Shown here: positions 1 through 64,000 of the stretch, one piece after another
How positions within the stretch are numbered: the stretch's first letter is position 1
Layout of the letters: each line of letters begins with the position of its first letter
Source: an uncultured Acidobacteriota bacterium
GTDB lineage: Bacteria; Acidobacteriota; Vicinamibacteria; Vicinamibacterales; UBA2999
Direction of reading: 5' to 3'
Assembly: GCA_963814955.1 (NCBI GenBank)
Contig: CAWFEX010000008.1
Location: forward strand, 755,992 to 819,991
DNA length: 64,000 bases
Notes under the pieces: generated by a model
Seen by the model: the letters and a program-made list of their open reading frames with translations, nothing else
What the model was told of the DNA's origin: nothing
Database searches by the model: none
Program-made: the position numbers and the translations under genes

Positions 1-203
1 CGTCCGTGACCGTCACGGGCAACTGCGCCCAGATTCTGGGCACGGCGACGGTCAACGGTACGCCGGATCGTTCGGATTCCAGGTGGACGTATGCGACAAC
101 GGCGAGCCCGGCAAGGATGCCGACACGTTCTCGATCGTCCATGAGTGACGGCTACACCGCCGGTGGCACGTTAGGCGGCGGCAACGTTCAGATTCACAAA
201 TAG
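1..203 (+). pseudogene. 3' end of a secreted-protein gene (C-terminus ...GEPG...GGNVQIHK), with two compensating frame changes as sequenced
   Basis: The middle of ORF 6..203 reads as Arg/Ser filler (PDRSDSRWTYATTASPARMPTRSRSS). The -1 frame from ~59 to ~140 reads protein-like YAGSFGFQVDVCDNGEPGKDADTFSIV and rejoins MSDGYTAGGTLGGGNVQIHK*. The gene begins upstream of the window. Confidence 0.4.
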
Positions 204-216
204 ACAGGGGAACGCC

Positions 217-692
217 ATGAAGCAACTAACTTGTGTGTGTGCGATTGTCGTTCTCGGGCTGGTTGCCATCACGACGGTCCACGTCAGTGCCGCCGACGGC
301 GAGCATTCGGTCACCGGTGCCGCGAAAGGCCTCTTCGGCGCCGGGGCGGAGCTGGGCCCTGTCGCGCTCGAGGGAATCGATGATGGGCACAGGCGTGTTC
401 ATCGAGGCCGACGGCTCAGCGTCGGGAACATTCCACGCCGTGCTGCAGGGAAGCTCGCTGGGGTCACTCGCGGGAGGTCACGGTGGAGGGGAACGTCAGC
501 GAGGGCTCGGTCGCGGCCGACGGTCGCGCGACCTTCAGCGGCACCGCCTCGCTCGACTTGGGGGACGGAGCGCCGCCTCTGCCGAGCGTCGCGTTCAGCG
601 TCACTGCGGCAGCGGACGGTGTGGTACTGAAGATCGACTCAATAACGTTGCCGGCCGCCAGACTCACCGCCGGTGCCGTCACCATCGAGTAG
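217..692 (+). pseudogene. Small exported protein (signal peptide); the frame changes twice as sequenced
   Basis: The signal peptide is MKQLTCVCAIVVLGLVAITTVHVSA. Sensible sequence continues +1 at ~386 (TGVFIEADGSASGTFHAVLQGSSLGSLAG) and +1 again at ~478 (VTVEGNVSEGSVAADGRATFSG...LTAGAVTIE*, stop at 690-692). The uninterrupted frames degrade into Arg-rich filler. Confidence 0.45.
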
Positions 693-809
693 AAGGGACC
701 GTGGCGTGGTTGCTCGTCACCGTCGGTATGGGAGGCAGGGGCCAGGCTGTAAGTAGGACGACGCGACAGCGGTAGTCTGGAGGCTCTTCGTTCAGGGACT
801 ATCGTCTAT

Positions 810-1199
810 CTAGACAGAATGAGCGGTCACCGAGCATTCAGCCCACGCCCCTCGAATGGCGTTGATCAGTTCATTCACACTCTGCTTTGGGACGAAGCTT
901 GATGCCCCGGCGGCCAGCGCTTCAGTCCTGATCCGATCGTCGAACAGGGCGGTGATCAGGATCACTTTGGCGCGCGAATTCGTCTGCAGGATCCGACGGC
1001 ACACTTCCAGCCCGTTGACGTGCGGCAGGTGCACGTCGACAACGGCCACGACCGGCTGAAGCCGCGCGGCGGCCTCGGCTACCTCCCTGCCGTCGACGGC
1101 GACTCCGACGACGTCGCAGTCGAGCGAAAGAACACGCTTCAGCGCCTTCAGGACACCGGGATGATCATCCGCGAGCAGGACGCGGGGCCGGGTCGGCAT
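810..1199 (-). CDS. Stand-alone response regulator receiver (CheY-like, no output domain)
   Basis: 129 aa with VLLADDHPGVLKAL...VVDVHLPHVNGLEV...VILITA...SFVPK receiver motifs. Its ATG overlaps the TAA of the upstream kinase (TAATG), which suggests translational coupling. Confidence 0.85.
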   Translation of the reverse strand: MPTRPRVLLADDHPGVLKALKRVLSLDCDVVGVAVDGREVAEAAARLQPVVAVVDVHLPHVNGLEVCRRILQTNSRAKVILITALFDDRIRTEALAAGASSFVPKQSVNELINAIRGAWAECSVTAHSV

Positions 1200-4100
1200 T
1201 ACGGCTTCGCGGGATTGAAGGCGCCGTGCGACGCGTGGACGACCAGCAGGTGCTCGATCATCTGCCGCATGTCTTCGATGTCCTTGACGAAGAAGCCCGC
1301 CGCCCCCGCCTGCTCCATCGCATGGGCGGCCGCGCTGCGAGGCTGCATCGACAACCCGAGAACCTGAATGTCCGGGAGCTCGGCGCGAATGCGCACCGTC
1401 GCATCGATGCCGTCCATGTGCGGCATCACGATGTCCATGAGGATGACGTCAGGCCGCAGCGAGTGCGCAAGCGCGATCGCCTCAAAGCCGTTGGACGCCT
1501 CGCCGACGACCGAGAGCTGCGGCCGCGCGTTGAGAATGTTGCGGAGCGCGCTGCGCACCGGCGCGTGATCGTCGACGATGAGAATCCTGAGGGCGTCAGG
1601 AAGCGCTCGGCCGTTGTCGCCCGCCCACGCCGCGCCGATCAGTGGGAAGGCCGACGCTGCCGGGCCGGCGACGGCGGGTTGCGCGTGGCCGCGCGGCGCG
1701 ACGAGCCGCACGCGCGTCCCCTTGCCGGGCGCGCTGTCAATCTCGAAGCGGCCGCCGAGCAGCGTCAGCCGCTCGCGGATACTGAACAGCCCCCAACCCA
1801 CCTGGCCGGCCTTCGATCGCTGGTCGAGTTCTGCCGGTTCGAACCCAATGCCCTGATCCGACACGGTGATGCACAGCTGATCGTCGGGGTCGAGCCCCAG
1901 CTCCAGCGTGACGCGATCCGCGTGCGCGTGTTTGACCGCATTGAACAGGAGTTCTCGCACCGACTCGAAGAGCAGGGTGCGGACGTCCTTCCGCCCGGAG
2001 TCGGCGCGCGGGTCGCCGATGACCCGGACGTCGAGTTTGTACTTGTCGTGTGTCCAGTCTGCCAGCCACGTCAGTGCCGCGGGCAGTCCGGACTCCTGCA
2101 GCACGGGAGGAAAGAGCTCGACGTTCAGGGACCGGGCGGCGGCGATCGCTTCCTCGAGCTGGTGCTTTGCCTCTGAAAGCAGCTCGCTTGGCGCGGCGCC
2201 GCTCTCGCTGTCCTGCCTCAGCTGCTGCTCGAGATTCAATGCAACGATGACCAGCAGCTGTTGAAGGCCGTCGTGCAGCGTTCTGGCAATCTGTTCGCGC
2301 GCATGCTGTTCGGCCAGCGTCAGATCCGAGGCCATCTGGCTCAGTTGCGTCGTCCGATATTCCAATTCCGCCGTGCGCTCCTGCAGCGCCGACGCGGCGC
2401 GCTGGCGATCGGTGATGTCGGTCACGAACGCGAATGCGCGTGTGCCGGCGGGCGTCGGAACGTGATTCATGCTGACTTCGATCGGAAACGTGGAACCGTC
2501 GCTGCGCACCCCGACGAGCTGCAGGCCGCCGCGCCGTTCATACCCGTCGCGAAACGCTGACGGCATCAGCCGCTCGATTCGCTGGCCGATCAGGTCACCG
2601 GACGCCCAGCCGAACATGGCGTCGAACGCGTGGTTCGCGGTCACGATCAGGCCCTGCGCGTCCACCGACACGATCCCTTGCGTGGCGGTCTCGAGCAGCG
2701 TCCGCAGCGCGCGATCGTGTTCCTCCTCGCGGCGCGCCTGCCGCGCCTCCTCCGTCCGGCGCTGCTGGCTGAAGTCGAGATCGAGCCCGGTGAGCCGCGT
2801 GACATTGCCGTCGGCGTCGCGGTCGACGCGCCCCCGGCTCTGGATCCACGACATCGTTCCGTCTGGCCGCACGATCCGGAACGTGCTCTCCCACGAATCC
2901 TTCGTTCTCGACGTCCACATTTCATGGCGCAAGGCGAGCAACCGCGGGCGATCGTCTTCGTGCACGCGCGTGACCCACGCGTCTGGCGTTGCGGGTTCAT
3001 CGGGCGCGAACCCGTACAGGGAACGGAATTGTTCGTCCCAGTCAACCTGATTGGTCGCCGCGGCCCACGTCCAGGAGCCGCCGGTCGACGCTTCGAGCGC
3101 GATGCGGAGCCGCTGTTTCTGCTCGCGGAGCGCCGCCTCGCCCCGGGTGCGCTCGATGGCGTCCCAGGTCCGTTCGCCGACGTCGCGAACGAGCTCGACC
3201 TCTGACGCCGTCCAGACGCGCGGCGCGACGTGATTGGCGCCGAAGGCGGCGACCATCCGTCCGCCCTTGAACAGCGCCGTTCCGATGAACGCTGCTATTT
3301 GCCGCGGCTGCCAGTGTCGCCCGGTCGGCGGCGTTCAACCGCGGATCCGTCTGCGCGTCGTCGATGACGATGGTCTCGCCGCGCCGGAGCGCCTCGCGCA
3401 GCTCGTCGCCCACCGAGATGCCCGGTGGCTGTCCGGCGAGCGGCGGGACCCCATGCGTGTACTCACGGCGAATGGTGTACTCGCCGCCGCCGAATTCCGC
3501 GTAGCCGACGCGGGTGACGCCAAGGTGTTGTCCGAGAAGTCGTGCGGCGGTCTCCTGAACGTCACCGGGATCGCTCAGCGGCCGAAGCGCGTCGTTGAGC
3601 CGAAGGAGAAACCCCAGCCGCTCTTCCTTTGTACGCAGCTCGGCTTCGGCCTTGCGGTGCTCGAGCGTCGCCCAGATCCGGTCGGCGACGTCCTGCACCA
3701 GCGCGATCTCCTCCGGGGTCCACACGCGCGGCTCGCGGCTGTGAACCGCGAACGCCCCGACGAACCGGCCGTCCTTGACGAGCAGTGGACAGATGTAGGC
3801 GCCGATGGCCGCCGCCTGCAGCACCTTGCGCTCGGCCGCCGAATGCGGCTCGGTCGACGTGTCGTGGACGAACAACGTGCCGCCTTTCAGGATTTCGTCG
3901 GTGCGGGTGCCGCCCATGTCGGTCCAGCGAAAGCGGCCGGCCAGCGAGGGAACGCCATCCACGTAGTCGTTGACGACGGTGCAGTCGTCGCCCTCGATCT
4001 CGCCGTAGATCACGCGGTTGACGTGGAGGTGCGTGCCCAGCAGTCGGCATGCCTCCTCGAGTACGCGCGCAGGGTCGGCAAACTCCCGGATCGTCTCGTT

Positions 4101-4655
4101 CAGTTTGCGCAGGAACGCCTGCCGATCATTGATCCGACTCAGCGCCTCCTCCGCGCGCGCGCGCTCGCCCGCCGCCCATGTGCGCTCGGCGGTCACCTCG
4201 ACCAGCGCGATCTGATCGCGTGTCCAGGTGCGCGGCGTCGAGCTGTGGACGCCGAATACTGCGACCCATCGACCTTCTTTAATCAGCGGCACGCCGACGA
4301 ACGACGCAATCTCGCTCGCGAGGAGCTGCTCACGCTCGGCGTCCGTGAACCGTGTGTCGGTGCGGGTGTCGCTGACCACGACCGCCTCGCCGCGGCGGCA
4401 GGCATCGACGACGGTCTTGCCGAAGCGCGCCACGTGACCTCGACCGGCGAATGGCGGGACGCTGCGTGCATACGACCGACTGACGACGAACTCGTTGCCC
4501 TCGATCTGTGCGTAATTGACTCGGCTCGCCTGGAGATACTCGCCGATCAGCCGGACGGCGGCCTCCTGGATTTCGACCGGATCCTTGAGGGGGCGCAGTC
4601 GCTCGTTCAGCGTGAGGAGAAAGTGCCACTCGGCCGACATGCGTCGAGTCAGCAT
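1199..4655 (-). pseudogene. Hybrid sensor histidine kinase: 3xGAF, 2xPAS, HisKA_3/HATPase, REC; one +1 frame break near 3297-3307
   Basis: ORF 3042..4655 carries two complete GAF domains, each ending ...H(S)xxPRxWTxxEIALV. The third GAF continues in ORF 1199..3256 (LAAA|QIAAFIGTALFKGGRMVAAFGANHVAPRVWTASEVELV). Downstream are PAS domains, the H-box TLHDGLQQ, an ATPase (DQGIGF...GWGLFSIRERL) and a receiver (ILIVDDHAPVR...ILMDIVMPHMDG). Confidence 0.85.
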
Positions 4656-4906
4656 TCTAAAGTAGTGGTCGCACGATCAGAACTCAGCCGTTACATAAAC
4701 TGGTCGCACCGCCGGGCTCTTCTATGAAACAAGGCCTCGAGTTTAATCAGTCTTTGTAACCTTGATGACAATTTCGTCCATACTGTCCAGCACTCCTTCA
4801 CAGACTGCGCGCAAACCAGGAGGACTGGCCACAGACTGCGTGCCCCTTTCGCGCTCGCCGGCCGCTGGGCTTGCACTCCCCCATCGTGTCGGAGTGCCCT
4901 CCGACG

Positions 4907-6826
4907 TCATGGCCCGACTTCGGCCTGGTCGAACAGGACGATGTCGCTGGATGCCCGCTGCTGCCCGACGATCACCGAGCGCCCATCGGCCGTCCACGTC
5001 ATCCCGCGAATCAATGCATCGTCCGGAAACTTGAACACCTGCCGAACCGCGCGATGTGGTTCCAGCTCGGCGATCCACAACGACGCCGCCGCTGTACCCG
5101 GTATTCGCGCTGCCGCGATGGCGCGCCCGTCCGGAGACCATGTCAGAAACCCGTTCGGGAACGGCAAAGTCTGTCCGATGTCCCGAGCCACCGACTGTCC
5201 AGCCCCGGTCGTGAACCTGACGAACGCTGTTGCTTGTTGACCCGGGGTATTTGGCGTTACTTCGAGGTAGGCGATGACGTCGGCGGTGGGCGACCATGCG
5301 GGAGACGTAGCGCCGCCCGGTGTGAGCAGCCGGCGCGTACGCCCGTCTGCAACTGTCACAACCGATAACCCGGGAAGCTCACCCACGGGCGTCGAGTAAA
5401 CAATCTCGTGGCCATCAGGCGACCACGAGAAATATGGAAGGATGGGTGCATTCAGCAGACGGCGCGGAACGCCGCCGTCTGTCGCCACGATCCACAGACC
5501 GCGTTCGCCGCCACGGTTGGAAATGAAGGCGACCTGCTGTCCGTCCGGAGCGAACTGCGGGTACTCGTCGACTGACGTCGCCGATGTCAAAGGGCGCGCG
5601 TCAACACCGTCTCCAAGAGCGATCCACAAGTTTCGCTGACCCGAGCGAGTCGAGCTGAACACCATGCGATCGCCACGGCGCGACAGGTTCGGATCCAGGT
5701 CACCGCCGTAGCCGTTGGTAAGCGCGGTCGGCATCGGCAACGGCGCAGCGCGAAAATCGACACGTACGAGTGAATCACGCCTTTCGAACAGCGTTGACAC
5801 CATCGTGCGACCGTCAGTGGAGATTCGCGGTTGTCCGTATTCACCCACTCCCGTCGTCAGGCGCACCGGGGCGCCCCCAGCAACCGGACGCCACCAGAGG
5901 TTCAGGTCCGCCTTGGTTGGATGGGCGGTGAGCATTTCGTAGAGCACACAGCCAAACGCCCAGATGTCGGTCCGCTTGTCGACGTGCTTGCCGCGGGCCT
6001 GCTCAGGGCTCATGTAGTGGGCGGTCCCAAGGATGGCACCCTCGTGCGTACCGCCCACGGTTATGGTTGGCGAGTGCGTCAGGTCAAGAGCCGCGGCGTC
6101 GCCACCAGCCTTTGCCAGACCGAAGTCGAGTACCTTGACGACACTCTCTGACGTGATCTGGATGTTGGCCGGCTTCAAGTCGCGGTGTACGATTCCTTTG
6201 TCGTGCGCGGCGTCGAGCGCATTAGCGACCTGATGCGCGATAGCAAGCGCCTCGGCAATCGGAATCCCGCTTGGTGACCCCCTGCGATTAGATGTGCGAG
6301 CACGCGTAATCCGGTCGGCGAGCGTCTCGCCCTCTATCAGTTCCATCACGAGCGCACGGACGCCGTCGCTGTCCTCGACTCCGTGAATGGTCGCGATGTT
6401 CGGGTGATTGAACGATGCAAGAATACGGGCTTCCCGTTCGAATCGCGCCAACCGATCCGGATCTGTGGTAAACGCGCGGGGCAGGATCTTGATAGCGACG
6501 TCCCGCCCGAGCTTCGTGTCGCGCGCGCGGTAGACCTCGCCCATGCCGCCAGTCCCGATTCGGGACTGCACCTGATACACACCGAGGCGACGACCCGTCA
6601 GCACGGAAGCGCCGACGTCACCGACCAACTGTGTCGCGATCGCGACCGCGGGTTTGTCGAGGAAGCCGTCAGCCGATGCGCTTTGCTCGAGCAGCGACTC
6701 GACCTCCTGCCGTAACGACACGTCACCGGCACAGATCTCGGCCAGAAACGCTCCACGCGAAAATTCATCGCGTGCCAGAGCCGCGTGATAGAGCTCCTCG
6801 ACCCGCCTCCAACGTTCGGCTGTCAT
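4907..6826 (-). CDS. Ser/Thr protein kinase fused to a TolB-like (PD40/WD40-like) beta-propeller
   Basis: The N-terminus is MTAERWRRVEELYHAALA. Kinase motifs GTGGMGEVYRA, VAIK, HRDLKPANI, DFGLAK and SPEQ are present. The C-terminal repeats are of the DGRxxxF/SxRxG..NLW type. Confidence 0.85.
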   Translation of the reverse strand: MTAERWRRVEELYHAALARDEFSRGAFLAEICAGDVSLRQEVESLLEQSASADGFLDKPAVAIATQLVGDVGASVLTGRRLGVYQVQSRIGTGGMGEVYRARDTKLGRDVAIKILPRAFTTDPDRLARFEREARILASFNHPNIATIHGVEDSDGVRALVMELIEGETLADRITRARTSNRRGSPSGIPIAEALAIAHQVANALDAAHDKGIVHRDLKPANIQITSESVVKVLDFGLAKAGGDAAALDLTHSPTITVGGTHEGAILGTAHYMSPEQARGKHVDKRTDIWAFGCVLYEMLTAHPTKADLNLWWRPVAGGAPVRLTTGVGEYGQPRISTDGRTMVSTLFERRDSLVRVDFRAAPLPMPTALTNGYGGDLDPNLSRRGDRMVFSSTRSGQRNLWIALGDGVDARPLTSATSVDEYPQFAPDGQQVAFISNRGGERGLWIVATDGGVPRRLLNAPILPYFSWSPDGHEIVYSTPVGELPGLSVVTVADGRTRRLLTPGGATSPAWSPTADVIAYLEVTPNTPGQQATAFVRFTTGAGQSVARDIGQTLPFPNGFLTWSPDGRAIAAARIPGTAAASLWIAELEPHRAVRQVFKFPDDALIRGMTWTADGRSVIVGQQRASSDIVLFDQAEVGP

Positions 6827-6996
6827 CGGTGATTGAGTGAAGTGCTCCGGATTATACGTATCCTGAACCGGACCGCCACGGTTTCACCTTCCGCCGGTGT
6901 CTGCGCACGGCTGTCTTCATTCGGCCAGATGCATCCGGAGCCCAACCTCGGTATGATTCACCGCCTCTGCGTCCTCCAATCCCGGAAGGTGACTGA

Positions 6997-8596
6997 ATGA
7001 CTTGCCAAACCTTGATGAGCCGGCCGGCGCTGGCGCTTGTCGCAGGCGCATTTCTCGCAGCGTGTTCTTCGCAACCGGCAGAATCCCCGGCGGGCGCCAC
7101 ACCAGACGCAGATTCGAAGGCCGCAGAGCCCGCTCCGGAACAGGCTCTCCTCGAAGACCTGGTCGTGGCGAACCGGATTCTCACGCGCGAGGTAGGCATC
7201 CTCGACATCCAGGCGCACGTGAGCGCGCGCAGCCAGACGAATCCAAACCACTGGTACATGGCGCGCTTTGTCGCCCCAGGCGGCGCGAGCCTCAGCGACA
7301 TGGTCGAGTACCGACCTCGAGAGCACGCCGGTCAAAGGCCCGCGCAACGACAATGCACGTGAAACGTTCCTGCATGGCCAGATCTTCAAGGCCAGACCCG
7401 ACGTCATGGCTGTCGTGCATGCGCACACGCCGGAGTTCGTGGCGTTCGGCGTGAGTTCCGTGCCGCTCTACTGGGGTCCAAACCGGCCGGTCCCGGTCTG
7501 GGATATTCGTCCAGTCAACAACGGCCGCAACGGCATCGTCAGCAGCAACCCGCTCGGCCAGTCGATGACGGAGAAGCTCGGCAACAATGAGGCAGTGTTG
7601 CTCTGGGGGCACGGAATCTCTCTCACGGCCAAGTCGCTGCCGGAAGCGATTCATCGGGTGGTTGCCCTCCGCACGAATGCCCGGTTGCAGCAAGCCGCCA
7701 TATCGATTGGCAATCCGGCAACGCCCGAAGCGATTGTCGACGACGCGGCCGCGGACCAGACGGCGTGGGATCACTACAAGCGCATCGATTTGAAAGCGGA
7801 GAACGGGAAAGTACCGGCGAATCCGGCGCCGATGCCGTCGAAGCCGACCGATCCCATCGCCGCTTCGAGGCACGACCTGATGATCGCCAATCGCATCCTC
7901 GCGGACGACTCCGTCGGGCTCCTCGATACCTCGGGTCACGTCAGCCTGCGCAATCCCAACAACCCGAACAGCTACTTCGTGGCCACCGCTGCGCCCGGCA
8001 GCGTTACCGGCAACGACATCGTCGAACGCGATATCACCAAGCCGGGCCCCGACACGATGGGACTGTCGATTGACGACGAGATCTACAAGGCGAATCCGAA
8101 TGTGATGGCCGTGCTGTACTCGCGGGCGCCGGACATTGTTGCCTTCACACAGGGCGTGCAGCTGCGTCCCGTAGTCAACGGCGCCGCGTTCGTTGGTGAC
8201 GGACTGCCGATGTTCAACATGTCGACGCTGGATCCGAAGCAGCCGTTGCTGTCGAATCCGGCGTTCGGAAAAGGCGTTGCCGCCGCGCTCGGCACGAAGC
8301 AGGGGGTGCTGTTGTCCGGGCACGGTCTGGTGATGACGGGGCGATCCATTTACAACCTGGTCGGCACCTCGTATCAGCTGCGACAGAACGCCAGAATCCA
8401 GCAGCAGGCGATGGCGCTGCGGGGCAAGGTCACGCCGCTCAACGACATTACGGTGCCGCCGGAACCGCCAGGCGAAGGGAACGCCAATGCTGGTGCCGGT
8501 CCGCAGGGCGGGCGCGGAGGCCGCGGGGGACAACAGCTCGGTCCGCCTGAAGGGCGCGACTGGGTCTACTGGGCACAGACCATCCCGCTCGACTAA
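6997..8596 (+). pseudogene. Lipoprotein with two tandem class II aldolase/adducin-like domains; one +1 frame break at 7308-7312
   Basis: The lipobox is LVAGAFLAAC. Domain 1 continues across the break (SDMVEY|DLESTPVKGPRNDNARETFLHGQIFKARPDVMAVVHAHTPEFVAFG). Domain 2 is HDLMIANRILADDSVGLLDTSGHVSLRN...NPNVMAVLYSRAPDIVAF. Confidence 0.8.
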
Positions 8597-8667
8597 GGGG
8601 CGGTCGCCGGCACGGACTCCCATGCCGGCCAGGTTCCGAGCTCCCGCGCGCGACGGCGCAATTGCCA

Positions 8668-8886
8668 CTAATGAAATTTCGCTTCGTCGAGGTGTGCGAC
8701 GGACCGGCCGCTGGCCGCGCAGTGCTGACACTGGTACCGCGAGCCGCGGAAACGACCAGACGAGGTAGGAATCGGCTGCCAGCCTTCGACGTCCCAGCGC
8801 TCATCGTCTGACTCTGGCGCGTGCGTCTCGCACGCAACCTCGCCATAGACGGACCAATACAAACCGGTGGGAGTGGGGGGACGCAT
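8668..8886 (-). CDS. Small hypothetical Cys/His-containing protein (72 aa)
   Basis: The ATG at 8886 follows AAGGAG at about 7 nt. The sequence is MRPPTPTGLYWSVYGEVACETH...YQCQHCAASG. No family was recognised. Confidence 0.45.
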   Translation of the reverse strand: MRPPTPTGLYWSVYGEVACETHAPESDDERWDVEGWQPIPTSSGRFRGSRYQCQHCAASGRSVAHLDEAKFH

Positions 8887-9106
8887 GACCAACTCCTTAC
8901 TTTGATGAGGAGCGCGCCCCAATCGCTGCCGCGAAGCGCGTGCGGCTCAGGAAAGCATGCTGATCCTACTCTTCGGGGAACCCGGAGGCAAATACCTGTT
9001 CCATAGTCGGGTTAGAGGTCGCGCAGTACCGATCGCGTATCGTTGCCAGCTGCGATACAGTCCGCGGGGTGAGGCTTGCGCAATATTCCGCCCTGTCCCG
9101 CCTGCG

Positions 9107-9736
9107 ATGACGGCATCACGCCAGCACCTTTCGATGCTGCGGTCATTCACCGTGGCAGACGCTTTCACGATTGCCAACGCGAGCTGCGGCACCATCGCGA
9201 TCTTCCTGTGCCTCGACTACGTGGCCACCGCCAGCGCCCGCTTCCTGTGGGTCGCCTTCCTCCTGCTGCCATTGGCGCTCGTATGCGACGTGCTTGACGG
9301 CTACGTTGCCCGCGCGCAGTCGCAGCGCCGGTCGGTGCTCGGGGGAGATCTCGATTCGCTAGCCGACGTCATTTCGTTCGGCGTGGCGCCGGCAGTGCTT
9401 GGCTTCACGTTGGGCTTGCGCGGCGGCTGGGACATGGTGTGCCTGACGTATTTCGTCGTATGTGGCGTCAGCCGTCTGGCGCGCTTCAACGTCACTGCCG
9501 AAAGCCTGGCCGACAGCCGCACCGGCAAGGTGAAGTACTTCGAAGGCACGCCCATTCCGACGAGCGTCGCGATCGTCGCGCTGCTGGCCCTGGCGTTCCA
9601 GCGCGGGAGAATCGACACGGCGCTGTGGTTCGGGGCCTGGCAGATCGGGCCCGCCGTGCTGCACCCCCTTGCGTTTGTCTACGTGGCAAGCGGAAGCGCC
9701 ATGATCAGCGCCACGCTGCGGATTCCGAAGCCGTAA
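9107..9736 (+). CDS. pssA: CDP-diacylglycerol--serine O-phosphatidyltransferase (CDP-alcohol phosphatidyltransferase family)
   Basis: Motif DGYVARAQSQRRSVLGGDLDSLADVISFGVAPA (DGx2ARx8Gx3Dx3D) in a multi-TM protein. The start is taken at MTASRQ, because the part of the ORF upstream looks non-coding. Confidence 0.8.
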   Translation: MTASRQHLSMLRSFTVADAFTIANASCGTIAIFLCLDYVATASARFLWVAFLLLPLALVCDVLDGYVARAQSQRRSVLGGDLDSLADVISFGVAPAVLGFTLGLRGGWDMVCLTYFVVCGVSRLARFNVTAESLADSRTGKVKYFEGTPIPTSVAIVALLALAFQRGRIDTALWFGAWQIGPAVLHPLAFVYVASGSAMISATLRIPKP

Positions 9737-9776
9737 GAGGAAAGCGCGCGCAGCATCGCGCGAACCTGTCAGCGGT

Positions 9777-11390
9777 ATGATCGCCCTCATGGCAACTCGT
9801 CCTGCTTTTGCGGCTGCAGTGTTGGCAATGAGCGTTCTCGGAGTCGCGCTACCGGCCGCCGCCCAGACAGCGCAGCCGCGCTCGTTGTACGACCGCTACA
9901 CTGAACCGATTCAGCTCTTTACGACCGGGCTGGGCACGTTTACGAAGCCGATCTCCTCGACCAGCAAGGAGGCACAAGCCTTCTTCGACCAGGGCTTTCA
10001 GATGATGTACACCTTCGCCAAACAGGACGCCGTCCGATCCTTCCGTGAGGCGTGGAAACGCGATCCGGGCTGCGCGATCTGTTACTGGGGCGAAGCGTGG
10101 GCGTGGGGGTCGTATCTCAATGCGCCAATGAACGCCGAGGAAGCGCCGCACGCCTACGCGGCTGCGCAGAAGGCGCAGATGCTGAAAACCCGCGCCACGG
10201 CAAAGGAGCGTGAGCTCATCGATGCGATGGCGCTGCGATATGTCGAGAAATTCGACCCCGCAGGGCGGGTCGAGCAGGATCGCGCCTATGCGGACGCCAT
10301 GCAGACGGTGTCGGCGCATTATCCCGACGACCTCGAGATCGCCACGCTCTATGCCGACGCCCTCTTCTTGCTCGAGCCTCGCCGCGGCACGCGCGATGCG
10401 AACGACCCGAACGTCCGTCGGCTGCACCAACTGCTGGAGAGTATCCTGGCGCGGGACGTGCGGCATCCGGGCGCCTGCCACCTCTACGTGCACGCCACCG
10501 AATCGACCATCGTCCCGGGCCGGGCAGAGGCGTGCGCCGAGTTCCTGGGCCAATCGATTCCCGGCGCCAGCCACATCAATCACATGCCGTCCCACACCTG
10601 GAACGAAGTGGGCCGCTGGGGCGACTCGGTGCGCGCTAACCTGGCGGCGTGGCATTCGGATCAGAAAGCCGCGGTAGGGCAGGGCTTCGCCATCTATCCC
10701 GAGCACAATCTGCACATGCTGCTCTACGCGGCGTCGTACGACGGTCAAGGCGCCATCGCGATGCGGGCCGGCAAGGATTACACGAAGCTCACCGGAGAGT
10801 CGTTCTATGAAGTGCTGACACTCATTCGCTTCGGCCGCTTCGACGAGGTGCTCGAGGTAACGAACCGGCCGAAGGCCGATATCCAGGGTGGGCTGTGGGA
10901 CTTCGCCCAGGGCTATGCGCACCTCAAGCAGGGCAATACCGACTTTGCGGCACTCTATCTCGCGCGCGTCACGAAGGCCGCCGAGACGTCAACGGCCACA
11001 TTCCGCGTCCATCCGGCGAAGAACCTGCTCAGCATCGTCGCGGGCATCCTGGACGGAGAGATTCGGCGGATGGCCGGAGACCTCGACAGCGCCATTGCCG
11101 CATTCCAGCGCGCCGCTGATCTGCAGGCGGCGCTCGTCTACGACGAACCGGAACCGCTCCCCTTCTCGGCGTTCCATTGGCTCGGCGCTGCCCTTCTTCA
11201 AAGCACCCGGTTCAGCGAGGCAGAGAAGGCCTACCGGACCGAACTGAAGGACCACCCGCACAACGGCTGGTCGCTGCTTGGTCTGCAGCAGGCTCTCGCG
11301 GGTCAAGGGATCGCGGCGGCCGATGTGGACGGCGACCTCGCATCGAGTTGGTCGCGCGCGGACACCTGGATCCAGTCATCCCGCTTCTGA
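9777..11390 (+). CDS. Exported TPR-like protein of unknown function
   Basis: 537-aa ORF with a signal peptide (AAAVLAMSVLGVALPAAAQ), helical-repeat-like composition and good coding character. Confidence 0.7.
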   Translation: MIALMATRPAFAAAVLAMSVLGVALPAAAQTAQPRSLYDRYTEPIQLFTTGLGTFTKPISSTSKEAQAFFDQGFQMMYTFAKQDAVRSFREAWKRDPGCAICYWGEAWAWGSYLNAPMNAEEAPHAYAAAQKAQMLKTRATAKERELIDAMALRYVEKFDPAGRVEQDRAYADAMQTVSAHYPDDLEIATLYADALFLLEPRRGTRDANDPNVRRLHQLLESILARDVRHPGACHLYVHATESTIVPGRAEACAEFLGQSIPGASHINHMPSHTWNEVGRWGDSVRANLAAWHSDQKAAVGQGFAIYPEHNLHMLLYAASYDGQGAIAMRAGKDYTKLTGESFYEVLTLIRFGRFDEVLEVTNRPKADIQGGLWDFAQGYAHLKQGNTDFAALYLARVTKAAETSTATFRVHPAKNLLSIVAGILDGEIRRMAGDLDSAIAAFQRAADLQAALVYDEPEPLPFSAFHWLGAALLQSTRFSEAEKAYRTELKDHPHNGWSLLGLQQALAGQGIAAADVDGDLASSWSRADTWIQSSRF

Positions 11391-11438
11391 ACGCTCTGAG
11401 GAAGCCGCGTCGCGTAGACGAAGTCAATTGCCCGCGTA

Positions 11439-13400
11439 CTACTCAGTGTCGAGCGCAAATGCTACGAGTGCATCGCTCAACGGTTCCTCGCTGATCTTCG
11501 GGTGACCACCGGCGGCGATCACGACGTACTGCTTCCCATTCGGGGCTCTGTAGGTCATCGGCGTCGCATGACCACCTGCGGGCAGCGCGCCCTTCCAGAG
11601 TTCCTTGCCGTTCTCGACATCGAACGCGCGAAGATACCGATCGACTGCGCCGCCGATAAATGCCAACCCGCCGGCCGTGATAATTGGTCCGCCGAGGTTG
11701 ACTGAACCGGGCGGCACAGAAACGGTCGCGCCACCGAATCCCTGCATCGAGCCAAGTGGCACCTGCCAGAGGATCGATTCTGTATTGACGTCCAACGCGA
11801 CGAGCTGTCCCCACGGCGGCGGGCTGCATGGGAACCCGGATGGGGAGACCAGAAATTGCCGGAACATTCCATACGGCGCGTCCCCCTGCGGGCCATACTC
11901 GCCGTCCTCGCGCCGACGTCGAGGATCATCAAACTCTTTACGGGGGAGAAGACGCGCTCTGGTCGGCAGATTGTTGGTGTTGACGACAAGCAGGCCGCGA
12001 CCAGGGTCGAAGGCGTACCCGCTCCACGTCAGGCCTCCAGTGTTCCCCGGGTACAGCAGGCTGCCGCGCACGCTTGGCGGTGTGAAAAGGCCGTCGTTTC
12101 GCAGCCCGCTGATGGCTGCTCGGCAGGCTTCGCGATCGGCCGGCGTTGGCCCCCAGGCTTGGTCGGCTGATAGGCGTTGCGGGGTGAGAGCCGGCAGGGT
12201 CACAGGGAACGGCTGTGTTGGTGAGGCCGTTTCGTCTGGCACATCGCTCGAGGGAACAGGCCGTTCCTGGATCGGCGACGCGGGGTCGCCCGAGTCTCGA
12301 TGTAAGACGTAAATGAATCCGGTCTTGTTTCCTTGAATGACGACCGGTAGTCGCTGTGCGCCTCGAGTCAGGGTCGCCAGCAGTGGTGGCGACGCCGTGT
12401 CGTAATCCCAGAGATCGTGATGCACGAGCTGGAAGCCCCAGGCCACCTCTCCGGTTGCGGCACGTAGCGCGACAACCGAATTCGCCCACCTGTTATCGCC
12501 GGGTCGGAAGCCTCCGAAATAGTCAGGGCTTGCACTGCCTGTCGGCACGAACACGAGATGACGCTCGGGATCGGCCGCCATAATCGACCAGGCATTGGCC
12601 GCTCCACTCCTCCATCCGTAGCCGGGGGCGGTATTGGTCGCCGGAATCGGGTCCCATTTCCAACGGAGGTCGCCTGAGCGCGCATCGAAAGCCCGAACCA
12701 CACCGCCCGGCATATCCACCCGGTCGTTATCGTTGATGGACGAGCCCACGACAACCAGGTCGTCGATGATGGCCGGCGGCGAGGTCATGTGATAGACGCC
12801 GGGGCGATACGCGCTGACGTCGGCCAAACTCACTTGTCCGGCTTTTCCGAAGTCAGCGCACGGACTGCCGGTGGCTGCGTCGAGCGCGATCAGACGCGCG
12901 TCAAGAGTGGCCTCGTAGATGCGCCGGCGGCATGGCCGTCCAGCCGTTCCCCGCGGGTCAAGCCAGGTGGCCACTCCTCGGTTGATCAATCCGTCGCCGT
13001 AGTTCCACGTCGGATCGACCTTCGGGTCGTGCCTCCAGCGCTCTGTGCCGCGCTCGGGATCGAGCGCGATGACCTGGTTGGTCGGCGTCGTCAGGTACAG
13101 CGTGCCGTCTACGAAGATTGGTGTTGTCTGGAAGCCCGAGCGTCGACGGCCGCCGCCGCCATCGGACACATCGCCGGTACGAAATGTCCATGCCGCCGTG
13201 AGTCGCGCGACATTGTCGCGACCGATGTCGGCCAGAGGCGAGTAGCGCATTCCGCCCGGGTCACGCCCATAAGCCGGCCACTCACCGTCACCCATCGACA
13301 GAGTCGGGGAGGGCGCGTCAGCCACACAACTGTTAAACAGAAACAGAACGATGATGAGGCAGAGCCATTTCACCACGATGCCGACTATAGGCGCGTCCAT
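11439..13400 (-). CDS. PQQ-dependent (quinoprotein) dehydrogenase, glucose/sorbosone dehydrogenase-like beta-propeller
   Basis: 653 aa with an N-terminal TM/signal segment, WPAYGRDPGGMRYSPL, repeated W-motif propeller blades, and the C-terminal GGHATPMTY...YVVIAAGGH typical of PQQ dehydrogenases. Confidence 0.85.
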   Translation of the reverse strand: MDAPIVGIVVKWLCLIIVLFLFNSCVADAPSPTLSMGDGEWPAYGRDPGGMRYSPLADIGRDNVARLTAAWTFRTGDVSDGGGGRRRSGFQTTPIFVDGTLYLTTPTNQVIALDPERGTERWRHDPKVDPTWNYGDGLINRGVATWLDPRGTAGRPCRRRIYEATLDARLIALDAATGSPCADFGKAGQVSLADVSAYRPGVYHMTSPPAIIDDLVVVGSSINDNDRVDMPGGVVRAFDARSGDLRWKWDPIPATNTAPGYGWRSGAANAWSIMAADPERHLVFVPTGSASPDYFGGFRPGDNRWANSVVALRAATGEVAWGFQLVHHDLWDYDTASPPLLATLTRGAQRLPVVIQGNKTGFIYVLHRDSGDPASPIQERPVPSSDVPDETASPTQPFPVTLPALTPQRLSADQAWGPTPADREACRAAISGLRNDGLFTPPSVRGSLLYPGNTGGLTWSGYAFDPGRGLLVVNTNNLPTRARLLPRKEFDDPRRRREDGEYGPQGDAPYGMFRQFLVSPSGFPCSPPPWGQLVALDVNTESILWQVPLGSMQGFGGATVSVPPGSVNLGGPIITAGGLAFIGGAVDRYLRAFDVENGKELWKGALPAGGHATPMTYRAPNGKQYVVIAAGGHPKISEEPLSDALVAFALDTE

Positions 13401-13542
13401 ATCGAGGCCAGACGAAAAGTCCCCGGTCTGCGTACAGGCCGTGTACCAGCTTCAGCTGAACCAGTGATCTGGTTCGCAAGGTCAACGGAACCCGGCTCGG
13501 CAGGGCTCACGGGCATATGCATTGCTCCATTTGTCTATTGCA

Positions 13543-13758
13543 ATGAAGGTCCGCTTGACCAAAAAGCACGCCGAGTGCATCGACGGTGTTGATCTGACCG
13601 GACGGCAGGTGGGCGATGTCATGGACCTTGAACCACATGACGCCACACTGCTGGTTGCCGAACGGTGGGCAATGCCTGAGCGTCGTAAACGGTCGTCACC
13701 GACCGAGGATCGACGCAGAGCTGAGGACCGTCCACGGCGCGACTCTGACGCACGATAA
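13543..13758 (+). CDS. Small hypothetical protein (71 aa) immediately upstream of trxC
   Basis: ORF MKVRLTKKHAECIDGVDLTGRQVGDVMDLEPHDATLLVAERWAMPERR... ends 23 nt before trxC. No family was recognised. Confidence 0.35.
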   Translation: MKVRLTKKHAECIDGVDLTGRQVGDVMDLEPHDATLLVAERWAMPERRKRSSPTEDRRRAEDRPRRDSDAR

Positions 13759-13781
13759 CAAGACGTCGCGAAGGAGATCTC

Positions 13782-14255
13782 ATGAAGCTCGACCATCGCG
13801 GCGTCCTCGTCCTCTGCCCGTCGTGCGGCACGACCAACCGGCTCCAGTATCGATCACTCGAGCGCACGACGCGGTGTGGTAAGTGCCGTACAACGTTGCC
13901 CGCGCCTTCGGCGCCGATCGAGGTGAGCGATCAGACGGCCTTCGACGCGCTGGTGTCCGACTCGTCAGTCCCGGTCATTGTCGACTTCTGGGCCCAATGG
14001 TGCGGCCCCTGCCACATGATGGCGCCAGAGCTCGAGAAGGTCGCGCGCCACGTGGCGCGTGAGGCTCTCGTGGTGAAAGTGAACACGGAGACACAGCCGG
14101 AGCTGGCAGAGCGCTTCGGTATCCGGTCACTCCCGACGATAGCGGTCTTCCGCGACGGCCACGAAGCGACTCGCGTCGCAGGTGCACGGCCGGCCTCGGA
14201 GATCGAGGCGCTCGTGTCCCGGCCGACGCAGTCGTCGTCCACAAAAGCTGTCTGA
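13782..14255 (+). CDS. trxC: Thioredoxin 2 with an N-terminal zinc-finger extension
   Basis: CPSCGTTNRL...CGKCRTTL zinc finger followed by the WAQWCGPCHMMAP active site. Confidence 0.9.
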   Translation: MKLDHRGVLVLCPSCGTTNRLQYRSLERTTRCGKCRTTLPAPSAPIEVSDQTAFDALVSDSSVPVIVDFWAQWCGPCHMMAPELEKVARHVAREALVVKVNTETQPELAERFGIRSLPTIAVFRDGHEATRVAGARPASEIEALVSRPTQSSSTKAV

Positions 14256-14273
14256 CCAGACTTCGCTCGCCTG

Positions 14274-15977
14274 TTACGCGTGCTCGAAAACCTCGGCAAA
14301 TTGCTGCCGTTGGTCGTCGTTACCGAGCATCAGAAGCGTGCCGCCCTGCGGAAGCACGGTCTCGGCCGTGAGCTGTGTCGTGACGATCTCCCGCTCTTCG
14401 ATGGCCACGACGCTCAATCCCGTGAGTGAACCGATGCCGGTGTTCGAAAGCGGCTGCCCCGCCAGTGAGGGCGGCACCCGCACCTGGAACAGCCTGACCC
14501 CCTCGCCCAGCATCACCGTGGAGTCGCCGTTGACGAGCGACATGACGCTGTCGATTCCCAGCGACGTGTAGCTGAGCACGAAATCGGCGCCGGCGCGGTG
14601 AATGGCCTCGACGTTGCGCTCGTGCGTGATGCGGCTCACGATCCGGAGGCCGGGATTGAGCTTGCGGCAGTAGACCGCCAGGTAGATGTTCATGGCATCG
14701 TCGTTGGTGGTCAACAGCACCGAAGCGGCGCGTCCGACGCCCGCCCGTTCGATCGTCTCGCGGTCCGAGGCATCGCCCGCGTACACCGCATCCACGGTCG
14801 GCCCGAGGGTCGCAAGTGCCTTTTCATCGCGATCGAGCGCATAGACGACCAGCGCCTTTTGCTTCAGCGCCCGTGCGGCGGCCTGCCCGACCTTGCCCGC
14901 GCCAATCACCAGCACCGGCGCCGTCGTGCCCTCCCGCGCAATCAGCGCATTGAGCGCGCCAATCTGCGGGGCCGATCCAGCCACGACTGCGACGGCATCG
15001 GCAGGAATTCTCGTGTGCGGGAAGGCGGGCTGCAACCGACCGCGCTCCCACAGCCCGACGACGCTCAAGCCGGTGAGCTCGCGCAGGTGCGTATCGCGCA
15101 CGAGCGCGCCCGCAAGGACCGTATCGCGCACCGGCAGCTCGGCGACATGCACGTTGCGGAAGGACCCGATCACGTGTGCCTCCGCGCGGCCGGTATCAAC
15201 CCGGTTGGCCAGCGACTCTCCGAGCTGGCGCTTCAGCGGCAGTACCGTGGTGGCACCACTGAGCTGAAGGATGTCAACCGAGTCCTCCTCCTCGACGACG
15301 GCCGCGATGTGCACCTGCGGGGCGACTTCGCGAACGGTCAACGTGATGTTCGTGTTGGCCGTATCCTCGCAGTTGGCGACGACAAGCCGTGCAGCAGGAG
15401 TGCGCAAGCGCTCATAGGTTGCGCGGCTGTCGTTCTCGCCGGCAATCACGGACAGATCGTCGCTGACAAACCCCGCCGCCTTCGCGGCGTCCGGCTCGAC
15501 GATGAAGAACGGTATGCGGGCCGCATTCAGCCGCTCGACCAGACCGGCCGCCACCGCGTCGTATTCGGTGATGATCACGTGTCCTCTCGTTCCGGCTCGG
15601 ACCTCGCGCGGGGCGCGCAGCCGCACCCGCGACTCGAGCCAGGGCGCATAAAAGAGCCGGATGAACAGAAATGGCAGCATCACGAGAAGGAACACCACGC
15701 CCGACACGAGGACGACCATACTGAACAGGCGGCCGATGTCGCTCGTGAAGGTGATGTCGCCAAATCCCAGCGTCGTCATCACCACGAGCGTCCAGTAGAA
15801 GCCTGTAATCCAAGAGTGCTGCTGACCCTCGACGCGGCCCATGATTACGTGGAAGAGCACGGCGTATACCGTGACCATGAGGACGAGAAAGGCGAAGTAC
15901 TTCAGGAGAGCGGTGAGATTGGCTCGCGTCTCGCCGGCGGCAAAGAGGAAGCCGAACTGGCTGGACACATACTTCAT
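14274..15977 (-). CDS. Potassium channel with tandem RCK/TrkA domains
   Basis: Selectivity filter TTLGFGDITF, two TM helices, then Rossmann-type RCK domains (VLVIGAGKVGQAAARAL) and TrkA_C-like segments. Confidence 0.85.
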   Translation of the reverse strand: MKYVSSQFGFLFAAGETRANLTALLKYFAFLVLMVTVYAVLFHVIMGRVEGQQHSWITGFYWTLVVMTTLGFGDITFTSDIGRLFSMVVLVSGVVFLLVMLPFLFIRLFYAPWLESRVRLRAPREVRAGTRGHVIITEYDAVAAGLVERLNAARIPFFIVEPDAAKAAGFVSDDLSVIAGENDSRATYERLRTPAARLVVANCEDTANTNITLTVREVAPQVHIAAVVEEEDSVDILQLSGATTVLPLKRQLGESLANRVDTGRAEAHVIGSFRNVHVAELPVRDTVLAGALVRDTHLRELTGLSVVGLWERGRLQPAFPHTRIPADAVAVVAGSAPQIGALNALIAREGTTAPVLVIGAGKVGQAAARALKQKALVVYALDRDEKALATLGPTVDAVYAGDASDRETIERAGVGRAASVLLTTNDDAMNIYLAVYCRKLNPGLRIVSRITHERNVEAIHRAGADFVLSYTSLGIDSVMSLVNGDSTVMLGEGVRLFQVRVPPSLAGQPLSNTGIGSLTGLSVVAIEEREIVTTQLTAETVLPQGGTLLMLGNDDQRQQFAEVFEHA

Positions 15978-16020
15978 GGCGCGCGACGTATGTTAGTGCG
16001 CGCCCTGCGTTCGCGGGATG

Positions 16021-16055
16021 CGGACTTCAGGTCCGCCTGAAGGCAGACACTACGT
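16021..16055. repeat. Degenerate copy of the REP-like palindromic unit
   Basis: cggacttcaggtccgcctgaaggcagacactacgt resembles tccggctgaagccggacactacgt at 43442-43466. It lies between the convergent-to-tandem gene ends at 15977 and 16089. Confidence 0.4.
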
Positions 16056-16088
16056 TGTCGGTTGGATGAAGCGCTGAGCGCGCGGTAT

Positions 16089-17210
16089 TTATACGGCGGC
16101 TCTTCTGGGGATCCCGGCGCCGACGCCGACACCGACACCGCCGCGTTTGATCAGCGCCTCGAAGCCAGCCTTGTCGACCGCCTTGCTCATCGCTTCATCC
16201 GGCTCGACGAGCTTCTTCGTCACCAGGTCCATGAGCGCGTCGTTCAGGGTAACCATCCCGACGTTCTTGCCAACCTGCATCATCGACGGAATCTGGAACG
16301 TCTTGCCCTCTCTGATCAGATTGCTGATCCCTTGCGTCACCATCAGCACCTCGAGCGCCGCGACGCGGCCGCCGCCAATCTTGCGGCAGAGGTTCTGTGC
16401 GATGACCCCGCGAAGCGACTCCGACAACATGATGCGGATCTGCGCCTGGCGATCGGGTGGGAACTGGTCGATCACCCGGTCCACCGTCGACGCCGCGGTC
16501 GTGGTATGCAGGGTGCCAAATACCAGGTGACCCGTTTCGGCGGTCTCAATTGCGATGGCCACCGTCTCCAGGTCTCGCAGTTCACCGACGAGCACGATGT
16601 CCGGATCTTCTCTGAGCGCGGCGCGCAAGGCGTCCTTGAACGAGTCCGTGTGCGTGCGCACTTCGCGCTGATTGATGAGGCACTTCTGGTTCCGATGCAC
16701 GAACTCGATCGGATCCTCGATCGTAATGATGTGGTCGTGGCGATTCCGGTTGATGTAGTCGATCAGGGCGCACAGCGTCGTCGACTTTCCAGAACCAGTC
16801 GGCCCGGTCACCAGGATGAGCCCCTTGTTCAGATGACACAACTGCAGCACGTGTTGAGAGAGCCCCAGCTGCTCCGCAGTCAGGATGTTCGTGGGGATGA
16901 CGCGGAACACGGCCCCGGGACCCTTGCGGTCGACGAACGCGTTCGCGCGAAAGCGCGCCAGGTCCGGAATCTCGTACGCGAAGTCTGTATCGTGCCGCTC
17001 TGCGAATTCCTTCCGGTTGCGTTCGGGCATGATCGGCTCGAGCAGCGCGCCGATATCTGCGATGGTGAGCGCAGGCGCCGACGGATCCAGCGCTTCCATG
17101 CGGCCGTCTTTGCGGACAATTGGCGGCGACCCGACACATAGATGCAGATCGGACGCGCCCTTTGCGCACATCGCGTGAAAGAGCTGATCGATAGCTGCCG
17201 CTGAACTCAC
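16089..17210 (-). CDS. pilT: Type IV pilus retraction ATPase, PilT family
   Basis: 373 aa with ASDLHL, Walker A GPTGSGKSTTL, ALREDPDIVLVGELRD and ETGHLVFGTLHT. The GTG start overlaps the TGA of the upstream ORF (GTGA). Confidence 0.9.
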   Translation of the reverse strand: MSSAAAIDQLFHAMCAKGASDLHLCVGSPPIVRKDGRMEALDPSAPALTIADIGALLEPIMPERNRKEFAERHDTDFAYEIPDLARFRANAFVDRKGPGAVFRVIPTNILTAEQLGLSQHVLQLCHLNKGLILVTGPTGSGKSTTLCALIDYINRNRHDHIITIEDPIEFVHRNQKCLINQREVRTHTDSFKDALRAALREDPDIVLVGELRDLETVAIAIETAETGHLVFGTLHTTTAASTVDRVIDQFPPDRQAQIRIMLSESLRGVIAQNLCRKIGGGRVAALEVLMVTQGISNLIREGKTFQIPSMMQVGKNVGMVTLNDALMDLVTKKLVEPDEAMSKAVDKAGFEALIKRGGVGVGVGAGIPRRAAV

Positions 17211-17686
17211 GATATTGCCTCTTTGGCGTAGACGATGTGATCGGCGTTGATGATGAAGGTCGCGTGCGCGGTCTCGATGTACCAGAACCGCGGGCCGTGT
17301 CGGGCCCAGTCGCTCAGTCGATCGCGGCCCTCCGGCCGATACACCCGCACCGTCCCCTGGATGTGCAGGCCGTTGGACAGCAGAACCGATACGGTTCGCG
17401 CCGTCGCTACTCCGTAGCCTGGATCGCGGCTGGCCTCATCGTCCGAGACCTCGACGCACACGACGTGATCCCGGTTATAGAGCATCATCTGACCGTTCTG
17501 GTTTTCAAACGGGAAGAAGCCGGATTCCGAGTTGAGCAGCTCGGCGACGCGTTCTCGACCCGTCGACGTCGGGCTGGCCTTGGCAAGAAAAAAGTGCCCG
17601 ATGACCGCAGCGCCATTCGTCAGCCTGACGACGGCGTCGGAACGGTATTTTTCGACCCGGAACGCAGACGGCTCGGCGAGATTCAT
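17207..17686 (-). CDS. Hypothetical 159-aa protein with an internal duplication, translationally coupled to pilT
   Basis: Good coding character. The two halves align (VVRLTNGAAVIGHFFL...RERVAELL...MMLYNRDHVVCVEV versus VSVLLSNGLHIQGTVRV...RDRLSDWA...TFIINADHIVYAKE). There is a 4-nt overlap with pilT. Confidence 0.7.
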   Translation of the reverse strand: MNLAEPSAFRVEKYRSDAVVRLTNGAAVIGHFFLAKASPTSTGRERVAELLNSESGFFPFENQNGQMMLYNRDHVVCVEVSDDEASRDPGYGVATARTVSVLLSNGLHIQGTVRVYRPEGRDRLSDWARHGPRFWYIETAHATFIINADHIVYAKEAIS

Positions 17687-17822
17687 CCCAAGGTTTATCG
17701 GCGGCTCCTCGAAATCTCAACAGAATCGGCCCGTCGCGCGTCCCCTGGGGCGGGTCGGCTATAGTTCGCACGGCACGCAGGAATTCCGCGCCGGAGCGCG
17801 GGCGAGCGAATGGAGGCACGCA

Positions 17823-18245
17823 ATGACGAAGTGGAAGAGTCTGGCTGTCCTCGGCCTGGTGTTCGGGATGAGTGGCGTGACGTGGGGACTGGCGCAGCAG
17901 CGGCAGGCCAACCGATTCTTCGAGTTGAGGGTGTACACCGCCGCTCCCGACAGAATGGACAAGCTCGTGGGACGTTTCCGCGACCACACCACGCGGATCT
18001 TCGCGAAGCACGGGATGACCAGCGTGGGGTACTGGACGGCGGCATCGGGCGACAACGCCGAACGGACGCTCGTGTACATCCTGGCGTATCCGTCGAGAGA
18101 AGCGCGCGAAGCGTCCTGGAAGGCGTTCCAGGCCGATCCCGAATGGCAGAAGGTCGCCGCCGAAAGCCAGGCGGACGGCGTCAGGCTTGCCGAGAGAATC
18201 GACTCGCGTTACATGGTGCCGACTGATTTTTCACCGTTGAAGTAA
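17823..18245 (+). CDS. NIPSNAP-family protein with a signal peptide
   Basis: MTKWKSLAVLGLVFGMSGVTWGLA followed by FFELRVYTAAPDRMDKLVGRFRDHTTRIFAKHGM...W and a dimeric alpha-beta-barrel-like repeat. GGAGG lies upstream. Confidence 0.8.
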   Translation: MTKWKSLAVLGLVFGMSGVTWGLAQQRQANRFFELRVYTAAPDRMDKLVGRFRDHTTRIFAKHGMTSVGYWTAASGDNAERTLVYILAYPSREAREASWKAFQADPEWQKVAAESQADGVRLAERIDSRYMVPTDFSPLK

Positions 18246-18261
18246 GCGCCTGGAGAGCATC

Positions 18262-19758
18262 ATGCTGCAATTCAAATCCATCGTTGTGGCCGGGGTACTC
18301 GGCGCCGTCGCATTGGTGAACATGTCCTGTGCCGCAGGGTCTGAGCCGCGGACCGGCGATGGCGAATCCGACGGCGTCACCGTGATCGACACGGCCGGCG
18401 TCGTCGAACGCATGCTCGAGCGGACCGCCCCGCACGTTCCTGCAACCGCCACGGCTCCGAGCTTTGTCGTCGATCCGGGGTGGCCCAAGCCGCTGCCCAA
18501 CAACTGGCGCCTCGGCCAGATCGGCGGGCTGTTCGTCGATCGCCACGACAACATCTGGGTGTACCACCGTCCGCGATCGCTCAGCACTACCGAGGCCGGC
18601 GCGCTCGATGCGGTCGCGAAGGACGCAAAGGGCAATCCCGTCAGCGCGCTGGGACACCCCAGAGCGTACGGCCAGCATTCGGCGTGCTGCGTGCCGGCGC
18701 CCTCCGTGCTGCAGTTCGACAGGGCCGGGAATCTCCTTCAGGCCTGGGGAGGTCCATCCGATCCCGGCTTTCTGGAAAAGAAGTGCCGGCACGAGGACGG
18801 GTGCGACTGGCCGGCGCGCGAGCATGGCATCTATGTCGACCACAACGACTTCGTGTACATCTCCGGCAACGGCGAAGATTTCACGGGCCAGTTCCCGTGG
18901 GCCGCGACATTCGGCGACGACTCACACGTGCTGAAGTTCAAGACGGACGGCACATTCGTGCTGCAGATTGGATATGCGGGTACGAAACGTCCGAACAGTG
19001 ACGACACCAAAGGCGGGCTCAACGCCACGCCGCAGCCCTACCTGCCGGCCGACATGACGGTGGATCCGAAGACCAACTATCTCTATATCGCCGACGGCTA
19101 CGGCAACCGCCGCGTCCTCATCGTCGACGCGGCGACCGGCAAGTACGTGGGACATTTCGGCGCCTACGGACAGAACCCGGTTGACGCGGAGAACACCGTT
19201 ATTGGAGACGCCGGCTACGAGGTCGGTCTGTGGGCGGCCGAGTTCGACAAGGGCCAGACGCGGCCCAAATTCTTCCGAAGCCCGCTGCACTGCGCGAAGC
19301 TGTCCAATGACGGTTTGCTTTACGCGTGCGACCGCAACAACAACCGTATCCAGGTGTTCAAGACGGCCGAAGTCGGCAAGGTGTGCAGCAACCCTGATGG
19401 CGAGGTCGGGAAGTGCGGGTTCGTCGGCGAAGTACACGTCGCTCCGCAGAGCGCAGGCGGTACCGCCGGCTCGGTGAATTTCTCGCCAGACCCGGCGCAG
19501 AGCTGCATGTATGTGGCGGACCTCTCGAACAACACGATTTACACGCTCAAGCGCGACAACCTTCAGGAACTCGACCGCCTCGGTCGCGCGGGGCGCCAGA
19601 TCGGCGAGTTCCACTGGGTGCACGTTGTCAGCGTCGATTCAGAAGGCAACCTGTATACGGGCGAAGTCGACAACGCGAATCGCGTTCAGAAGTTTTTGCG
19701 CTACGGAGCGACAAGCTGCAGCGGCACCGGCGCCAGCGACGTCGGGAAGTATCACTAG
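18262..19758 (+). CDS. Exported NHL-repeat beta-propeller (peptidylamidoglycolate-lyase-like)
   Basis: A signal/lipobox-like N-terminus (LVNMSCAAG) and repeated YIADGYGNRRVLIVD / LYACDRNNNRIQVF / LYTGEVDNANRVQKF blades. Confidence 0.8.
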   Translation: MLQFKSIVVAGVLGAVALVNMSCAAGSEPRTGDGESDGVTVIDTAGVVERMLERTAPHVPATATAPSFVVDPGWPKPLPNNWRLGQIGGLFVDRHDNIWVYHRPRSLSTTEAGALDAVAKDAKGNPVSALGHPRAYGQHSACCVPAPSVLQFDRAGNLLQAWGGPSDPGFLEKKCRHEDGCDWPAREHGIYVDHNDFVYISGNGEDFTGQFPWAATFGDDSHVLKFKTDGTFVLQIGYAGTKRPNSDDTKGGLNATPQPYLPADMTVDPKTNYLYIADGYGNRRVLIVDAATGKYVGHFGAYGQNPVDAENTVIGDAGYEVGLWAAEFDKGQTRPKFFRSPLHCAKLSNDGLLYACDRNNNRIQVFKTAEVGKVCSNPDGEVGKCGFVGEVHVAPQSAGGTAGSVNFSPDPAQSCMYVADLSNNTIYTLKRDNLQELDRLGRAGRQIGEFHWVHVVSVDSEGNLYTGEVDNANRVQKFLRYGATSCSGTGASDVGKYH

Positions 19759-19780
19759 ACCGCTTTCGTATTGGCATTGG

Positions 19781-19888
19781 CGTAGTGTCCGGCTTTAGCC
19801 GGACCAAGAACTTTCCCGGCCCCATCGGGCTGGTCCGGCTAAAGCCGGACGCTACGATTACTCCGTGCTAAAGCCGGACACTACTACG
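19781..19888. repeat. Cluster of three REP-like palindromic units (consensus about TACGTAGTGTCCGGCTTYAGCCGGAC)
   Basis: cgtagtgtccggctttagccggac (19781-19804), its inverted counterpart gtccggctaaagccggacgctacg (19833-19856), and the partial gctaaagccggacactactacg (19867-19888). Each has a GTCCGGCT/AGCCGGAC stem. Confidence 0.75.
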
Positions 19889-19889
19889 A

Positions 19890-20333
19890 TTACGCCGGAA
19901 CCGTGAGCGTCGACCCCTTCTTCGCGAAGATCATCGCAAGCAGCCGTGCCGGCTGTGTCTGACTCGCGTTCTTCGACACCTCGTGCGTCGCGCCGGGCTG
20001 CTCGTAAAACATCTGTCCAACGGTATACGTCCTTTCCTCACCCTGTCCCGAAATCCTGGCGACGACGGTCCCCTCGAGCACATACACGAGCACGAACCCG
20101 GCGTGGCGATGCGGCACCCCGACGTGTCCAGGCGCGTAGTCGACAAAGTTGACCGTCACTTCCCAATCGTCCAGCACCACGTTCGGGAGATCGTGCTGGA
20201 ATACCGGCGGGCGAGGGCTCGTCGATCCTCCGGCGGAGGCGGTCTGTGTCTGCCCGGCGGCGGATTGACCCACCGCGAGCGACTGGGCCAGCAGCGCGAG
20301 CGAGGCGACGGCGTCGCGACGATTCATGAACAT
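19890..20333 (-). CDS. Exported cupin-domain protein
   Basis: N-terminus MFMNRRDAVASLALLAQSLAVG and cupin motifs GHVGVPHRHAGFVLVYVLEG...GATHEV. Confidence 0.8.
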   Translation of the reverse strand: MFMNRRDAVASLALLAQSLAVGQSAAGQTQTASAGGSTSPRPPVFQHDLPNVVLDDWEVTVNFVDYAPGHVGVPHRHAGFVLVYVLEGTVVARISGQGEERTYTVGQMFYEQPGATHEVSKNASQTQPARLLAMIFAKKGSTLTVPA

Positions 20334-20395
20334 GCCGGGATTATAGGGCGTCACGGCTGCGCGGTGGCGAGCGCCCACGCGGCGGGATTTATGTC

Positions 20396-21103
20396 ATGCT
20401 CTCGCCGCACTCTATGCCTGATTACGTCTTTTCCCCACCTCCGGTGCCGTCGGTTGCAGTTGAAGGCGAGCGGGGACGGTTCCCCGTCCGCCGGATCTTC
20501 TGCGTCGGTCGCAACTATGCTGCGCACGCCCGGGAGATGGGGCACGATCCGATCCGCGAGGCGCCATTCTTCTTCCTCAAACCTGCGGATGCGATTGTCG
20601 AGAGCGGCGCTGTCATTTCATATCCTCCCGAGACAGCGAATTTGCAATACGAAATCGAGCTCGTCGTCGCGATCGGCACGGCCGGTTTCCAGGTGCCCGT
20701 CGATCGAGCCCTGGATCTCGTCTATGGCTATACAGTCGGCATCGACCTTACCCGGCGCGACCTGCAGTTCGCCGCGCGCGACGCCGGTCGGCCATGGGAT
20801 TGGGGCAAGGGGTTCGATCGCTCCGCACCATGCGGCGCGATCCGGAAGGCGGCGGCGATCGGACATCCCGTGCGCGGTCGAATCTCGTTGTCGGTGAACG
20901 GCGCGATCAGGCAGGAGGGAGACATCTCCGACCTGATCTGGTCGGTTCCCGAAGTAATTTCAGCAATTACGCGGTCGATGGAGCTCAGGCCCGGCGATTT
21001 GATCTTCACGGGAACCCCCGCCGGCGTCGGCCCCATCGGGGCCGGCGACGTCGTCACCGGAGATGTTCAGGGCGTCGGTGAGATCGTGCTGACGATCGTA
21101 TGA
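20396..21103 (+). CDS. Fumarylacetoacetate hydrolase (FAH) family protein
   Basis: RIFCVGRNYAAHAREMG, EIELVVAIG, KGFD.SAPCG, PGDLIFTGTPAGVG. Confidence 0.85.
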   Translation: MLSPHSMPDYVFSPPPVPSVAVEGERGRFPVRRIFCVGRNYAAHAREMGHDPIREAPFFFLKPADAIVESGAVISYPPETANLQYEIELVVAIGTAGFQVPVDRALDLVYGYTVGIDLTRRDLQFAARDAGRPWDWGKGFDRSAPCGAIRKAAAIGHPVRGRISLSVNGAIRQEGDISDLIWSVPEVISAITRSMELRPGDLIFTGTPAGVGPIGAGDVVTGDVQGVGEIVLTIV

Positions 21104-21135
21104 CCGCGACGATTAGAGGAATTCTCATCGCCAGA

Positions 21136-24100
21136 TCAGACCGGCGAGTCCGCGCCACTACTGTGAGGGTCCGGCCTGGAGGTGGCTCCTGACGATTTCT
21201 CAGGCGCCCGCCGGGCTAACAATTGATCGAGCCGCGCGGTCAGTTGATGCACGTCGACTGGCTTGACGATATGGGCTTCGAAGCCGGCCGCGCGCGACCG
21301 CTCGTGATCGGACGCCTGGCCGTACCCGGTTACTGCCACGAGCACTGGTGGCACGCCGTCCGATGATCCCACCAGCTGTCGAGCCAGCTCATATCCGTCC
21401 ATCAGCGGCAGTCCAAGATCCAGCAATGCGGCGTCCGGTTTGAACTCTTCTGCCACTGCGAGCGCGGCGGGGCCATCGAATGCCACCCGCGTATCGTGCC
21501 CGACGGCCTCGAGCGCTTCAGCAATGAGACGGGCACCGTCCACGTTGTCGTCGACGATGAGCACCCGGTAGCCAGTGCGTACAGTCTCATCTGGCACGCG
21601 AGCCACCCTGGGTGCCGTCGGTCTTGCTTGTTCGCCTGCGTACGACGGAAGCCGGATGATGAACTCACTGCCCTTCCCGACGCCGGGGCTCCGCGCCTCT
21701 ACCGTGCCGTCATGAAGCGCGACCAGGCTTTTGACGATCGTCAAACCGATGCCGAGACCGCCCAACGATCGATCAGACGCCTGATGGCTTTGCGTGAACA
21801 TCTCGAACACGTGCGGAAGCATGTCCGCAGAGATCCCTATGCCGGTGTCTTTGATGCTCAGTTCCACGGCATCTCCGACACGCTGGCCGGTCACTGAAAT
21901 ACGGCCTTTGGGCTCGGTGTACTTGGCCGCGTTGGTCAGCAGGTTCATCACAACCTGCGTCAATCGCGTGACATCGCCGCTGACCACCAAGCCGGTGCTC
22001 GGAACCTTGAGTTCGAGCTGGTGGTGCCGTTCCTCCAGCAACGGACTGGCCGACTCGACCGCCGATGCAACGATCTCGGCCATCTCCAGCGGCTGCCGGC
22101 GAAGCGCGATCTTGCCGCGAGCAATACGCGACACGTCCAGCAGGTCGTCGACGAGGCGGCCGAGGTGCCGGACCTGGCGCTCGATCACGACTCGCTCGCG
22201 TGCCGAGGAGGTATCGCCTCGAAGCGTCATCAACTGCAACGCGGTCAGGATGGGCGCGAGAGGATTTCGCAGCTCGTGGCCGAGCATCGCCAGGAACTCG
22301 TCCTTCGTCCGATTAGCGCTCTCGGCTGCGGTGCGCAGGTGCTGCATCTCGTTGCGGGCGTTCACCTCGTCCGTGATGTCAAACGCAAGAACGAGAACAC
22401 CTTCGATTTGCCCGTCCAGTCCGCGGAGGGGCGAATACACGAAGTTGAAGTAGATCGTGTCGACTGATCCGTCGCCGCGACGCTCGGCGCGGGCCGGTCG
22501 TTCTTTTCCGAGATACGGAACTCCGGTCCGAAACACATCATCGAGAAGACTGATGAATGGCTGGCCCCTCAGCTCGGGCAGCGCCTCGACAAGCGGCTTG
22601 TTCAGCACGTCCTGCTCTGTCCGACCCCATACCTGGCAGGTCATGGGATTGGCGAGTTCCACGACGTGCTCTGGTCCCCGGAGGATCAGCATCGGCGTCG
22701 GGGCCTGCATGAACAGCGACCGGAGATGCTGCTTCTGCAGCTCGGCATCGCGTCGAGCGCGCGCCAGAGCCAGCAGCGAGCGGACGCGCGCGACCAGCTC
22801 GCGCGCGCTGAATGGCTTGGTGACGTAGTCGTCGGCACCGGCCGCCAGCCCCGAAACTCGCGCCTCTTCACCCGCTCTGGCGGAGAGCATCAGCACCGGC
22901 ACCGATTCGGTCAGAGGATCGGACCTCAGAGTGTGGAGCAGCTCGAACCCATCGAGCTCCGGCATCATCACGTCGGTGACGACGAGGGCCGGCGGCACGG
23001 TGCGTATGCGCTCGAGCGCGACGGCACCGTTGATCGCGGTCTCAACATCCCATCCTCTCAGCAGGTGAGTGAGGTACTCGCGCATGTCCGCGTTGTCGTC
23101 GACGACGAGAATCCGCTCGCGAGCGCCTGAACGCACGCCCTCGGCATCCCTGTCCCGGGCCGCATCACGTTCCAACCCAGCGCCCGCGGCTTCATCGTCT
23201 TGTGGCAGCCATCTCATGGCTTCCGCGACGTACGGTGCGGCGCCGATGGCGGTGGATGACAGCCCGGGCTCGGCATCCACGCGATCCTGAGGCAAATGCG
23301 CACTGCCGGTCGGGATCTGAACCGTGAACGTGGAACCCTCGCCGACGCGGCTCGACACCGTGATGCTGCCCTGATGCAGGCGCACGAGCTCCGAGGTCAG
23401 CGCCAAGCCGATTCCCGAACCCTCGTGCGTGCGGGATCGCGCACCTGCTACCCGATGAAACCGCTCGAACACGAGCGGCACCTCGTCCTCGGGAATACCG
23501 GTGCCGCTGTCCCTGACACTGAACTCAATCCGGCCATCGTGTTCCGTCAGCGTGACGTGAATCGAGCCTTCGAAGGTGAACTTGAAAGCATTCGACAACA
23601 GGTTCAGCACCACTTTTTCCCACATGTCACGATCGACGTAGACGGGTGCGGCGACATCCTGGCAGGTAACCACAAAATCAAGGCCGGCGTGCTCAATGGT
23701 GGATTGGAATGCCGCCGCCAGCTCCCGAGTCAGCTTCGCGATGTCCGTCAAACGATAGACGGCCTGCGTTCTGCCTGCCTCAATCCGGGAGAAGTCGAGC
23801 AGCGTATTCACCAGCTTCAAGAGGCGAAGCTGATTGCGATGAACCATCTCCAGGTCGTCGGCGTTCAGCGTCCTGTCCGGTCCTGCGAGGGCCGCTTCGG
23901 TGGGACCGAGCATCAGGGTCAGCGGGGTCCGGAACTCGTGGCTGACGTTGCTGAAAAACGCCGTTTTCGCGCGGTCGATCTCCGCCAGCGCCTCGGCGCG
24001 CTTCCTCTCTTCTTCGTACGCTCGCGCGTTCGTGAGCGCGGTTCCAAGCTGGTCGGCGACCAGCTCCAGAAACGCGCGGTACTGGTCGTCGAACGGGCGA

Positions 24101-24879
24101 CGTGGATTCAGGCCGACCACCAGGCGACCGGCTCGCGCCCCTGCGATTGAGATCGGCAGCTCTTTGACCAGCTCACCCCGCGAGGACGCGAGCTTCTCTT
24201 CGGCTCCGGGCGTCCAGCTCTGGAGCTCGGTGCCGAGATAGGCCAGAGCGAACGTCACGTCGTGCGGCTTCGCGGCGAGAGTCTCTGTGGCGATGATGCA
24301 GGCTTCGCGCGGGTTACGCGCGGTGGCATTGTGCTCCGCGAGGTCCTTCAACAGAGCCATGCGTCGCACGCCCACCACACGCTCCGTCGTCTCGGCGACG
24401 ATGCAGTTCACGCCTCCGACTTCGCCTGACTCCACGCGGACCGGATCGTATGAAACGTCGAAGTACGTTTCCTCCAGGAACCCGTAGCGCTCGACCTCGA
24501 ACAACAGATCCTTCGCCCAGAACGCCTCTCCAGTGCGGACGACGTTGGCCAGCAGCTCGTGGAGCATGCTGTCCCAGATCTCGCTCCATGCCTCACGTCC
24601 TGGGAGACCGAGGGCGTACGGATGTTTGGCTCCGAAGACAGCGCGGTAGGCGTCGTTATAGAGGACTGTGAACTCAGGACCCCAAAAGAGGATGATCTGC
24701 GCTTTGGACGGGAGCAGCATGCTCACGGTGCTGCGAAGGCTCTGTGGCCACGCGTCCACTGGTCCAAGTGGCGTCTTCAACCAATCCATGGCGCGCATGC
24801 GCGCGCCCATTTCGCCGCCACCCTGGAGGAAAGCCAGGCTCGAGGCGGCTTCAGGAGAGCGATGAGGCATCGGTCGCAT
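21136..24879 (-). CDS. Giant hybrid sensor kinase: N-terminal PAS-like sensor, GAF-like region, HK core 1, REC 1, PAS, HK core 2, REC 2
   Basis: 1247 aa. It has two H-boxes (FFSNVSHEFRTPL and FLAMLGHELRNPL), two ATPase G-boxes (GSGIGLALT and GLGIGLTIV) and two receivers (ILVVDDNADMRE...TDVMMPELDG and VLIVDDNVDGAR...LDLGLPLMDG). Confidence 0.9.
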   Translation of the reverse strand: MRPMPHRSPEAASSLAFLQGGGEMGARMRAMDWLKTPLGPVDAWPQSLRSTVSMLLPSKAQIILFWGPEFTVLYNDAYRAVFGAKHPYALGLPGREAWSEIWDSMLHELLANVVRTGEAFWAKDLLFEVERYGFLEETYFDVSYDPVRVESGEVGGVNCIVAETTERVVGVRRMALLKDLAEHNATARNPREACIIATETLAAKPHDVTFALAYLGTELQSWTPGAEEKLASSRGELVKELPISIAGARAGRLVVGLNPRRPFDDQYRAFLELVADQLGTALTNARAYEEERKRAEALAEIDRAKTAFFSNVSHEFRTPLTLMLGPTEAALAGPDRTLNADDLEMVHRNQLRLLKLVNTLLDFSRIEAGRTQAVYRLTDIAKLTRELAAAFQSTIEHAGLDFVVTCQDVAAPVYVDRDMWEKVVLNLLSNAFKFTFEGSIHVTLTEHDGRIEFSVRDSGTGIPEDEVPLVFERFHRVAGARSRTHEGSGIGLALTSELVRLHQGSITVSSRVGEGSTFTVQIPTGSAHLPQDRVDAEPGLSSTAIGAAPYVAEAMRWLPQDDEAAGAGLERDAARDRDAEGVRSGARERILVVDDNADMREYLTHLLRGWDVETAINGAVALERIRTVPPALVVTDVMMPELDGFELLHTLRSDPLTESVPVLMLSARAGEEARVSGLAAGADDYVTKPFSARELVARVRSLLALARARRDAELQKQHLRSLFMQAPTPMLILRGPEHVVELANPMTCQVWGRTEQDVLNKPLVEALPELRGQPFISLLDDVFRTGVPYLGKERPARAERRGDGSVDTIYFNFVYSPLRGLDGQIEGVLVLAFDITDEVNARNEMQHLRTAAESANRTKDEFLAMLGHELRNPLAPILTALQLMTLRGDTSSARERVVIERQVRHLGRLVDDLLDVSRIARGKIALRRQPLEMAEIVASAVESASPLLEERHHQLELKVPSTGLVVSGDVTRLTQVVMNLLTNAAKYTEPKGRISVTGQRVGDAVELSIKDTGIGISADMLPHVFEMFTQSHQASDRSLGGLGIGLTIVKSLVALHDGTVEARSPGVGKGSEFIIRLPSYAGEQARPTAPRVARVPDETVRTGYRVLIVDDNVDGARLIAEALEAVGHDTRVAFDGPAALAVAEEFKPDAALLDLGLPLMDGYELARQLVGSSDGVPPVLVAVTGYGQASDHERSRAAGFEAHIVKPVDVHQLTARLDQLLARRAPEKSSGATSRPDPHSSGADSPV

Positions 24880-25040
24880 TATTGCCCAGCGATGCGATCG
24901 ACTCCGAGTGTCACAGTCACAGCTGAGCTAGTGATGATTGAGACTTCGTTCACCGGCTGCGTGCGCATATGAGGCGTCCTTCGCGTCGCCTCGGGTTGCA
25001 ATTATCATTCACCCACGCCAGTCCAGGACCGGAGGATACG

Positions 25041-25871
25041 ATGACGAGTATCACGCGTCGGGACCTTCTCAAGAGTGCAACGGCAGTCGCGGCGGCCGAC
25101 GCTTTTGTTGCGGGCGCGGCTTTCGCTCCGACGGAAGTCCTGGCGCAGCCGAAACCGGGCGCGAGGGTGGATGGCGTCAAGGCGCTCGTCTACGATGTGT
25201 TCGGCACCTGCGTCGACTGGCGGAACGGGGTCGCGCGCGACGCCGAACGTATTTTGAAGCCGCTTGGCTACACGATCGATTGGCTCGCGTTTGCCGATGC
25301 CTGGCGCGCGCTCTATCAACCGAGCATGGAAGAAGTCCGATCCGGCCGCCAGCCGTTCGTCAAGCTCGACGTGCTGCACCGGCGCATGCTCGACCAGATC
25401 AGACCGAAGTTTGGTCTGGAGAAGCTCGACAACAAGGTCGCCGACGATCTCAATCTGGCCTGGCATCGCCTCGATGCGTGGCCCGACATCGTGCCCGGCT
25501 TCGTGCGGCTGAAGCGCAAATTCATGTTGGCGCCGTGCTCGAACGGCAACATTGCGCTGATGGTCGACATCGCGCGGCGGAACAATATCCCGTGGGACGC
25601 CATTCTGGGCTCCGAAATCGCGCGCGACTTCAAGCCGAAGCCGGCCGTCTATCTGATGACCGCGGCCGCGCTGAACTTGCAGCCAAACGAGGTGATGATG
25701 GTCGCCGCTCACAGCGACGATTTGCGCAGTGCTGCATCGAATGGGCTTCGCACGGCCCATGTCGCAAGGCCCGGAGAGAATGGACCGGGAACCGGAGAAT
25801 CAGCTCCGCGGGTACCCGTCGATTTCGCCGCAAAGAGCATGGAGGACCTGGCCAGCCAGCTTGGAGTGTGA
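25041..25871 (+). CDS. Type II haloacid dehalogenase-like hydrolase with a twin-arginine signal
   Basis: MTSITRRDLLKSATAVAAADAFVAGAAFA, then the HAD motif I VYDVFGTCVDW, and later SNGN and AAHSDDL motifs. GGAGGA lies 4 nt upstream of the ATG. Confidence 0.85.
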   Translation: MTSITRRDLLKSATAVAAADAFVAGAAFAPTEVLAQPKPGARVDGVKALVYDVFGTCVDWRNGVARDAERILKPLGYTIDWLAFADAWRALYQPSMEEVRSGRQPFVKLDVLHRRMLDQIRPKFGLEKLDNKVADDLNLAWHRLDAWPDIVPGFVRLKRKFMLAPCSNGNIALMVDIARRNNIPWDAILGSEIARDFKPKPAVYLMTAAALNLQPNEVMMVAAHSDDLRSAASNGLRTAHVARPGENGPGTGESAPRVPVDFAAKSMEDLASQLGV

Positions 25872-25879
25872 GCGACCAA

Positions 25880-26366
25880 TCATTCCTCTTGTTCATACTC
25901 ACCGGTTGCGTAGTCATATGACGCACGAACCAGGTTCCAGATCACTTCCAGCTCCTCTTCATTTCTTGGTCCCCATACCATCATCGTGCGGCTGATCGGA
26001 TGGGGTTCGCCCCACCCCTTCACCAGAACTTCCTCGGTACAACGCCCGTGGAAGGGTCATGTGCAGACTGCCGTCGTGCGCGGGATGCAGGTGCGCAAAT
26101 TCCCGACCCCGTTGGAAAGCGCCATCGGGCCCGCGCGCCAACGCCTCGTCGAGGTGAAAGGCGCGCGCGCCTGGAACCGACACCAGGCTCTTGCCCACGC
26201 TCACGCCAGGAAGCGACTGGGCGCGCATGAACAACTGCTCTTGCATGTGCGGCGGGGCGATCTGAGAGACCTGCTTGTGTGGCTCGGGATGTTCTCGAGA
26301 CGGACGGGTCGTGTCGGGTTTTGGCCCCAACCGCTGCGGGATCTCAAAGCGTATCCGCTGTTTCAT
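25880..26366 (-). pseudogene. Small luciferase-like-domain family protein (EFAHLHP..DGSLH motif); +1 frame break at 26036-26040
   Basis: MKQRIRFEIPQRLGPKPDTT...VSVPGARAFHLDE...REFAHLHPAHDGSLHMTLPRALY, which continues in the +1 frame as EEVLVKGWGEPHPISRTMMVWGPRNEEELEVIWNLVRASYDYATGEYEQEE* (stop at 25880-25882). Confidence 0.7.
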
Positions 26367-26436
26367 TTGCTTCTCGTGCGTTTCGGCAGCCTCTTCGGGG
26401 AAGAAGAAAAAAGCTGGAGGCGGTGTCGCAGCGGTT

Positions 26437-27774
26437 TTACGGCTGCGCGGCTGCCGCCTTGACCTGCGCCAGGATCTTATCGAGCTCCGCCCGCTCCAAC
26501 AGCCGACCATCAGTGACCACCGCCCGAATGCGGCGAACGTTCGCGATGTCGTCGAGAGGATTCCCGTCCAGCAGCACGAGGTCGGCCAGCTTCCCTGCTG
26601 CGACGACGCCAAGCGAGTTCTCGCGCCCGAGGTAGCGTGCCGGATTGAGTGTGGCCGTCTGCAAAGCGGCCAGCGGCGTCATTCCGCCCCGCACCATGGC
26701 CGCGAGCTCGTCGTGTACGCAGAAGCCGGCAATGAGCGCGTCGCAGCCAGCGAGAATGCCGACACCCGCTGAAGCCATGTCGCGCGCCACAACCAAACCG
26801 ACCTCTGCCAGGCTGTTCAGAGCGGCAAGCACTTCAGGCTTCGTGACGAAATAGCCCTGGTTCGCGGCCCACATCTCGCGCAGCGCCTTGTTGGCGTACG
26901 CGAAATGCTCGGCGCTCACACTCGAAGCTGGCGTCCCGATCACCGCCAGCTCGAACAGCGTGACCAGGGTCGGCGTCTGCCAGATCCGCCTGCGCGCCAG
27001 CATCTCGAAGAAGGGGCGACATGCCTCAGGCCGATACTGGGCGCCTCCCGAACACGCCTTCCACACCTTCCCGTCTTCCGAGAAGTGCTCGATGTTGGCC
27101 ATGCCCGCGTCGATACCTTCCTCCACCGTCACCTTCAGCGGCACATGGCCGGCGAGCGGAAGGCTCTGACGGCGGGCTTCGTCGGCAATGGCAAAGAAGA
27201 CGTCGCGAGGCGTGAAGTTGTGAACCTTGATCAGATCGACGCCGCGCTGTTTGAGCAGTCGCACGGCCGCTCGTCCCTCCTCTGCGTTTCGCACTCGTAT
27301 TCGCAGCGGCCAGTCTCCAGGCGCATCATCGAGAATCGGTCCAGCGGCGACGATCCGAGGTCCGAGGATGCGGCCCGACGATGTGGCCTGCCGCATGTCG
27401 AGGATGTAGTCGAGGTCCGCGCCCATGTCGCGAATGCCCGTGACCCCATTCGCCACATAGAGCTGGAGCCAGGGCGCACCGCTGAACTGAACATGCGCAT
27501 GCATATCCCAGAGGCCTGGAATGAGGAACTTGCCTTGACCATCCACAATCTGCGCACCGGCGGGCGGATCGCCGTTCGGGGTAACAGCGGTGATCGTGCC
27601 GCCGTTGATCGTCACCGTGGTGTTCGGCCGGATCTGTCCAGTGGCAACGTCAACGACGTTGACGTGTGCAATGGCCACCGCTGGCGTCTGTGACCTGACG
27701 ATAACAGCGCCCGTCAATATGGCTGCAATGGCGACACCGCATGCGACTCTTTGATCGACCATAAAACGCCCCAT
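26437..27774 (-). CDS. Exported metal-dependent amidohydrolase
   Basis: Signal anchor, IAHVNVVDV...GLWDMHAHV (HxH), later HF.E and ILAGCDA, and the C-terminal ADLVLLDGNPL typical of the amidohydrolase superfamily. The start is chosen at MGRFMV. Confidence 0.85.
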   Translation of the reverse strand: MGRFMVDQRVACGVAIAAILTGAVIVRSQTPAVAIAHVNVVDVATGQIRPNTTVTINGGTITAVTPNGDPPAGAQIVDGQGKFLIPGLWDMHAHVQFSGAPWLQLYVANGVTGIRDMGADLDYILDMRQATSSGRILGPRIVAAGPILDDAPGDWPLRIRVRNAEEGRAAVRLLKQRGVDLIKVHNFTPRDVFFAIADEARRQSLPLAGHVPLKVTVEEGIDAGMANIEHFSEDGKVWKACSGGAQYRPEACRPFFEMLARRRIWQTPTLVTLFELAVIGTPASSVSAEHFAYANKALREMWAANQGYFVTKPEVLAALNSLAEVGLVVARDMASAGVGILAGCDALIAGFCVHDELAAMVRGGMTPLAALQTATLNPARYLGRENSLGVVAAGKLADLVLLDGNPLDDIANVRRIRAVVTDGRLLERAELDKILAQVKAAAAQP

Positions 27775-27791
27775 TCGGCGTCCGACGCCCG

Positions 27792-28718
27792 CTATCGCCT
27801 GATCTGCGTTCGGTGCATCACGCGACGCGCGGTGGCGTCGAAGGCGTCGCGGCGATGCATCGTGCAGCGGTTGTCCCACAGCACGAGATCGCCAACCTCC
27901 CAGTGGTGTGTCCACGTGTGAGACGTGTGCGTGGCCTCGGCCCAGATTTCGTCGAGTAGTGCCTCGGAATCGTCGAGCGGCAGCCCTTCGATGTAGGCAT
28001 TGCGCCGGCGGCCAAGGTAAAGGCCCGGCCGGCCCGTCTCGGGATGTGCCAACAGGAGAGGGTGCAGCGTGCCCGGCGACGTACGCGGATCGCCGGTCGG
28101 TATCACACCCTGGCGGACATAGCCGCCGCTGTTGTAGGTGCCGTCGTGCTTCACGCGGAGCCCTGCGACACGCTGTCGCAGCCGGTCCGGGAGCTTATCC
28201 CACGCGGCAGACATCGAGCAGAAGCCGGTATCGCCACCGTGATCCGGCACTTCCAGCGCATAGAGAACGCTCGCCTTCGGCGGATCCGGCAGGTACGACA
28301 TGTCCGTGTGCCACACCGCTTCACCCGCCCCGAGGCTGCCGATCGGCACGCCATGCTCGACCACGTTGGAGACCACGTAGATCTCCGGGTGCCCCTCCAC
28401 GAAACGCCGCCCGCTTTCCTGGACCGGCGCCTCGTCCAGGTGGCCGAAGCGACGGCTGAAAGCCAGAAGATCCTCGTCGGTGAGCGACTGGTCCCTGAAG
28501 AGCAGGACCTGATGATCGAGCCAGGCCTGGTAAACCAGCGCGAAGGTTTCCGTATCGAGCGACCGCACGTCAACGCCCTCGACGCGCGCACCAAGCGCCG
28601 CGCCCGTCGGCAGGATACGGGGAACACCGCGATCGACATTCGACTGCTGCACCACGGTATGTACTGTATCGCTCACGGCATCTTCCACACCACCCTCAGA
28701 ACCCGAGCGACTGTCCAA
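27792..28718 (-). CDS. TauD/TfdA-family Fe(II)/2-oxoglutarate dioxygenase
   Basis: GARVEGVDV...WLDHQVLLFRDQ, the HxD motif in AVWHTDMSY, GGDTGF, and the distal His in WDNRCTMHRR. The true start may be an internal GTG (about 28676-28688), which would remove the overlap with the next gene. Confidence 0.85.
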   Translation of the reverse strand: MDSRSGSEGGVEDAVSDTVHTVVQQSNVDRGVPRILPTGAALGARVEGVDVRSLDTETFALVYQAWLDHQVLLFRDQSLTDEDLLAFSRRFGHLDEAPVQESGRRFVEGHPEIYVVSNVVEHGVPIGSLGAGEAVWHTDMSYLPDPPKASVLYALEVPDHGGDTGFCSMSAAWDKLPDRLRQRVAGLRVKHDGTYNSGGYVRQGVIPTGDPRTSPGTLHPLLLAHPETGRPGLYLGRRRNAYIEGLPLDDSEALLDEIWAEATHTSHTWTHHWEVGDLVLWDNRCTMHRRDAFDATARRVMHRTQIRR

Positions 28719-30291
28719 TCGACACCGCCACGGTGACGCAGGCAGCCGCAGCCAGCGTCATCCAGAGTCCGGCCCGCGCCATGTCCTTGATCGAAAAGTA
28801 GCCGGACGCGTACGGAATCACCGTTGTCGGACCCTCGCTCACCAGAATGAACGCGAGCGATGAGGTGAAGGCGGCCGGCGCCACCGTCGCCCAGACGTCG
28901 AGGCGCAGGTCGTTGGCGAGCGCCACGAGAATCGGCACGATGATGCTGGCAGTCACCGTATTGCTCGAGAAGAGCAGATGCAGGCCCGCCACCGCGATCA
29001 CGATCACGAACGGCCGGATCAGTTCGGGAACAATCGTGATTTGTCCAAGGAGCACCCAGGCGAGCCAGCGGGCGGCGCCGCTTTCGAACACCGCAAGACC
29101 GAGCGACAGCCCGGCGACGATGAGCATGATGCCGCCCCACTCGATGTCCGTTTCGGCCTGCTTCCATGTCAGTACCCTGACGCCCGGTAAGAACAGCGCC
29201 AGCCCTCCGGCCAGCGCCACAGCTTCAACCGGCGGCTCGAAGCGTCCGCCGCTCCACGCAGCGAGCAGAGGCGTCGCCAGCCAGATGACGATCACCGTGC
29301 CGAAGATCAGCATCGTGTTGCGTTCGATCGGCCGGAGCGGTCCCAGGTCCGCGAGCTTGGCGCGGATGTCCGCAACGGTGAACGGCAGACGTTCGATTTC
29401 GGGCGGAAAGACCCACAGCAGCAGACGCCACGCCAGCGGCACCATCAGAATCGAGGCCGGCACGCCGTAGAGCATCCACCGGGTGAACGAGACGTCCACG
29501 GCCGCCAGCTGCTTGAGTTGCGCGATCGCGACGAGGTTGGCCGCCGTGCCCGCGGGTGTCGCAATGCCGCCGATGAGCGGACCGAATGCCGTCGAGATCA
29601 TGATGGCGCGCCCGAAGTTGCTGCGCCCCGGCGACAGCGACGCGTCGCGCAGGAGGCCGACGCCAAGCGGAAAGAGCATGGCCGCGGCGGCCATGTCCGT
29701 GACCCACCACGACACCGCCGTGCCGACCACGAGGATGCCGAGCAGCACGTGGTCCGTCTTCGTGCCCACCCGCAGCAGAATCTGATACACGAGACGCGTG
29801 CCGAGCCCGGAGCGCGTGAAGCCAGACGACATCATCAGCACGCCGAGAAAGAACGTGATGATGGGATCGCCGAAGCCGGCCCTGACGACCGTGCGATAGT
29901 CCGCAAGGCCGAACACGGGAATCAACACGACAATCAGCAGGGACGTGACCGCAAAGGGGAGTGTCTCGGTAACCCACAGGACAACGGCGAACGCCAGGAT
30001 CGCCAGGCATGCCTGCCCCTGCGGCGTTAGCACGATCGGCTCTCCGTCGCGCACGAGCGGTGGCGGCGAGGGCAGCAGAGAGATCGTCAGCAGGAGTCCC
30101 ACCGCGGCGAACAGGACGTAGAGTCTGCGGTCTGGCGCGGCGGGAGGCGAGGTGCCAGGCGAAGCTGACGGCTGGACCGTGGTCTTCACATCCGCGGACG
30201 ATTCTACAGAAGGCAGGACGCCAAGCCTACACCCCGTCAGCGAGCCTTCTTGAAGAACGCGCTGAAAAGGTCCGTCGTGACGCGATAGCAC
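28696..30291 (-). CDS. DASS/SLC13-type (ArsB/NhaD superfamily) anion permease
   Basis: 531 aa with many TM segments and the motifs WVTETLPFAVTSLL, GGIATPAGTAANL, SNTVTASIIVPI and PTTVIPYASGY. Confidence 0.8.
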   Translation of the reverse strand: MLSRHDGPFQRVLQEGSLTGCRLGVLPSVESSADVKTTVQPSASPGTSPPAAPDRRLYVLFAAVGLLLTISLLPSPPPLVRDGEPIVLTPQGQACLAILAFAVVLWVTETLPFAVTSLLIVVLIPVFGLADYRTVVRAGFGDPIITFFLGVLMMSSGFTRSGLGTRLVYQILLRVGTKTDHVLLGILVVGTAVSWWVTDMAAAAMLFPLGVGLLRDASLSPGRSNFGRAIMISTAFGPLIGGIATPAGTAANLVAIAQLKQLAAVDVSFTRWMLYGVPASILMVPLAWRLLLWVFPPEIERLPFTVADIRAKLADLGPLRPIERNTMLIFGTVIVIWLATPLLAAWSGGRFEPPVEAVALAGGLALFLPGVRVLTWKQAETDIEWGGIMLIVAGLSLGLAVFESGAARWLAWVLLGQITIVPELIRPFVIVIAVAGLHLLFSSNTVTASIIVPILVALANDLRLDVWATVAPAAFTSSLAFILVSEGPTTVIPYASGYFSIKDMARAGLWMTLAAAACVTVAVSIGQSLGF

Positions 30292-30340
30292 TCACACGAA
30301 GGCGGGGTCGCGTCACGACGACGAGCAGTGGATTTCGAAT

Positions 30341-30610
30341 TTACAACCCGCGCAGAGCAGCGTTGAGTTCGCGTCCGAGCCGCGCGATGTTCTGACGGAG
30401 TTCCCGCATCGCCCCGCGTTGGTGACTGGTGCAGGTTTCCACCTCGATAGCGTGTTGCGTCAATGATCGGGCGAGATCACCGTTCGGCGTTCCATTCATC
30501 GCCGCTGTGTCTCGACGGATGCCATCTGCGGCACGGCAGCCTCCCTCGACACCCGATTGCAAGTCGTCGAGATTTGCCTGAATACTCGCAAGCCGTTCTC
30601 TCCAGTCCAT
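30341..30610 (-). CDS. Hypothetical small helical protein (89 aa)
   Basis: Only an ORF with moderately protein-like sequence (MDWRERLASIQANLDDLQSG...RELRQNIARLGRELNAALRGL). No family was recognised. Confidence 0.3.
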   Translation of the reverse strand: MDWRERLASIQANLDDLQSGVEGGCRAADGIRRDTAAMNGTPNGDLARSLTQHAIEVETCTSHQRGAMRELRQNIARLGRELNAALRGL

Positions 30611-30694
30611 CCGCCCAAGACCCCCGAATACAGCATACGCCCAATCATGTCTGTCGAGTGGGACACCATGTGGATAAGGTGGATAGGCACAGCC

Positions 30695-31564
30695 TTATCG
30701 ACTCAACCGATGGCTCTTGAAGAACTGCCACATGACACCTGTCGTGTCGACTTCCTTGCTCGTCCACGTATGACCGAGGCCATCGATGCGAATCATGCGG
30801 ACCTCGGCGCCATCGGCGCAGCTGGAGTAGCGCATGGTGGAAATCGAACCCGGAGGGTCATCGAGGATCGCGTCTCCCCTGCACGAGTTGTGGCGCGCCC
30901 AGCCTGCGAGCGCTTCGGGAACGCTCTCCAGCCATTCGGTGCCACGGCCTGGTGCATGTCCGTCATAGGGGTTCTGCGAATCGGCCAGTCCATGGAAGGT
31001 CAGCACCGGAACCGGACGGCCGTCGCACTGTCCGGGCAGTCGAAGTCCGGAAACCGGAGCGATAGCCGCAATGAGGGAACCGAGCTGGCACCCTGCCAAC
31101 GATGTCATGCGTCCACCACCCGAGAACCCGGTCATATATATCCGCGTGTCGTCGGTACACACGCGCGCCGCAACATGCGCGATCACATCACGGACGTAGG
31201 CAACGTCGTCGGCGCGGTTGTTCTGGACAGGAACATTCCATCGTGCGTCCTCGGCTTCAAGCGTTGCGACGATGAAGCGTTCGCTGGCGCTCAGCGTTTC
31301 GAGGCCGCTGTTTCTGGCCTGGCCTGCAGACGTTCCGCCACTGCCGTGCAGGTCGAGAACCAGAGGCAGGCGCAGATGACCATCGTATCCGGGCGGGACG
31401 AACAATCTGTAAACGCGCGGCCGCTGCCCCGACACGAGCTGCTGCAATGACACTCCCGATTCATGAGTCAAGTCGCAGGAGGAAACCGGGACACGATTCT
31501 GCCCATGCGCAGCCGTCGCGCTGAGCAGGACAAATCCGGTCGTAATAATGAGCGGCACGCGCAT
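30695..31564 (-). CDS. PHB-depolymerase-family esterase (LpqC-like), exported
   Basis: AAGGAG RBS followed by ATG at 31564. Signal peptide MRVPLIITTGFVLLSATAAHG, then PLVLDLHGSGGTS, the nucleophile elbow IYMTGFSGGGRM, and HGLADSQNPY. Confidence 0.85.
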   Translation of the reverse strand: MRVPLIITTGFVLLSATAAHGQNRVPVSSCDLTHESGVSLQQLVSGQRPRVYRLFVPPGYDGHLRLPLVLDLHGSGGTSAGQARNSGLETLSASERFIVATLEAEDARWNVPVQNNRADDVAYVRDVIAHVAARVCTDDTRIYMTGFSGGGRMTSLAGCQLGSLIAAIAPVSGLRLPGQCDGRPVPVLTFHGLADSQNPYDGHAPGRGTEWLESVPEALAGWARHNSCRGDAILDDPPGSISTMRYSSCADGAEVRMIRIDGLGHTWTSKEVDTTGVMWQFFKSHRLSR

Positions 31565-31849
31565 TTCAGTTCTCCTTGACGTGCGCAGTCTGCAGCTGAA
31601 ACCGAACTCCAACCGGTAGACAGCGCGTCGCGAATTCTAGCGTCATTCCAGACTCGTCCATCCACCAGGACGGCTGTGGCGCAGGAGGCTGGCATGTTCA
31701 GGCGAGCAAGGATCGATCTTTTCGTGCGCCATCCGCTGTTGTGCTTGACGCTGGCCGACGTTTCGGCGCACAGTTCCAACGTTCACGGCAGCGCGACGAC
31801 CAGCAAGTGGCCGCCAGCAATTCGATCCAGGGGAAAGGTGAAAGTCGCT

Positions 31850-32038
31850 ATGCCCGCAAGCACGCAGTTTCCGAATCCCGAACCCGTCTGGCATTCACGC
31901 AATCCATTGAAAACGTGCCCCGATTGCCACAGCGAGGTCATCGTGTGGCTCGTGCAAATGCGCCAGCACGACGAATCACGCGATTACTACCGCTGCAAAG
32001 AATGCGGGAACGAGTTCGCACTCGAACGTCCGGCGTGA
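31850..32038 (+). CDS. Small zinc-ribbon protein (62 aa)
   Basis: CPDCHSEV...YYRCKECGNEF gives two CxxC pairs. The start is taken at MPASTQ after a purine-rich stretch. Confidence 0.5.
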   Translation: MPASTQFPNPEPVWHSRNPLKTCPDCHSEVIVWLVQMRQHDESRDYYRCKECGNEFALERPA

Positions 32039-32368
32039 GGCTGGGTCCTCGGACCCCGCGGCGTCTCGGACGTGAACGTCGGGCGGCATAATGTATGAAA
32101 TGTCTGCGAACCCGTGAGCCTTCTGCGCGGCTGGCGTGTTTTCGGAAATCCGTTTCGTTCGTCGCTTCGACCTTCCGCGCTTGAACGGCCCGTTCGAGAA
32201 GAGCGTCACGAAGCTCAACCACGCCCCGCCGGACTTCAAGCTGAAGCTGTTCAGTTTCGATTTTCATCACGAGTATTGAAACCACGCGCACGTGCGCGTT
32301 GTAGGATCCGTGCGATGCCTCTGATGCTGTCGAAATGGGGTGAATCAACGCAGCCGCAGCATTAGCTC

Positions 32369-35300
32369 ATGCGTGGGTCCCGCTTCACGCCGTCCCGCGT
32401 TCTTGGGATAGGCGAGGAACTCCTCAGTATCGAGCTGCTGGAAGAGCACGCGAGACGATTGGCCGCGTTGCTCTCTATTGCGCCTGGCCGTAGCCGGGGC
32501 AGCGGCCACGCGCACCTGCGCCGGCTCAGGCTGCACGTTCGCGCACTGCGCGAGGTCTACATTGCGCTCGCCGACGACGCGCGGCAGGAGGCGATGTCCC
32601 CCGCGGCCGAGTGGCTGCTCGACAACTTCCACATCATCTCGGCAGCCGCGCACGACATCCATCACGATCTGCCGGCGTCGTTCTTCAAGCGGCTGCCGCG
32701 TGTTGCCGCCGACGAGTTCGCCGGTCTCCCCAGGATTTACGCCCTCGCACTCGAGCTGATCGGATCGAGCGCGGGCCGTCTCGACGCGCAGCGGCTTCAA
32801 CGGTTCATCAGCGCCTTCCAATCGGTGACGCCTCTCACGATGGGCGAGCTCTGGGCATGGCCCAGCGCACTGAAGCTGGCGCTGATCGACCATCTGCGCG
32901 TGAGAGGGGACGCGCTCGCCGCCATCCGCGTTCACCGATCGGCCGCGGATCGTCTGGCCGCGGCGGTCGAGGCCGGCGCATCCAGGCTCGACGAGTTCCC
33001 GACGCACGTCCATCACGCGTTCGTCGTCAGGCTGCTTCAACGTACTCGCGCGCTCGGCGCGCTCGCGTCGGGACTGCATCGGCAACTTGAACTCGCGCTC
33101 GCCGCGCGAAGGCAGACGATCGAGGATGCAATTCGAGCGGAGGGACAGCACCAGGCCGCCGAGCAGGCCGGCATGGCCAACCTGATCGGCAGTCTACGTC
33201 TGATTTCAACCTTCGACTGGAGCGAGTTCTTCGAAAGCGTGAGCCTCGTGGAGCAGGTGCTGCAACGCGACCCTGCCGGCGTGTACGGGCGGATGGACTT
33301 TCGTACCCGCGATCGATATCGACACGCCGTCGAGGAGCTGGCGGTGCCCACCGGTGAAGGACAGCTTCTGCTCGCGCTGAAGAGCGTCGAGCGGGCGCGG
33401 CAGGTTCACGTGCATACTCCGGACGCGCGCGCGGCCCATGTCGGCTTCCACCTGATTGGCGGAGGACGGCGGGAATTCGAGAAAAGCGTCGCATGGCAGC
33501 CCGACTTCAGGAACCGCGTACGGCGGATCTTCTTTGCTTGCGCAACGCCTGTGTACCTGGGAATCATCGCGGCGGGGACGGCCCTGCTCGTCGCTCTGGC
33601 GGTCATCTACGCATGGTCGTACGGCTGGCGCGGTGCTGCCCTGGCCCTTGTGGCGCTGCTGACGGTCGTCCCCGCAAGTGAGCTGACCATCCAGCTGCTG
33701 CAGCGGATGATCAGCTACGTAATCCCGCCGCGCCGGCTCTCGCGACTCGAGCTCGACGCGGTCCCCTCGGCGGCGAGGACGATGGTCATCGTACCGACCA
33801 TCCTCGACAGCATAGAGCGTGTCGACGATTTGATCGCGCAGCTGGAAGTGCAGGCGCTCGGCAATCTCGACCCGCACGTCCACTTCGCCATTCTCAGCGA
33901 CTTCCCGGACGCGCCCACTGAAACGCTACCCGACGATACGAAGATTCTCGAGGCCGCCTGCGCCGGAATCGCCGCGCTCAACGCGAAGCACGCGGATGCA
34001 GGCGCGGATCGGTTCTTCCTGTTTCACCGCCTGCGTCAGTGGAACCGGCGCGAAGGGCTGTGGATGGGATGGGAGCGCAAGCGGGGCAAGATCGAAGAGT
34101 TCAACCGCCTGCTGCGCGGCGCCACCGATACGAGTTTCTCCGTGACGGTGGGCGATCTCGACATACTGGCGCAGATCAAGTACTGCATCACGCTCGACAG
34201 CGACACGCGACTGCCGCGAGGCGTGGCCCGCGAGCTGCTCGGAATCATCACGCACCCGCTCAACCGGCCGTCGTTCAACCCGCAAGTGGGGCGCGTCACC
34301 GAGGGGTACGGCATCCTGCAGCCCCGCGTCAGCGTCACGTTCACGAGCGCGGCCGGGTCACTTTTTGCCCGGCTGTATTCGGGACATACCGGCGTCGATC
34401 CCTACACCACCGCGGTCTCTGACACCTACCAGGACCTGTTCGGCGAGGGCATCTTCACCGGCAAGGGTCTCTACGACGTCGATGCGTTCACAGCGGCGCT
34501 CGAAGGATCCGTGCCGGAGAACGCGCTCCTGTCCCACGATCTCTTCGAGGGCCTCCATGCGCGGGTGGCGCTGGTCTCCGACGTGGAGCTCGTTGACGAG
34601 TACCCGTCCAGCGTACTGTCCCACGCGCGGCGGCAGCACCGGTGGATCCGTGGCGACTGGCAGATTCTCTGGTGGCTGTTTCCGTTCGTCCCGTCGCAGC
34701 GCGGCCTGAAGCGCAATACGCTGCCGATCATCGGGCGCTGGAAGATTCTCGACAACCTTCGCCGCAGCGCTGTCGCGCCAACGCTGCTGGCGCTGCTCAT
34801 TGCCGGATGGATGTTACTGCCCGGCTCACCCTGGTTCTGGAGTCTCACGGTCGTTGGCGTCGCGGCGTCGCAGCTTCTTCCCGTGCTCGCGCGTCTGCTG
34901 GTCGGGCCCCGCCTGGCGCAGTCGATTCCGGTCTTCCTCCGCAATCTGCGCCGCGACGCGGCGACCGCGCTGGCGCAGATTCTTCTCAGCCTGACCTTCC
35001 TCGCCTTTCACGCTCTCGATACCGCGCACGCCATCGGCGTGACCCTCGTGCGGCTGGTGATCACCAAGCGCCGGCTGCTGGAGTGGGAAACGGCGGCGAT
35101 GACGGCGGCGAAGTCGGCGGGAGCGGTCGGCCTGCGGCTGCGCCGTTTCGTCGCCGAGATGGCCGGCAGTCCGATTGTCGCCTTTGCTGTCGCCCTCGCC
35201 ATCGTCGCACGGCAACGGGACGCGATGTTTGCGGCGGCTCCGTTCCTGTTCCTCTGGACGATCGCGCCCGTCGTCGCCTACTGGCTGAGTGTGCCGGTGG

Positions 35301-38300
35301 GCGCGCGCGTCCGGCCACTCAGCGATCGTGAGCGAACGGTGCTGCGGAAAACGGCACGGCGGACCTGGCGCTACTTCGATACGTTTGCGACCGCAGCGGA
35401 CGCCTGGCTCGCCCCCGATAACTATCAGGACAACGACACGCCGAAGCTGGCGCGCCGGACCTCGCCCACCAACATCGGCATGGGCCTGCTGTCCGTGCTG
35501 GCCGCTCACGATCTCGGCTATCTCTCGACTCATCGTCTCGTGCGCCGCTTGACTGCAACACTCCGCACGCTGGAGAGTCTCGAACGGTATCGAGGACATT
35601 TTCTCAACTGGTACAGCACCGCGACGCTGGCGCCGCTCCACCCGCGCTACGTCTCGACCGTCGACAGCGGTAATCTCGCCGGAGCGCTGATCGCAGTTAC
35701 CCAAGGGTTGCTCCAGCTCGAAGAGCATCCTCAACAGGAAGCGCAGCGGTTCGCCGGACTGGCCGACACGGCGGATCTGCTCGCGGAAGTATCTTCTTCA
35801 AGCGACAGGAGCACCGGGAATCGGCAGACCCTCAGCGAGATCAATCATCTGGCGCGCGACATCGCCGGCGCGGCGCGCAGCCCAGAGCCGGATGCAATCG
35901 CGGCGATCCAGACGCTGGCGACGCAGCTCACCGACGCGGCCGCCCGACTCAATGCGCCAGCGCCATCCGATCCGACGGACGATCTCAGCTACTGGTGCCG
36001 GGCCGTGCTCGAGTCGGTCAATGAATTGATCGACGAGCCACCGGTGCCGACGGAGTCGTTCCGAGCGCTCGCGAGCCGGTTGTCCGCGCTCGCCGACGGC
36101 ATGCGATTCGATTTCCTGTACGACCGGCGGCGCCGCATTTTCTCTGTTGGGTACCGCCTCGCTGACACTGAGGGACCAGGACGGCTGGACGCCGCTTTCT
36201 ACGACCTGCTGGCGTCGGAGGCGCGGCTGGCCAGCTTCGTGGCGATCGCAAAGGGCGACGTGCCTCAGCACCACTGGTTTCATCTCGGACGTCTCGTCAC
36301 CAACGTGGACGGCCGCGCCACATTGATGTCGTGGGGCGGCACGATGTTCGAGTACCTGATGCCGCAGCTCCTGATGCGCAATTTCCCGGGCACGCTGCTC
36401 GACCAGAGCTGCCGCTCCAGCGTACGACGGCAGGTCGAGTACGGTCGCCAGCGCAGCGTGCCGTGGGGGATCTCGGAGTCGGCGTATGCCTTTACGGATC
36501 GCGACGGCAACTATCAGTACCCGAGCGTTCGGGGTCCCGGGCCTTGGGCTCAAGCGTGGTCTGGCCACCGAGCTGGTCGTCGCACCGTATGCCACGGCGC
36601 TGGCGAGCCTGGTCACGCCTGCGGCTGCGGCCGAAAACTTCGAGCGCCTCGCCGGTCTCGGCCTCGAGAGCCGGTTCGGCTTCTACGAAGCGATCGATTA
36701 CAACCCCCGCAATCGCGGCCTCGATACTCTGCCAGCATCCGTGTCGGCTCCTGCCGTCGTCCGTGCCTTTTTTGCGCACCACCAGGGCATGTCGCTCGTG
36801 GCGCTGACCAATGTCATCTGCCACGACACATTCGTGTCTCGGTTCCACTCCGATCCGAGGATTCAGGCGACCGAATTGCTGCTCCAGGAGCGCGTCCCCC
36901 GCGAGGCCATTCTGTCGGAGCCGCGCCCCGCCGAAACTACGACCGCGCCGCCGTCGCTGCCTGTCTTTGCATCGAGGCGCTTCCGATCCCCGCATACGAC
37001 GACCGTACACACCCATTTCCTCTCGAACGGGCGCTATACCACGGCGGTCACCAGCGCCGGCGGTGGCTTCAGCATGTGGCGTGATATCGCCGTGACGCGG
37101 CGGCGCGACGACCCCACCTCCGACGCCGGCTCCCACTACATTTACCTGCGCGATCCCTGGTCGGACCGCGTCTGGTCGGCAACGTATCTGCCGGTCTGTC
37201 GAGAGCCCGATCGGTTCGAGGCGACCTTTGATCTGGACAAGATCACGTTCCGTCGCCGCGACGCCGACATCGAAACGCAGCTGGAGATCACCATCTCTTC
37301 TGAGGATGACGTCGAGGTGCGGCGCCTGACGATTATCAATCGCGGCACGCAGACGCGCGAGATTGAGGTCACCAGCTACGCCGAAATCGGTACTCGGCCG
37401 TCTTGAAGACGACCTCGTGCATCCGGCGTTCGGCAAGCTCTTCATCGAAACGGAGTTCGATCCGCATAGCGCCGGCCTGCTGTTCAGCCGTCGGGCGCGC
37501 TCCGCCGACGAATCGCCAATCGTGGGCTTCCATGTGCTCGGCGTCGATACCCCTCGCCTCGGCGGCGCCGTGGAATGGGAGACGGACCGCGCGCGTTTCG
37601 TGGGCCGCGGACGCTCTCCGGTCAGCCCGATCGCCCTTGACGGACCGGCGCTGTCGGGTACGACAGGTGCGGTGCTCGATCCGATTGCCGCGCTGCGCGA
37701 GCGCATCCGTCTCGCGCACGGCGCGTCGGTCCGCGTGATTTTCGCGACCGGCGTTGCACCGGATCGCGCCGGCGCGCTGGCGCTGGCGCGAAAGTATCGC
37801 GACGGGAGCGCTGCCGCCCGCGCCTTCTCGATGGCGTTCACCCACGTGCACATCACCCTCCAGCATCTCGGCCTCAGCGACGAGCAGGCGATTCTCTTCG
37901 ACCGACTCGCCTCGCGTGTGTTCGGCTCCGACACGTCGTGCCTCAGCCCCGCGGATCTGGGGCGCAACACGCTCAATCAGCAGAACCTGTGGGGCTACGG
38001 CATTTCAGGCGACCTGCCGATCGTGCTGCTGCGCGTCGCCGACGTGGCGTCGTTGCCGCTCGCACGTCAGCTGCTCAGTGCACAGGAATACTGGCGCGTC
38101 AAGGGATTGAAGGCCGACGTCGTCATCCTCAACGAGCACCCGGCCGACTACCTCGACGAGATGCAGAACCTGTTGTCCCAACTCGTGCAGGAGCCATTGT
38201 GGGCAGGGTGGCTCGGAAAACCGGGAGGGATGTTTCTCCTGCGCGCCGACGGGATGTCCGAGCCGGACCTCCGTCTCCTCTCGGCCGCGGCCGGCGTCGT

Positions 38301-40905
38301 CCTCCCAGGCGACCTCGGCGATCTGGTGTCTCAGCTGGAAAGCCCCGCACCCTGGGTGTTCCCAGGCCATGACATCTCGCGCTCGGCCGAGATTCCGGCG
38401 CCGGAACCCGCGTCAACGCCAGTGCCTGTCCCGCCACTTGTGATGGAAAACGGACTGGGCGGTTTCGCGCGAGACGGCCGCGAGTACGTCGTCGTGCTCG
38501 ACGACGACCGCGAGACACCGCTGCCCTGGGCGAACGTGCTCGCGAATCCTGCGTTCGGGACGATCGTGAGCAGCTCCGGATCCGCGTTCACCTGGGCTGG
38601 AAACAGCCGCGAGAACCGGCTCACGCCCTTCGCCAATGATCCCGTGACGGATCCGACGGGCGAAGCCGTGTACGTGCGGGACGAGGAGTCGGGCGCAGTG
38701 TGGGGCGCCACGCCGGGCCCACTGCCGCGTCGCGCCAATGGCGGCCGGTGGGTCATCCGTCATGCCGCGGGAGTCACGCGGTATCAACATGCAGTCGCCG
38801 GCCTTCAGCAGGAACTTGCCATTTGTGTGGCGCCGGACGATCCCGTGAAGCTGGCGGCGCTTACGCTGACCAACACGAGCAATGTGACAAGGCAGATCAG
38901 CGTGTTCGGGTACGTCGACTGGTGGCTGGGTCCGCCGCGCGCGGGTCATCAACGCTTCGTAGTCACCGAGATGGACGACGAACGTCACGTCATGTTGGCG
39001 CGCAATGCGTTCAATCCCGAGTTCGGCGAGGCCGTGGCGTTCTGGCGCGCGACGGCTGTGCCGCGATCTCATACCGCGGATCGCAGTGAATTCATCGGAC
39101 GCAACCGCACGCTGAGCGAGCCGGCGGCGCTGTTCCGCGAGCGACTCGGCGAGCGCACTGGCGCCGGTCTCGACCCGTGCGGAGCGCTGCAGGTGGTGCT
39201 CGAGATCGGGCCGGGCGAATCATGCAGCGTGGCATTTGCTCTGGGCCAGGGACGCGACCGGGCCCACGCAATGGAGCTCGCCGCACGCTACGGCTCCCTC
39301 ACGCAGGCGATGGAAACGTTCGCGGCGACCGAGCGCCGGTGGGATGAGACGCTCGACGTCCTGAAGGTTCGCACGCCGGACGATTCGTTCGACCTCATCG
39401 TGAATCGGTGGCTGGTCTATCAGACGTTGAGTTGCCGCGTATGGGCGCGAACCGGCCTTTACCAGCCCGGCGGCGCCTTCGGCTTCCGCGATCAGCTCCA
39501 GGATGTGCTTGCGCTGCTTTACACGCGGCCGGATCTTTGTCGCGCACATTTGCTGCATGCCGCCTCTCGGCAGTTCGTCGAGGGTGACGTGCAGCACTGG
39601 TGGCATCCGCCCAGTGGACGTGGAACGAGAACACGGTGTTCGGACGATCTGCTCTGGCTGCCATACGCCGTCGCCACCTACGTGTCGCAGACGGGCGACG
39701 AGGCAGTGCTCGACGAAGTGATCCCATTCCTTCAGGCGCCACCGCTGGAGCCCGATCAGTCGGAAGTGTATTTGCAGCCGCATACGTCCTCGGAGACCGC
39801 GTCTCTCTTCGAGCACTCGGTGCGCGCCATCGCGCGCGCCATGAAATATGGCGCGCACGGACTTCCGCTCATCGGCTCGGGCGACTGGAACGACGGACTG
39901 AACCGCGTGGGACATGGTGGCCGGGGGGAGAGCGTCTGGCTCGGATGGTTCCTTGTCAGTGTGCTGAACGAGTTTGCCCCCATCTGCGATCGCCGCGGAC
40001 GAAACGAGCTTGGAAAGGCCTACCGGGACGAGGTGCGCTGGCTCACCGGCATGCTGGAACTTTCGTGGGACGGCGACTGGTATCGGCGCGCGTACTTCGA
40101 TGATGGGACCCCCCTCGGCTCCGTGCAGAACGAGGAGTGCAAGCTCGATTCGCTTACACAGTCCTGGGCCGTGCTCGCGGGCACGGCGCAGCCTCGCCGC
40201 ACCGAGCGCGCCATGAACGCCGTTCGCGCCCATCTGGTGCGGCGCGACGCACAACTCGTGCTGCTGCTGACACCGCCGTTCGACCGGATGACGCACGATC
40301 CCGGCTACATCAAGGGATACCTGCCCGGCGTCCGGGAGAACGGCGGTCAGTATACGCACGCTGCGATCTGGACCATCATCGCGCTGTCGCGACTCGGCCA
40401 AGGCGACGAGGCGATGGAACTCTTCCACATGATCAATCCAATCAACCATATGCGGACGCACGACAGCGTTGCGCGCTACCGCGTCGAGCCTTACGCTGTG
40501 GCGGCCGACGTCTATGCGCATCCGATGCACCTCGGTCGCGGCGGTTGGACCTGGTATACGGGTTCGGCGGGGTGGATGTACCGGGCTGCCATACAAGAGC
40601 TTCTCGGACTCCGGCGACACGGCGCGACGATCAGCGTGAACCCGTGCATTCCAGCGGTGTGGCCACATTACTCGCTGGACTGGAGAGTGGGTCGCACGCG
40701 TTATCGCTTCACCGTATCGAATCCGGATCACCGGTCTCAGGGTATTGCGAGCGCAGAATTCGATGGAGTCGTCGTCGATGCGCGCGCCATCCCGCTGCAG
40801 GACGATGGCGGGGATCACGAGGTGACGATCGTCCTCGGCGCCGGACCGAGGGTCGATATGCCCATTGCAGCTGTGGGCGCTGTGGAGCGTCGCGATTCAC
40901 ACTGA
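32369..40905 (+). pseudogene. ndvB: Cyclic beta-1,2-glucan synthase-like giant protein (membrane GT84 region plus C-terminal GH94 phosphorylase-like region); two +1 frame breaks
   Basis: About 2845 codons in total, the size of the Cgs/ChvB/NdvB family. The N-terminus has AEWLLDNFHII...TMGELWAWPSALKLALIDHLR, the GT motif is ITLDSDTRLP, and multiple TM segments follow. The breaks are at GNYQY|RAFGVPGLGLKRGLATELVVAPYA (36517-36522) and TSYAEI|[23 protein letters not shown] (37389-37393). The C-terminus has [25 protein letters not shown] and [13 protein letters not shown]. Confidence 0.85.
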
Positions 40906-40928
40906 CGTAGCGATTCACACTTACGTAG
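40893..40928. repeat. 18-bp tandem duplication spanning the ndvB-like stop codon
   Basis: cgattcacactgacgtag followed by cgattcacacttacgtag, with one mismatch. The first unit contains the TGA stop (40903-40905). The second runs into the REP-like unit. Confidence 0.6.
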
Positions 40929-40947
40929 TGTCCGGCTTCAGCCGGAC
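40922..40947. repeat. REP-like palindromic unit (left copy flanking the ATPase gene)
   Basis: tacgtagtgtccggcttcagccggac with stem GTCCGGCT/AGCCGGAC. Over 24 nt it is the exact reverse complement of 43443-43466. Confidence 0.75.
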
Positions 40948-43383
40948 GACGGAACAACCGGCGAACGCACTAGAGCCAGCTCGGCACGGCCGTACCATCG
41001 TGGCCGACGGCGTAAGGCGCCCAGACGAGGGCCACCAGCAGCACCCTGATCGTGCTTTTCTTCGGCTTGCAGGCAAGCCTTGTCGAGCGGCTCGGATGCG
41101 GCATCGAACCGTGCCTCGATCGACGCGATCTCTGCGCGCAACTCTTCGTCCAGCTGCTGCAGCTGCTCTTCGACCGCCCCGACGGTCTCCTTCGCACGGC
41201 CGATGTCCTGCGTCTCCTTGAGGGTGCGACCCACGCCTCGCGCTGCGGTGGTGGCGCGCCCGAGCGTCGACGCGGTGATGGTCTTGCGGCCGAGAAACGC
41301 ACCTATCAGCGTCGTACCGAAGGAGATGGCCGTCTGCAGCGTCTGCGCCTTGGCCTGCTCCGCCTCCCGATCCACCGCCTGCTGCGTTCGCCGCAGCCGC
41401 TCCTGCGCCGCCGCGATCTTCGGCGCGTATTTCCGCCGCAGCTGTTCGACCATGGCATCGCGCGCCTCGCGCGAGGACTGCTGCAGCCGGATTCTGAAAT
41501 CACGCTCGCTCTCGCCCGGGTTCGATACCTGGCCCGACTGAGCAGCCCGCAGCAGCTCGAGCGCATGGCTGCTGTACACCCAGGCCTCGAAGTCTTTCGT
41601 CCACGCACCCACGCTCTTGGCCGTAACCGTGTTCGCCGGAAGTTCAGCGAAGCCGACGCCGGCGGCGGGCGTTTGTTCCAGATCTGACGGATCAACATCG
41701 ACGAGTGTCCCGGCGTTCCAGTCGACAGGGACAGGTCCACCAGCCAACGGCGTCATCACCGCGACGTCGAACGGCGCATCGATTTTTGCCGAGGTGTGCA
41801 CGCATTGCCCTCGTGCGGATCCATAGATCATCGGGCGGTACGTCACGTCGATGGCGCCGGCTTTCCTCGATGCAAGGAAGTACTGGGACACGCCGGCTGG
41901 GAGCATGGGCTGCTTGGCTGTCGTCACCACGGACTGACGGGCGGACGGACGCGCGGATTCAGGCGCGGCCTGCCTGCCAGCCATCAGCCGTCGAATCTCG
42001 TTGCGGCCGAGTGGACCACGCAGGTATGAAAGTGCCCATCGCGATTCGAAGATGACGGGCGCATCTTCGTGCACATTGTTCATGACGAATATCCGATTCG
42101 CCAACCCGGCGAGAGTCTGTTCCATCGCCTGCCGATCGAAGGGCTGGCCCGCTGTGGTGGCCGACCCCTCCAGCCCGTCCAGCACGCGCGCCTGGTCGCG
42201 TGCCGTCTGCAGCCGGCCGAGAAACCATGTGCCGCAGTTCGCGAGCCCCTTGTAATCGAGATCGACGGGATTCTGCGTTGAAAGCACGATGCCGGTGCCG
42301 AACGCGCGCGCCTGCTTGAGCAGCGTCAGCAGCGGCGCTTTCGACGGCGGATTCGCCACCGGCGGAAAGTAGCCGGCGATTTCGTCCATGTACACGATGG
42401 CTCTGAGACTGGTCGTACCGGACTGACTCCGCATCCATCCCACGACGTTGTTGAGAAGCAGGGAAACGAAGAACATCCGCTCGGCGTCTCCGAGATGGGC
42501 GATCGAGAAAATCGTGACGCGCGGCTTCCCGTCCGCGGTATGGAGAAACTGCCCGACATCGAGCGCGTCCCCCTGCATCCACACGTCGAACCCGGGAGCG
42601 GCGAGCAGATTGTTGAGAGACATCGCCAGCGCGAACCGATCTTTCTGGCGGAAAGAACGTGTCGACATCCATGACGCCGATGCGCTGCACGGGCGGCGTC
42701 TGAATCTGCTGGATGATGCCCGGAAGGTCGAGGTCGCGTCCCTGCGCCCAGGCGGACTGGAAGATCGTCGAGAGCAGGATGTGCTCGCGGCTCTTGATCG
42801 GGTCGGCATCCGCCCCTACCAGACCGAGCAGGCTTGTGGCCGTTGTCTGAATCCGATCGCGGAACAACTCGGCGTCGCCGGCCACGGACGCGCCTGGCGC
42901 GGCAAACGACTTGAGAATGGAGATCGGTATGCCAGCCGTAGAGCCGGGCGTGTAGATGGTGAACTCCGCCGCGTTCTTCAGGCGCGCGATGCGCGCCCCG
43001 TCCTGTCCCCAGGACGCCAGGCCGGCCTGCCACTTTGCTGCCTGATCGGCGGCAAGGTCAGCGACGCTCTTGCCCTTCCGGCGGGCCTCCTCTTCGTCCA
43101 CCCACGGTGCGAAGTCTTCCGGCGCGAGACCAGGAAACGTCAGCAGAAGATTGCCGAGGTCACCCTTGGGATCGATGATCAGTGCCGGAACGCCGTCGAT
43201 GGCCGCTTCCTCGATGAGCGCCAGGCAGAGACCCGTCTTGCCGCTGCCGGTCATGCCAACGCAGAAGGCGTGCGTCACGAGATCCTTGGAGTCATAGAGC
43301 AGCAGGTCATCGGCTGCCCGGTTGGCCGTGAGGTCGTAACGTCTGCCTAAATAGAACTGCCCGAGCTTTTCGAAATCCTGCAT
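40938..43383 (-). pseudogene. HerA/FtsK-like P-loop ATPase (DUF87-type) with a C-terminal coiled-coil region; +1 frame break near 42645-42651
   Basis: The N-terminus has Walker A in [11 protein letters not shown]...[40 protein letters not shown]. The break is at VMDVDTFFP|[15 protein letters not shown]. Downstream are Walker [12 protein letters not shown] and [34 protein letters not shown]. About 815 codons in total. Confidence 0.75.
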
Positions 43384-43441
43384 CTCCGCGATGCTATCGC
43401 GGCACGACCGGCCAATCCAATCGCAGCGAACGCGGGGGCAT

Positions 43442-43467
43442 TCCGGCTGAAGCCGGACACTACGTAC
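43442..43467. repeat. REP-like palindromic unit (right copy, inverted)
   Basis: tccggctgaagccggacactacgtac, 59 nt upstream of the ATPase start codon. Confidence 0.75.
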
Positions 43468-43482
43468 TACAGAAACACTTCG

Positions 43483-44205
43483 CTAATCGATAGCGAAGCA
43501 GTAGAACAACCCGACACCGCCCCAACTGACCAGATCCCGCTGACTGCAGCCGGTTGTGGCGTGCGAGGAGTTCCACGACTGGTTCCCGTTGCCCACGCGA
43601 TCGGAATGACCGACTTGCGCGGAACCTGCGCCGTTGCTCGTCCAGTTGTTGCACGTGTGATCCGCCGCCTCGGTGAACGCGCGTCCATCGGGTTGTGAGC
43701 CAGTCAGAATGTCATGGCGGGTCGGCATCGGGTCGCCGATGCCATTCACGAGCTCCCCTTTTTCGGTGAGCGCGAATTCCTTCGTCAGGTTGCTGCCGCG
43801 GCGCGCTTCATCCAGCGTGTCGCCGTGTATCTCGGACTGAATGATCGGGCGGCTGAGCCGGCGCTTGAGATAATCCGGAACTCTCTCCTTCGCGCTGAAC
43901 CACGGGCCTTTGCCAATACGATCTCGAGCGTTCACGGCCGGCTGGCCGGGCCGGGCCTGCGTGCTGAGATACGCGCGCCACGTCTTGCTCCCTGCGCCAA
44001 CGGCGCTGGCAAGTTTCTGACAGTGCGCGTCGGCACCCGCCAGACCACCAAGGTTGGCTCCGTCTCCGATCGGCTCGCTGGTCACGAAGAACGTCATGAG
44101 GCTCGAGGGAATGCGATCCGGGAGCGGAGCTTTCGCTTGCTCTTGCGCGAACGCGGTGCCGGACACCACACAACCGACGAATGCTGACAGCAATAAGCTC
44201 TTCAT
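43483..44205 (-). CDS. Secreted endostatin-like / DUF1554-like (C-type-lectin-fold) protein, paralog 1
   Basis: Signal peptide MKSLLLSAFVGCVVSGTAFA, then MTFFVTSEPIGDGANLGGLAGADAHCQKLASAVGAGSKTWRAYLST...HTCNNWTS...TGCSQ...GLFYCFA. There are four conserved Cys. Its start is 7 nt after the stop of the paralog upstream. Confidence 0.8.
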   Translation of the reverse strand: MKSLLLSAFVGCVVSGTAFAQEQAKAPLPDRIPSSLMTFFVTSEPIGDGANLGGLAGADAHCQKLASAVGAGSKTWRAYLSTQARPGQPAVNARDRIGKGPWFSAKERVPDYLKRRLSRPIIQSEIHGDTLDEARRGSNLTKEFALTEKGELVNGIGDPMPTRHDILTGSQPDGRAFTEAADHTCNNWTSNGAGSAQVGHSDRVGNGNQSWNSSHATTGCSQRDLVSWGGVGLFYCFAID

Positions 44206-44212
44206 GGCGGGG

Positions 44213-44989
44213 TCAATTCGTCGCGAAGCAGTAAAACATGCCGACGCCATGGGTCCGGTTCAACGCGGTCTGGCTGCAGCCGGTCGTGCCATGCGATGAA
44301 TTCCACGAGCCGTTGCCGCCGCCATTGCGATCGGGAAAACCGATTTGCGCATTCGGCCGGCCCGGGCCGGCTTCCAACGCGCCTTGCGCCTGTCCGGGAG
44401 CCGGGTCTCTGTTGCTCGTCCAGTTGTTACACGTGTAGTCGAGGTCCGGCGGATAAGCCCGGCCGTCGAGCTGTGACCCCGTCAGCATCTCGTGCCGGTT
44501 GGTATACGGCGTTGTCTTCGTGTATTCCCAATCGCTGTCCCGCGGTACCTGATAGTCGTTGAGCCCCGGCACGATCTGGCCCTTTTCGGTCAGTCCCGTT
44601 CGTTTGGTGAGGTTGTTGCCCATTCGCGCCAGCTCGATGGTGTCTCCATGCAGGTGGGCGAGGTCGCGGGCGATCATCACGCCCTCGAAGTTGTACCAAG
44701 GCCCCGTTCCGATTCGATCGCGCGCATTCACGGCAGGCTGACCCGGGCGGGCTTGCGTGCTGACGTAGGCGCGCCACGTCCGATTGCCCACACCGACCGC
44801 GGTGGCGAGTTTCTGACAGTGCGCATCCGCGCCGGCCAGGCCACCGAGATTCCCACCATCGCCGATTGGCTCGCTGGTCACGAAGAAGGTCATCGGCGTG
44901 CCGCCCGGCATACCGTGTTGCGCGACCGTGATCGACGGCGCAGCCGCCGAAAGCATCAGAATTGCCGTCAAAAGCAGGACTGATTTCAT
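44213..44989 (-). CDS. Secreted endostatin-like / DUF1554-like protein, paralog 2
   Basis: MKSVLLLTAILMLSAAAPSITVA, then MTFFVTSEPIGDGGNLGGLAGADAHCQKLATAVGVGNRTWRAYVST...YTCNNWTS...TGCSQ...GMFYCFA. Clearly paralogous to 43483..44205. Confidence 0.8.
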   Translation of the reverse strand: MKSVLLLTAILMLSAAAPSITVAQHGMPGGTPMTFFVTSEPIGDGGNLGGLAGADAHCQKLATAVGVGNRTWRAYVSTQARPGQPAVNARDRIGTGPWYNFEGVMIARDLAHLHGDTIELARMGNNLTKRTGLTEKGQIVPGLNDYQVPRDSDWEYTKTTPYTNRHEMLTGSQLDGRAYPPDLDYTCNNWTSNRDPAPGQAQGALEAGPGRPNAQIGFPDRNGGGNGSWNSSHGTTGCSQTALNRTHGVGMFYCFATN

Positions 44990-45067
44990 GCGCGACTCCA
45001 TTGATTGTCGTGGGATCCAGACGAAGTCTAGCCCGACTTCGCTGCCGCTGCGGGTGCCCGTCGAGCG

Positions 45068-45862
45068 TTAATGAACGCTCAAGCTGATCCCACCGCCGCC
45101 GGACGCGGCGACAGGAGAGATGCCGAGCCGATGTCCGCGAAGGCTCATCGTGACCGTACGACCGGCCACGATTCCAAGCGCCGCTCCAAATGCGACATCG
45201 CTCAGGTAGTGGCGGTTCTGTTGAATACGTGATGCGCCTACGTACGTCGCGACAGCGTAAGCGGGTACGCCAGCCTTCCATCCAAAGTGGCGCTGGAGCA
45301 CTGTCGCGGCCGCGAAGCTTGATGACGTGTGTCCCGACGGGAACGAAAAGGCCGTTCCATCGGGCCTCGAACGTTGCGTCGACACCTTGATCGTGTGCGT
45401 CAGCGCTTGAACCACAAGCCCCGCGCGCACGAGGTCGGCGCCGGCCGCTGCAGTTTGGGAACTACCAGTCGCGCGACCGATCACGTACGTCGCCAACGCG
45501 CCGCCAAGCTGGAAATAAGGTCCGCCGACGTGGCGCCCCGGACCGAGTAAGTCCGCCATCTCGTCCGAACCTGACATGGCGGCAGATACCCTGCCGTCGG
45601 CGCTGTGTCCGATCAGGGCGGTCACACCTCCCAATGCGAGGATCGTGGCGGTTTCAGACGTCGGCAAGTGCCGGAAGTCGATCAGCGTTTCTTTGAACAC
45701 GCCGCTAAACGCACGTGGTCGTGGTTCTGCAGGTTGGACGACCGGGACCGTTTGTACCTGGGACGCAGCGACCGTTTGTACCTGGGACGCAGCGGGATCA
45801 GGTATCTGTGTTTGAGCAGAGACGGGTACAGCGACGGCGACAAGCGCACCCACGATCAACAC
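45068..45862 (-). CDS. PAP2-family (type 2 phosphatidic acid / undecaprenyl-PP-like) phosphatase
   Basis: Motifs KVSTQRSRP, FPSGHTSSSF and SRIQQNRHYLSDVAFG (KxxxxxxRP, PSGH, SRxxxxxHxxxD). GTG start at 45862. A longer N-terminus is possible (see findings). Confidence 0.85.
   Translation of the reverse strand: MLIVGALVAVAVPVSAQTQIPDPAASQVQTVAASQVQTVPVVQPAEPRPRAFSGVFKETLIDFRHLPTSETATILALGGVTALIGHSADGRVSAAMSGSDEMADLLGPGRHVGGPYFQLGGALATYVIGRATGSSQTAAAGADLVRAGLVVQALTHTIKVSTQRSRPDGTAFSFPSGHTSSSFAAATVLQRHFGWKAGVPAYAVATYVGASRIQQNRHYLSDVAFGAALGIVAGRTVTMSLRGHRLGISPVAASGGGGISLSVH
45746..45793. repeat. Perfect 24-bp x2 in-frame tandem duplication inside the PAP2 gene
   Basis: gaccgtttgtacctgggacgcagc occurs twice and encodes AASQVQTV twice. 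Confidence 0.85.
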
Positions 45863-45934
45863 GCTGGTCGCCGACCTCGAGGCCAGACCGATACCGATGG
45901 GATTCGTACGGATGGGCTATCATACGCCTCCTTT

Positions 45935-47152
45935 ATGCCGCGGATGAAGTACTTACACGCTTCGACACACTTTCTCGCAGCCATCGCGCTCGCCATTACG
46001 TGGTCTGCTCCCGTCGTAGCTCAGGGCCGCACGGACGAGATCGCGAAGCAGCAGGAACAGAAGGCGCAGACGACGACGCCATACAGCCCGAATCGAGTGG
46101 AAGTCTTCCTGGACCAGGTTGAACAGGGCAAATGGATTCTTGGAGTTCCGCGAGGGTGGTACTTCGCAATGGGGTCGGTCTATCCCGGTGGCGGTCTGGC
46201 AGGCGGCGCCGGATACCGCCATTACATTGGCTATGACTCGTATGTCGACTCGAGCGCCGTCCTTTCATTGAAGGGCTACAAGAGACTTCGATTGACGGGC
46301 TACACGCCCAACCACGTGAATGGCCGCGTGGATCTCGAAGGGTCGATCGTCTGGCTCGACGCGACACAAATTGCGTTCTACGGACTCGGCAACGCGTCCC
46401 AGGTGGACAACAGAACGAACTTCCGTATCAATCGGTCCTACGTAGAGGGGGCCGCAATCGTGCGCCCGGTGAAATGGCTCGGCCTGCGGCTGGATGGCGG
46501 GATAGACGACTATACGCAGAAGCGGGGCACCGGTGCGTCTCCTTCGATCGAACAGGTCTTCTCGCCCGAGACGGCGCCTCTACTGGGCGACAACCCACTG
46601 TACCTGCGCGGTGAGGCAACCGCCACGGCCTACTGGCTCCAGTCGCCGGGTTACAGCCGTAGCGGGGGCCTTTATAGCGTGGCGTACGAAGAGTTCAACC
46701 CTATCCGAGGCAGCGGCAGAACGTTCGGGTTCCTGCGGACGCAGGTCGTGCAACACGTGCCCGTACAACGCGAGACATGGGTGATCTCACTCCGTGCCGG
46801 TACTGAATCGATCGTTCGCAAATCAGACGTCGTGCCGTACTTTCTCATGCCCACGCTGGGGAGCGGCGACACGTTGCGCGGTTACGCGAACCAGCGGTTT
46901 CGCGACCGGCACAGCCTGCTGATCTCGAGCGAGCTGCGATGGTTTCCGAATCGCGTCGGGTTCGACATGGCGCTCTTCGTTGACATGGGAAAAGTTGCTC
47001 CGTTCCGGAGCGGTCTGACGCTGAACGACCTGAAGACGGACTACGGCATCGGCGTCCGGTTTCATACACCTGCTGCGACGGTGCTGCGGCTCGATCTGGC
47101 GAAGGGCGACGAAGGCATGCGTCTCGTCATTGCGGGTGGACCCGCTTTCTAG
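45935..47152 (+). CDS. Omp85/BamA-family outer-membrane beta-barrel (surface antigen D15 domain) with no recognisable POTRA domains
   Basis: Signal peptide (HFLAAIALAITWSAPVVAQG), L6-loop-like LGSGDTLRGY, and the terminal DYGIGVRFHTPAATVLRLDLAKGDEGMRLVIAGGPAF ending in Phe. Confidence 0.8.
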   Translation: MPRMKYLHASTHFLAAIALAITWSAPVVAQGRTDEIAKQQEQKAQTTTPYSPNRVEVFLDQVEQGKWILGVPRGWYFAMGSVYPGGGLAGGAGYRHYIGYDSYVDSSAVLSLKGYKRLRLTGYTPNHVNGRVDLEGSIVWLDATQIAFYGLGNASQVDNRTNFRINRSYVEGAAIVRPVKWLGLRLDGGIDDYTQKRGTGASPSIEQVFSPETAPLLGDNPLYLRGEATATAYWLQSPGYSRSGGLYSVAYEEFNPIRGSGRTFGFLRTQVVQHVPVQRETWVISLRAGTESIVRKSDVVPYFLMPTLGSGDTLRGYANQRFRDRHSLLISSELRWFPNRVGFDMALFVDMGKVAPFRSGLTLNDLKTDYGIGVRFHTPAATVLRLDLAKGDEGMRLVIAGGPAF

Positions 47153-47165
47153 GAGGGAGCGAGCT

Positions 47166-48839
47166 GTGTCCTGTGATCAGCGTGCGGCCGTGGTCGGTGT
47201 CATTGTCGCCGCGTGTGCCGCTGCCGTCGTGGCGGTCTCCGCCGGCGATCAGAAGTTCTACGACGACGATCCGATCCTGCGGGAGCCCGAGACTCAGGAC
47301 GCTTCGAAAGTACAGGCCTGGAAAAACGTTCTCAGTTACGACCTGATCCACAACCTTTTCGCCTCGCCCGCTGATAAACAACCGATTCGAGCGCAGGACA
47401 TCAACACCATCGACGAGCTGCCCGACTCGGGTTGGTTTACGAACCGGATTCTCGCGAGGGAGGTCTCGCTCGAGGAGGCCGTGCGTGGGCCCGTCACCGG
47501 GCCGGGCCCCGCGGCCGGACCCATGACGGTGACCCGTGCCAAACCCGAAGGCGTCAGTCCCGGGTTCGTGTTGCAGGACTCCGCCGGCGTGACGTGGTTT
47601 GTTCAATTCGACGCGGCGAAGTATCCGGAGGCGGCCACGGGTGCGGCGATCGTTGCCAACAGGATCTTTCACCTGCTCGGGTACTGGCAGGCGGAATATC
47701 ACCTTGCCGAGCTGCGGCCCGAAACGCTGTCAATCGGTCCGAAGGCGACCACCGAGACGCCGTCGGGCAAGATCCGGGCGCTCGATCGCGCCGACCTCGA
47801 CAAGCTGCTCGGGCGGGCTGCGCGGCAACCGGACGGCACGTATCGGATGCTGGCCAGCCGTGCGATTGCCGGCCGGGTTCTCGGTGGTTTCCGTTATCAG
47901 GGTACGCGGCCCGATGATCCGAACGACGTGATTCCTCACGAGCATCGGCGCGAGCTGCGCGCGCTGAAAGTGTTTGGCGCGTGGACCAATCTCGTGGACA
48001 TGAAAGCCGGAAACACCCTCGATACGCTCATCCAGGAAAACGGACGGGGCGTCGTTCGTCATTATCTGCAGGATGTCGGATCGACGTTTGGCACCGGAGC
48101 GTTGGCGCCGCGCGAATGGGACGAGGGATACGAATATCTGTACGAAGGCGACGCCGTCTGGAAGCGCCTCGTCACCCTCGGTCTTTACAGACGACCCTGG
48201 CAGAGCGTTCCGTACACCGAGTACCGCTCGATCGGCCGTTTCGAGGGGGATGAATTCGACCCTGTCGCATGGAAGCCTCGCGTACCGACCACGGCGTTTC
48301 TCCATGCGCGGTCGGATGACAATTTCTGGGCGGCGCGACGCGTCATGGCATTTTCGGACCAGTTGATTCGTTCCGCCGTTTCCGCCGGCCGGTTCAGCGA
48401 CGATGCCGCGGGGCGCTACCTTGCCGATGTTCTGATCAAGCGCCGCGACCGAATCGGCCGCGCCTATCTGACAGCCATCAACCCCGTTGTCGACGTGGCA
48501 TTGGACCAATCCGGCGTGCTGACGTTCAGTAACGCCGCGGTCGACGCCGAGGTGGCCGCAGCGCCGGCAGGCGGTTATCGCGCGCACTGGTATGTGTTCG
48601 AGAACGCCACCAGAGAGTCTCAGCCGCTGGGCACCCCGACGGCCGCGCCAACGGGCCGCATGAAAGCGCCCCCGGAGCTGCCCGACAAGGCGGGCGTGTT
48701 CGTACGGATCGATATCGAAGCAGTCGATCCGCCGCATCCCTCGTGGACCGTTCCGGTCCGCGCCTACTTCAGGCGTACCACCGACGCATGGAAACTCGTC
48801 GGGTTCGAACGAACACCGGAAGATTCAGACGTTCAGTAG
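47166..48839 (+). CDS. Exported or membrane-anchored conserved hypothetical protein (about 557 aa) downstream of the Omp85-like gene
   Basis: AGGAGG lies 9 nt before the GTG at 47166. N-terminal hydrophobic anchor AAVVGVIVAACAAAVVAV. Long ORF with good coding character. No family was recognised. Confidence 0.7.
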   Translation: MSCDQRAAVVGVIVAACAAAVVAVSAGDQKFYDDDPILREPETQDASKVQAWKNVLSYDLIHNLFASPADKQPIRAQDINTIDELPDSGWFTNRILAREVSLEEAVRGPVTGPGPAAGPMTVTRAKPEGVSPGFVLQDSAGVTWFVQFDAAKYPEAATGAAIVANRIFHLLGYWQAEYHLAELRPETLSIGPKATTETPSGKIRALDRADLDKLLGRAARQPDGTYRMLASRAIAGRVLGGFRYQGTRPDDPNDVIPHEHRRELRALKVFGAWTNLVDMKAGNTLDTLIQENGRGVVRHYLQDVGSTFGTGALAPREWDEGYEYLYEGDAVWKRLVTLGLYRRPWQSVPYTEYRSIGRFEGDEFDPVAWKPRVPTTAFLHARSDDNFWAARRVMAFSDQLIRSAVSAGRFSDDAAGRYLADVLIKRRDRIGRAYLTAINPVVDVALDQSGVLTFSNAAVDAEVAAAPAGGYRAHWYVFENATRESQPLGTPTAAPTGRMKAPPELPDKAGVFVRIDIEAVDPPHPSWTVPVRAYFRRTTDAWKLVGFERTPEDSDVQ

Positions 48840-48855
48840 CAGTGTAGTTTTGAGT

Positions 48856-51264
48856 CTAGGTTCCCGCGGCCTCGGGAAGGTGGGCCTCCCACCATTTCTG
48901 TGCCCGCTCGTTCGTCCACGATCTGTCGCAGGGCACGCGCGACAGCTCGACATCAAGCTGAAGTGCCGAAGCAGGTCGCTTCGCCGGATCTTTTTCGAGA
49001 CACTGCATCAGGATCGCGTCGAGCTGCCGGGGAATGAAGAGCTCCGACCGCTTCGACGGAGGTTCAGGTCGCGCCTGCACGTGTTGCACGAGCATCCGTG
49101 CCGCGCTGGTTGCTTCAAAAACCGTCTGCGCGGTAAGCGCCCAATAGGCCGTGCACGCGAGTGAGTACACATCTGCACGACCGTCGATGGAGCTCTCGCC
49201 CAGCACGATCTCAGGGGGCATGAAAGCGGGCGTCCCCTGCACGATGTTCTGGTTCGAAAGCATCGTGGCGTCATGTCCCGACTGATCCTTGACGACGCCA
49301 AAATCGAGGATTTTCACGTAATCGTATTCCGTTCCTAAACGCGTCACGAACAGGTTGGCCGGCTTGATGTCTCGATGCACGAGTCCTCGCTCGTGAGCCT
49401 CGGCGAGCGACCGGCACGCCTGGCGCAGGAGCACGATTACGCGCTCGGCCGGCTGGGGACCGAAACGAGTGACGATGTGGTGCAGATCGAGTCCATCCAG
49501 GAACTCCATCACGTAGTAGAAGCTGCCGGTCTCGTTGACGCCGAAATCGTAGAGCTGCACGGTGTGCGGCGACCTCAGTCCCGCGGTCACCTGTGCTTCG
49601 CGCTCGAACCGTCGAACGAGCTGCTCGCGCGCCGCTCCAGGCGGGACGTCGTGACGAATGAGCTTTACCGCCGCAGGACGGACGAGAAACCGGTGCCTTG
49701 CGAGCCAGACCTCGCCCATCCCTCCGGCACCGAGCTGCGACACCAGGCGATAGCTGCCGACAGCCAGGTCCTCGTTCAACTGCTCCTCTTCGACTTCGAG
49801 TAGGGTGCTCTTGCAGAGGAGGACGGCGCGTTCGAGCACGGTCCGCAGCTCGCGGATGTTTCCAGGCCAGGCGTAGGCCTCGAGCCGTCGCATCGAGTCG
49901 GGTGACACCCCGTCGATCACCTTCCCCAGACGGCGTGCGTGCCGACGCACGAAGTGATCGACGAGCGCCGGCAAGTCCTCCCGCCGGTCGATGAGCGGCG
50001 GTACATGGATGCGGTTGGCGTTGAGCACGTGAAAGAGAGGCAGGAACGCGCCTGCCGGCGGCTGCCGGACATCATGCGTCATCGAGGCGATCAGCCGTAC
50101 GTCAGGCACCTCCGATTCGCCGCGAGGTGGAGCGCCCCGATTTTTTTCCAGGGCCGCATGAAGCGCCTGCTGGAGGTCGACCGGCAGCTCATGAACCGCG
50201 TCGAGAAACACCGTACCGCCCGAGGCAAGTTCGAATCGGCTCGCGATGAAGGACCTTTCCGCCTTGTGTGAAGTGGCAGCGTCGGAGATCGCGTGTCGAT
50301 GCTGAGTGTTCAGCTCGGGACAGCTCACGAATATGAACGCGCCCGCGCGCCCGGACGCGTCGTGCACCGCGCGAGCCACGGCCTCCTTGCCAGACCCGGC
50401 AGGACCTGTCAGCAGAAGAGGCTCGTTCGAACTGGCCTGGCGCGCGATGGCATCGCGCAGCGCTCGAACAACGGGACTGCCACCGAGCAAGGGCCCTTCC
50501 ACGCGATGGCGCGCCTCGTTGAGCAGCGCTTGCGCCACGCGCAGTTCGCGCTCGAGCGCCGCGGTTCGCTCCGCGACCCTGGCCTCGAGCGACATGTTGG
50601 CCTCCTGAAGCGCGGCAGAGGCGAGCCGTTCCTGCGCATAGAGTTTGGCATTGTGGATCGCGCTCGCAATCTGGTTGGCGACGATTGACACCAGATCGCG
50701 TTCATGCTGGCCAAACGAGCGCAGCACGGGACTTTCAATCGAGAACACGCCGATGAGGTCGTCGCGCATTAAAAGCGGAATGGCGATTTGACTTTCCGCG
50801 TTGGGCAGCCCGGGCACCGGGATCGTCTGGCCAAGCTGCGATTGTCGGCCCGAACGTTCCATTTCGCGCCGCTGGGCCGCCGCGTACGCACGCTGCTGCC
50901 CCAGGTTGTTGACGTGCATCATTCGACGCTTCTGCGCCACCATTCCGATCACGCCCGTTCCCACCTGCGCGCACCCGCCGATCGCCTGGTTCTCGTAGCC
51001 CCTGCTGGCGATGACTCTCAGCGTTCTGTTATCCGGCTCGAGCAGGAGAATGCTGGCGTGGTGAAACTCGAACAACTCGTCCATCGTGCGCAACACCGCA
51101 TCGCAGATTTCGTCGAGATCGAGCGTGGAATTGATATCGGCGGACACGCGCTGCAGGATCTGGACCTCGGCGGTCTTCCGGGCAAGGTCCGCGGCTTCTT
51201 TGCTCGAATCCTGGTTCACCATTCGGTGCGCGATCTCCCGAGGCGTAGTACAAACGTGAATCAC
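48856..51264 (-). CDS. Multidomain regulator: GAF, coiled coil, degenerate sigma54-type AAA+ domain, Ser/Thr protein kinase
   Basis: GAF region (ILQRVSADINSTLDLDEICDAVL...IAIPLL...LIGVFSIES). AAA+ domain (LLLTGPAGSGKEAVARAVH, GGTVFLDAVHEL, PPLIDRREDLPALVDHF, WPGNIRELRTVLERAVLL). Kinase domain (LGAGGMGEVWLA, AAVKLI, HRDIKPANLF, LDFGVVK, GTPAFMPPE). Confidence 0.85.
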   Translation of the reverse strand: MIHVCTTPREIAHRMVNQDSSKEAADLARKTAEVQILQRVSADINSTLDLDEICDAVLRTMDELFEFHHASILLLEPDNRTLRVIASRGYENQAIGGCAQVGTGVIGMVAQKRRMMHVNNLGQQRAYAAAQRREMERSGRQSQLGQTIPVPGLPNAESQIAIPLLMRDDLIGVFSIESPVLRSFGQHERDLVSIVANQIASAIHNAKLYAQERLASAALQEANMSLEARVAERTAALERELRVAQALLNEARHRVEGPLLGGSPVVRALRDAIARQASSNEPLLLTGPAGSGKEAVARAVHDASGRAGAFIFVSCPELNTQHRHAISDAATSHKAERSFIASRFELASGGTVFLDAVHELPVDLQQALHAALEKNRGAPPRGESEVPDVRLIASMTHDVRQPPAGAFLPLFHVLNANRIHVPPLIDRREDLPALVDHFVRRHARRLGKVIDGVSPDSMRRLEAYAWPGNIRELRTVLERAVLLCKSTLLEVEEEQLNEDLAVGSYRLVSQLGAGGMGEVWLARHRFLVRPAAVKLIRHDVPPGAAREQLVRRFEREAQVTAGLRSPHTVQLYDFGVNETGSFYYVMEFLDGLDLHHIVTRFGPQPAERVIVLLRQACRSLAEAHERGLVHRDIKPANLFVTRLGTEYDYVKILDFGVVKDQSGHDATMLSNQNIVQGTPAFMPPEIVLGESSIDGRADVYSLACTAYWALTAQTVFEATSAARMLVQHVQARPEPPSKRSELFIPRQLDAILMQCLEKDPAKRPASALQLDVELSRVPCDRSWTNERAQKWWEAHLPEAAGT

Positions 51265-51285
51265 CCACGCCGCGCCGGCCGGCCT

Positions 51286-51741
51286 TCAATCGTTCGCCGA
51301 GGCTCTGGTATCGGCTGGCGATGGGGCCCATGCAGGGTACTGCACCCGCTCCACTGAGAGCACCCGGTAGATATCGGCGGCACGGAGCTTGAAAATGCCG
51401 GACATCCCGGTCATCGACGCGATGGCCTCAATCTGCATGTCCATCGCATCGAAGATCGGGCCTTCGGTCTCGGACCGCTGAAATTCGAGCTGCAGCTCCC
51501 AGTGTGCGCTTCCTGGCATATCGAAGACACATACAAAGGCCCGAGGATTCTCGCGAACGTTGCGGATCGTTTTGGAGAAGAACTGAAACGAGAGCGCCGC
51601 ATGCGTCTCGTCCACGTAGTAGACCTGTGAGATGACCGTGGTGTTCGGTTTCCCGTCCGCGGAGCAGGTCACCATGACTCCTGGTGTCCCGCTCTCGAGC
51701 ACAGGACGTATCTCGGGTGGAAGGCGGGTCAGCGGCGTCAC
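51286..51741 (-). CDS. Pyridoxamine-5'-phosphate-oxidase-like (FMN-binding split-barrel) family protein
   Basis: The GTG start overlaps the TGA of the upstream gene (GTGA). Sequence VTPLTRLPPEIRPVLESGTPGVMVTCSADGKPNTTVISQVYYVDETHAALSFQFFSKTIRNVRENPRAFV. The family call is tentative. Confidence 0.6.
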   Translation of the reverse strand: MTPLTRLPPEIRPVLESGTPGVMVTCSADGKPNTTVISQVYYVDETHAALSFQFFSKTIRNVRENPRAFVCVFDMPGSAHWELQLEFQRSETEGPIFDAMDMQIEAIASMTGMSGIFKLRAADIYRVLSVERVQYPAWAPSPADTRASAND

Positions 51742-52220
51742 TGCTCCACCGGCGGAATGAGTCGCGTCCCCGCACCCGGACCCGGCGTCTGCAAATAGAC
51801 TTCCGACACCTCGAAATCGACAGCCAATGCCGGTGGCGAGACGAACGCATTTATGAGGTCGTCCGCTTGAATGTGGAAGATCGGTTTCACGCTCTTCACA
51901 AAACGTCGGCGAATGCGATTCACCGTCTCGACGTCGTCTGGAAGCGTCTGACGATGGCGTAGGTAGCGCCCCTTGAACTGATAGGTCTCGTGCGACGGGA
52001 ACGCCTCGACGGTAACGGCCACTTCGCCATTGTGCTGGAGCGATTCGACGAGCCGATGCGTGAACTCGGCTGGAATGAAGACCGTCATCGTCCGTTGATC
52101 CGAGTCGAGGCGCCACCCTGACACGCGATTGCCGAAAGGGACAAGATTGCGATCGCGGGTGCCGGCAAACGCCAGGTTGGCGTGCTGTTCCAAGAAGCGG
52201 ACGATTTTTCCGGGAATCAA
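51738..52220 (-). CDS. Pyridoxamine-5'-phosphate-oxidase-like family protein
   Basis: IVRFLEQHANLAFAGTRDRNLVPFGNRVSGWRLDSDQRTMTVFIP... The start codon is TTG per the ORF track. The family call is tentative. Confidence 0.65.
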   Translation of the reverse strand: MIPGKIVRFLEQHANLAFAGTRDRNLVPFGNRVSGWRLDSDQRTMTVFIPAEFTHRLVESLQHNGEVAVTVEAFPSHETYQFKGRYLRHRQTLPDDVETVNRIRRRFVKSVKPIFHIQADDLINAFVSPPALAVDFEVSEVYLQTPGPGAGTRLIPPVEQ

Positions 52221-52341
52221 GATGTCTCAGGCTATGAAATCTGTTCGTCGAGGGTCAAGCGGAGCCCATGGACGCGAGGGAACCGTTGTCGCCCTGCCTG
52301 AGTTTGCATCTACCGATCTTTCGGAAAGAGAATCGACACCC

Positions 52342-52851
52342 ATGACGCAGTCACTTCCCAGAGTGCTAGGGCCGAAGGAAGGCGTGGCCGGGTTCCTCGG
52401 CAGCATCGGCGTGAGGTTTCTCATTAACGGAGAGGATTCCGGCGGTGGATTCTCGCTCGTTGAACATCCGATGTCCGCGCACGCGCTCGGCGCTCCGCTG
52501 CATCGGCACTCCCGGGAAGATGAGTACAGCTACGTCGTGGAAGGGCGCGTCGGGGCGCTGCTGGGTGACCAGGTCGTCGTCGGCAGTCCAGGCGATCTGA
52601 TTTTCAAACCACGAAACCAATGGCATACGTTCTGGAACGCCGGCGACGAGCCTGCGCGTCTCCTCGAAATCATTTCACCCGCAGGCTTCGAGCAGTATTT
52701 TGCCGAACTGGTCGCGTTGGGCGGATCCACCAAGGCAGAACGCGCGACGTTAGCCGCACTCGCGCAACGTTACGGCCTCGAGGTGGATGCGGCCAGCATC
52801 CCTGAACTGACGAAGCGGTTTGGCTTGAGGTTTCCCGGCGAGCCTGTGTAG
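52342..52851 (+). CDS. Cupin-domain protein
   Basis: GGGFSLVEHPMSAHALGAPLHRHSREDEYSYVVEG...PGDLIFKPRNQWHTFWN. Confidence 0.8.
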   Translation: MTQSLPRVLGPKEGVAGFLGSIGVRFLINGEDSGGGFSLVEHPMSAHALGAPLHRHSREDEYSYVVEGRVGALLGDQVVVGSPGDLIFKPRNQWHTFWNAGDEPARLLEIISPAGFEQYFAELVALGGSTKAERATLAALAQRYGLEVDAASIPELTKRFGLRFPGEPV

Positions 52852-52865
52852 CGCGGCCGTCGATT

Positions 52866-52904
52866 CCCTTCACGAGACGACGTGGCACGTCGTCTCGTGA
52901 AGGG
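52866..52904. terminator. Bidirectional intrinsic-terminator-like hairpin between convergent genes
   Basis: Perfect 18-bp stem cccttcacgagacgacgt / acgtcgtctcgtgaaggg with a 3-nt loop, between the stops at 52851 (+) and 52919 (-). Confidence 0.7.
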
Positions 52905-52918
52905 TGTGTGTTGCGTTA

Positions 52919-54568
52919 CTATCTCTCCGGTCGAAGGGTCTCGACCCGCCCGTTCGTTCCGATCGGCTCGCCCGACACGACCAGTTCGACGCGACGATTC
53001 TGCTGTCGCCCTTCCGGCGTTCCGTTCGTGGCCACGGGACGGCTTTCCCCGAATCCGGCGGTGCCGACGGTCTCTGGAGCAATACCCTGCTCGATGAGGA
53101 ACGCACGAACGGATGCCGCCCGCTGTTCGGACAACCGCTGGTTGTAATTGTCAGTACCGATGCTGTCGGCGTGTCCCTCGGCCTCCATCTCCAGTCCCGG
53201 ATGCGACTGGATGATGCCGGCGATCCTGGCGAGCTTCTCGCGCGCACCCGGCCTGAGCGTGGCTTTGTTGAAATCAAAGAGTACGTCCGACAGGTTCACG
53301 ATGAGGCCGCGGGCCGTTTCGCGGGTCTCGAGGATCACGTTGAGCTGTTCGCGCAGCTGCTCGCGAAGTTCGGCCTTCTCACGCTCGGCGCGCAATGCCT
53401 CATCTCGTGCCGCCTGGGCCTGAGCTTCTGCAGAGGCGCGTGCCGCTTCTGCAGAGGCGCGTGCCGCTTCAGCGGCGGCGCGCTCGCGCTCCGCATCGAG
53501 CGTGGCCCGCTCCGCGTCGGCTTTAGCGCGGTCGGCGGCCATCCTGGCGGCGTCGGCATCCAGCCGTTGACGCTCTGCCGCGAGCCTTGCGGCGTCAGCG
53601 CGCGTCCGCTCGGCCTCGGCCCGCTCGCGCGCGTCTTCTTCCGCACGCGCTCGCGCAAGCGCGTCCGCTTCCCGCTGGGCCGCCAGCGCGCGCTCGCGCG
53701 CCTGAAGCTCCTCTTCCCGCCGCTGCAAGGCGATGATGCGCGCGTCCTCTGCCGTCTGAACCGCCTGCCGCGCGGGCTGCTGCACGGTATTCCCGCCTTT
53801 GCGCCGCTCGCGCGCCAGTTCCGCTTCGCGCAACAGCGCCGCGGCCTTCGCATACGTGTCGGCCGCGTACTCATTGGCGCCGGCCACGCCCGCGAGCGCC
53901 ACGGCGTTGCGCGCTTGCGCGAGATCGAGCTGGGTACCAGGTTCCGGCGCCTTCACCTTCAGCGCCGCGTAGTCCTGATTCATGACGTAGGTGCCGCGTT
54001 TGAGCAGCTCGTACTTGGCGTCGATCGTCTCGACCCGGCCGTCGGTTCCGCGCTTCACGGCGTTTTCCATGATGACGACGTCGCTCGGCTGGGTGACCGC
54101 AAAGTACGGCTCCGCCGTCACGATCAAGCCAAAGGCCTGCAGTTCGGTGGTGACGCGCACGCGCCGCTCGTCTTCAATCTGCAGTTCGCCGAGGTTCGTG
54201 GCGCGACCCTCGGGAGTAATGGCCCACATGACATACGTCAGGTACTCGGGTCCGAACTGCGTCGGCGGACCGATCCGATCGAACTCGCCGGTGATCTCGA
54301 TGTACCCCTTCTTTCCGCTGACGTCGATTTCGCCGCGGGCCCGCGGCATCAACGAGGTGCCGACCATGTCGAGCTCGGTGTCGCCGCGACGCGGCCGGTA
54401 GTTCACAGCCGCAACGGTGCGACCGACGATCGTCACACGAAAGACGGGCCGTCCTTCTGCATCAGTTGTCACGTTCTGCTGAACGGGATTCGGCGCCGTC
54501 TGCGCGAGTGCGGTTCCGCCGAACAATCCACCTGACACCAACACAGCAGCAACGATTCGGCTGAGCAT
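52919..54568 (-). CDS. Exported OmpA-family protein with a long Ala/Arg/Glu coiled-coil linker
   Basis: GGAGG RBS followed by ATG at 54568. Signal peptide MLSRIVAAVLVSGGLFGGTALA. Central region ERALAAQREADALARARAEEDARERAEAERTRADAARLAAERQ. C-terminal OmpA domain LFDFNKATLRPGAREKL...NYNQRLSEQRAASVRAFL...NRRVELVV. Confidence 0.85.
   Translation of the reverse strand: MLSRIVAAVLVSGGLFGGTALAQTAPNPVQQNVTTDAEGRPVFRVTIVGRTVAAVNYRPRRGDTELDMVGTSLMPRARGEIDVSGKKGYIEITGEFDRIGPPTQFGPEYLTYVMWAITPEGRATNLGELQIEDERRVRVTTELQAFGLIVTAEPYFAVTQPSDVVIMENAVKRGTDGRVETIDAKYELLKRGTYVMNQDYAALKVKAPEPGTQLDLAQARNAVALAGVAGANEYAADTYAKAAALLREAELARERRKGGNTVQQPARQAVQTAEDARIIALQRREEELQARERALAAQREADALARARAEEDARERAEAERTRADAARLAAERQRLDADAARMAADRAKADAERATLDAERERAAAEAARASAEAARASAEAQAQAARDEALRAEREKAELREQLREQLNVILETRETARGLIVNLSDVLFDFNKATLRPGAREKLARIAGIIQSHPGLEMEAEGHADSIGTDNYNQRLSEQRAASVRAFLIEQGIAPETVGTAGFGESRPVATNGTPEGRQQNRRVELVVSGEPIGTNGRVETLRPER
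53425..53466. repeat. Perfect 21-bp x2 in-frame tandem duplication in the OmpA-family coiled-coil region
   Basis: cttctgcagaggcgcgtgccg occurs twice and encodes AEAARAS twice. Confidence 0.85.
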
Positions 54569-54690
54569 AAGAACCTCCGGCACTTTCCCGAGCAAATGTC
54601 CCGCCATTGCCGACCTAAATCCACGTTGTTCGGATGCCTTTTCGTCACACCACTTGTTGACTACAAACGCACAGAATCTCCTCTCTATTA

Positions 54691-54741
54691 CCCGTTTGCG
54701 GGAACCGGCTTCCATCCGCCCGTTTGCGGGAACCAGCTTCC
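54691..54741. promoter_or_regulatory. Two 23-bp direct repeats in the divergent intergenic region (candidate regulator-binding sites)
   Basis: cccgtttgcgggaaccggcttcc (54691-54713) and cccgtttgcgggaaccagcttcc (54719-54741) match at 22 of 23 positions with a 28-bp period. Each contains a CCCG-TTTG-CGGG mini-palindrome. They lie between the divergent starts at 54568 (-) and 54856 (+). Confidence 0.3.
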
Positions 54742-54855
54742 TTCGCCCCGCGGCCTGCACGATTCCCATCACGGATCGGAATGGGCCTTGCACCCACTTA
54801 TGCCGACCGATATGGCCGAGGCGCGCCATCGTTCACGACGCCTGGAGGTAGAACG

Positions 54856-55434
54856 ATGAAGAGGTACTTGATTGCAGCGGCGCTCGCGGTAGCGCTTGTA
54901 CCGACGCCGGCTCGAGCCGATTGGCTCTTCACGCCGAGCCTGGGGACTACATTCGGCGCCGACGCAAACGGGAGCGAGCACTTCACGTACGGCGCCGCGC
55001 TCGGTTGGATGGGCGAAGGCATCTTCGGGTGGGAAGCAGACCTGTCGTTTACGCCGGAGTTCTTCGAAGGCAACGATGACGACTTCGATTTCGACGGCGG
55101 GTCGAACGTCGTGACGGCGATGGGGAACGCGATAATCGGGTTGCCGTTCGGCGGGCAGCGTGATGCAGGATTCCGACCGTATGTAACGGCCGGACTCGGC
55201 ATGCTTCAGACCGAAGCGCGCAACAGCACCGATCTGGTCCGAGTCGACAACAGCGAGTTCGGCTTCAACGTTGGGGCTGGCGCGCTTGGTTTCTTCAGCG
55301 ACCACGTCGGCCTCCGCGGCGACGTGCGGTACTTTCGTTCGTTCGTCGATCCGCAGGAAGACAACGAATTCGATTTCGACGTGGGCAGATTCGACTATTG
55401 GCGCGCCGCGGGTGGCATTACGTTCCGCTGGTGA
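54856..55434 (+). CDS. Small outer-membrane beta-barrel protein (OmpW/OmpA-beta-barrel-like)
   Basis: GGAGG RBS. Signal peptide MKRYLIAAALAVALVPTPARA. Alternating amphipathic strands, ending in ...AAGGITFRW (aromatic C-terminus). Confidence 0.8.
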   Translation: MKRYLIAAALAVALVPTPARADWLFTPSLGTTFGADANGSEHFTYGAALGWMGEGIFGWEADLSFTPEFFEGNDDDFDFDGGSNVVTAMGNAIIGLPFGGQRDAGFRPYVTAGLGMLQTEARNSTDLVRVDNSEFGFNVGAGALGFFSDHVGLRGDVRYFRSFVDPQEDNEFDFDVGRFDYWRAAGGITFRW

Positions 55435-55461
55435 CCGCCTAGATACTTACCTTCCTCAGTA

Positions 55462-55487
55462 CCGGCGGGTCCTTCGGGACCCGCCGG
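55462..55487. terminator. Hairpin between convergent genes
   Basis: Stem ccggcgggtcc, loop ttcg, stem ggacccgccgg (11-bp GC-rich stem, tetraloop), between the stops at 55434 (+) and 55559 (-). Confidence 0.65.
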
Positions 55488-55558
55488 CTCGGCGGATCCA
55501 GACGACCAGAACCTGGGGTACTTACCTGGCGGCTAGGCTGGAACCGTGACGAGGCGCC

Positions 55559-58226
55559 TCAGCGACCTCGCACAGAGCGGTCGACGGCGGGCTCGTCTTC
55601 GTCGGTATTCGGAGCAGATGGCAGAGATGCAAGCAGCTTCATGATGACTTCGTCATCCACAGGCTTGACGAGGTGTGCGTCGAAGCCAACGTCCTTCGAC
55701 TTCTGACGATCCTCGTCCTGCCCCCACCCCGTCAGCGCCACGAGCAGAAGATCCCGGCCCCACGGCTGTTCCCGAATCCGACGGCACACCTCGTAGCCGT
55801 CCACGACCGGCAGCCCGATGTCGAGCAGAACCGCATCGGGCCGGATCCGTTCGGCAACACTGATTGCCTCGATGCCGTCGTGAGCGACGTGCGTCTCATG
55901 GCCGTTCAGATTCAACAACGTCGCGAGCCATTCCGCGGCGTCCTCGTTGTCGTCGACGATCAGGATGCGACGCTGCGTCGTGGACGGAGGTCCGGCGGCG
56001 GCCTCCCGTGAGATGGACTCGGGCAGTTCGGCCACACTGGGCAGGCGAACAACGAATTCGCTCCCGCGGCCAAGTCCCTCACTGTGGCCTTCGACCGTAC
56101 CTCCGTGCATCTCCACCAGCGTCTTCACCAGCGTAAGACCGATGCCCAACCCGTCCCGTGAACGCTCCAGCGACGTATCGACCTGCGTGAACATCGCGAA
56201 CAGCCGGGGAAGCTGGTCGGCAGCGATGCCGATGCCGTTGTCTCTCACTCTGACAACGGCGTGCGCGGCGTCCTGCTCGACAGTCAGCCACACGTGGCCA
56301 CCTTTGTCGGTGAACTTGCACGCGTTGTTCAGGAGGTTCCCGAGGACCTGAGTGAGTCGCATCGGGTCGGCATCGACGTAGAAGGGCTTGAGCGGCAACG
56401 TCACCGTCAGTTCATGGTTCATGGTCTTGTAAAGAGCACGAGTGGCCTCGACCGCATGGTTGATGATGGGGGCCAGTTCGACCCGCTCTTTGCGGAGTTC
56501 AATCTTGCCGCGCGTGATGCGGCTCATGTCGAGCAGGTCGTCCACCAGCCGGACCATCTGGCCGACCTGGCGCTCCAGCATTTCGGACGCCGCGTGGATG
56601 GCTTTTCCGTCGCCGCTCAGGCGTAGCGCTCGAACCGCGTTGCTGATGGGCGCAAGGGGATTGCGCAGCTCGTGCGCCAGCATCGCCACAAACTCGTTCT
56701 TGCGGCGGTCCGCTTCGGACAGATCGGTCGCCACACGCCGCAAGTCGTCCTCAAGCCGCTTCCGCTGCGTCACCTCCTGGCTTACGGTCGCAAGCGCCAC
56801 CGGACGTCCGTCGGCGCCCGGCAATGTCAGCACCTTGTACGCCATCCAGCGAGCCTCGCCGGTCTTGAAGTGTCGAAACCGAATCTCGATCTCGCCGTGA
56901 CCCTTTTCAAGGACGGACGGAAAGAACTCGTCCATCATGCGTTGCTGGTCTTCGGGGAAGAAGAACGAAAGCAGCGGTGTGCGTCGGGCTTCCTCGACGC
57001 TGTCGAGCCCGACCATCTCCAATCCCGCCCGGTTGACGAAGAACGGGATGCCGTTCAGATCGCACATGCCGATGAAGTCGGTGCTGTTTTCAACGAGCGT
57101 GACGAATTTCTCGCGATCCGCCTCGGCCCGCCGCTGCAACGTGACATCGCGCGCGATCTTTGACGCCCCGACCACGGTACCGGCGGCGTCCTTGATCGGC
57201 GAAATCGTGAGTGAAACGAGGATGCGCTGACCGTCCGATCGTGCACGCTCGGTTTCAAAATGTTCGATCCGTTCGCCCGCCTTCAAGCGGGCAACAATCT
57301 CGTCTTCTTCCGCGATCCGTTCGGGAGGGATGATCAGAGAGATATGGCGGCCAACAGCCTGATCGGAGGTATACCCGAATACATGCTCCGCACCGGCATT
57401 CCAGCTCTGAATGACACCGTCGAGCGACTTGCTGATGATGGCGTCGTCCGAGGATTCGACGATGGATGCGAGCAGACGCGCCGTCAGAAGCTGGTTTGCC
57501 TTGTCCTTCTCCAGACCGCGCTGCACCGTAATGTCTCGGAAGATCAGCACGCATCCGGCAACCTGACCTCTTTCGTCGGTGATCGGGGCGGCGCTGTCAT
57601 CGATCGGACACTCGCGCGCCGTCCTTCTGAATCAGCACAGTGTGGTTCGCGAGGCCGACGACGACTCCTTCACGAAGGGCTTTGGTTGCCGGATTTTCGA
57701 CCGGCCGATGAGTCTCCTCGTTGACGATTCGAAAAACCGCATCCAGCGGTTGACCGAGGGCATTCCCCAGTGTCCAGCCGGTCAACGACTCGGCAACGGA
57801 ATTCAGATTGGTGATGTGGCCTTGCACGTCGGTGGTGATGACGGCGTCGCCAATGCTGCGAAGCGTTACCTGCAACAATTCGTGCCGGTCGTCTGCCCGA
57901 GCCCGGGCTCGGCGCATGGCCTCGCCAAATCCGATGATCAGTGCACATGTGAAAAGATACGCAACCAACCCGACGACATTTGCGATGTTGTCCAGGCGAA
58001 GACTGCCTCGAGGTGGAATGAACAGATACGCACACGCCACGTAGCCGAGGATCGTCACGATCACGGCCAGACGATACCCGCCCACCCACGCTGCAGCGGC
58101 AACAGCCCCGAACAGCGTGACGAGCGGCAGCGTGTCACCCATCAGGGGATCGAGCGCCCAGCGGAGCAGGACGGCCGCCACAACGGCGGCGATGGCTAAT
58201 GCGTAAGAAATAGCCGAGCTTCGCAA
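55559..58226 (-). pseudogene. Hybrid sensor kinase: DUF4118-like membrane module, 3xPAS, HisKA/HATPase, REC; +1 frame break near 57598-57608
   Basis: ORF 57597..58226 carries TM helices and the first PAS, and ends ...LIQKDGARVSDR*. The PAS continues in the +1 frame as (I/V)DDSAAPITDERGQVAGCVLIFRDITVQR, which leads into ORF 55559..57550. Downstream are the H-box FVAMLAHELRNPL, G-box GLGIGLTLV and receiver ILIVDDNEDAAE...LDIGLPVVDG. Confidence 0.85.
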
Positions 58227-58446
58227 TTCGGTCTCACAGCCGGCATGCTAGCGCAGCCAGCGCCGGTAACTCCAACACCACGGGCGTCGAGTCGTGAATA
58301 TCAACGTCATCGCTTCTCAGGGCTCAGTGGGCATGGCTTGTCCTCGTTGCGAGAGGACAGGTTAATCGGACACGGGGCCGGTGCGGCAATTACTCGCGGC
58401 CATGCGCATCATATCCACTGGCAGGGGGGTTGCTCAACGAAGGTAT

Positions 58447-59304
58447 ATGAGGGTTTTCCGCCTGGTGAGCGCCGCCGCGATGGTGATGGTGCTCGTTCTA
58501 CCGCCGACAGCGGTCAGTGCCCAGCGCGAGAGCGGCCGAGACCGCGACCGGCACCGGGACGGCAACTCAACCGATCGGGCCGGAGTGAAACAACCCCGTG
58601 CCGTAAAACCCACAGCCGTCAGGGAGGTCGTCATAGGACCGCCGGTAGTCGTGCAACAGCCTATCGTCGCCGGCTGGGCAACACAGGGGGTGCCCGGCGC
58701 CACTGGTTTTGGTTCCGTGCCAGTCCGCACGGGCTTTGGAACGCAGCCAATAAGGACCGGTTTCGAAACGGGATTCGTCCGCACCGGATTCGGGGCTCAG
58801 ACTCTCACCCAGATTCCCCCGTCGAACCCGCGACGGGAAAGCTTCCGATCAAAGGGCTTCCACCACGCGAAACAGCGGACCGGAGTGCTCGTTATTGCTT
58901 ATCCGGTGCCTTACCCGTACGCGTACCTCCCTGAGTCGGGCTTCACGACATCATCGACCGCGACGTATCTCCCGCCGTTCCCGCAACGACGCAGCGTTCA
59001 TGGTGTTACGGGCGTGTCAGCAGGGCCGTCGACTTACTGGATGGATCTGACGAGCGAGACGGGGCCGGCCAGCGGGTTGAGCTTCAACGTGAAGCCCGCT
59101 GCGACCCAGGTTTACGTGGACGGCAATTATCTCGGCACTGTTCAGGACTTCTCCATCGACAGCGGACCACTCATCGTCGTCCCCGGACACTATCGGTTGG
59201 AGTTGCGTTTGCGCGGATATCGAACGATCGCGCTCGATGTATCCCTTGCGGCCGGTCAGGTCATTCCGTACGAGGGAGAACTGGAACAGCTGCGACCTTT
59301 TTAG
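58447..59304 (+). CDS. Exported PEGA-domain protein
   Basis: Signal peptide MRVFRLVSAAAMVMVLVLPPTAVSA, an internal (V/I)RTGF repeat run, and the C-terminal PEGA-like VYVDGNYLGT...PGHYRLELRLRGYRT. Confidence 0.75.
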   Translation: MRVFRLVSAAAMVMVLVLPPTAVSAQRESGRDRDRHRDGNSTDRAGVKQPRAVKPTAVREVVIGPPVVVQQPIVAGWATQGVPGATGFGSVPVRTGFGTQPIRTGFETGFVRTGFGAQTLTQIPPSNPRRESFRSKGFHHAKQRTGVLVIAYPVPYPYAYLPESGFTTSSTATYLPPFPQRRSVHGVTGVSAGPSTYWMDLTSETGPASGLSFNVKPAATQVYVDGNYLGTVQDFSIDSGPLIVVPGHYRLELRLRGYRTIALDVSLAAGQVIPYEGELEQLRPF

Positions 59305-59356
59305 CGAGCACCGCTCGCGTGGCGTTGCAGGCGCTCGAAAACCAGAGGGAATGGGA

Positions 59357-59379
59357 GGGGCCGCCCGGCGGACGGCCCC
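59357..59379. terminator. Weak hairpin between convergent genes
   Basis: 7-bp stem ggggccg ... cggcccc with a 9-nt loop, between the stops at 59304 (+) and 59387 (-). Confidence 0.35.
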
Positions 59380-59386
59380 GACACCG

Positions 59387-59956
59387 TTACTTGGCGGTGA
59401 TGATCGGGTGGCCGCGACGGTTCTGCTGCCAGCAACCCTCGTTTGTATCGAAACAGACAGGCGTTTCTTCGCCTTTGGTGACCACCAGCACGCGATCCGG
59501 CGTGACGCCGAGGCTGGCCATGTAATCTTTGACCGCGTTCGCGCGGCGCTCGCCCAACGCCAGGTTGTACTCACCGGTGCCACGGTCGTCGCAATGACCC
59601 TCGATCGTGACCCGCGTCGATTTCCACCGCATCAGCCACTCGGCATTCCGCTGCAGAACGACCCGCGCGTCTTCACGAAGCGTCGAATCGTCCAGATTGA
59701 ACAGGACGTCGGCCAGCGGCCGTTCGGCGTTGAGCTGGTCCAGCGTCTTTTGCGCGAAGAGCTCCTCTTCACTCAGCGCCGTGGAGGCCGTTGCCGGTGC
59801 GGGCGCAGCCGTCCGCGAAGGGGGAGGGGGAGGCGCATCGACGACGGGCGACGGAGGGGCATTGCTGGCCGTTGCCGGCGGTACCTTCTTGCCGCATCCC
59901 ATCGACACGATCGCCGTACACAGAATCGTCAGCCCTACGAAATACAGGCGTCTCAT
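59387..59956 (-). CDS. pal: Peptidoglycan-associated lipoprotein (OmpA family)
   Basis: GGAGGA RBS. Lipobox IVSMGC, a Pro/Ala-rich linker, and VLFNLDDSTLREDARVVLQRNAEWL...VTIEGHCDDRGTGEYNLALGERRANAVKDYM. Confidence 0.85.
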   Translation of the reverse strand: MRRLYFVGLTILCTAIVSMGCGKKVPPATASNAPPSPVVDAPPPPPSRTAAPAPATASTALSEEELFAQKTLDQLNAERPLADVLFNLDDSTLREDARVVLQRNAEWLMRWKSTRVTIEGHCDDRGTGEYNLALGERRANAVKDYMASLGVTPDRVLVVTKGEETPVCFDTNEGCWQQNRRGHPIITAK

Positions 59957-60092
59957 ACTTTCGTTCCTCCTTGTCCCACCGATGTCATCAATAACGGTGA
60001 TTTCGGCTGATGGAGGCGAAGTCTTGAGACACGTACTCGACGGTAGGCGGCGGTTTTTGGACGGCGCCGAATCAAGGATGCAGTGCTGTGAA

Positions 60093-61632
60093 CTAACGGG
60101 TCGAATCCTCTGGCTCCAGAGACGTTTTCGCGACGGCCGCCGCATCAGCCGTGCGGTGTTCCAGCGCCGCCTCGAACAAATGCTGAATCTTCTCGCTCTC
60201 CCGGTATTCCGCGAGAATCGCGCGGCGGCCGCTCGTCTGGGCGTCGTCAATCGCATACGCGAGCACGGTGGCCATCACGGTGCCTTCTTCCGTGTTGGTC
60301 TGTGCAAAACGTGTCTCGAATGCGCGCAACACAGGCTCGAACGACGCGTCGTCCCACTGTTCCTGCCCTGCATCGAGACGGACGAACTCGCTCAGGACCG
60401 AGGCAAACGATTCGCTCGGGGGCCGATGCCAAAACGACACGTCGGGACCGAACTCCTCGACATACATGGGGAGATAGACCGTTCCTCGGGCGGGCACGCG
60501 TGTCTGGAGTGCGGGATTGAACCGGCGGACCTCGTCGGCCGACAGCCCCGTCCGCCGCGTTATCTCCGCCAGCGGAATCGGTCGAAGCGCTCGCATTGCA
60601 TAGATCCGGGTCTGGGGAGTTTCGGCCGTCAGCACGTTGACGGTGAACGTGTTTCCAAAAACCATCTCCGAATACAGATACGAGCGCGGCCCATATGTCC
60701 GGTAAATATCGCGGTAGCGGTAAAGCGAGATCTTCCGAACGTCTCTGGCGAACTGCGATCCAAGGAAATACTGATCGCGAACACTCGTGCCGCCGAGGCG
60801 TTCGCCGCTGATCAGTGTCCGCCCTACGTTGGTTCCGCCGCTGTGGTGTTCGGACAGCGCAGGGATGAACGATCCGTACTTCGTGGCGAGGATCGTCAGG
60901 TACGCTGCACAATATGGCGCTTGCGTCGTCTGGCTGTAGCCCTCGATTTCATGCGGCGAAAGACGGTTCAATCGCCTCCAGTTCGTCAGGAGCCACTGAC
61001 AGAATCCAACGGCCCGCGCGGCTGAACGCCGTGTGGGATGGAAGCCTGATTCGATGGCGGCCTGCGCCAGGCCAATCTCCCCCGGGACGCCGAATCGCTC
61101 ATAAATCGCCGCCCACTCCTTCAGGAAGCTGCCGTATCGGCGCGCCTGCGGGAGGACGAACTGACCGCGCGTCGGGTTGTGGACGACCGGACCCACCAGC
61201 GGTTCGAGCAGCGCGGCAACCTGCTCGCGGCGGTCGTCCAGTCTTCTCGCGAGCTGTCGGCCTGCCAGGAGTCCCTTGGCGCGATCGTCGTACCAGACCG
61301 CCTCGCGCGCCCAATCCCCTTTCGTGGGAAACACTGCCAGGAGCCGTCCATCGACGGCGCTGCCAAAAGCGATGAAGTTGTCGGGAATCGTGAAGATGTG
61401 TTGCCAGAACGCGTACCCGGGCCGGAACGACACCATCGCGGCAAGGTCGTCACTCCAGCGGCTTTTCGATACACGTGTACGCCCCCTCCGCGTCCCCCGG
61501 CGTGCCGAGGCTCGACCCGGAGCTCGAGGACAGACCGACTCCCGGCGCCTGCGCGCCGACGGAGGGCACAGTGAGGTCGAGACTTGCAATCGCCGCAACG
61601 GCAGCCACTGCCAGCCCGATCGTTTTTCTCAT
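60093..61632 (-). pseudogene. Exported lytic transglycosylase (SLT domain plus LysM-like segment); +1 frame break between about 61452 and 61482
   Basis: The signal peptide MRKTIGLAVAAVAAIASLDL... (frame of ORF 61450..61698) stops at 61450. The body continues in the +1 frame (RWSDDLAAMVSFRPGYAFWQHIF...). The SLT catalytic region is GLAQAAIESGFHPTRRSAARAVGFCQWL. Confidence 0.7.
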
Positions 61633-61837
61633 TTGCGAATGGCGGAATGATAGCCGAAGCAGCGGCGTTGCCATTCGCCTGCCATCGATAAACTGCACAA
61701 CGAATGACGTAGTTGGCGCTCACTACGTCGGTTTTATCGAAATCTGTAAGCAGAATTACGAATAACGGGAGCGTGGTGTACTATCCGCTCGTGCCGGACG
61801 GCCGGTTCCGAAATCCGGCGATACGGGAGGCTCGATC

Positions 61838-62494
61838 ATGCGCCTGATTCCACTCACTGCGGCAGCGTTGATCCTGTTCACGTGCGAACCCGCCACGGCC
61901 CAGAACTGGCGCGAGTTTACCAGTCAAAAGGACTTCTTCATCGTCAACTTCCCCGGTGAACCCACGGTGAAAGACGTCACTTATCCGACCGAATTTGGCA
62001 TCAACTTGCCGGGGCGCGTGTATAGCGTCGAGGATGGGTCGAACCGCTACTCGATCACCGTCGTGGATTACGCGCCCGGGGAACGGATCCATGCGGACCG
62101 CGCCAGGAATTGCCAGGGATATCCCGATACGTGCACGAACCGCTGGATGAATGACCTGCGAGGCGCGCTCGACTACGCCGTGTCGAAGTACATTCAACAG
62201 AAAGGCACGGTGACGTACTACGCGTTCGCCGACTCGGACCGGGTTGAAGGACGCCGGGTACAACTGACCAACGCCAACGAGTCGCGTACCTTCGTCGCCA
62301 TCTACATGCACCGGAATCGCCTCTATATTCTGGATGGCACCGTTTCTCCGAGTGCGCCGCCGCCGGCGCTGTTTCAGCAGAATTTTGGATTCTTCGACGA
62401 GGAGGGCGTCAGGGTTCGCTATCGGACGCTGTACTCGAACCTGTACCCGGCCCCTCCGCGGGAGGAGACCCGGGGCCGGCTGCAGGGTTGCTAG
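61838..62494 (+). CDS. Exported hypothetical protein (218 aa)
   Basis: GGGAGG RBS. Signal peptide MRLIPLTAAALILFTCEPATA. Good coding character. No family was recognised. Its 3' end overlaps the convergent Sel1 ORF. Confidence 0.65.
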   Translation: MRLIPLTAAALILFTCEPATAQNWREFTSQKDFFIVNFPGEPTVKDVTYPTEFGINLPGRVYSVEDGSNRYSITVVDYAPGERIHADRARNCQGYPDTCTNRWMNDLRGALDYAVSKYIQQKGTVTYYAFADSDRVEGRRVQLTNANESRTFVAIYMHRNRLYILDGTVSPSAPPPALFQQNFGFFDEEGVRVRYRTLYSNLYPAPPREETRGRLQGC

Positions 62495-64000
62495 CGACGG
62501 TGGGCTCGCCACAATTCTGGAACTTCGACTCCACGCACACGGCAACGCGCGCCTTCGCGTCCTGAAGTTGATCCGGCCCTAACATCGCGGCTACCTTGTC
62601 GCGGCTCCCCGCGGCCCCGATGTCCGCCCGCGTCTGCGCCACTGCTAACCAGACGTACGCTTGAACGAAGTCGCGCGTTCCGCTGCGGCCGGTGGCGTAC
62701 ATCAGGCCGAGCTCGGCTTGAGCTGGCGGATATCCTTGTGAAGCGGCAACGCGATACAGCCGCATCGCCTCGGCGTTGTCCACGGGCATGCCGTCGCCGC
62801 GCACGTACATCTCGGCCAGGTAAAAGGACGCGGGTGGGAATCCCGCCTTTGCCGCGCGCTCGAACCATCCTCGTGCTTCGGCAGGATTTCTCGACACGCC
62901 GGCGCCGCGGAGGTACATCAGCCCGACGCCAATCTGCGCCGGCGCATAGTTCTTTTCGGCCGCGAGTCGGAGCCATCGCAACGCCTCGGCCTGGTTCCGG
63001 GTCACGCCGCGGCCGTCCAGAAGCGCTCTGCCGATTTCGAACTGCCCCCTCACATCGCCCTGATCGGCGGCACGCCGATACCATCGTGCCGCCTCCCTCT
63101 CGTCGCGGCGCACGCCCCGGCCCATCGCATGGAGAGTGCCGAGCACGTACGCTGCGTCTGGATTTTCGCCGTCAGCGGCAAGTTGAAACCATCGAATCGC
63201 TTCCGTCTCGTCTTTCGCGACACCCTGGCCCTCGAGGTACATCACCCCGAGCGCGTACTGTGCCCCCGTGTGCTTCTGCTCGGCGGCAAGGCGATACCAG
63301 CGGCTCGCCTCCGCGTCATCTTTCGGAACGCCACGACCCGCGCCGTACATGAACCCAAGCGCGAACTGCGCGACTGCCTCCTTCTGATCCGCGGCGAGCC
63401 GATACCACCGCAGCGCCTCGCGATCGTCCTTGACGACACCGCGACCCTCCGCATACATCCTTCCCAGACCGTATTGCGCGCCGGCATGCTGTTGCCCGGC
63501 AGCGCGGCGTACCATTCGAGGGCTTCCGAGTCGCTTTGCTCAACGCCACGGCCAGTGGCAAATCGGTTGCCCAGATCGTATTCAGCGCTCGCGAATTGTT
63601 GATCCGCCGCGAGCCGAATCCAACGAACCGCTTCGGCGTCGTCGGCAGGAACACCGCGGCCGCTCGCGTACATGGCTCCCAGCGCGAATTGCGCAGCGGC
63701 ATGTTTCTGGTTCGCGGCGGTCCGGTACCAGCGCACGGCCTCGACATCGTTCTGGGCGACACCCTCGCCTTCTGCAAGAAGAACCCCGAGTACTGTACTG
63801 AGCGTCTGCGTATCCGTTCTCCGCTGCCAGAGCAAACCATCGACTGGCCTCTGCCGGAGCCTTCGTCACGCCTCGACCGGCCTCGTACCAACCGCGCGAG
63901 CTCGAATTGCGCGGGCGCGAAGCGCTGCTCAGCGGCGCGGCGATACCACGCCGCGGCCCTGGCGTCATCGTGTGGCAAGAGCACGCCTCGTCGATAGAAG
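62409..64000 (-). pseudogene. Sel1-repeat (TPR-like) protein, 5' end outside the window; three frame breaks as sequenced
   Basis: More than 12 consecutive Sel1 units (AQYxLGxMYxxGxGVxxDxxEAxxWYRxAA). The repeat register continues across the breaks at 63885-63889 (FELARL|YEAGRGVTK), 63790-63798 (ADAQYS|LGVLLAEGEGV) and 63509-63513 (SEALEWY|RRAAGQQHAGAQ). Confidence 0.8.

Follow-up and report, generated by a model that had tools for sequence, protein, structure and literature searches.

Frame breaks at GTAC in an uncultured soil acidobacterium: probable motif-specific consensus errors of long-read assembly

A 64 kb stretch of DNA from an uncultured soil acidobacterium (population Vicinamibacterales, Acidobacteriota; the whole stretch is referred to below as the window) contains many genes interrupted by frame breaks, which raises the question of whether the breaks belong to the genome of the organism or to its assembly. 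Breaks were located using a codon-usage frame model, Pfam profile coordinates and tblastn of homologs in combination with DNA alignment to near-identical contigs from other samples (97.5–99.6% DNA identity). This yielded 15 breaks and then a 16th at 41077, found independently of the initial annotation, which listed 15 and whose nine quoted sequences are all present where it placed them. Contigs related to the window carry Flye-style names of the type 'contig_N' and come from three ENA assemblies whose accession numbers adjoin, and the closest GTDB genomes are long-read MAGs of the Microflora Danica project, the methods of which are described in PMC12313526. Two JGI contigs (L082 and L172) are presumed to be short-read assemblies; L082 is itself frameshifted at window position 13990, within a G run.

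Nine of the 15 breaks (57–66, 7312, 26036, 36521, 37389, 61470–61476, 63508/9, 63791–63794 and 63889) touch GTAC ±1 nt compared with 0.37 expected (binomial P about 1 × 10−11), and none of 200,000 random placements reached even six, bearing out the clustering of frame breaks at GTAC that had been noticed from the letters of the sequence. GTAC ±1, with 188 sites, takes up 1.76% of the window and GGTAC/GTACC about 0.75%, so that the earlier estimate of 1–2% was a fair one; the motif is not notably depleted, with about 212 sites expected from base composition. The usual lesion is a single extra C immediately 3′ of GTAC on either strand. As the initial annotation remarked, not every site is affected: the lesions hit about 11 of the 188 (∼5%), counting two intergenic insertions at 13436 and 55462/3. 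The remaining breaks (seven of 16) lie away from GTAC and are all +1 insertions (140, 385–388, 473–476, 3299–3301, 41077, 42647 and 57617), and a general error background is therefore present too.

At the start of the window, the C-terminal fragment of a secreted protein (DNGEPG motif) passes from frame 3 to frame 2 at 57–66 on the plus strand, directly 3′ of the GGTAC at 57–61, through a change of +2 or −1. The position at GTAC had been assigned correctly, but the accompanying claim of one missing base is less favoured, since a 2-nt insertion, either GGTAC[GC]CGGA or GGTACG[CC]GGA, better fits the seven homologs; the basis here is tblastn and their C-termini (ATVNG-TGSFGF-QV), that is, homologs only rather than near-identical DNA. 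Off GTAC on the same strand are an extra C at 139–140 (GTC[C]ATG), where the C-termini of homologs read ...DTFSIVMSDGYTAGG..., and two extra bases in one small secreted-protein gene, in GGGC at 385–388 and in a G run at 473–476, both placed by three-frame reading only; no homolog was recovered for the break at 385–388, the least supported of all. An extra A on the minus strand at 3299–3301 (AA to AAA), also off GTAC, splits a GAF-PAS histidine kinase of ∼1145 residues, as indicated by Pfam domains on both ORFs and by codon reading, and homologs of about 1145 residues (up to 87% identical) span the junction. In the plus-strand gene of a two-domain class II aldolase, the GTAC at 7308–7312 is followed by an extra C at 7312. 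Eleven proteins from JGI, ENA, Logan and SRC (92–100% identical, in one 90% cluster, nine of them of full length at 525–532 residues) align across this break, matching 7015–7311 or 6997–7311 in one frame and the next frame from 7313 with no residue lost, and the DNA of contig L166 reads GAGTACGACC.

The cyclic β-1,2-glucan synthase gene on the plus strand is broken twice at GTAC. At 36517–36523 GTACC is read as GTACCC; the frame boundaries were obtained from tblastn, and contigs L169, L170 and L176 lack the extra base. At 37389–37393 an extra G precedes GTAC, which on the minus strand amounts to a C following the motif; tblastn matches stop at 37388 and resume at 37390, and L169 and L176 are without the base. 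The fragments of this gene align end to end with homologs by tblastn, and the gene is broken at differing places in four contigs: at 36521 and 37389 in the window, at 38324 in its sister contig, at 33299 in L176 and at many places in L170. On the minus strand the gene of a HerA-like ATPase has two insertions off GTAC, an extra C at 41077 (GTT to GCTT) near the C-terminus, which is missing from L169 and L170 and where the C-terminus in the sister contig (...DTVACKPKKSTIRV...) matches the other frame of the window, and an extra C at 42647–42648 (CCGC[C]AG), which is missing from L169, L170 and the JGI contig L172.

Towards the end of the window all breaks lie in minus-strand genes. An extra C in a CGCGCG run at 57617–57622, off GTAC, splits a DUF4118-PAS histidine kinase such that the Pfam PAS_4 domain is divided over two ORFs, and the sister contig (L168) lacks the base. 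The break at 61470–61480 was the uncertain ninth case of the initial annotation; it can now be placed at 61470–61476, adjoining the GTAC at 61477–61480. The true sequence GCGTACGCGTAC contains two GTAC sites and is garbled to GCGTAC-ACGTGTA (net +1). Protein P0257 (97–98% identical) aligns as far as 61477 and resumes from 61469, the sister contig reads GTACGCGTAC, and the same peptide, GAYAYSKS, is encoded by L167, a contig of short-read style. Three breaks fall in a Sel1-repeat protein. A base is missing beside GTAC at 63508–63512 (true GGTACC versus GTACC in the window), where the repeat periodicity gives WY-R-x-AA and the sister contig has the additional G. At 63790–63798 an extra base lies between two abutting GTAC sites and the periodicity leaves 4 nt for one codon; the +1 is common to the window and the sister contig, with a T at 63794 in the former and a C in the latter. 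At 63885–63889 GTAC is followed by an extra C on the plus strand; the periodicity gives ...ELARL|YEAGRGV and the sister contig is without the base.

Programmed ribosomal frameshifting or transcriptional slippage at GTAC-containing sites, a recoding explanation for which the recurrence of one motif at the breaks is the only point, had been ranked last in the initial annotation and finds no support here. A single frame suffices for the same proteins in homologs and in near-identical relatives, and recoding is therefore effectively refuted. It is also hardly credible given that both +1 and −1 changes occur, that the genes hit are unrelated, that GTAC(C) is not a slippery sequence and that the reading frame is kept at about 95% of GTAC sites. 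Moreover, the same type of lesion occurs in intergenic DNA: the GTAC at 13432–13436 is followed by a window-specific extra A at 13436, where L082 and L166 read GCGTACGGCC, and the GTAC at 55459–55463 (insertion at 55462/3) by a putative extra C, judged against the sister contig as the single comparator.

At ten of the 16 breaks, of which six lie at GTAC, near-identical contigs or proteins are without the indel of the window; it is absent elsewhere at 7312, 36521, 37389, 41077, 42647, 57617, 61470–76, 63508 and 63889, and the contigs without it have GTAC intact. Eight breaks are missing from contigs that are 99.4–99.6% identical to the window, and only two of the 12 for which a near-identical contig (97.5–99.6%) exists are shared with it (26036 and 63791–4). 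Other contigs of long-read style carry indels and substitutions of their own, at GTAC sites other than those hit in the window: the sister contig_66635 is in error at the GTAC sites at 56102, 59884, 60877 and 48217 and has GTAG in place of GTAC at 56840 and 61781, L166 is affected at 13181 and 13445, and L176 at 18292. The T of the GTAC at 15243 is miscalled in two contigs, as GGAC in one and as GCAC in the other; GTAC is intact there in the window and in L082. Short-read-style and JGI contigs keep GTAC at the sites of long-read errors, with L167, L171 and L082 agreeing with the intact version. In a 33 kb comparison of the window with its sister, from which one repeat region was left out, eight of 19 gap events fall at GTAC ±1 (P about 2 × 10−8), as do nine of 106 mismatches (1.9 expected; P about 1.6 × 10−4). 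These results support the proposal of the initial annotation of a motif-specific systematic basecalling or consensus error, and the breaks are very probably one-base (rarely two-base or garbled) consensus errors of long-read metagenome assembly, over half of them at GTAC. The broken genes would then not be truly damaged, and the breaks would not be features of the genome of the organism.

A genuine GTAC-linked mutational hotspot or ongoing pseudogenization, arising for example from imperfect protection from an RsaI-like nuclease followed by error-prone repair, would account for the very strong link to a single motif and for the two breaks that are common to close relatives. However, it would need about 11 GTAC-specific indels per 64 kb to have arisen within 0.5% divergence and in the absence of purifying selection. 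The eight breaks that 99.4–99.6% identical contigs lack argue against it, as does the set of GTAC lesions, which differs in each long-read contig and has no counterpart at those sites in short-read-style or JGI contigs. The shared break at 63791–4 has different inserted bases, and that at 61470–61476 is a garbled motif rather than a clean indel. The broken genes display no other decay, neither stops nor raised divergence, their fragments being 97–100% identical in amino-acid sequence to intact homologs (97–100% for the aldolase fragments and 97–98% for the protein broken at 61470–61476). In pseudogene-rich genomes undergoing reductive evolution, such as that of Mycobacterium leprae, stops, deletions and substitutions accumulate and are common to close relatives. 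The window resembles such genomes in its many interrupted genes per unit length, but differs in the 97–100% identity of its fragments to intact orthologs and in lesions that are private to each assembly. A hotspot is thus very improbable overall, and the earlier suggestion of one fails for the breaks that near-identical contigs lack, leaving 26036 alone as a candidate.

This break (26036–26040, minus strand) is an extra C after GTAC in a gene of the PF17648 family (luciferase-like domain). The match to the Pfam profile breaks at positions 21/22 and tblastn of 30 homologs puts the frame switch at 26032–26040. All three long-read contigs covering 26036 have the break in common, L081/L165 and L176 showing no indel relative to the window; no short-read contig spans the position, and the nearest intact homolog reaches only 78% identity. 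The break may be a true pseudogene lesion at GTAC.

For the consensus errors as a whole, the clustering at GTAC suggests that the organism probably modifies this motif, and a putative GTAC-specific modification is the most likely cause of the GTAC-linked errors, as far as sequence comparison can indicate. Such a modification in the lineage would distort the signal and mislead the basecaller or polisher at a minority of sites (about 5%); the C/G run at the end of the motif or next to it is given the wrong length, mostly GTACC for GTAC. The platform was probably Nanopore, with Flye and Medaka, and the errors of the window would be mainly systematic rather than random, presumably because its contig has higher coverage. 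Pfam scans and gene tables covering the 64 kb and about 10 kb of flanks gave no DNA methyltransferase domain in any scanned or pre-annotated gene; a methyltransferase gene could easily be missed by a 64 kb window.

An artefact could also arise without any DNA modification, from an intrinsic context bias of the basecaller or polisher at GTAC followed by G or C, in which case any organism processed with the same model would show GTAC errors. The errors are indeed run-length miscalls of the C/G adjoining the motif, a G follows GTAC in the true sequence of most affected sites, and both the partial effect and the lack of a methyltransferase in the window agree with such a bias. It is nevertheless rather unlikely. 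GATC, CATG and GCGC, 4-nt palindromes of similar composition, show no excess of discrepancies in the 33 kb comparison, and the presence of substitutions inside GTAC fits a signal disturbed across the whole motif. If a model in wide use had a general bias at GTAC, this would probably be known from many reports, whereas the cited work describes strain-specific methylation-linked motifs (PMC11610573).

The artefact thus carries a modest biological hint, the putative GTAC modification, for which there are precedents. GTAC is a known bacterial methylation motif, with GTAC methylation described in Helicobacter pylori J99 (PMC10689673), and GTAC restriction–modification systems of the RsaI, Csp6I and CviQI types are a known route to a modified base at every GTAC; unlike in these, neither the window nor the neighbouring loci showed a gene for a GTAC methyltransferase or nuclease. 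Nanopore basecalling is known to go wrong at strain-specific motifs as a result of methylation (Lohde et al., 2024, PMC11610573; PMC11610603), with strand-specific mismatch at modified motifs (PMC11610603). The errors described here are similar in that they involve a short lineage-specific motif, recur in independent assemblies of the lineage, do not appear in short-read data and affect only some of the sites. The errors in the cited cases are substitutions (purine/pyrimidine) and not indels (PMC11610573), whereas the dominant lesion here, at a motif whose modification is putative, is a one-base indel directly 3′ of GTAC, and frameshifts therefore result. There is a small chance that a modification at GTAC is handled unusually badly by current models, giving run-length (indel) errors in place of the usual substitutions. 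The indel-type errors could point to a GTAC modification other than the three standard methylations; alternatively, a methylated terminal C (4mC or 5mC) could strongly affect the neighbouring base.

Homopolymer indels are known to fragment gene calls in Nanopore-only assemblies (Sereika et al., 2022, PMC9262707). The breaks in the window share with this class one-base run-length errors, false frameshifts and a greater severity in lower-coverage metagenome bins, and the seven breaks off GTAC fit it. Unlike that class, which involves runs of eight or more bases, the runs here are of 1–3 bases and over half of the breaks are anchored on one tetranucleotide.

Frame breaks in the window were located independently of the list in the initial annotation by four approaches: a six-frame Viterbi model of codon usage, Pfam profile coordinates on stop-to-stop ORFs, tblastn with homologous proteins and DNA alignment against near-identical contigs. 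This gave 15 breaks, the same count as in the initial annotation. A 16th was added later at 41077 on the minus strand, where an extra C converts GTT to GCTT about 46 codons upstream of the end of the HerA-like ATPase gene; it had been overlooked by the initial annotation and by the codon-usage model alike. Precision is a single nucleotide at most breaks involving GTAC: homolog matches stop at 37388 and resume at 37390, 11 proteins align as far as 7311 and then from 7313 onwards without losing a residue, and a 63-position Pfam profile is divided 21/22 at 26036. The three breaks in the Sel1-repeat gene (63508/9, 63791–63794 and 63889) were positioned from the 36-residue repeat period that the protein shows once repaired. 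The break at 3299–3301 was demonstrated through homologs retrieved with a chimeric protein query, the matches to which were dominated by the PAS kinase family; a chimeric query dominated by aldolase matches likewise yielded the near-identical aldolase cluster. The breaks at 385–388 and 473–476 are putative and were placed by three-frame reading.

Several other frame switches were rejected. Those at 1203, 17217, 18241 and 28696 are ordinary gene junctions, that at 44215 separates two DUF1554 lipoprotein genes arranged in tandem (the downstream one beginning MKSLLL), that at 51740 is the GTG start of a PNPOx gene and that at 60096–60274 is a separate OmpA gene (189 aa, called likewise in a MEGAHIT-style contig), while 58381–58934 is one intact ORF with a PEGA domain.

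Nine breaks lie at GTAC or on an adjoining base (57–66, 7312, 26036, 36521, 37389, 61470–61476, 63508/9, 63791–63794 and 63889). GTAC ±1 nt makes up 1.76% of the window, and with the actual uncertainty intervals 0.37 matches are expected (binomial P ∼ 10−11); none of 200 000 random placements gave more than five. The concentration of indels at GTAC, which the initial annotation had placed at eight breaks, is confirmed and had been slightly understated. When sites are oriented so that GTAC reads 5′ to 3′, the commonest lesion is an extra C directly 3′ of the motif, as GTAC[C]G (7312, 26036, 37389 and 55462), GTAC[C]CG (36521) or GTAC[C]A (63889). The remaining lesions are a lost C (63508), an extra A (13436), an extra base between two abutting GTACs (63791–63794) and a garbled motif (61470–61476). 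The break at 57–66 had been correctly placed but described as one missing base; homolog lengths there favour a 2 nt insertion over a 1 nt deletion, and this site has no near-identical comparator. GATC is not supported as a second motif for the non-GTAC breaks of the window, only two of them lying within 3 nt of one of the 462 GATC sites in the window.

The window (64 kb, 63.9% G+C) contains 188 GTAC sites. Within a species-level genome collection, its cyclic β-1,2-glucan synthase (32369–40905; GT2, glucoamylase-like and GH94 domains by Pfam profiles) comes closest to MAGs of the Vicinamibacterales (Acidobacteriota), the amino-acid identity reaching no more than 80%. Many of these MAGs derive from the Microflora Danica long-read project, and a scan of the genome contigs found no synteny with the window outside the synthase gene. 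The best relatives in a scan of metagenome contigs reached at most 86% identity. Same-species contigs from other samples were retrieved through exact-protein look-ups. These comprise a 660 kb sister contig (ENA ERZ25039531 contig_66635; loci L081, L165, L168 and L169; 99.4–99.6% identity over ∼50 kb), two contigs from ERZ25039494 (L166 and L170), one from ERZ25039536 (L176), one with a MEGAHIT-style name (ERZ27274788 k133_4699073; L167) and several JGI and Logan contigs of 1–9 kb (L082–L084 and L171–L175).

The indels of the window are largely missing from these sequences. The extra base at 7312 is absent from L166, which reads GAGTACGACC; that at 36521 from L169, L176 and L170; that at 37389 from L169 and L176; and that at 42647 from L169, L170 and the JGI contig L172. 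The extra bases at 41077 and 57617 are also absent from near-identical contigs, the C-terminus of the ATPase in the sister contig (...ACKPKKSTIRVLLVALVWAPY...) being the other frame of the window, and L168 lacks the indels at 63508 and 63889. The GTAC itself is kept by the relatives in every GTAC case compared. At 61470–61476 the sister contig reads GCGTACGCGTAC, encoding GAYAYSKS, a peptide also found in a 97–98% identical protein and in L167, and the second GTAC has become ACGTGTA in the window. The break at 63791–63794 is common to the window and the sister contig; an inherited insertion is hard to reconcile with this site since the inserted base differs (GTAC-T-GTAC and GTAC-C-GTAC, respectively). 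The breaks in the glucan synthase gene vary among the four contigs compared (36521 and 37389 in the window, 38324 in the sister contig, 33299 in L176 and many in L170), and its fragments show neither stops nor raised divergence. All three long-read contigs spanning 26036 carry an identical break; no short-read contig covers this site, the nearest intact homolog of the gene is 78% identical and a search for a near-identical intact homolog found none. This break is either an error that recurs very reliably or a true lesion with, by coincidence, the GTAC[C]G form.

GTAC also fails elsewhere in the other long-read contigs. The sister contig has indels or garbling at GTAC at 56102, 59884, 60877 and 48217 and GTAG in its place at 56840 and 61781; L166 lacks the base that follows GTAC at 13181 and has a C inserted within the motif at 13445; and in L176 a G run abutting GTAC is shortened at 18292. 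At 15243 the sister contig has GGAC and L166 has GCAC, with GTAC in the window and the JGI contig L082. Wherever short-read-style or JGI contigs cover such sites they match the intact version. Between the window and the sister contig, compared over 33 kb with one repeat-rich spacer left out, eight of 19 gap events (P ∼ 2 × 10−8) and nine of 106 mismatches (P ∼ 1.6 × 10−4) fall on GTAC ±1 nt, and neither class is in excess at GATC, nor is there an excess at GCGC or CATG.

Some further differences were noted among the contigs. A window-specific substitution inside the motif occurs in a TrkA-type channel gene at 15508 (GAAC, with GTAC in four other contigs including L082). Over 15013–35870 and 51841–64000, mismatches between the window and the sister contig numbered 12 near ACGT (2.9 expected) and 13 near CCGG (5.5 expected); part of this enrichment may be due to overlap with ACGTAC. 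At 16330 a T2SSE ATPase gene is broken in the sister contig (both L081 and L165) and L166, which read GATC[G]CC, and reads GATCCC in the window and L082; this site may reflect a second, GATC-linked systematic error in the other assemblies. The synthase break of the sister contig at 38324 is 1–2 nt from a GATC. Two intergenic differences are not at GTAC: a base present in the sister contig and the JGI contig L171 is missing from the window at 52289, and at 52319 the window and sister contig read GAAAGATC where L171 reads GAAGATC.

The comparisons with relatives fit systematic, motif-anchored consensus errors, and not real mutations or recoding, and the explanation preferred in the initial annotation is supported. 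We infer as the most likely cause that a base is modified specifically at GTAC in this lineage, which would perturb the signal around the terminal C. GTAC methylation is known in other organisms (PMC10689673) and is not mentioned in the Nanomotif preprint; methylation-linked Nanopore errors have been described as substitutions, not indels (PMC11610573, PMC11610603), and no DNA methyltransferase domain appeared in Pfam scans and gene tables for the genes of the 64 kb window. A bias of the basecaller or polisher tied purely to sequence context is a less likely but serious alternative. The contigs probably come from Nanopore-only assembly with Flye and a single round of Medaka, the procedure set out in PMC12313526, a provenance consistent with the contig naming and the neighbouring relatives. 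Random errors are fewer in the window than in the shorter sister contigs and the GTAC share of errors is higher, as might be expected if coverage cleared random errors and left systematic ones. The feature is an artefact of assembly, broadly familiar in kind but unusual in taking the form of indels, and its biological content is limited to a hint that the lineage may modify GTAC.

Its value is more practical than biological. The broken genes are liable to enter annotations as pseudogenes or split ORFs, and those for the cyclic β-1,2-glucan synthase, the tandem class II aldolase, two histidine kinases, the Sel1-repeat protein and the HerA-like ATPase are almost certainly intact in the organism. 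Residual errors in long-read MAGs extend beyond long homopolymers, and over half of the frameshifts in the window could be removed by polishing that takes motifs into account. Frameshifts piled on one short palindrome provide a cheap sequence-only diagnostic of motif-linked consensus errors and point indirectly to a probable methylation motif where signal data are lacking.

In the interrupted aldolase (6997–8593; ∼530 aa) a lipoprotein-type signal peptide precedes two class II aldolase domains fused in tandem; soil metagenomes contain many members of this family, with lengths of 477–554 aa in 120 of 120 homologs among the matches listed. The Sel1-repeat protein (62412–64000 and beyond) is probably a rhomboid–Sel1 fusion running past the window end, because in the sister contig (L168, 11746–12966) it extends upstream into a rhomboid-protease domain. 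The species is polymorphic for a 2 kb segment with a PQQ-dependent dehydrogenase gene (11416–13425), which is present in the window and L166 and absent from L081 and L082, the alignments of which skip from 11415 to 13426. The Ser/Thr kinase gene at 4907–6826 (minus strand) is ∼1 kb longer in L166, with extra PD40/Tricorn-type repeats at 5922 (911 aa versus 639 aa in the window), a difference of in-frame repeat number and not a frameshift. The intergenic spacer at 19756–19899 carries REP-like repeats, CCGGAC(A/G)CTAC(G)TACGATTAC, with small indels that differ in each of the contigs compared; in one copy of the repeat the JGI contigs have a GTAC that the window lacks.

Follow-up and report, generated by a model that had tools for sequence, protein, structure and literature searches.

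A 64-kb stretch of DNA (64,000 nucleotides, hereafter the window) from a 1.32-Mb contig of an uncultured Acidobacteriota bacterium (a Vicinamibacterales-like soil bacterium) carries 16 reading-frame breaks, and sequence comparison indicates that these are very probably errors in the assembled consensus rather than mutations in the organism, so that the split genes would be artefacts and not decaying genes. The size of the contig and the name style of its sister (‘contig_N’) suggest a long-read metagenome assembly, and the pattern of the breaks fits the signature of context-specific consensus errors in such an assembly, possibly at a methylated motif. An initial annotation of the window had judged a technical insertion bias more likely than gradual pseudogenisation, a view that is supported by intact orthologues, unchanged selection, a count of zero nonsense codons and a link to sequence context.

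Number and Kind of the Frame Breaks

All 15 breaks initially reported, in ten genes, were recovered when each was checked against protein families or homologues, and one further break brings the number to 16. The insertion bias described at that stage (13 of 15) holds, with 15 of the 16 breaks now adding bases (13 single bases, one addition of two bases, and one complex change of net +1) and one removing a base. The inserted base is mostly G or C, and deletions are less frequent. About 10 of the ∼55 genes in the window are hit, a share far above the usual pseudogene content, and extra single bases are spaced at about one per 3–4 kb (∼3 per 10 kb). Codon-usage and GC3 frame tracking proved too noisy at 64% GC to call breaks, and a likelihood change-point method placed junctions up to 25 nt away from their aligned positions (3293 vs. 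3310 in the GAF kinase; 61452 vs. 61470–61476 in the SLT-like gene).

Comparison With Near-Identical Contigs

The initial annotation had pointed to orthologous loci as a check, and at 14 of the 16 breaks the extra bases are missing from near-identical contigs of four further assemblies, in which the tested genes are whole. Three of these contigs (L161, L162, and L166) carry short-read-style names and are 96–99% identical to the window. L161, at 96.4% identity over 22 kb, encodes unbroken NdvB (2844 aa) and HerA (803 aa) proteins; L162 (96.8%) has an unbroken SLT gene, and L166 (98.7%) an unbroken GAF kinase of 1145 aa. A second long contig, contig_86007, is 96.5–99.5% identical to the window, is free of 14 of the 16 breaks, and has its own private breaks elsewhere. 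The divergence of these relatives from the window (0.5–3.5%) means that they are not the same clone. The matches listed in a scan of genome contigs were relatives of 81% identity or less, and a scan of metagenome contigs with the Ser/Thr kinase gave none above 65% identity and no synteny of use.

Indels were polarised by three-way alignment of the window with L161 and L168 (contig_86007, 99.5% identical in that region). Five insertions (36520, 37389, 41077, 42647, and 51242) and one deletion (52290) are private to the window, while L168 has four private insertions, three private deletions and split genes of its own. A comparison of the two long contigs over 62 kb gives 46 clean single-base indels, each contig being the longer at 23 of them; 38 of the 46 involve a G or C. 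Four window-private single-base indels of the same kind as the genic ones lie between genes: a missing C at 734 (vs. both L166 and L171), an extra G at 6828 (CATC[G]GTG; alignments to L166 and L171) located 2 nt upstream of a start codon, and the extra G at 51242 and missing C at 52290 from the three-way alignment. Gene fragmentation tracks contig size and assembly style, not relatedness to the window.

The Broken Genes

The 3′ end of a post-COAP-1 domain protein (1..203, + strand; 281 aa in contig_86007) has two breaks. Where a missing base near 59 had been proposed, alignment to the intact 281-aa orthologue (L171) instead gives about two extra bases at 67–70 (GGA[T]C[G]TTC), followed by an extra G at 137 (CGATC[G]TCC); the repaired 68 aa match NF041523 over positions 55–115 of 115 (71.9 bits), spanning both junctions. 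The neighbouring small exported protein (217..692, + strand; 156–157 aa in relatives) contains two inserted bases, G at 379 (GAATC[G]ATG) and T at 464 (TGGGG[T]CAC), the latter missing from both L166 and L171, and its homologues P0362, P0364, and P0370, together with the 157-aa protein of L171, show contiguous residues across frames 1, 2, and 3. The GAFx3-PASx2-HisKA_3-HATPase-receiver kinase (1199..4640, − strand) has one extra base at 3310–3311 (GCGGCT[G]CCAG) that is in neither L166 nor L171. Its repair completes the third GAF domain, and more than 100 homologues are each a single protein of about 1145 aa. The tandem class II aldolase (6997..8596, + strand) has one extra C at 7311, immediately 3′ of GTAC (GAGTA[C]CGAC), and Aldolase_II coverage rises on repair from positions 53–182 to 2–182 of 183.

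The luciferase-domain (PF17648) protein (25959..26436, − strand) carries one extra base at 26036–26037, in the + strand GG of CGGTAC, which reads GTAC[C] on the gene strand. Repair extends PF17648 coverage from 1–21 to 1–63 of 63, with four alternative repairs scoring 79.2, 79.0, 78.6, and 73.8 bits, so that Pfam scores do not fix the exact base. In the NdvB-like cyclic glucan synthase/GH94 gene (32369..40905, + strand), the two inserted bases, C at 36520 (CAGTA[C]CCG) and G at 37389 (ATC[G]GTAC), each touch GTAC; neither is present in L161 or L168, and one 2867-aa homologue aligns through frames 2, 3, and 1. The HerA-like ATPase (40970..43383, − strand; 803 aa in relatives) holds two extra G when compared with relatives including L161 and L168: the one at 42647 accounts for the break already noticed in this gene, and a second at 41077 had been overlooked. 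A further candidate at 40966 lies past the HerA stop and is present in contig_86007 too, and is therefore natural.

The DUF4118-PAS-histidine kinase-receiver gene (55559..58226, − strand) has a net +1 within 57600–57631, beside CATCGATCGG, and PAS_4 covers 1–109 of 110 positions through the junction. The SLT-like lytic transglycosylase relative (60093..61674, − strand) does show the net +1 first ascribed to it, although not as a plain insertion: at 61470–61476 the window reads ACGTGTA on the gene strand in place of GCCTAC in L162, a garbled 7-for-6 replacement, and contig_86007 has two adjoining GTACGC units at this site. The repaired protein is covered over 100% of its length by homologues of 512–526 aa. 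The Rhomboid-Sel1 repeat protein, which runs off the window (62409..64000, − strand), has three breaks, all at GTAC: two insertions, of C at 63888 (CGTA[C]CAA) and of T at 63794 (GAGTAC[T]GTAC), and one deletion, of G at 63509 (GGC[-]GTACC).

Split genes had been expected in any annotation of the contig, and public gene calls bear this out. Eleven stored gene products from the public 1,319,276-nt contig (NCBI/ENA) match the translation of window segments exactly, and four of these products are fragments: P0498 and P0500 of the GAF kinase, P0483 (window 40941–42623) of HerA, and P0497 (60096–61436) of the SLT-like protein.

Sequence Context and Proposed Origin

GTAC is touched by 6 of the 16 precisely mapped window-private indels against an expectation of 1.76% of positions (P = 2e-7), and because of this strong enrichment the breaks are not uniform noise. 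The typical change at the motif is GTAC to GTACC, with further extra bases following ATC. On the + strand, the extra base follows GTAC at 7311, 36520, and 63888; at 26036 and 37389 it precedes the motif, which places it after GTAC on the − strand. The luciferase and SLT breaks are likewise at GTAC. The sister contig repeats the pattern: among its private errors are GTAC[C] (48224 and 63258), [G]GTAC (52524), and the loss of a C following the motif (62289). Of the 46 indels between the two long contigs, 11 touch GTAC. Inside GTAC, mismatches between the assemblies show a weak enrichment of about 2-fold (P 0.03–0.35), which adds little to the indel signal.

In the proposed mechanism, single extra bases would be written in at base-calling or consensus building about once per 3–4 kb. 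A large share would depend on context: an extra C would be placed directly 3′ of the palindrome GTAC, which on the opposite strand appears as a G added 5′ of the motif, and an extra G would be placed after ATC. A likely cause would be modification of such motifs by the lineage, with the base-caller or polisher mis-handling the signal there, and the remaining errors would represent ordinary residual noise. Each error would shift the frame of the gene that it hits, leading gene callers to output two or more fragments.

The luciferase-like break (26036) and the PAS kinase break (∼57608), which the two long contigs have in common, could be systematic errors or real. That these two are ancestral frameshifts while the other 14 are artefacts is a tenable though less probable reading. 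Both contigs show exactly the same frame discontinuity although substitutions lie nearby, and two pseudogenes per ∼55 genes would be normal for a free-living bacterium. Against this, both breaks sit in recurrent error contexts (GTAC[C] and GATCG), and the part of the PAS kinase downstream of its break remains a 663-aa open frame with all domains kept. Also against it, chance alone would give about 0.2 coincident GTAC errors even with independent sites, an estimate from the counts.

A second alternative is that the extra bases are residual noise of a purely random kind in a long-read assembly, such as would come from low-coverage, insertion-dominated single-molecule reads, with no role for a motif or methylation. 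For about half of the mapped insertions the context is neither GTAC nor ATC (e.g., 464, 3310, 41077, and 42647), half do not duplicate a neighbouring base, and raw PacBio CLR errors are insertion-dominated, at about 8% insertions vs. 3% deletions (10.1101/2021.08.23.457338). The GTAC enrichment in the window and among the inter-contig indels, however, makes this explanation improbable, as does the recurrence of the motif-adjacent error type in the sister assembly, at two sites in the same position.

Selection and Tests for Decay

Genuine decay brings nonsense codons and relaxed selection, neither of which is seen here: no nonsense codon was found in 9,230 codons aligned to relatives, and every segment of NdvB and HerA, whether it precedes or follows a break, has a dN/dS of 0.15–0.21, so that purifying selection is equal on the two sides. 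Lesions shared with a close relative were found at 26036 and ∼57608 and were absent at the other 14 of 16 sites; mixed lesions and a deletion bias were likewise not observed. The window contains only eight homopolymers of six or more bases, none of them at any break, and homopolymer slippage is rejected on this ground.

These results bear on the proposal that the breaks are real, very recent frameshifts of the strain, through incipient genome decay or a mutator burst, and hence true pseudogenes. The breaks do stand in the deposited sequence, two are common to a second assembly, and the relatives are not clonal with the source. Such an origin is nevertheless very unlikely, since 14 of the 16 breaks occur in this assembly alone and a contig of 99.5% identity carries private indels of its own at other sites, selection is not relaxed, fragmentation follows contig size and assembly style, the breaks lie outside homopolymers, and nearly all are insertions although bacteria have a mutational bias towards deletions (Danneels et al., 2018; PMC6054270). 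It is highly unlikely, too, that the extra bases reflect a real, motif-targeted +1 insertion at GTAC/ATC in the living population, with the luciferase-like and PAS kinase insertions fixed in both strains; such strain-private frameshifts would arise, for example, if a GTAC-specific restriction system nicked the DNA and the repair were error-prone. Programmed +1 ribosomal frameshifting or transcriptional slippage restoring the proteins in vivo has a negligible probability, for although every break is a small shift with perfectly homologous continuation, orthologues 96–99% identical are single-frame and lack the extra base, the breaks have no common slippery site or homopolymer, and extra bases of the same kind also occur between genes.

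Relation to Known Assembly Artefacts

Nanopore consensus errors gather in methylation motifs not represented in the training data (Wick et al., 2019; PMC6591954). The breaks in the window resemble such errors, as described for Dcm CCWGG, in their short palindromic motif, their recurrence in independent assemblies of the lineage, their survival into the consensus, and their taxon specificity, but differ in the motif itself (GTAC with a second ATC|G context) and in being single-base insertions where those are mainly substitutions, with platform and methylation both presumed in the present case. Pseudogenes made by assembly are common, arising from assembler, platform, and low coverage, such that the count of broken genes varies widely between near-identical genomes and breaks track assembly, not phylogeny, as is the case here (Cooley and Wright, 2024; PMC11017572); the quality marker in that study was internal stops, unlike the window, which has frameshifts only.

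Frameshift-laden long-read metagenome contigs offer a further parallel, in that small indels split conserved genes and homologue-guided repair yields full-length proteins (proovframe preprint, 10.1101/2021.08.23.457338), although the ∼3 breaks per 10 kb found here correspond to a polished consensus and not to raw reads, and the insertion bias is much stronger than in the nanopore profiles quoted there. Many genes cut by small indels are also a feature of reductive genomes undergoing genuine decay, but the deletion bias, several lesions per gene, and lesions common to relatives of that process are not seen in the window (Danneels et al., 2018; PMC6054270).

Consequences for Annotation

The biological content of the window is ordinary, and the breaks are an ordinary artefact, useful as a repair list and a warning. 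Annotation, pangenome analysis, pseudogene counts, and protein database entries derived from the 1.32-Mb contig will hold truncated or split proteins, and the break coordinates permit exact repair. The GTAC to GTACC signature provides a cheap diagnostic for the remaining genome and for sister assemblies, and the GTAC-linked errors hint that this uncultured lineage may modify GTAC. Some sites resembling breaks call for no repair: at 11319 the window carries the intact version, and the pairs 16089/17207, 27792/28696, 43483/44213, 45575/47034, and 59387/60093, considered as split genes, are separate genes.

Reading-Frame Breaks in the Window

The evidence supports a generally known type of assembly artifact, here bearing a specific GTAC-linked signature, as the origin of 16 reading-frame breaks that split ten genes of the window. 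The initial annotation listed 15 of these and favored a technical origin; domain models and homologs place all 15 in the sequence, the frame arithmetic from open reading frame (ORF) coordinates is correct, the technical interpretation is supported, and the observation itself is slightly extended by a second break in the HerA-like gene. The window has a G+C content of 64% and zero Ns, and public records name homologs of its genes as Vicinamibacterales or Acidobacteriota. Window segments translate exactly into 11 stored gene products, all of which the cluster tables place on one NCBI/ENA contig of 1,319,276 nt, so that the window belongs to a megabase-scale contig. Seven are whole proteins (P0502, P0506, P0513, P0528, P0543, P0547, and P0560), and four are fragments of broken genes, namely both halves of the GAF kinase (P0498, 1202–2920; P0500, 3045–4640) and pieces of the HerA-like gene (P0483, 40941–42623) and of the lytic transglycosylase relative (SLT-like; P0497, 60096–61436), bearing out the earlier expectation that annotation would report split genes.

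In the NdvB-like cyclic glucan synthase gene, Pfam domains are cut at ORF boundaries (Glycoamylase at 2–126 then 135–218; GH94 supersandwich at 5–135 then the remainder), and a 2867-aa homolog (L001, 81% identical) aligns over 22–1413 in frame 2, 1407–1695 in frame 3, and 1696–2864 in frame 1, with extra bases at 36520 (C) and 37389 (G). NdvB homologs in other public MAGs also change frame, once each in L002 and L034 and four times in L035; breaks of this type are therefore not unique to the contig of the window. When the two frames of the GAF kinase, aldolase, and PAS kinase genes were joined and Pfam was searched again, the junctions were spanned by domains that are now complete: the third GAF domain, the first Aldolase_II domain (2–182 of 183; 53–182 before repair), and the PAS_4 domain (1–109 of 110; 1–74 before repair), respectively. 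Repair likewise extends the PF17648 match of the luciferase-like gene from 1–21 to 1–63 of 63, and gives the partial gene at the window start a match to the post-COAP-1 model NF041523 (55–115 of 115) that spans both junctions. The break reported near window position 59, in this last gene, is real; set against an intact ortholog, the sequence most plausibly carries two additional bases at 67–70, GGA[T]C[G]TTC, rather than lacking the single base first proposed.

Full-length homologs of the small exported protein (156–158 aa) align to window frames 1, 2, and 3, their residues continuing unbroken across the frames, and the repaired HerA-like and SLT-like proteins each have more than 100 single-protein homologs, of ∼800–825 and ∼500–526 aa, respectively. 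The protein P0001 aligns to the HerA-like gene in three frames, and the gene carries two breaks, that at 41077 being absent from the initial annotation. A further candidate at 40966 was rejected as a natural difference located after the HerA stop. The last 34 codons of the gene (40973–41074, minus strand) differ at 17 of 102 nt from the close relative L161 (dS 0.46), compared with ∼3% for the rest. The SLT-like break is complex, consisting of a garbled 7-for-6-nt replacement at 61470–76. The repeat pattern of the Sel1 gene shifts frame three times; once repaired, the gene encodes seven Sel1 repeats (Pfam), and its product is almost identical to a protein that a sister contig encodes without interruption.

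Comparison With Related Contigs

The initial annotation had proposed a comparison with orthologous loci, and three contigs of other assemblies, all bearing short-read-style names, carry intact versions of genes broken in the window: L161 (ENA ERZ1761309, 24.8 kb; 96.4% identical over window 30970–52952), L162 (ENA ERZ27274788, 4.8 kb; 96.8% over 58182–62981), and L166 (JGI 3300078481, 4.8 kb; 98.7% over 449–4929). Intact products include NdvB (2844 aa) and HerA (803 aa) in L161, the SLT-like protein (526 aa) in L162, and the GAF kinase (1145 aa) in L166. Apart from the replacement at 61470–76, frame-disrupting coding differences from these relatives always consist of an extra window base with identical flanks (464 T, 3310 G, 36520 C, 37389 G, 41077 G, and 42647 G). 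In-frame and intergenic indels are also present, often where the sequence diverges, and look like normal variation.

A second long contig, contig_86007 (L168–L171; ENA ERZ25039536, 112 kb), was found via cluster members and is syntenic with the entire window. Its identity to the window is 99.5% in the middle (30.9–53.1 kb) and 96.5–97% toward the ends (1–11.4 and 50–64 kb), a contrast that may reflect recombination or a consensus that is a mosaic of co-existing strains. The extra bases of the window are missing from contig_86007 at 14 of the 16 breaks; the small exported (157 aa), post-COAP-1 (281 aa), HerA (803 aa), and SLT-like (512 aa) proteins are whole, and the Sel1 protein runs uninterrupted across all three break sites. 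Several genes without breaks in the window are broken in contig_86007: NdvB is split into 2519 and 336 aa, a 557-aa protein into 164 and 219 aa, and a large 1247-aa kinase is shortened to 1122 aa, and the TrkA, cupin, YncE-like, and TPR genes (the last at its C-terminus) are likewise affected. Polarized by a three-way alignment with L161, five insertions and one deletion are private to the window, and four insertions and three deletions to contig_86007. Over 62 kb, 46 clean single-base indels separate the two long contigs; each contig is the longer one at 23 of these, and 38 involve a G or C. Across the cluster tables, the proteins are full-length on contigs of up to 44 kb (except for partial-only entries on two small contigs of 1.6 and 2.3 kb), mixed on the 112-kb contig_86007 (HerA and SLT-like full-length, GAF kinase fragmented), and fragmentary on contigs of 660 kb and 1.32 Mb. 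Gene breakage tracks assembly, not phylogeny.

Sequence Context of the Indels

The palindrome GTAC, present at 188 sites, is touched by six of the 16 mapped sites compared with 1.76% of window positions (P = 2e-7). These comprise GAGTA[C]CGA at 7311, CAGTA[C]CCG at 36520, CGTA[C]CAA at 63888, GAGTAC[T]GTAC at 63794, a missing base in GGC[-]GTACC at 63509, and ATC[G]GTAC at 37389, which equals the extra-C-after-GTAC event on the opposite strand. The luciferase-like break lies at GTAC[C] (26036), and contig_86007 has two adjacent GTACGC units at the SLT-like break site. Some private errors of contig_86007 also fall at GTAC, among them GTAC[C] (48224 and 63258), [G]GTAC (52524), and a C lost after GTAC (62289). 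A second context, recognized post hoc, is an extra G after ATC (70, 137, 379, 6828, and 37389), a trinucleotide that accounts for 1.8% of positions.

Assembly-made pseudogenes have been documented at scale (PMC11017572), and nanopore consensus errors have been described at methylated motifs absent from base-caller training data (PMC6591954). The errors of the window are similarly motif-bound, assembly-private, and recurrent. The sequencing platform here is only inferred, and insertion-dominated noise is likewise typical of PacBio CLR reads (10.1101/2021.08.23.457338).

Alternative Explanations

Both long contigs share the luciferase-like and PAS kinase breaks. The former has the same frame in each, with two substitutions in 560 nt, and the latter, within 57600–57631, shows the same discontinuity beside CATCGATCGG despite four nearby substitutions. 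These two could be real ancestral frameshifts, since the three short-read-style relatives cover neither site, but this origin is less likely than not given that both breaks occur in recurrent error contexts and that even independent errors would be expected to coincide by chance at ∼0.2 GTAC sites.

Gene decay, which would make the breaks real pseudogenes, is opposed by dN/dS values against L161 of 0.19, 0.17, and 0.15 for the NdvB segments before, between, and after its two breaks, by HerA values of 0.16 and 0.21, and by zero window stop codons across 9,230 codons aligned to L161, L162, and L166. Bases are added at 15 of the 16 breaks, whereas bacterial mutation is biased to deletions (PMC6054270 and references therein), and window-private indels are also intergenic (734, 6828, 51242, and 52290). 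Bypass of the breaks by recoding is countered by the lack of a slippery sequence common to them, and is unnecessary since orthologs use one frame for these proteins. Slippage and classical homopolymer miscalls are ruled out because none of the only eight window homopolymers of at least six bases lies at a break and half of the mapped insertions duplicate no neighboring base. The GTAC-linked signature of the assembly artifact helps repair, although its biological interest is small.

Other Differences Between Contigs

The TrkA gene of contig_86007 (L169) lacks nearly all window Gs over ∼30 nt (window 14739–14767), as well as stretches of ∼370 and ∼210 nt. A PQQ-dependent dehydrogenase gene (11416–13425; PF01011 positions 1–595) is wholly absent from this contig, with ∼99% identity on either side; either the contigs differ in the presence of this one gene or a mis-join has occurred. 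Most of a Ser/Thr kinase-PD40 gene (4907–6826) is missing from L166 (4930–6572), with 98.7–99% identity on either side and no obvious direct repeat at the junction. A 24-nt tandem copy-number difference from L161 at 45742–45768 (GACGCAGCGACCGTTTGTACCTGG), in frame if coding, is common to contig_86007.

GAF, sigma-54-interaction AAA+, AAA lid, and C-terminal Ser/Thr protein kinase domains are joined in a single open frame at 48856–51222 (minus strand), in which no DNA-binding HTH was detected; L161 (788 aa) and contig_86007 both carry this architecture intact. Lastly, a 159-aa ORF at 17207–17686 (minus strand), upstream of a PilT-like gene (16089–17210) and in another frame, is unchanged on several public contigs, and its 90%-identity cluster is represented by a 371-aa "twitching motility protein PilT."

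What the first reader, a model, noticed from the sequence alone, without database searches (positions are those of the whole stretch)
48856..51264. Unusual fusion: GAF sensor, degenerate sigma54-type AAA+ module, and Ser/Thr protein kinase in place of a DNA-binding domain
The central domain has the hallmarks of bacterial enhancer-binding proteins: Walker A GPAGSGKE, PPLIDRREDLPALVDHF and WPGNIRELRTVLERAVLL. It lacks a recognisable GAFTGA sigma54-contact loop; that region reads VSCPELNTQHRHAISDAATSHKAERSF. Its Walker B is FLDAV rather than FLDE, so the catalytic Glu is absent. The usual C-terminal Fis-type HTH is replaced by an apparently catalytically competent Hanks kinase (VAIK-like AAVK, HRDIKPANL, DFG, PPE). 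This looks like a ligand-gated (GAF) oligomerising scaffold that drives a kinase rather than transcription. I do not know of a characterised example of this architecture.
Basis: partly seen in the sequence, partly recalled or inferred. Interest (0 to 1): 0.6.

Follow-up and report, generated by a model that had tools for sequence, protein, structure and literature searches.

The report
Sensor kinase built on dead enhancer-binding ATPase
This gene encodes a real, widely conserved but uncharacterised signalling protein in which a ligand-sensing GAF domain and a catalytically dead copy of the ATPase that normally switches on sigma-54 transcription are fused to an intact Ser/Thr protein kinase instead of a DNA-binding domain.

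Summary
ORF 48856-51264(-), with a likely true start at ATG 51222 (788 aa), encodes GAF, an S-helix, Sigma54_activat plus AAA_lid_14, and a PknB-like Pkinase domain. There is no HTH. It is not a chimera: more than 120 sequence clusters from independent assemblies (JGI, ENA, NCBI, Logan; named members are Vicinamibacterales) share the full architecture.

It lacks GAFTGA, the Walker B Glu and both Arg fingers. Its sigma-54-contact loops are the fastest-evolving part of the protein. The GAF domain, linker, lid and kinase are strongly conserved, and every kinase catalytic residue is invariant.

The AAA+-kinase core defines a large modular family. Receiver (REC), PAS, MHYT, tandem-GAF and giant STAND-type N-termini are fused to the same core, and REC forms mostly lack even the P-loop lysine. 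The GAF clade always (7 of 7 loci) follows two tightly coupled genes for split-barrel (flavin/F420/haem-fold) proteins.

Best reading: this is a cytoplasmic sensor Ser/Thr kinase descended from enhancer-binding proteins. A pseudo-ATPase relays sensor-controlled assembly to kinase trans-activation. The architecture is shown; the mechanism is inferred. I found no characterised example. I rate it a new variant of known kinds, interest about 0.6.

The parts
48856..51222 (-). CDS of the GAF / S-helix / pseudo-AAA+ / Ser-Thr kinase protein. It is 788 aa from ATG 51222. The mechanical ORF extends to GTG 51264, giving 802 aa.
   Evidence: ORF. Homologues start at the Met-15 position. Domains.
50653..51123 (-). 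GAF sensor domain (ORF residues 48-204). It carries a clade-specific, highly conserved insertion (LGQQRAYAAAQRR...).
   Evidence: Pfam GAF_2 3e-16. Nearest solved GAFs are PtsP 3ci6 and 3e0y. 49 of 137 columns are invariant within the clade.
50488..50652 (-). Signalling helix (S-helix) linker with the ERT signature: ...LEARVAERTAALERELRVAQALL...
   Evidence: AF2 predicts a single helix at 172-245 in Met-15 numbering. Translation. The ERT signature and parallel coiled coil are described in PMC1592074. It is the most conserved segment of the clade, with top-residue frequency 0.89.
50059..50487 (-). Degenerate bEBP-type AAA+ alpha/beta subdomain (Sigma54_activat, ORF residues 260-402).
   Evidence: Pfam 1e-18. 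PDB hits ZraR 1ojl 1.5e-36 and NtrX 5m7n 2.4e-33. It is the least conserved folded domain in the clade, at 0.68.
50383..50406 (-). Walker A P-loop GPAGSGKE, retained.
   Evidence: Lys is kept in 109 of 120 clade members, with Arg in 10 and Glu in 1.
50227..50325 (-). Region equivalent to the L1 / GAFTGA sigma-54 contact loop. It is replaced by unrelated, hypervariable sequence.
   Evidence: 0 of 120 (GAF clade) and 0 of 118 (REC clade) sequences have G[AS]F[TS]GA. Conservation is 0.56, with indels. AF2 confidence is low here.
50194..50208 (-). Walker B FLDAV. The Asp is kept and the catalytic Glu is replaced by Ala.
   Evidence: E108-equivalent: Glu in 0 of 120, Ala in 111 of 120.
49789..49989 (-). 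AAA+ lid (AAA_lid_14, ORF residues 426-492) with PPLIDRREDL and WPGNIREL (sensor II Arg kept).
   Evidence: Pfam 2e-21. Conservation 0.84. WPGN is near-invariant across the whole family.
48970..49752 (-). Hanks-type (PknB-like) Ser/Thr kinase domain, ORF residues 505-765. It has the G-loop, AAVK Lys, alphaC Glu, HRD, DFG and an activation loop ending in PPE.
   Evidence: Pfam Pkinase 7e-39. PknB 1.5e-48 by sequence and Foldseek 9e-23 at 36-37% identity. Catalytic residues are invariant. Translations.
48859..48969 (-). Conserved Trp-rich C-terminal tail (PWT..RA..WW).
   Evidence: Invariant or near-invariant W769/W777/W778 in the clade, and W549/W557/W558 in family alignment A2.
51286..51741 (-). 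Gene B: a 151-aa PNPOx-like split-barrel protein, co-transcribed upstream. Its GTG start overlaps the stop codon of gene A (GTGA).
   Evidence: Sequence. Pfam PNPOx_N 1.4e-7, above the cut-off. Weak match to TIGR03618 F420-PPOX. Present in 7 of 7 GAF-clade loci at 79-82% identity.
51738..52220 (-). Gene A: a 160-aa protein with no Pfam hit and a predicted split-barrel (flavin/F420/haem-binding) fold. It is the first gene of the conserved three-gene unit.
   Evidence: AF2 pLDDT 84, pTM 0.82. Foldseek PDB hits are HupZ 7kpz, Rv1155-F420 4qvb, HutZ and Rv2074. Present in 7 of 7 loci. 924 homologues, all labelled 'hypothetical'.

Best explanation
[quoted passage not shown] The DNA-binding domain has been replaced by a PknB-like Hanks kinase. 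The AAA+ motor has decayed into a pseudo-ATPase: there is no GAFTGA sigma-54 contact loop, no Walker B Glu and no arginine fingers. It therefore cannot remodel sigma-54 RNA polymerase and almost certainly does not hydrolyse ATP. In this clade the retained P-loop Lys, Walker B Asp and sensor II Arg mean it may still bind nucleotide.

Proposed mechanism (inferred):
1. The GAF domain binds a small-molecule or redox-type signal. That signal is probably supplied, modified or reported by the two co-transcribed split-barrel (flavin/F420/haem-fold) proteins.
2. The signal passes down a parallel dimeric S-helix into the pseudo-AAA+ module.
3. As in bEBPs, the input domain then controls how the AAA+ protomers pack: off-state dimer versus an alternative dimer or higher-order assembly.
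4. That packing sets the proximity and orientation of the C-terminal kinase domains, which are tethered by a short conserved linker. This permits PknB-style N-lobe dimerisation and activation-loop trans-autophosphorylation.
5. The active kinase then phosphorylates unknown substrates.

Shown: the architecture, motif states, conservation pattern, synteny, and the family-wide modularity of the sensor. Inferred: ligand identity, oligomeric switch, activation mode and substrates. The confidence value refers to the whole package. The architectural part (a bEBP-derived pseudo-AAA+ fused to an active-looking kinase, not a sigma-54 activator) is above 0.9.
For: - Architecture and homology.
- Not an artefact: more than 120 clusters from four data sources share the architecture, and 94 of the top 150 representatives at 50% identity have AAA+ followed within about 5-10 residues by the kinase.
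- Loss of motor and sigma-54 functions. GAFTGA is present in 0 of 238 sequences. In the GAF clade the Walker B Glu is present in 0 of 120, the R162 position is deleted in 120 of 120, and R168 is Arg in 14 of 120. In the REC clade the P-loop Lys is kept in only 4 of 118. Some members of the query clade have GSGRE or GSGED P-loops and FLS or FLE Walker B motifs.
- Selection pattern within the clade (top-residue frequency): GAF 0.86, linker 0.89, lid 0.84, kinase 0.85, against AAA+ alpha/beta 0.68, L1 0.56 and pre-sensor-I 0.46.
- Kinase competence: the Lys, Glu, HRD, Asn, DFG, TP..PE and alphaF Asp residues are invariant in A1 and A2. The Leu aligned with PknB L33, the N-lobe dimer-interface residue whose L33D/E mutants are in PDB entries 3ori and 6i2p, is conserved.
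- S-helix: one 74-residue helix with the ERT signature. PMC1592074 describes the S-helix as a parallel coiled-coil switch found between GAF/PAS sensors and catalytic domains, including NtrC-like AAA+.
- bEBP-like modularity: the same core takes REC, PAS, MHYT, tandem-GAF or Pkinase-AAA_16-GAF inputs. REC forms retain the DD/D/K receiver consensus and sit next to Hpt, hybrid histidine kinase and REC-SpoIIE genes.
- Conserved operon: gene A, gene B and the kinase are syntenic in 7 of 7 loci, with overlapping or tightly spaced coding sequences. Both partners have the split-barrel fold.
Against: - No oligomeric state, nucleotide binding, kinase activity, ligand or substrate was or could be measured here.
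- AF2 gives only a monomer with uncertain inter-domain geometry (pTM 0.43).
- In bEBPs, ring assembly is normally promoted by nucleotide binding. Loss of the P-loop Lys in most REC-type relatives argues that, at least there, a classical nucleotide-dependent hexamer is unlikely, so the AAA+ module may be only a static dimeric spacer.
- A simple heptad scan of the linker was not decisive.
- Gene A's fold matches have modest TM-scores (0.5-0.6), and no cofactor-binding residues were verified.
- The partners could be substrates or unrelated metabolic genes rather than co-sensors.
Confidence: 0.55

Rival explanations
1. The pseudo-AAA+ module is a static structural spacer or dimerisation scaffold. 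The signal travels purely through the S-helix dimer, as in histidine kinases and cyclases, with no change in oligomeric state and no ring.
For: - An S-helix with ERT implies a parallel dimer.
- Nucleotide-binding residues are lost in most family members.
- The alpha/beta subdomain is weakly conserved.
Against: - The AAA+ fold plus lid has been retained across at least 90 clusters at 50% identity and with five or more different sensor types.
- The lid and the WPGN motif are strongly conserved. That is hard to explain for a mere spacer, since kinases of the same subfamily also exist without it.
Confidence: 0.25
2. In the GAF clade the AAA+ module is a non-hydrolysing nucleotide (ATP/ADP) sensor, so the kinase integrates energy status with the GAF signal.
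For: In this clade the P-loop Lys is kept in 109 of 120, the Walker B Asp in 109 of 120 and the sensor II Arg in 117 of 120, while the hydrolysis residues are gone. GAFTGA-less bEBPs that need ATP binding but not hydrolysis are reported, for example R. capsulatus NtrC, cited in bioRxiv 10.1101/2023.06.06.543975.
Against: About 9% of clade members have lost the Lys or the Asp. The sister REC clade has lost the Lys almost entirely, so nucleotide binding is not a family-wide requirement. This rival is compatible with the main explanation rather than exclusive of it.
Confidence: 0.2
3. It is still a transcription activator: a DNA-binding-domain-less bEBP acting from solution on sigma-54, or a sigma-70-type GAFTGA-less bEBP like NtrX, VpsR or Caulobacter NtrC. 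The kinase would be an accessory domain.
For: The best AAA+ family-level scores are to NtrX and NifA and to ZraR and NtrX structures. GAFTGA-less bEBPs exist.
Against: - There is no HTH.
- There is no GAFTGA, no Walker B Glu and no Arg fingers.
- Scores are far below every equivalog cut-off, for example NtrX 154 against 600.
- All known GAFTGA-less bEBPs keep the HTH.
- No sigma-54 promoter-like site beyond chance was found.
Confidence: 0.03
4. It is an anti-phage defence kinase of the PD-T4-6 or MADS Mad6 type.
For: PADLOC PD-T4-6 models hit at up to 9e-74 and mad6 at 1e-58. NCBIfam MADS6 hits at 7e-39.
Against: - The hits cover only the generic kinase domain (residues ~499-781).
- The NCBIfam score of 134 is below the cut-off of 460.
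- The operon partners have no PADLOC hit.
- The gene sits in a conserved three-gene unit in Vicinamibacterales, with housekeeping-like and variable flanks and no defence or mobile genes.
Confidence: 0.04
5. It is an assembly or gene-calling chimera of a bEBP and a kinase.
For: The source looks like a long-read metagenome assembly, and a relative (L002) carries a frameshift in gene A.
Against: More than 120 clusters at 68-100% identity, plus more than 120 REC-type clusters, carry the same continuous AAA+-kinase junction. They come from JGI, ENA, NCBI and Logan assemblies, and the junction linker is conserved.
Confidence: 0.005

Closest known systems
GAF-containing bacterial enhancer-binding proteins (NifA, NorR, FhlA; Pfam GAF + Sigma54_activat + HTH_8)
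   Same: - Same N-to-C logic: a GAF sensor, a helical linker, then a Sigma54_activat AAA+ domain with lid.
- NCBIfam NifA and FhlA models align across GAF plus AAA+ (residues 33-498 and 10-492).
- Lid motifs (PxLxxRxxD, WPGNIREL) are kept.
   Different: - No GAFTGA, no Walker B Glu, no Arg fingers and no HTH.
- The C-terminus is a Hanks kinase.
- Scores are far below the equivalog cut-offs, for example 154 against 529 for NifA.
GAFTGA-less 'unconventional' bEBPs (NtrX, R. capsulatus and Caulobacter NtrC, VpsR, TyrR)
   Same: An EBP-type AAA+ domain that has lost the sigma-54 contact loop. In some of them ATP hydrolysis is dispensable. NtrX is the top NCBIfam AAA+ match and the second-best PDB match.
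   Different: These all keep a C-terminal HTH and act as DNA-binding regulators at sigma-70 promoters. Here the output is a protein kinase, and the degeneration goes further, with both Arg fingers gone.
PknB-type Hanks Ser/Thr kinases (M. tuberculosis PknB, PknA, PknE; S. aureus Stk1)
   Same: - The kinase domain is 36-37% identical to PknB.
- The catalytic motifs are complete.
- It is an RD kinase with Thr-containing activation loop.
- The PknB L33-equivalent Leu is conserved.
   Different: - PknB is a transmembrane receptor with an N-terminal kinase and extracellular PASTA sensors.
- Here the kinase is C-terminal and soluble, and sits behind GAF and a pseudo-AAA+ module.
- The PknB_PASTA_kin score is 223 against a cut-off of 450.
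Sensor-S-helix-output proteins (GAF/PAS histidine kinases, cyclases, PP2C phosphatases, NtrC-like AAA+) as defined by Anantharaman, Balaji and Aravind 2006 (PMC1592074)
   Same: A GAF domain followed by a long helix with the ERT signature, placed between a sensor and a downstream signalling domain.
   Different: In the passages retrieved from that paper, the listed downstream partners include NtrC-like AAA+ ATPases. A composite pseudo-AAA+-Hanks kinase output does not appear among them.
Oligomerisation-activated response regulators with enzymatic output (e.g. WspR REC-GGDEF, PMC3663191)
   Same: A working analogy for the REC-type sister clade and for the proposed mechanism: input-controlled self-association switches on a C-terminal enzyme (abstract).
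   Different: Different output enzyme and a different assembly module. This is an analogy only and nothing was tested here.

Membership tests
Bacterial enhancer-binding protein (sigma-54 activator) | AAA+ domain homologous to Pfam Sigma54_activat, with its lid | tested here: met
   Sigma54_activat 1e-18 (68 bits against a cut-off of 20) and AAA_lid_14 2e-21. ZraR 1ojl matches at 1.5e-36.
Bacterial enhancer-binding protein (sigma-54 activator) | GAFTGA (L1) loop that contacts sigma-54 | tested here: not met
   The region reads ...NTQHRHAISDAATSHKAERSF.... The motif is present in 0 of 120 clade members and 0 of 118 REC relatives. The region is hypervariable with indels.
Bacterial enhancer-binding protein (sigma-54 activator) | Catalytic ATPase residues: Walker B Asp-Glu and trans-acting Arg fingers (PspF E108, R162, R168) | tested here: not met
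   Walker B is FLDAV. In the GAF clade Glu is present in 0 of 120, R162 is deleted in 120 of 120, and R168 is Arg in 14 of 120. The reference alignment is to E. coli PspF.
Bacterial enhancer-binding protein (sigma-54 activator) | C-terminal Fis-type HTH (HTH_8) enhancer-binding domain | tested here: not met
   No HTH_8 hit at E<=1. Residues 505-765 are Pkinase.
Bacterial enhancer-binding protein (sigma-54 activator) | ATP-dependent isomerisation of the sigma-54 RNAP closed complex | not testable with these tools
   Needs in-vitro transcription and ATPase assays.
Hanks-type (eukaryote-like) Ser/Thr protein kinase | Pkinase fold above the curated threshold | tested here: met
   Pkinase 134 bits against a cut-off of 31.7. 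PknB matches at 1.5e-48 by sequence and TM(target) 0.8-0.9 by fold.
Hanks-type (eukaryote-like) Ser/Thr protein kinase | Complete catalytic residue set: G-loop, beta3 Lys, alphaC Glu, HRD Asp, catalytic-loop Asn, DFG Asp, and APE-like Glu | tested here: met
   GAGGMG, AAVK, FEREA, HRDIKPANL, DFG and TPAFMPPE are all present. All are invariant in A1 (43 sequences) and A2 (60 sequences).
Hanks-type (eukaryote-like) Ser/Thr protein kinase | Phosphotransfer activity and activation-loop autophosphorylation | not testable with these tools
   Needs a biochemical assay.
PknB/Stk1 PASTA receptor kinases (NF033483) | Equivalog score, and an N-terminal kinase + TM + PASTA architecture | tested here: not met
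   Score 222.7 against a cut-off of 450, with only the kinase part matching. No PASTA domain appears.
NtrX / GAFTGA-less sigma-70-type bEBPs | An AAA+ domain lacking GAFTGA, together with an HTH DNA-binding output | tested here: not met
   The lack of GAFTGA is shared. There is no HTH. The NtrX equivalog scores 154 against a cut-off of 600. Known examples all bind DNA.
Signalling helix (S-helix) | A long helix between sensor and output domains, with a central 'ERT' signature | tested here: met
   AF2 helix 172-245. AERTAAL is present, with R219/T220 invariant and E218 at >=90%. Definition from PMC1592074. The parallel dimer itself was not tested.
PNPOx-like FMN-binding split barrel (operon partners A and B) | Split beta-barrel fold or the PNPOx_N profile | tested here: met
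   Gene B: PNPOx_N 32.4 bits against a cut-off of 28.1. Gene A: AF2 pLDDT 84, with Foldseek hits to HupZ, Rv1155, HutZ and Rv2074 at probability 1.0 and TM 0.5-0.6.
PNPOx-like FMN-binding split barrel (operon partners A and B) | A bound flavin, F420 or haem cofactor | not testable with these tools
   Needs purification and spectroscopy. The TIGR03618 F420 subfamily scores only 28.6 against a cut-off of 79.
PD-T4-6 / MADS Mad6 defence kinases | A full-length match and a defence-island context | tested here: not met
   Only the kinase domain matches. MADS6 scores 134 against a cut-off of 460. The partners have no PADLOC hits, and no defence or mobile genes lie nearby.

The most novel reading that the evidence does not exclude
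A widespread, previously undescribed class of bacterial signalling proteins in which the bEBP chassis (interchangeable sensor + AAA+ assembly module) has been re-purposed. A pseudo-ATPase ring or dimer converts sensor input into Ser/Thr phosphorylation instead of sigma-54 transcription. In the REC clade the input would be His-Asp phosphorelay. In this GAF clade it would be a signal from a dedicated heterodimeric split-barrel flavo- or haemoprotein co-sensor. This would be a direct hard-wired bridge between two-component and Hanks-kinase signalling, and a clear bacterial example of a pseudo-AAA+ regulatory domain.
Probability: 0.45. Interest if true: 0.72.

Novelty: new variant of a known kind. 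Interest (0 to 1): 0.6.

Why it matters
- It shows that the enhancer-binding-protein scaffold has been exapted for a non-transcriptional output. The scaffold was thought to exist to drive sigma-54 (or, rarely, sigma-70) transcription. The exaptation has happened at scale in abundant soil phyla (Acidobacteriota, Planctomycetota).
- It offers a natural experiment on what an AAA+ fold does once all motor residues are gone (pseudo-enzyme biology). It also bears on how Hanks kinases can be gated by assembly.
- The REC-type sisters would be response regulators whose output is Ser/Thr phosphorylation. That would directly couple the two major bacterial phospho-signalling systems.
- Public pipelines name these proteins 'DNA-binding NtrC family response regulator' or 'transcriptional regulator with GAF, ATPase and Fis domain'. 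That is wrong, because they have no DNA-binding domain, and sigma-54 regulon predictions that count them as bEBPs would be inflated.

Tried and rejected
- Chimera or misassembly: rejected by recurrence in more than 240 clusters from independent assemblies.
- Pseudokinase: rejected, because all catalytic residues are invariant.
- Functional sigma-54 activator or sigma-70-type bEBP: rejected on motifs and the absence of an HTH.
- Defence kinase: PADLOC and MADS hits cover only the generic kinase domain.
- Sigma-70 promoter and sigma-54 (-24/-12) scans around the operon gave nothing above chance: 0 promoter-like sites, and 57 matches against 65 expected.
- The terminator-like hits are not informative.
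- Sequence searches of genes A and B against the PDB, singly or as profiles, gave nothing significant.
- hhalign of A against B was not significant with such shallow alignments. The fold had to be obtained by AF2 plus Foldseek.
- A crude heptad scan of the linker was not decisive.
- Literature: nine full-text search attempts, one of them rejected for syntax, plus targeted reading of kinase-architecture and phosphosignalling papers, found no description of an EBP-AAA+/Pkinase fusion. The Perez et al. 2008 myxobacterial kinome paper is not held. From memory, myxobacterial kinase-EBP fusions place the kinase N-terminally and keep the HTH; this was not verified.
- The GAF ligand could not be inferred. 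The nearest solved GAFs (PtsP, 3e0y) are uninformative.

Full report
**1. Observation**

The ORF listing finds an 802-aa ORF at 48856-51264 on the minus strand. Pfam gives four domains, all above their curated cut-offs, and no HTH_8:
- GAF_2 at residues 48-204 (3e-16)
- Sigma54_activat at 260-402 (1e-18)
- AAA_lid_14 at 426-492 (2e-21)
- Pkinase at 505-765 (7e-39)

NCBIfam models for NifA, FhlA, NorR and NtrX align over the GAF and/or AAA+ parts, and PknB-type models align over the kinase. All score far below their equivalog cut-offs.

Homologues begin at the Met-15 position, so the real start is probably ATG 51222, giving 788 aa. The window corresponds to, or is nearly identical with, a 660-kb ENA metagenome contig.

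**2. Not an artefact, and not rare**

A search of 5.8 billion proteins returned more than 120 clusters at 68-100% identity with the identical architecture. They come from JGI, ENA, NCBI and Logan assemblies. Named members are Vicinamibacterales (Acidobacteriota). This removes the chimera scenario.

**3. State of the AAA+ module**

I aligned the module to solved bEBPs (ZraR 1ojl 1.5e-36, NtrX 5m7n, FlrC, NtrC1, PspF) and to E. coli PspF fetched from MG1655. Results for the query:
- Walker A is kept (GPAGSGKE).
- The GAFTGA/L1 segment is replaced by unrelated sequence.
- Walker B is D-A rather than D-E.
- Both arginine fingers are gone (FRxDLxxRL becomes FLPLFHVL).
- The sensor I Asn is replaced.
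- The sensor II Arg (WPGNIREL) is kept.

Across 120 clade members:

| Position | State |
|---|---|
| GAFTGA | 0 of 120 |
| Walker B Glu | 0 of 120 (Ala in 111) |
| R162 | deleted in 120 of 120 |
| R168 | Arg in 14 of 120 |
| P-loop Lys | 109 of 120 |
| Walker B Asp | 109 of 120 |
| Sensor II Arg | 117 of 120 |

Individual members carry GSGRE or GSGED P-loops and FLS or FLE Walker B motifs.

Conservation within the clade is informative (top-residue frequency):

| Segment | Frequency |
|---|---|
| GAF | 0.86 |
| Linker helix | 0.89 |
| Lid | 0.84 |
| Kinase | 0.85 |
| AAA+ alpha/beta subdomain | 0.68 |
| L1 region | 0.56 |
| Pre-sensor-I region | 0.46 |

The two loops that engage sigma-54 in real bEBPs are therefore the least constrained parts of the protein. 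The module is a pseudo-ATPase. In this clade it may still bind nucleotide, but it has no machinery for hydrolysis or for sigma-54 contact.

**4. The kinase**

The domain aligns end to end with M. tuberculosis PknB (1.5e-48 by sequence; Foldseek 9e-23 at 36-37% identity). The G-loop, beta3 Lys, alphaC Glu, HRD, catalytic Asn, DFG, TP..PE and alphaF Asp are invariant in the clade alignment A1 and in the family alignment A2.

It is an RD kinase with conserved Thr residues in the activation loop. AF2 leaves that loop disordered. The Leu aligned with PknB L33, the N-lobe back-to-back dimer contact that is mutated in PDB entries 3ori and 6i2p, is conserved. That L33 mediates allosteric dimer activation is from my own knowledge of the PknB literature.

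A Trp-rich C-terminal tail (PWT..RA..WW) is also conserved across the family.

**5. Linker**

AF2 (mean pLDDT 76.8) models one continuous helix at 172-245 between the GAF and AAA+ domains. It contains ...LEARVAERTAALERELRVAQALL..., with R-T invariant and the preceding Glu in at least 90% of sequences.

Anantharaman et al. define the S-helix by exactly this ERT signature. They describe it as a parallel coiled-coil switch placed between GAF/PAS sensors and catalytic domains, including NtrC-like AAA+ (PMC1592074). The input side is therefore most likely a parallel dimer.

**6. A large modular family**

An exhaustive HMMER scan of 1.84 billion representatives at 50% identity shows that 94 of the best 150 have an EBP-type AAA+ domain followed within about 5-10 residues by this kinase. 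The N-termini differ:
- PAS
- receiver (REC)
- membrane MHYT
- tandem GAF
- proteins of about 2000 aa with Pkinase-AAA_16-...-GAF in front of the core

None of 76 representatives has GAFTGA. Most have lost the P-loop Lys (replaced by Q, E or H), the Walker B Glu and the Arg fingers. Only the giant forms (P0127, P0133, P0135) keep near-intact Walker and Arg-finger motifs.

A profile search returned 120 further clusters, all REC-Sigma54_activat-lid-Pkinase. Named members are Planctomycetota, Vicinamibacterales, Vicinamibacteria and Bryobacterales. In those, the P-loop Lys survives in 4 of 118, while the receiver consensus (DD...D...K) is intact. Their neighbours include an Hpt protein, a large HAMP-PAS protein and a REC-SpoIIE phosphatase.

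A genome scan was dominated by generic kinases. It did add full-core loci from Vicinamibacterales, a 'proteobacterium' MAG and Planctomicrobium. Kinases of the same subfamily also occur behind TPR or unknown N-termini without the AAA+ module.

**7. Operon context**

In 7 of 7 GAF-clade loci the kinase gene is preceded on the same strand by two small genes with overlapping or tightly spaced coding sequences. In the window these are gene A (52220-51738) and gene B (51741-51286). The GTG start of gene B overlaps the stop of gene A (GTGA), and the kinase ATG lies 63 nt downstream of gene B.

- Gene B matches PNPOx_N above threshold. At 79-82% identity it is more conserved than the kinase's own AAA+ domain in the same genomes.
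- Gene A has no Pfam hit. Its AF2 model (pLDDT 84, pTM 0.82) matches split-barrel proteins that bind haem, F420 or FMN: HupZ, Rv1155, HutZ, Rv2074 and FMN-binding protein.

The pair is absent next to REC-type relatives. The other flanking genes vary. A PD40-type Hanks kinase lies next door in three loci.

**8. Interpretation**

The protein is a bEBP-derived one-component sensor kinase. What it works like is a bEBP or S-helix sensor, in which an input domain controls how downstream domains pack. Here the packing gates a PknB-like kinase rather than an ATP-driven sigma-54 remodelling machine.

What it is a member of:
- The Pkinase superfamily. All tested features were met.
- The Sigma54_activat fold family.
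- It is not a functional bEBP. GAFTGA, the Walker B Glu, the Arg fingers and the HTH were all tested and not met.
- It is not a PknB or NtrX orthologue.

Whether the pseudo-AAA+ module forms rings, alternative dimers or a static scaffold could not be tested. Loss of nucleotide-binding residues in the REC clade argues against a classical nucleotide-driven hexamer there. Retention of those residues in the GAF clade leaves room for nucleotide-dependent assembly or nucleotide sensing. The A/B split-barrel pair is the best candidate for a redox, flavin or tetrapyrrole co-sensor, or for a substrate. That assignment is an inference from synteny only.

**9. Novelty**

Nine full-text search attempts, one of them rejected for syntax, and several targeted reads found no description of this architecture. 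Subscription literature is largely unsearched, and the key myxobacterial kinome paper was not available.

The known GAFTGA-less bEBPs (NtrX, Caulobacter and R. capsulatus NtrC, VpsR) all keep the HTH and regulate sigma-70 promoters. Public annotation pipelines mislabel these proteins as DNA-binding NtrC-family regulators.

I rate it a new variant of known kinds: real, abundant, uncharacterised and mechanistically interesting, but assembled from familiar parts. Interest is 0.6.

Noticed in passing
P0271-P0389; loci L008 5001-7184, L009 5001-7166, L010 5001-8348: A very abundant sister clade has REC-pseudoAAA+-Pkinase, that is, a response regulator whose output would be a Ser/Thr kinase. The P-loop Lys is mostly His or Gln. 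The genes sit next to an Hpt gene (L010), a 1865-aa HAMP-PAS protein (L009) and a REC-SpoIIE phosphatase (L008). Pipelines annotate them as 'DNA-binding NtrC family response regulator'.
   Followed up: partly
P0127, P0133, P0135, P0136 (about 1900-2100 aa; representative library): Giant proteins with Pkinase-AAA_16(STAND)-...-GAF-Sigma54_activat-lid-Pkinase. Their EBP-type AAA+ module keeps Walker A GKE, Walker B DE (P0127, P0133) and the FRxDLYY Arg-finger region, but still has no GAFTGA. They may be a less decayed, ancestral-like form of the fusion.
   Followed up: partly
window 4907-6826 (-): A second Hanks kinase sits in the window: 639 aa, Pkinase plus a PD40/WD40-like beta-propeller. Similar Pkinase-PD40/Tricorn kinases lie immediately next to the GAF-AAA+-kinase gene in three related loci (L002, L003, L005), which hints at a possible kinase partnership.
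   Followed up: partly
window 55559-57550 (-): A hybrid histidine kinase (2 PAS, HisKA, HATPase_c, REC; 663 aa) lies about 4 kb upstream. On the near-identical ENA contig the same region was called as three separate genes (PAS 315 aa, HATPase_c 94 aa, REC 158 aa). This suggests frameshift differences or gene-calling splits in that long-read assembly.
   Followed up: no
window 52919-54829 (-): A 636-aa OmpA-family protein with a long, highly repetitive Ala/Glu/Arg-rich predicted coiled-coil segment (…AERTRADAARLAAERQRLDADAARMAADRAKADAERATLDAERERAAAEAARASAEAARASAEAQ…) before the OmpA domain. The opposite strand carries a long spurious ORF (52904-54535).
   Followed up: no
window 47130-48839 (+): A convergent 569-aa ORF ends 17 nt from the kinase stop codon. 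It has no Pfam or NCBIfam hit. On the ENA contig it was called as two genes (167 and 362 aa). It is not conserved next to the kinase in other loci.
   Followed up: partly
window 43483-44250 (-) and 44213-45001 (-): Two tandem paralogous secreted or lipoprotein-like genes (255 and 262 aa). They share the motif 'TFFVTSEPIGDGxNLGGLAGADAHCQKLA...' and have a faint DUF1554 match.
   Followed up: no
L002 about 7078-7558: In one related long-read contig, gene A (the split-barrel partner) is split by a frameshift: two tblastn segments lie in different frames. This is probably an assembly error rather than a pseudogene.
   Followed up: no
window 51123-50653 (GAF domain, Met-15 residues about 105-145): The GAF domain has a clade-specific insertion of about 20-35 residues with near-invariant sequence (NLGQQRAYAAAQRREM...VPVPGLPNAESQ). 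The insertion is absent from the nearest solved GAF domains (3e0y, 3ci6). It could be a partner- or ligand-binding lid.
   Followed up: no
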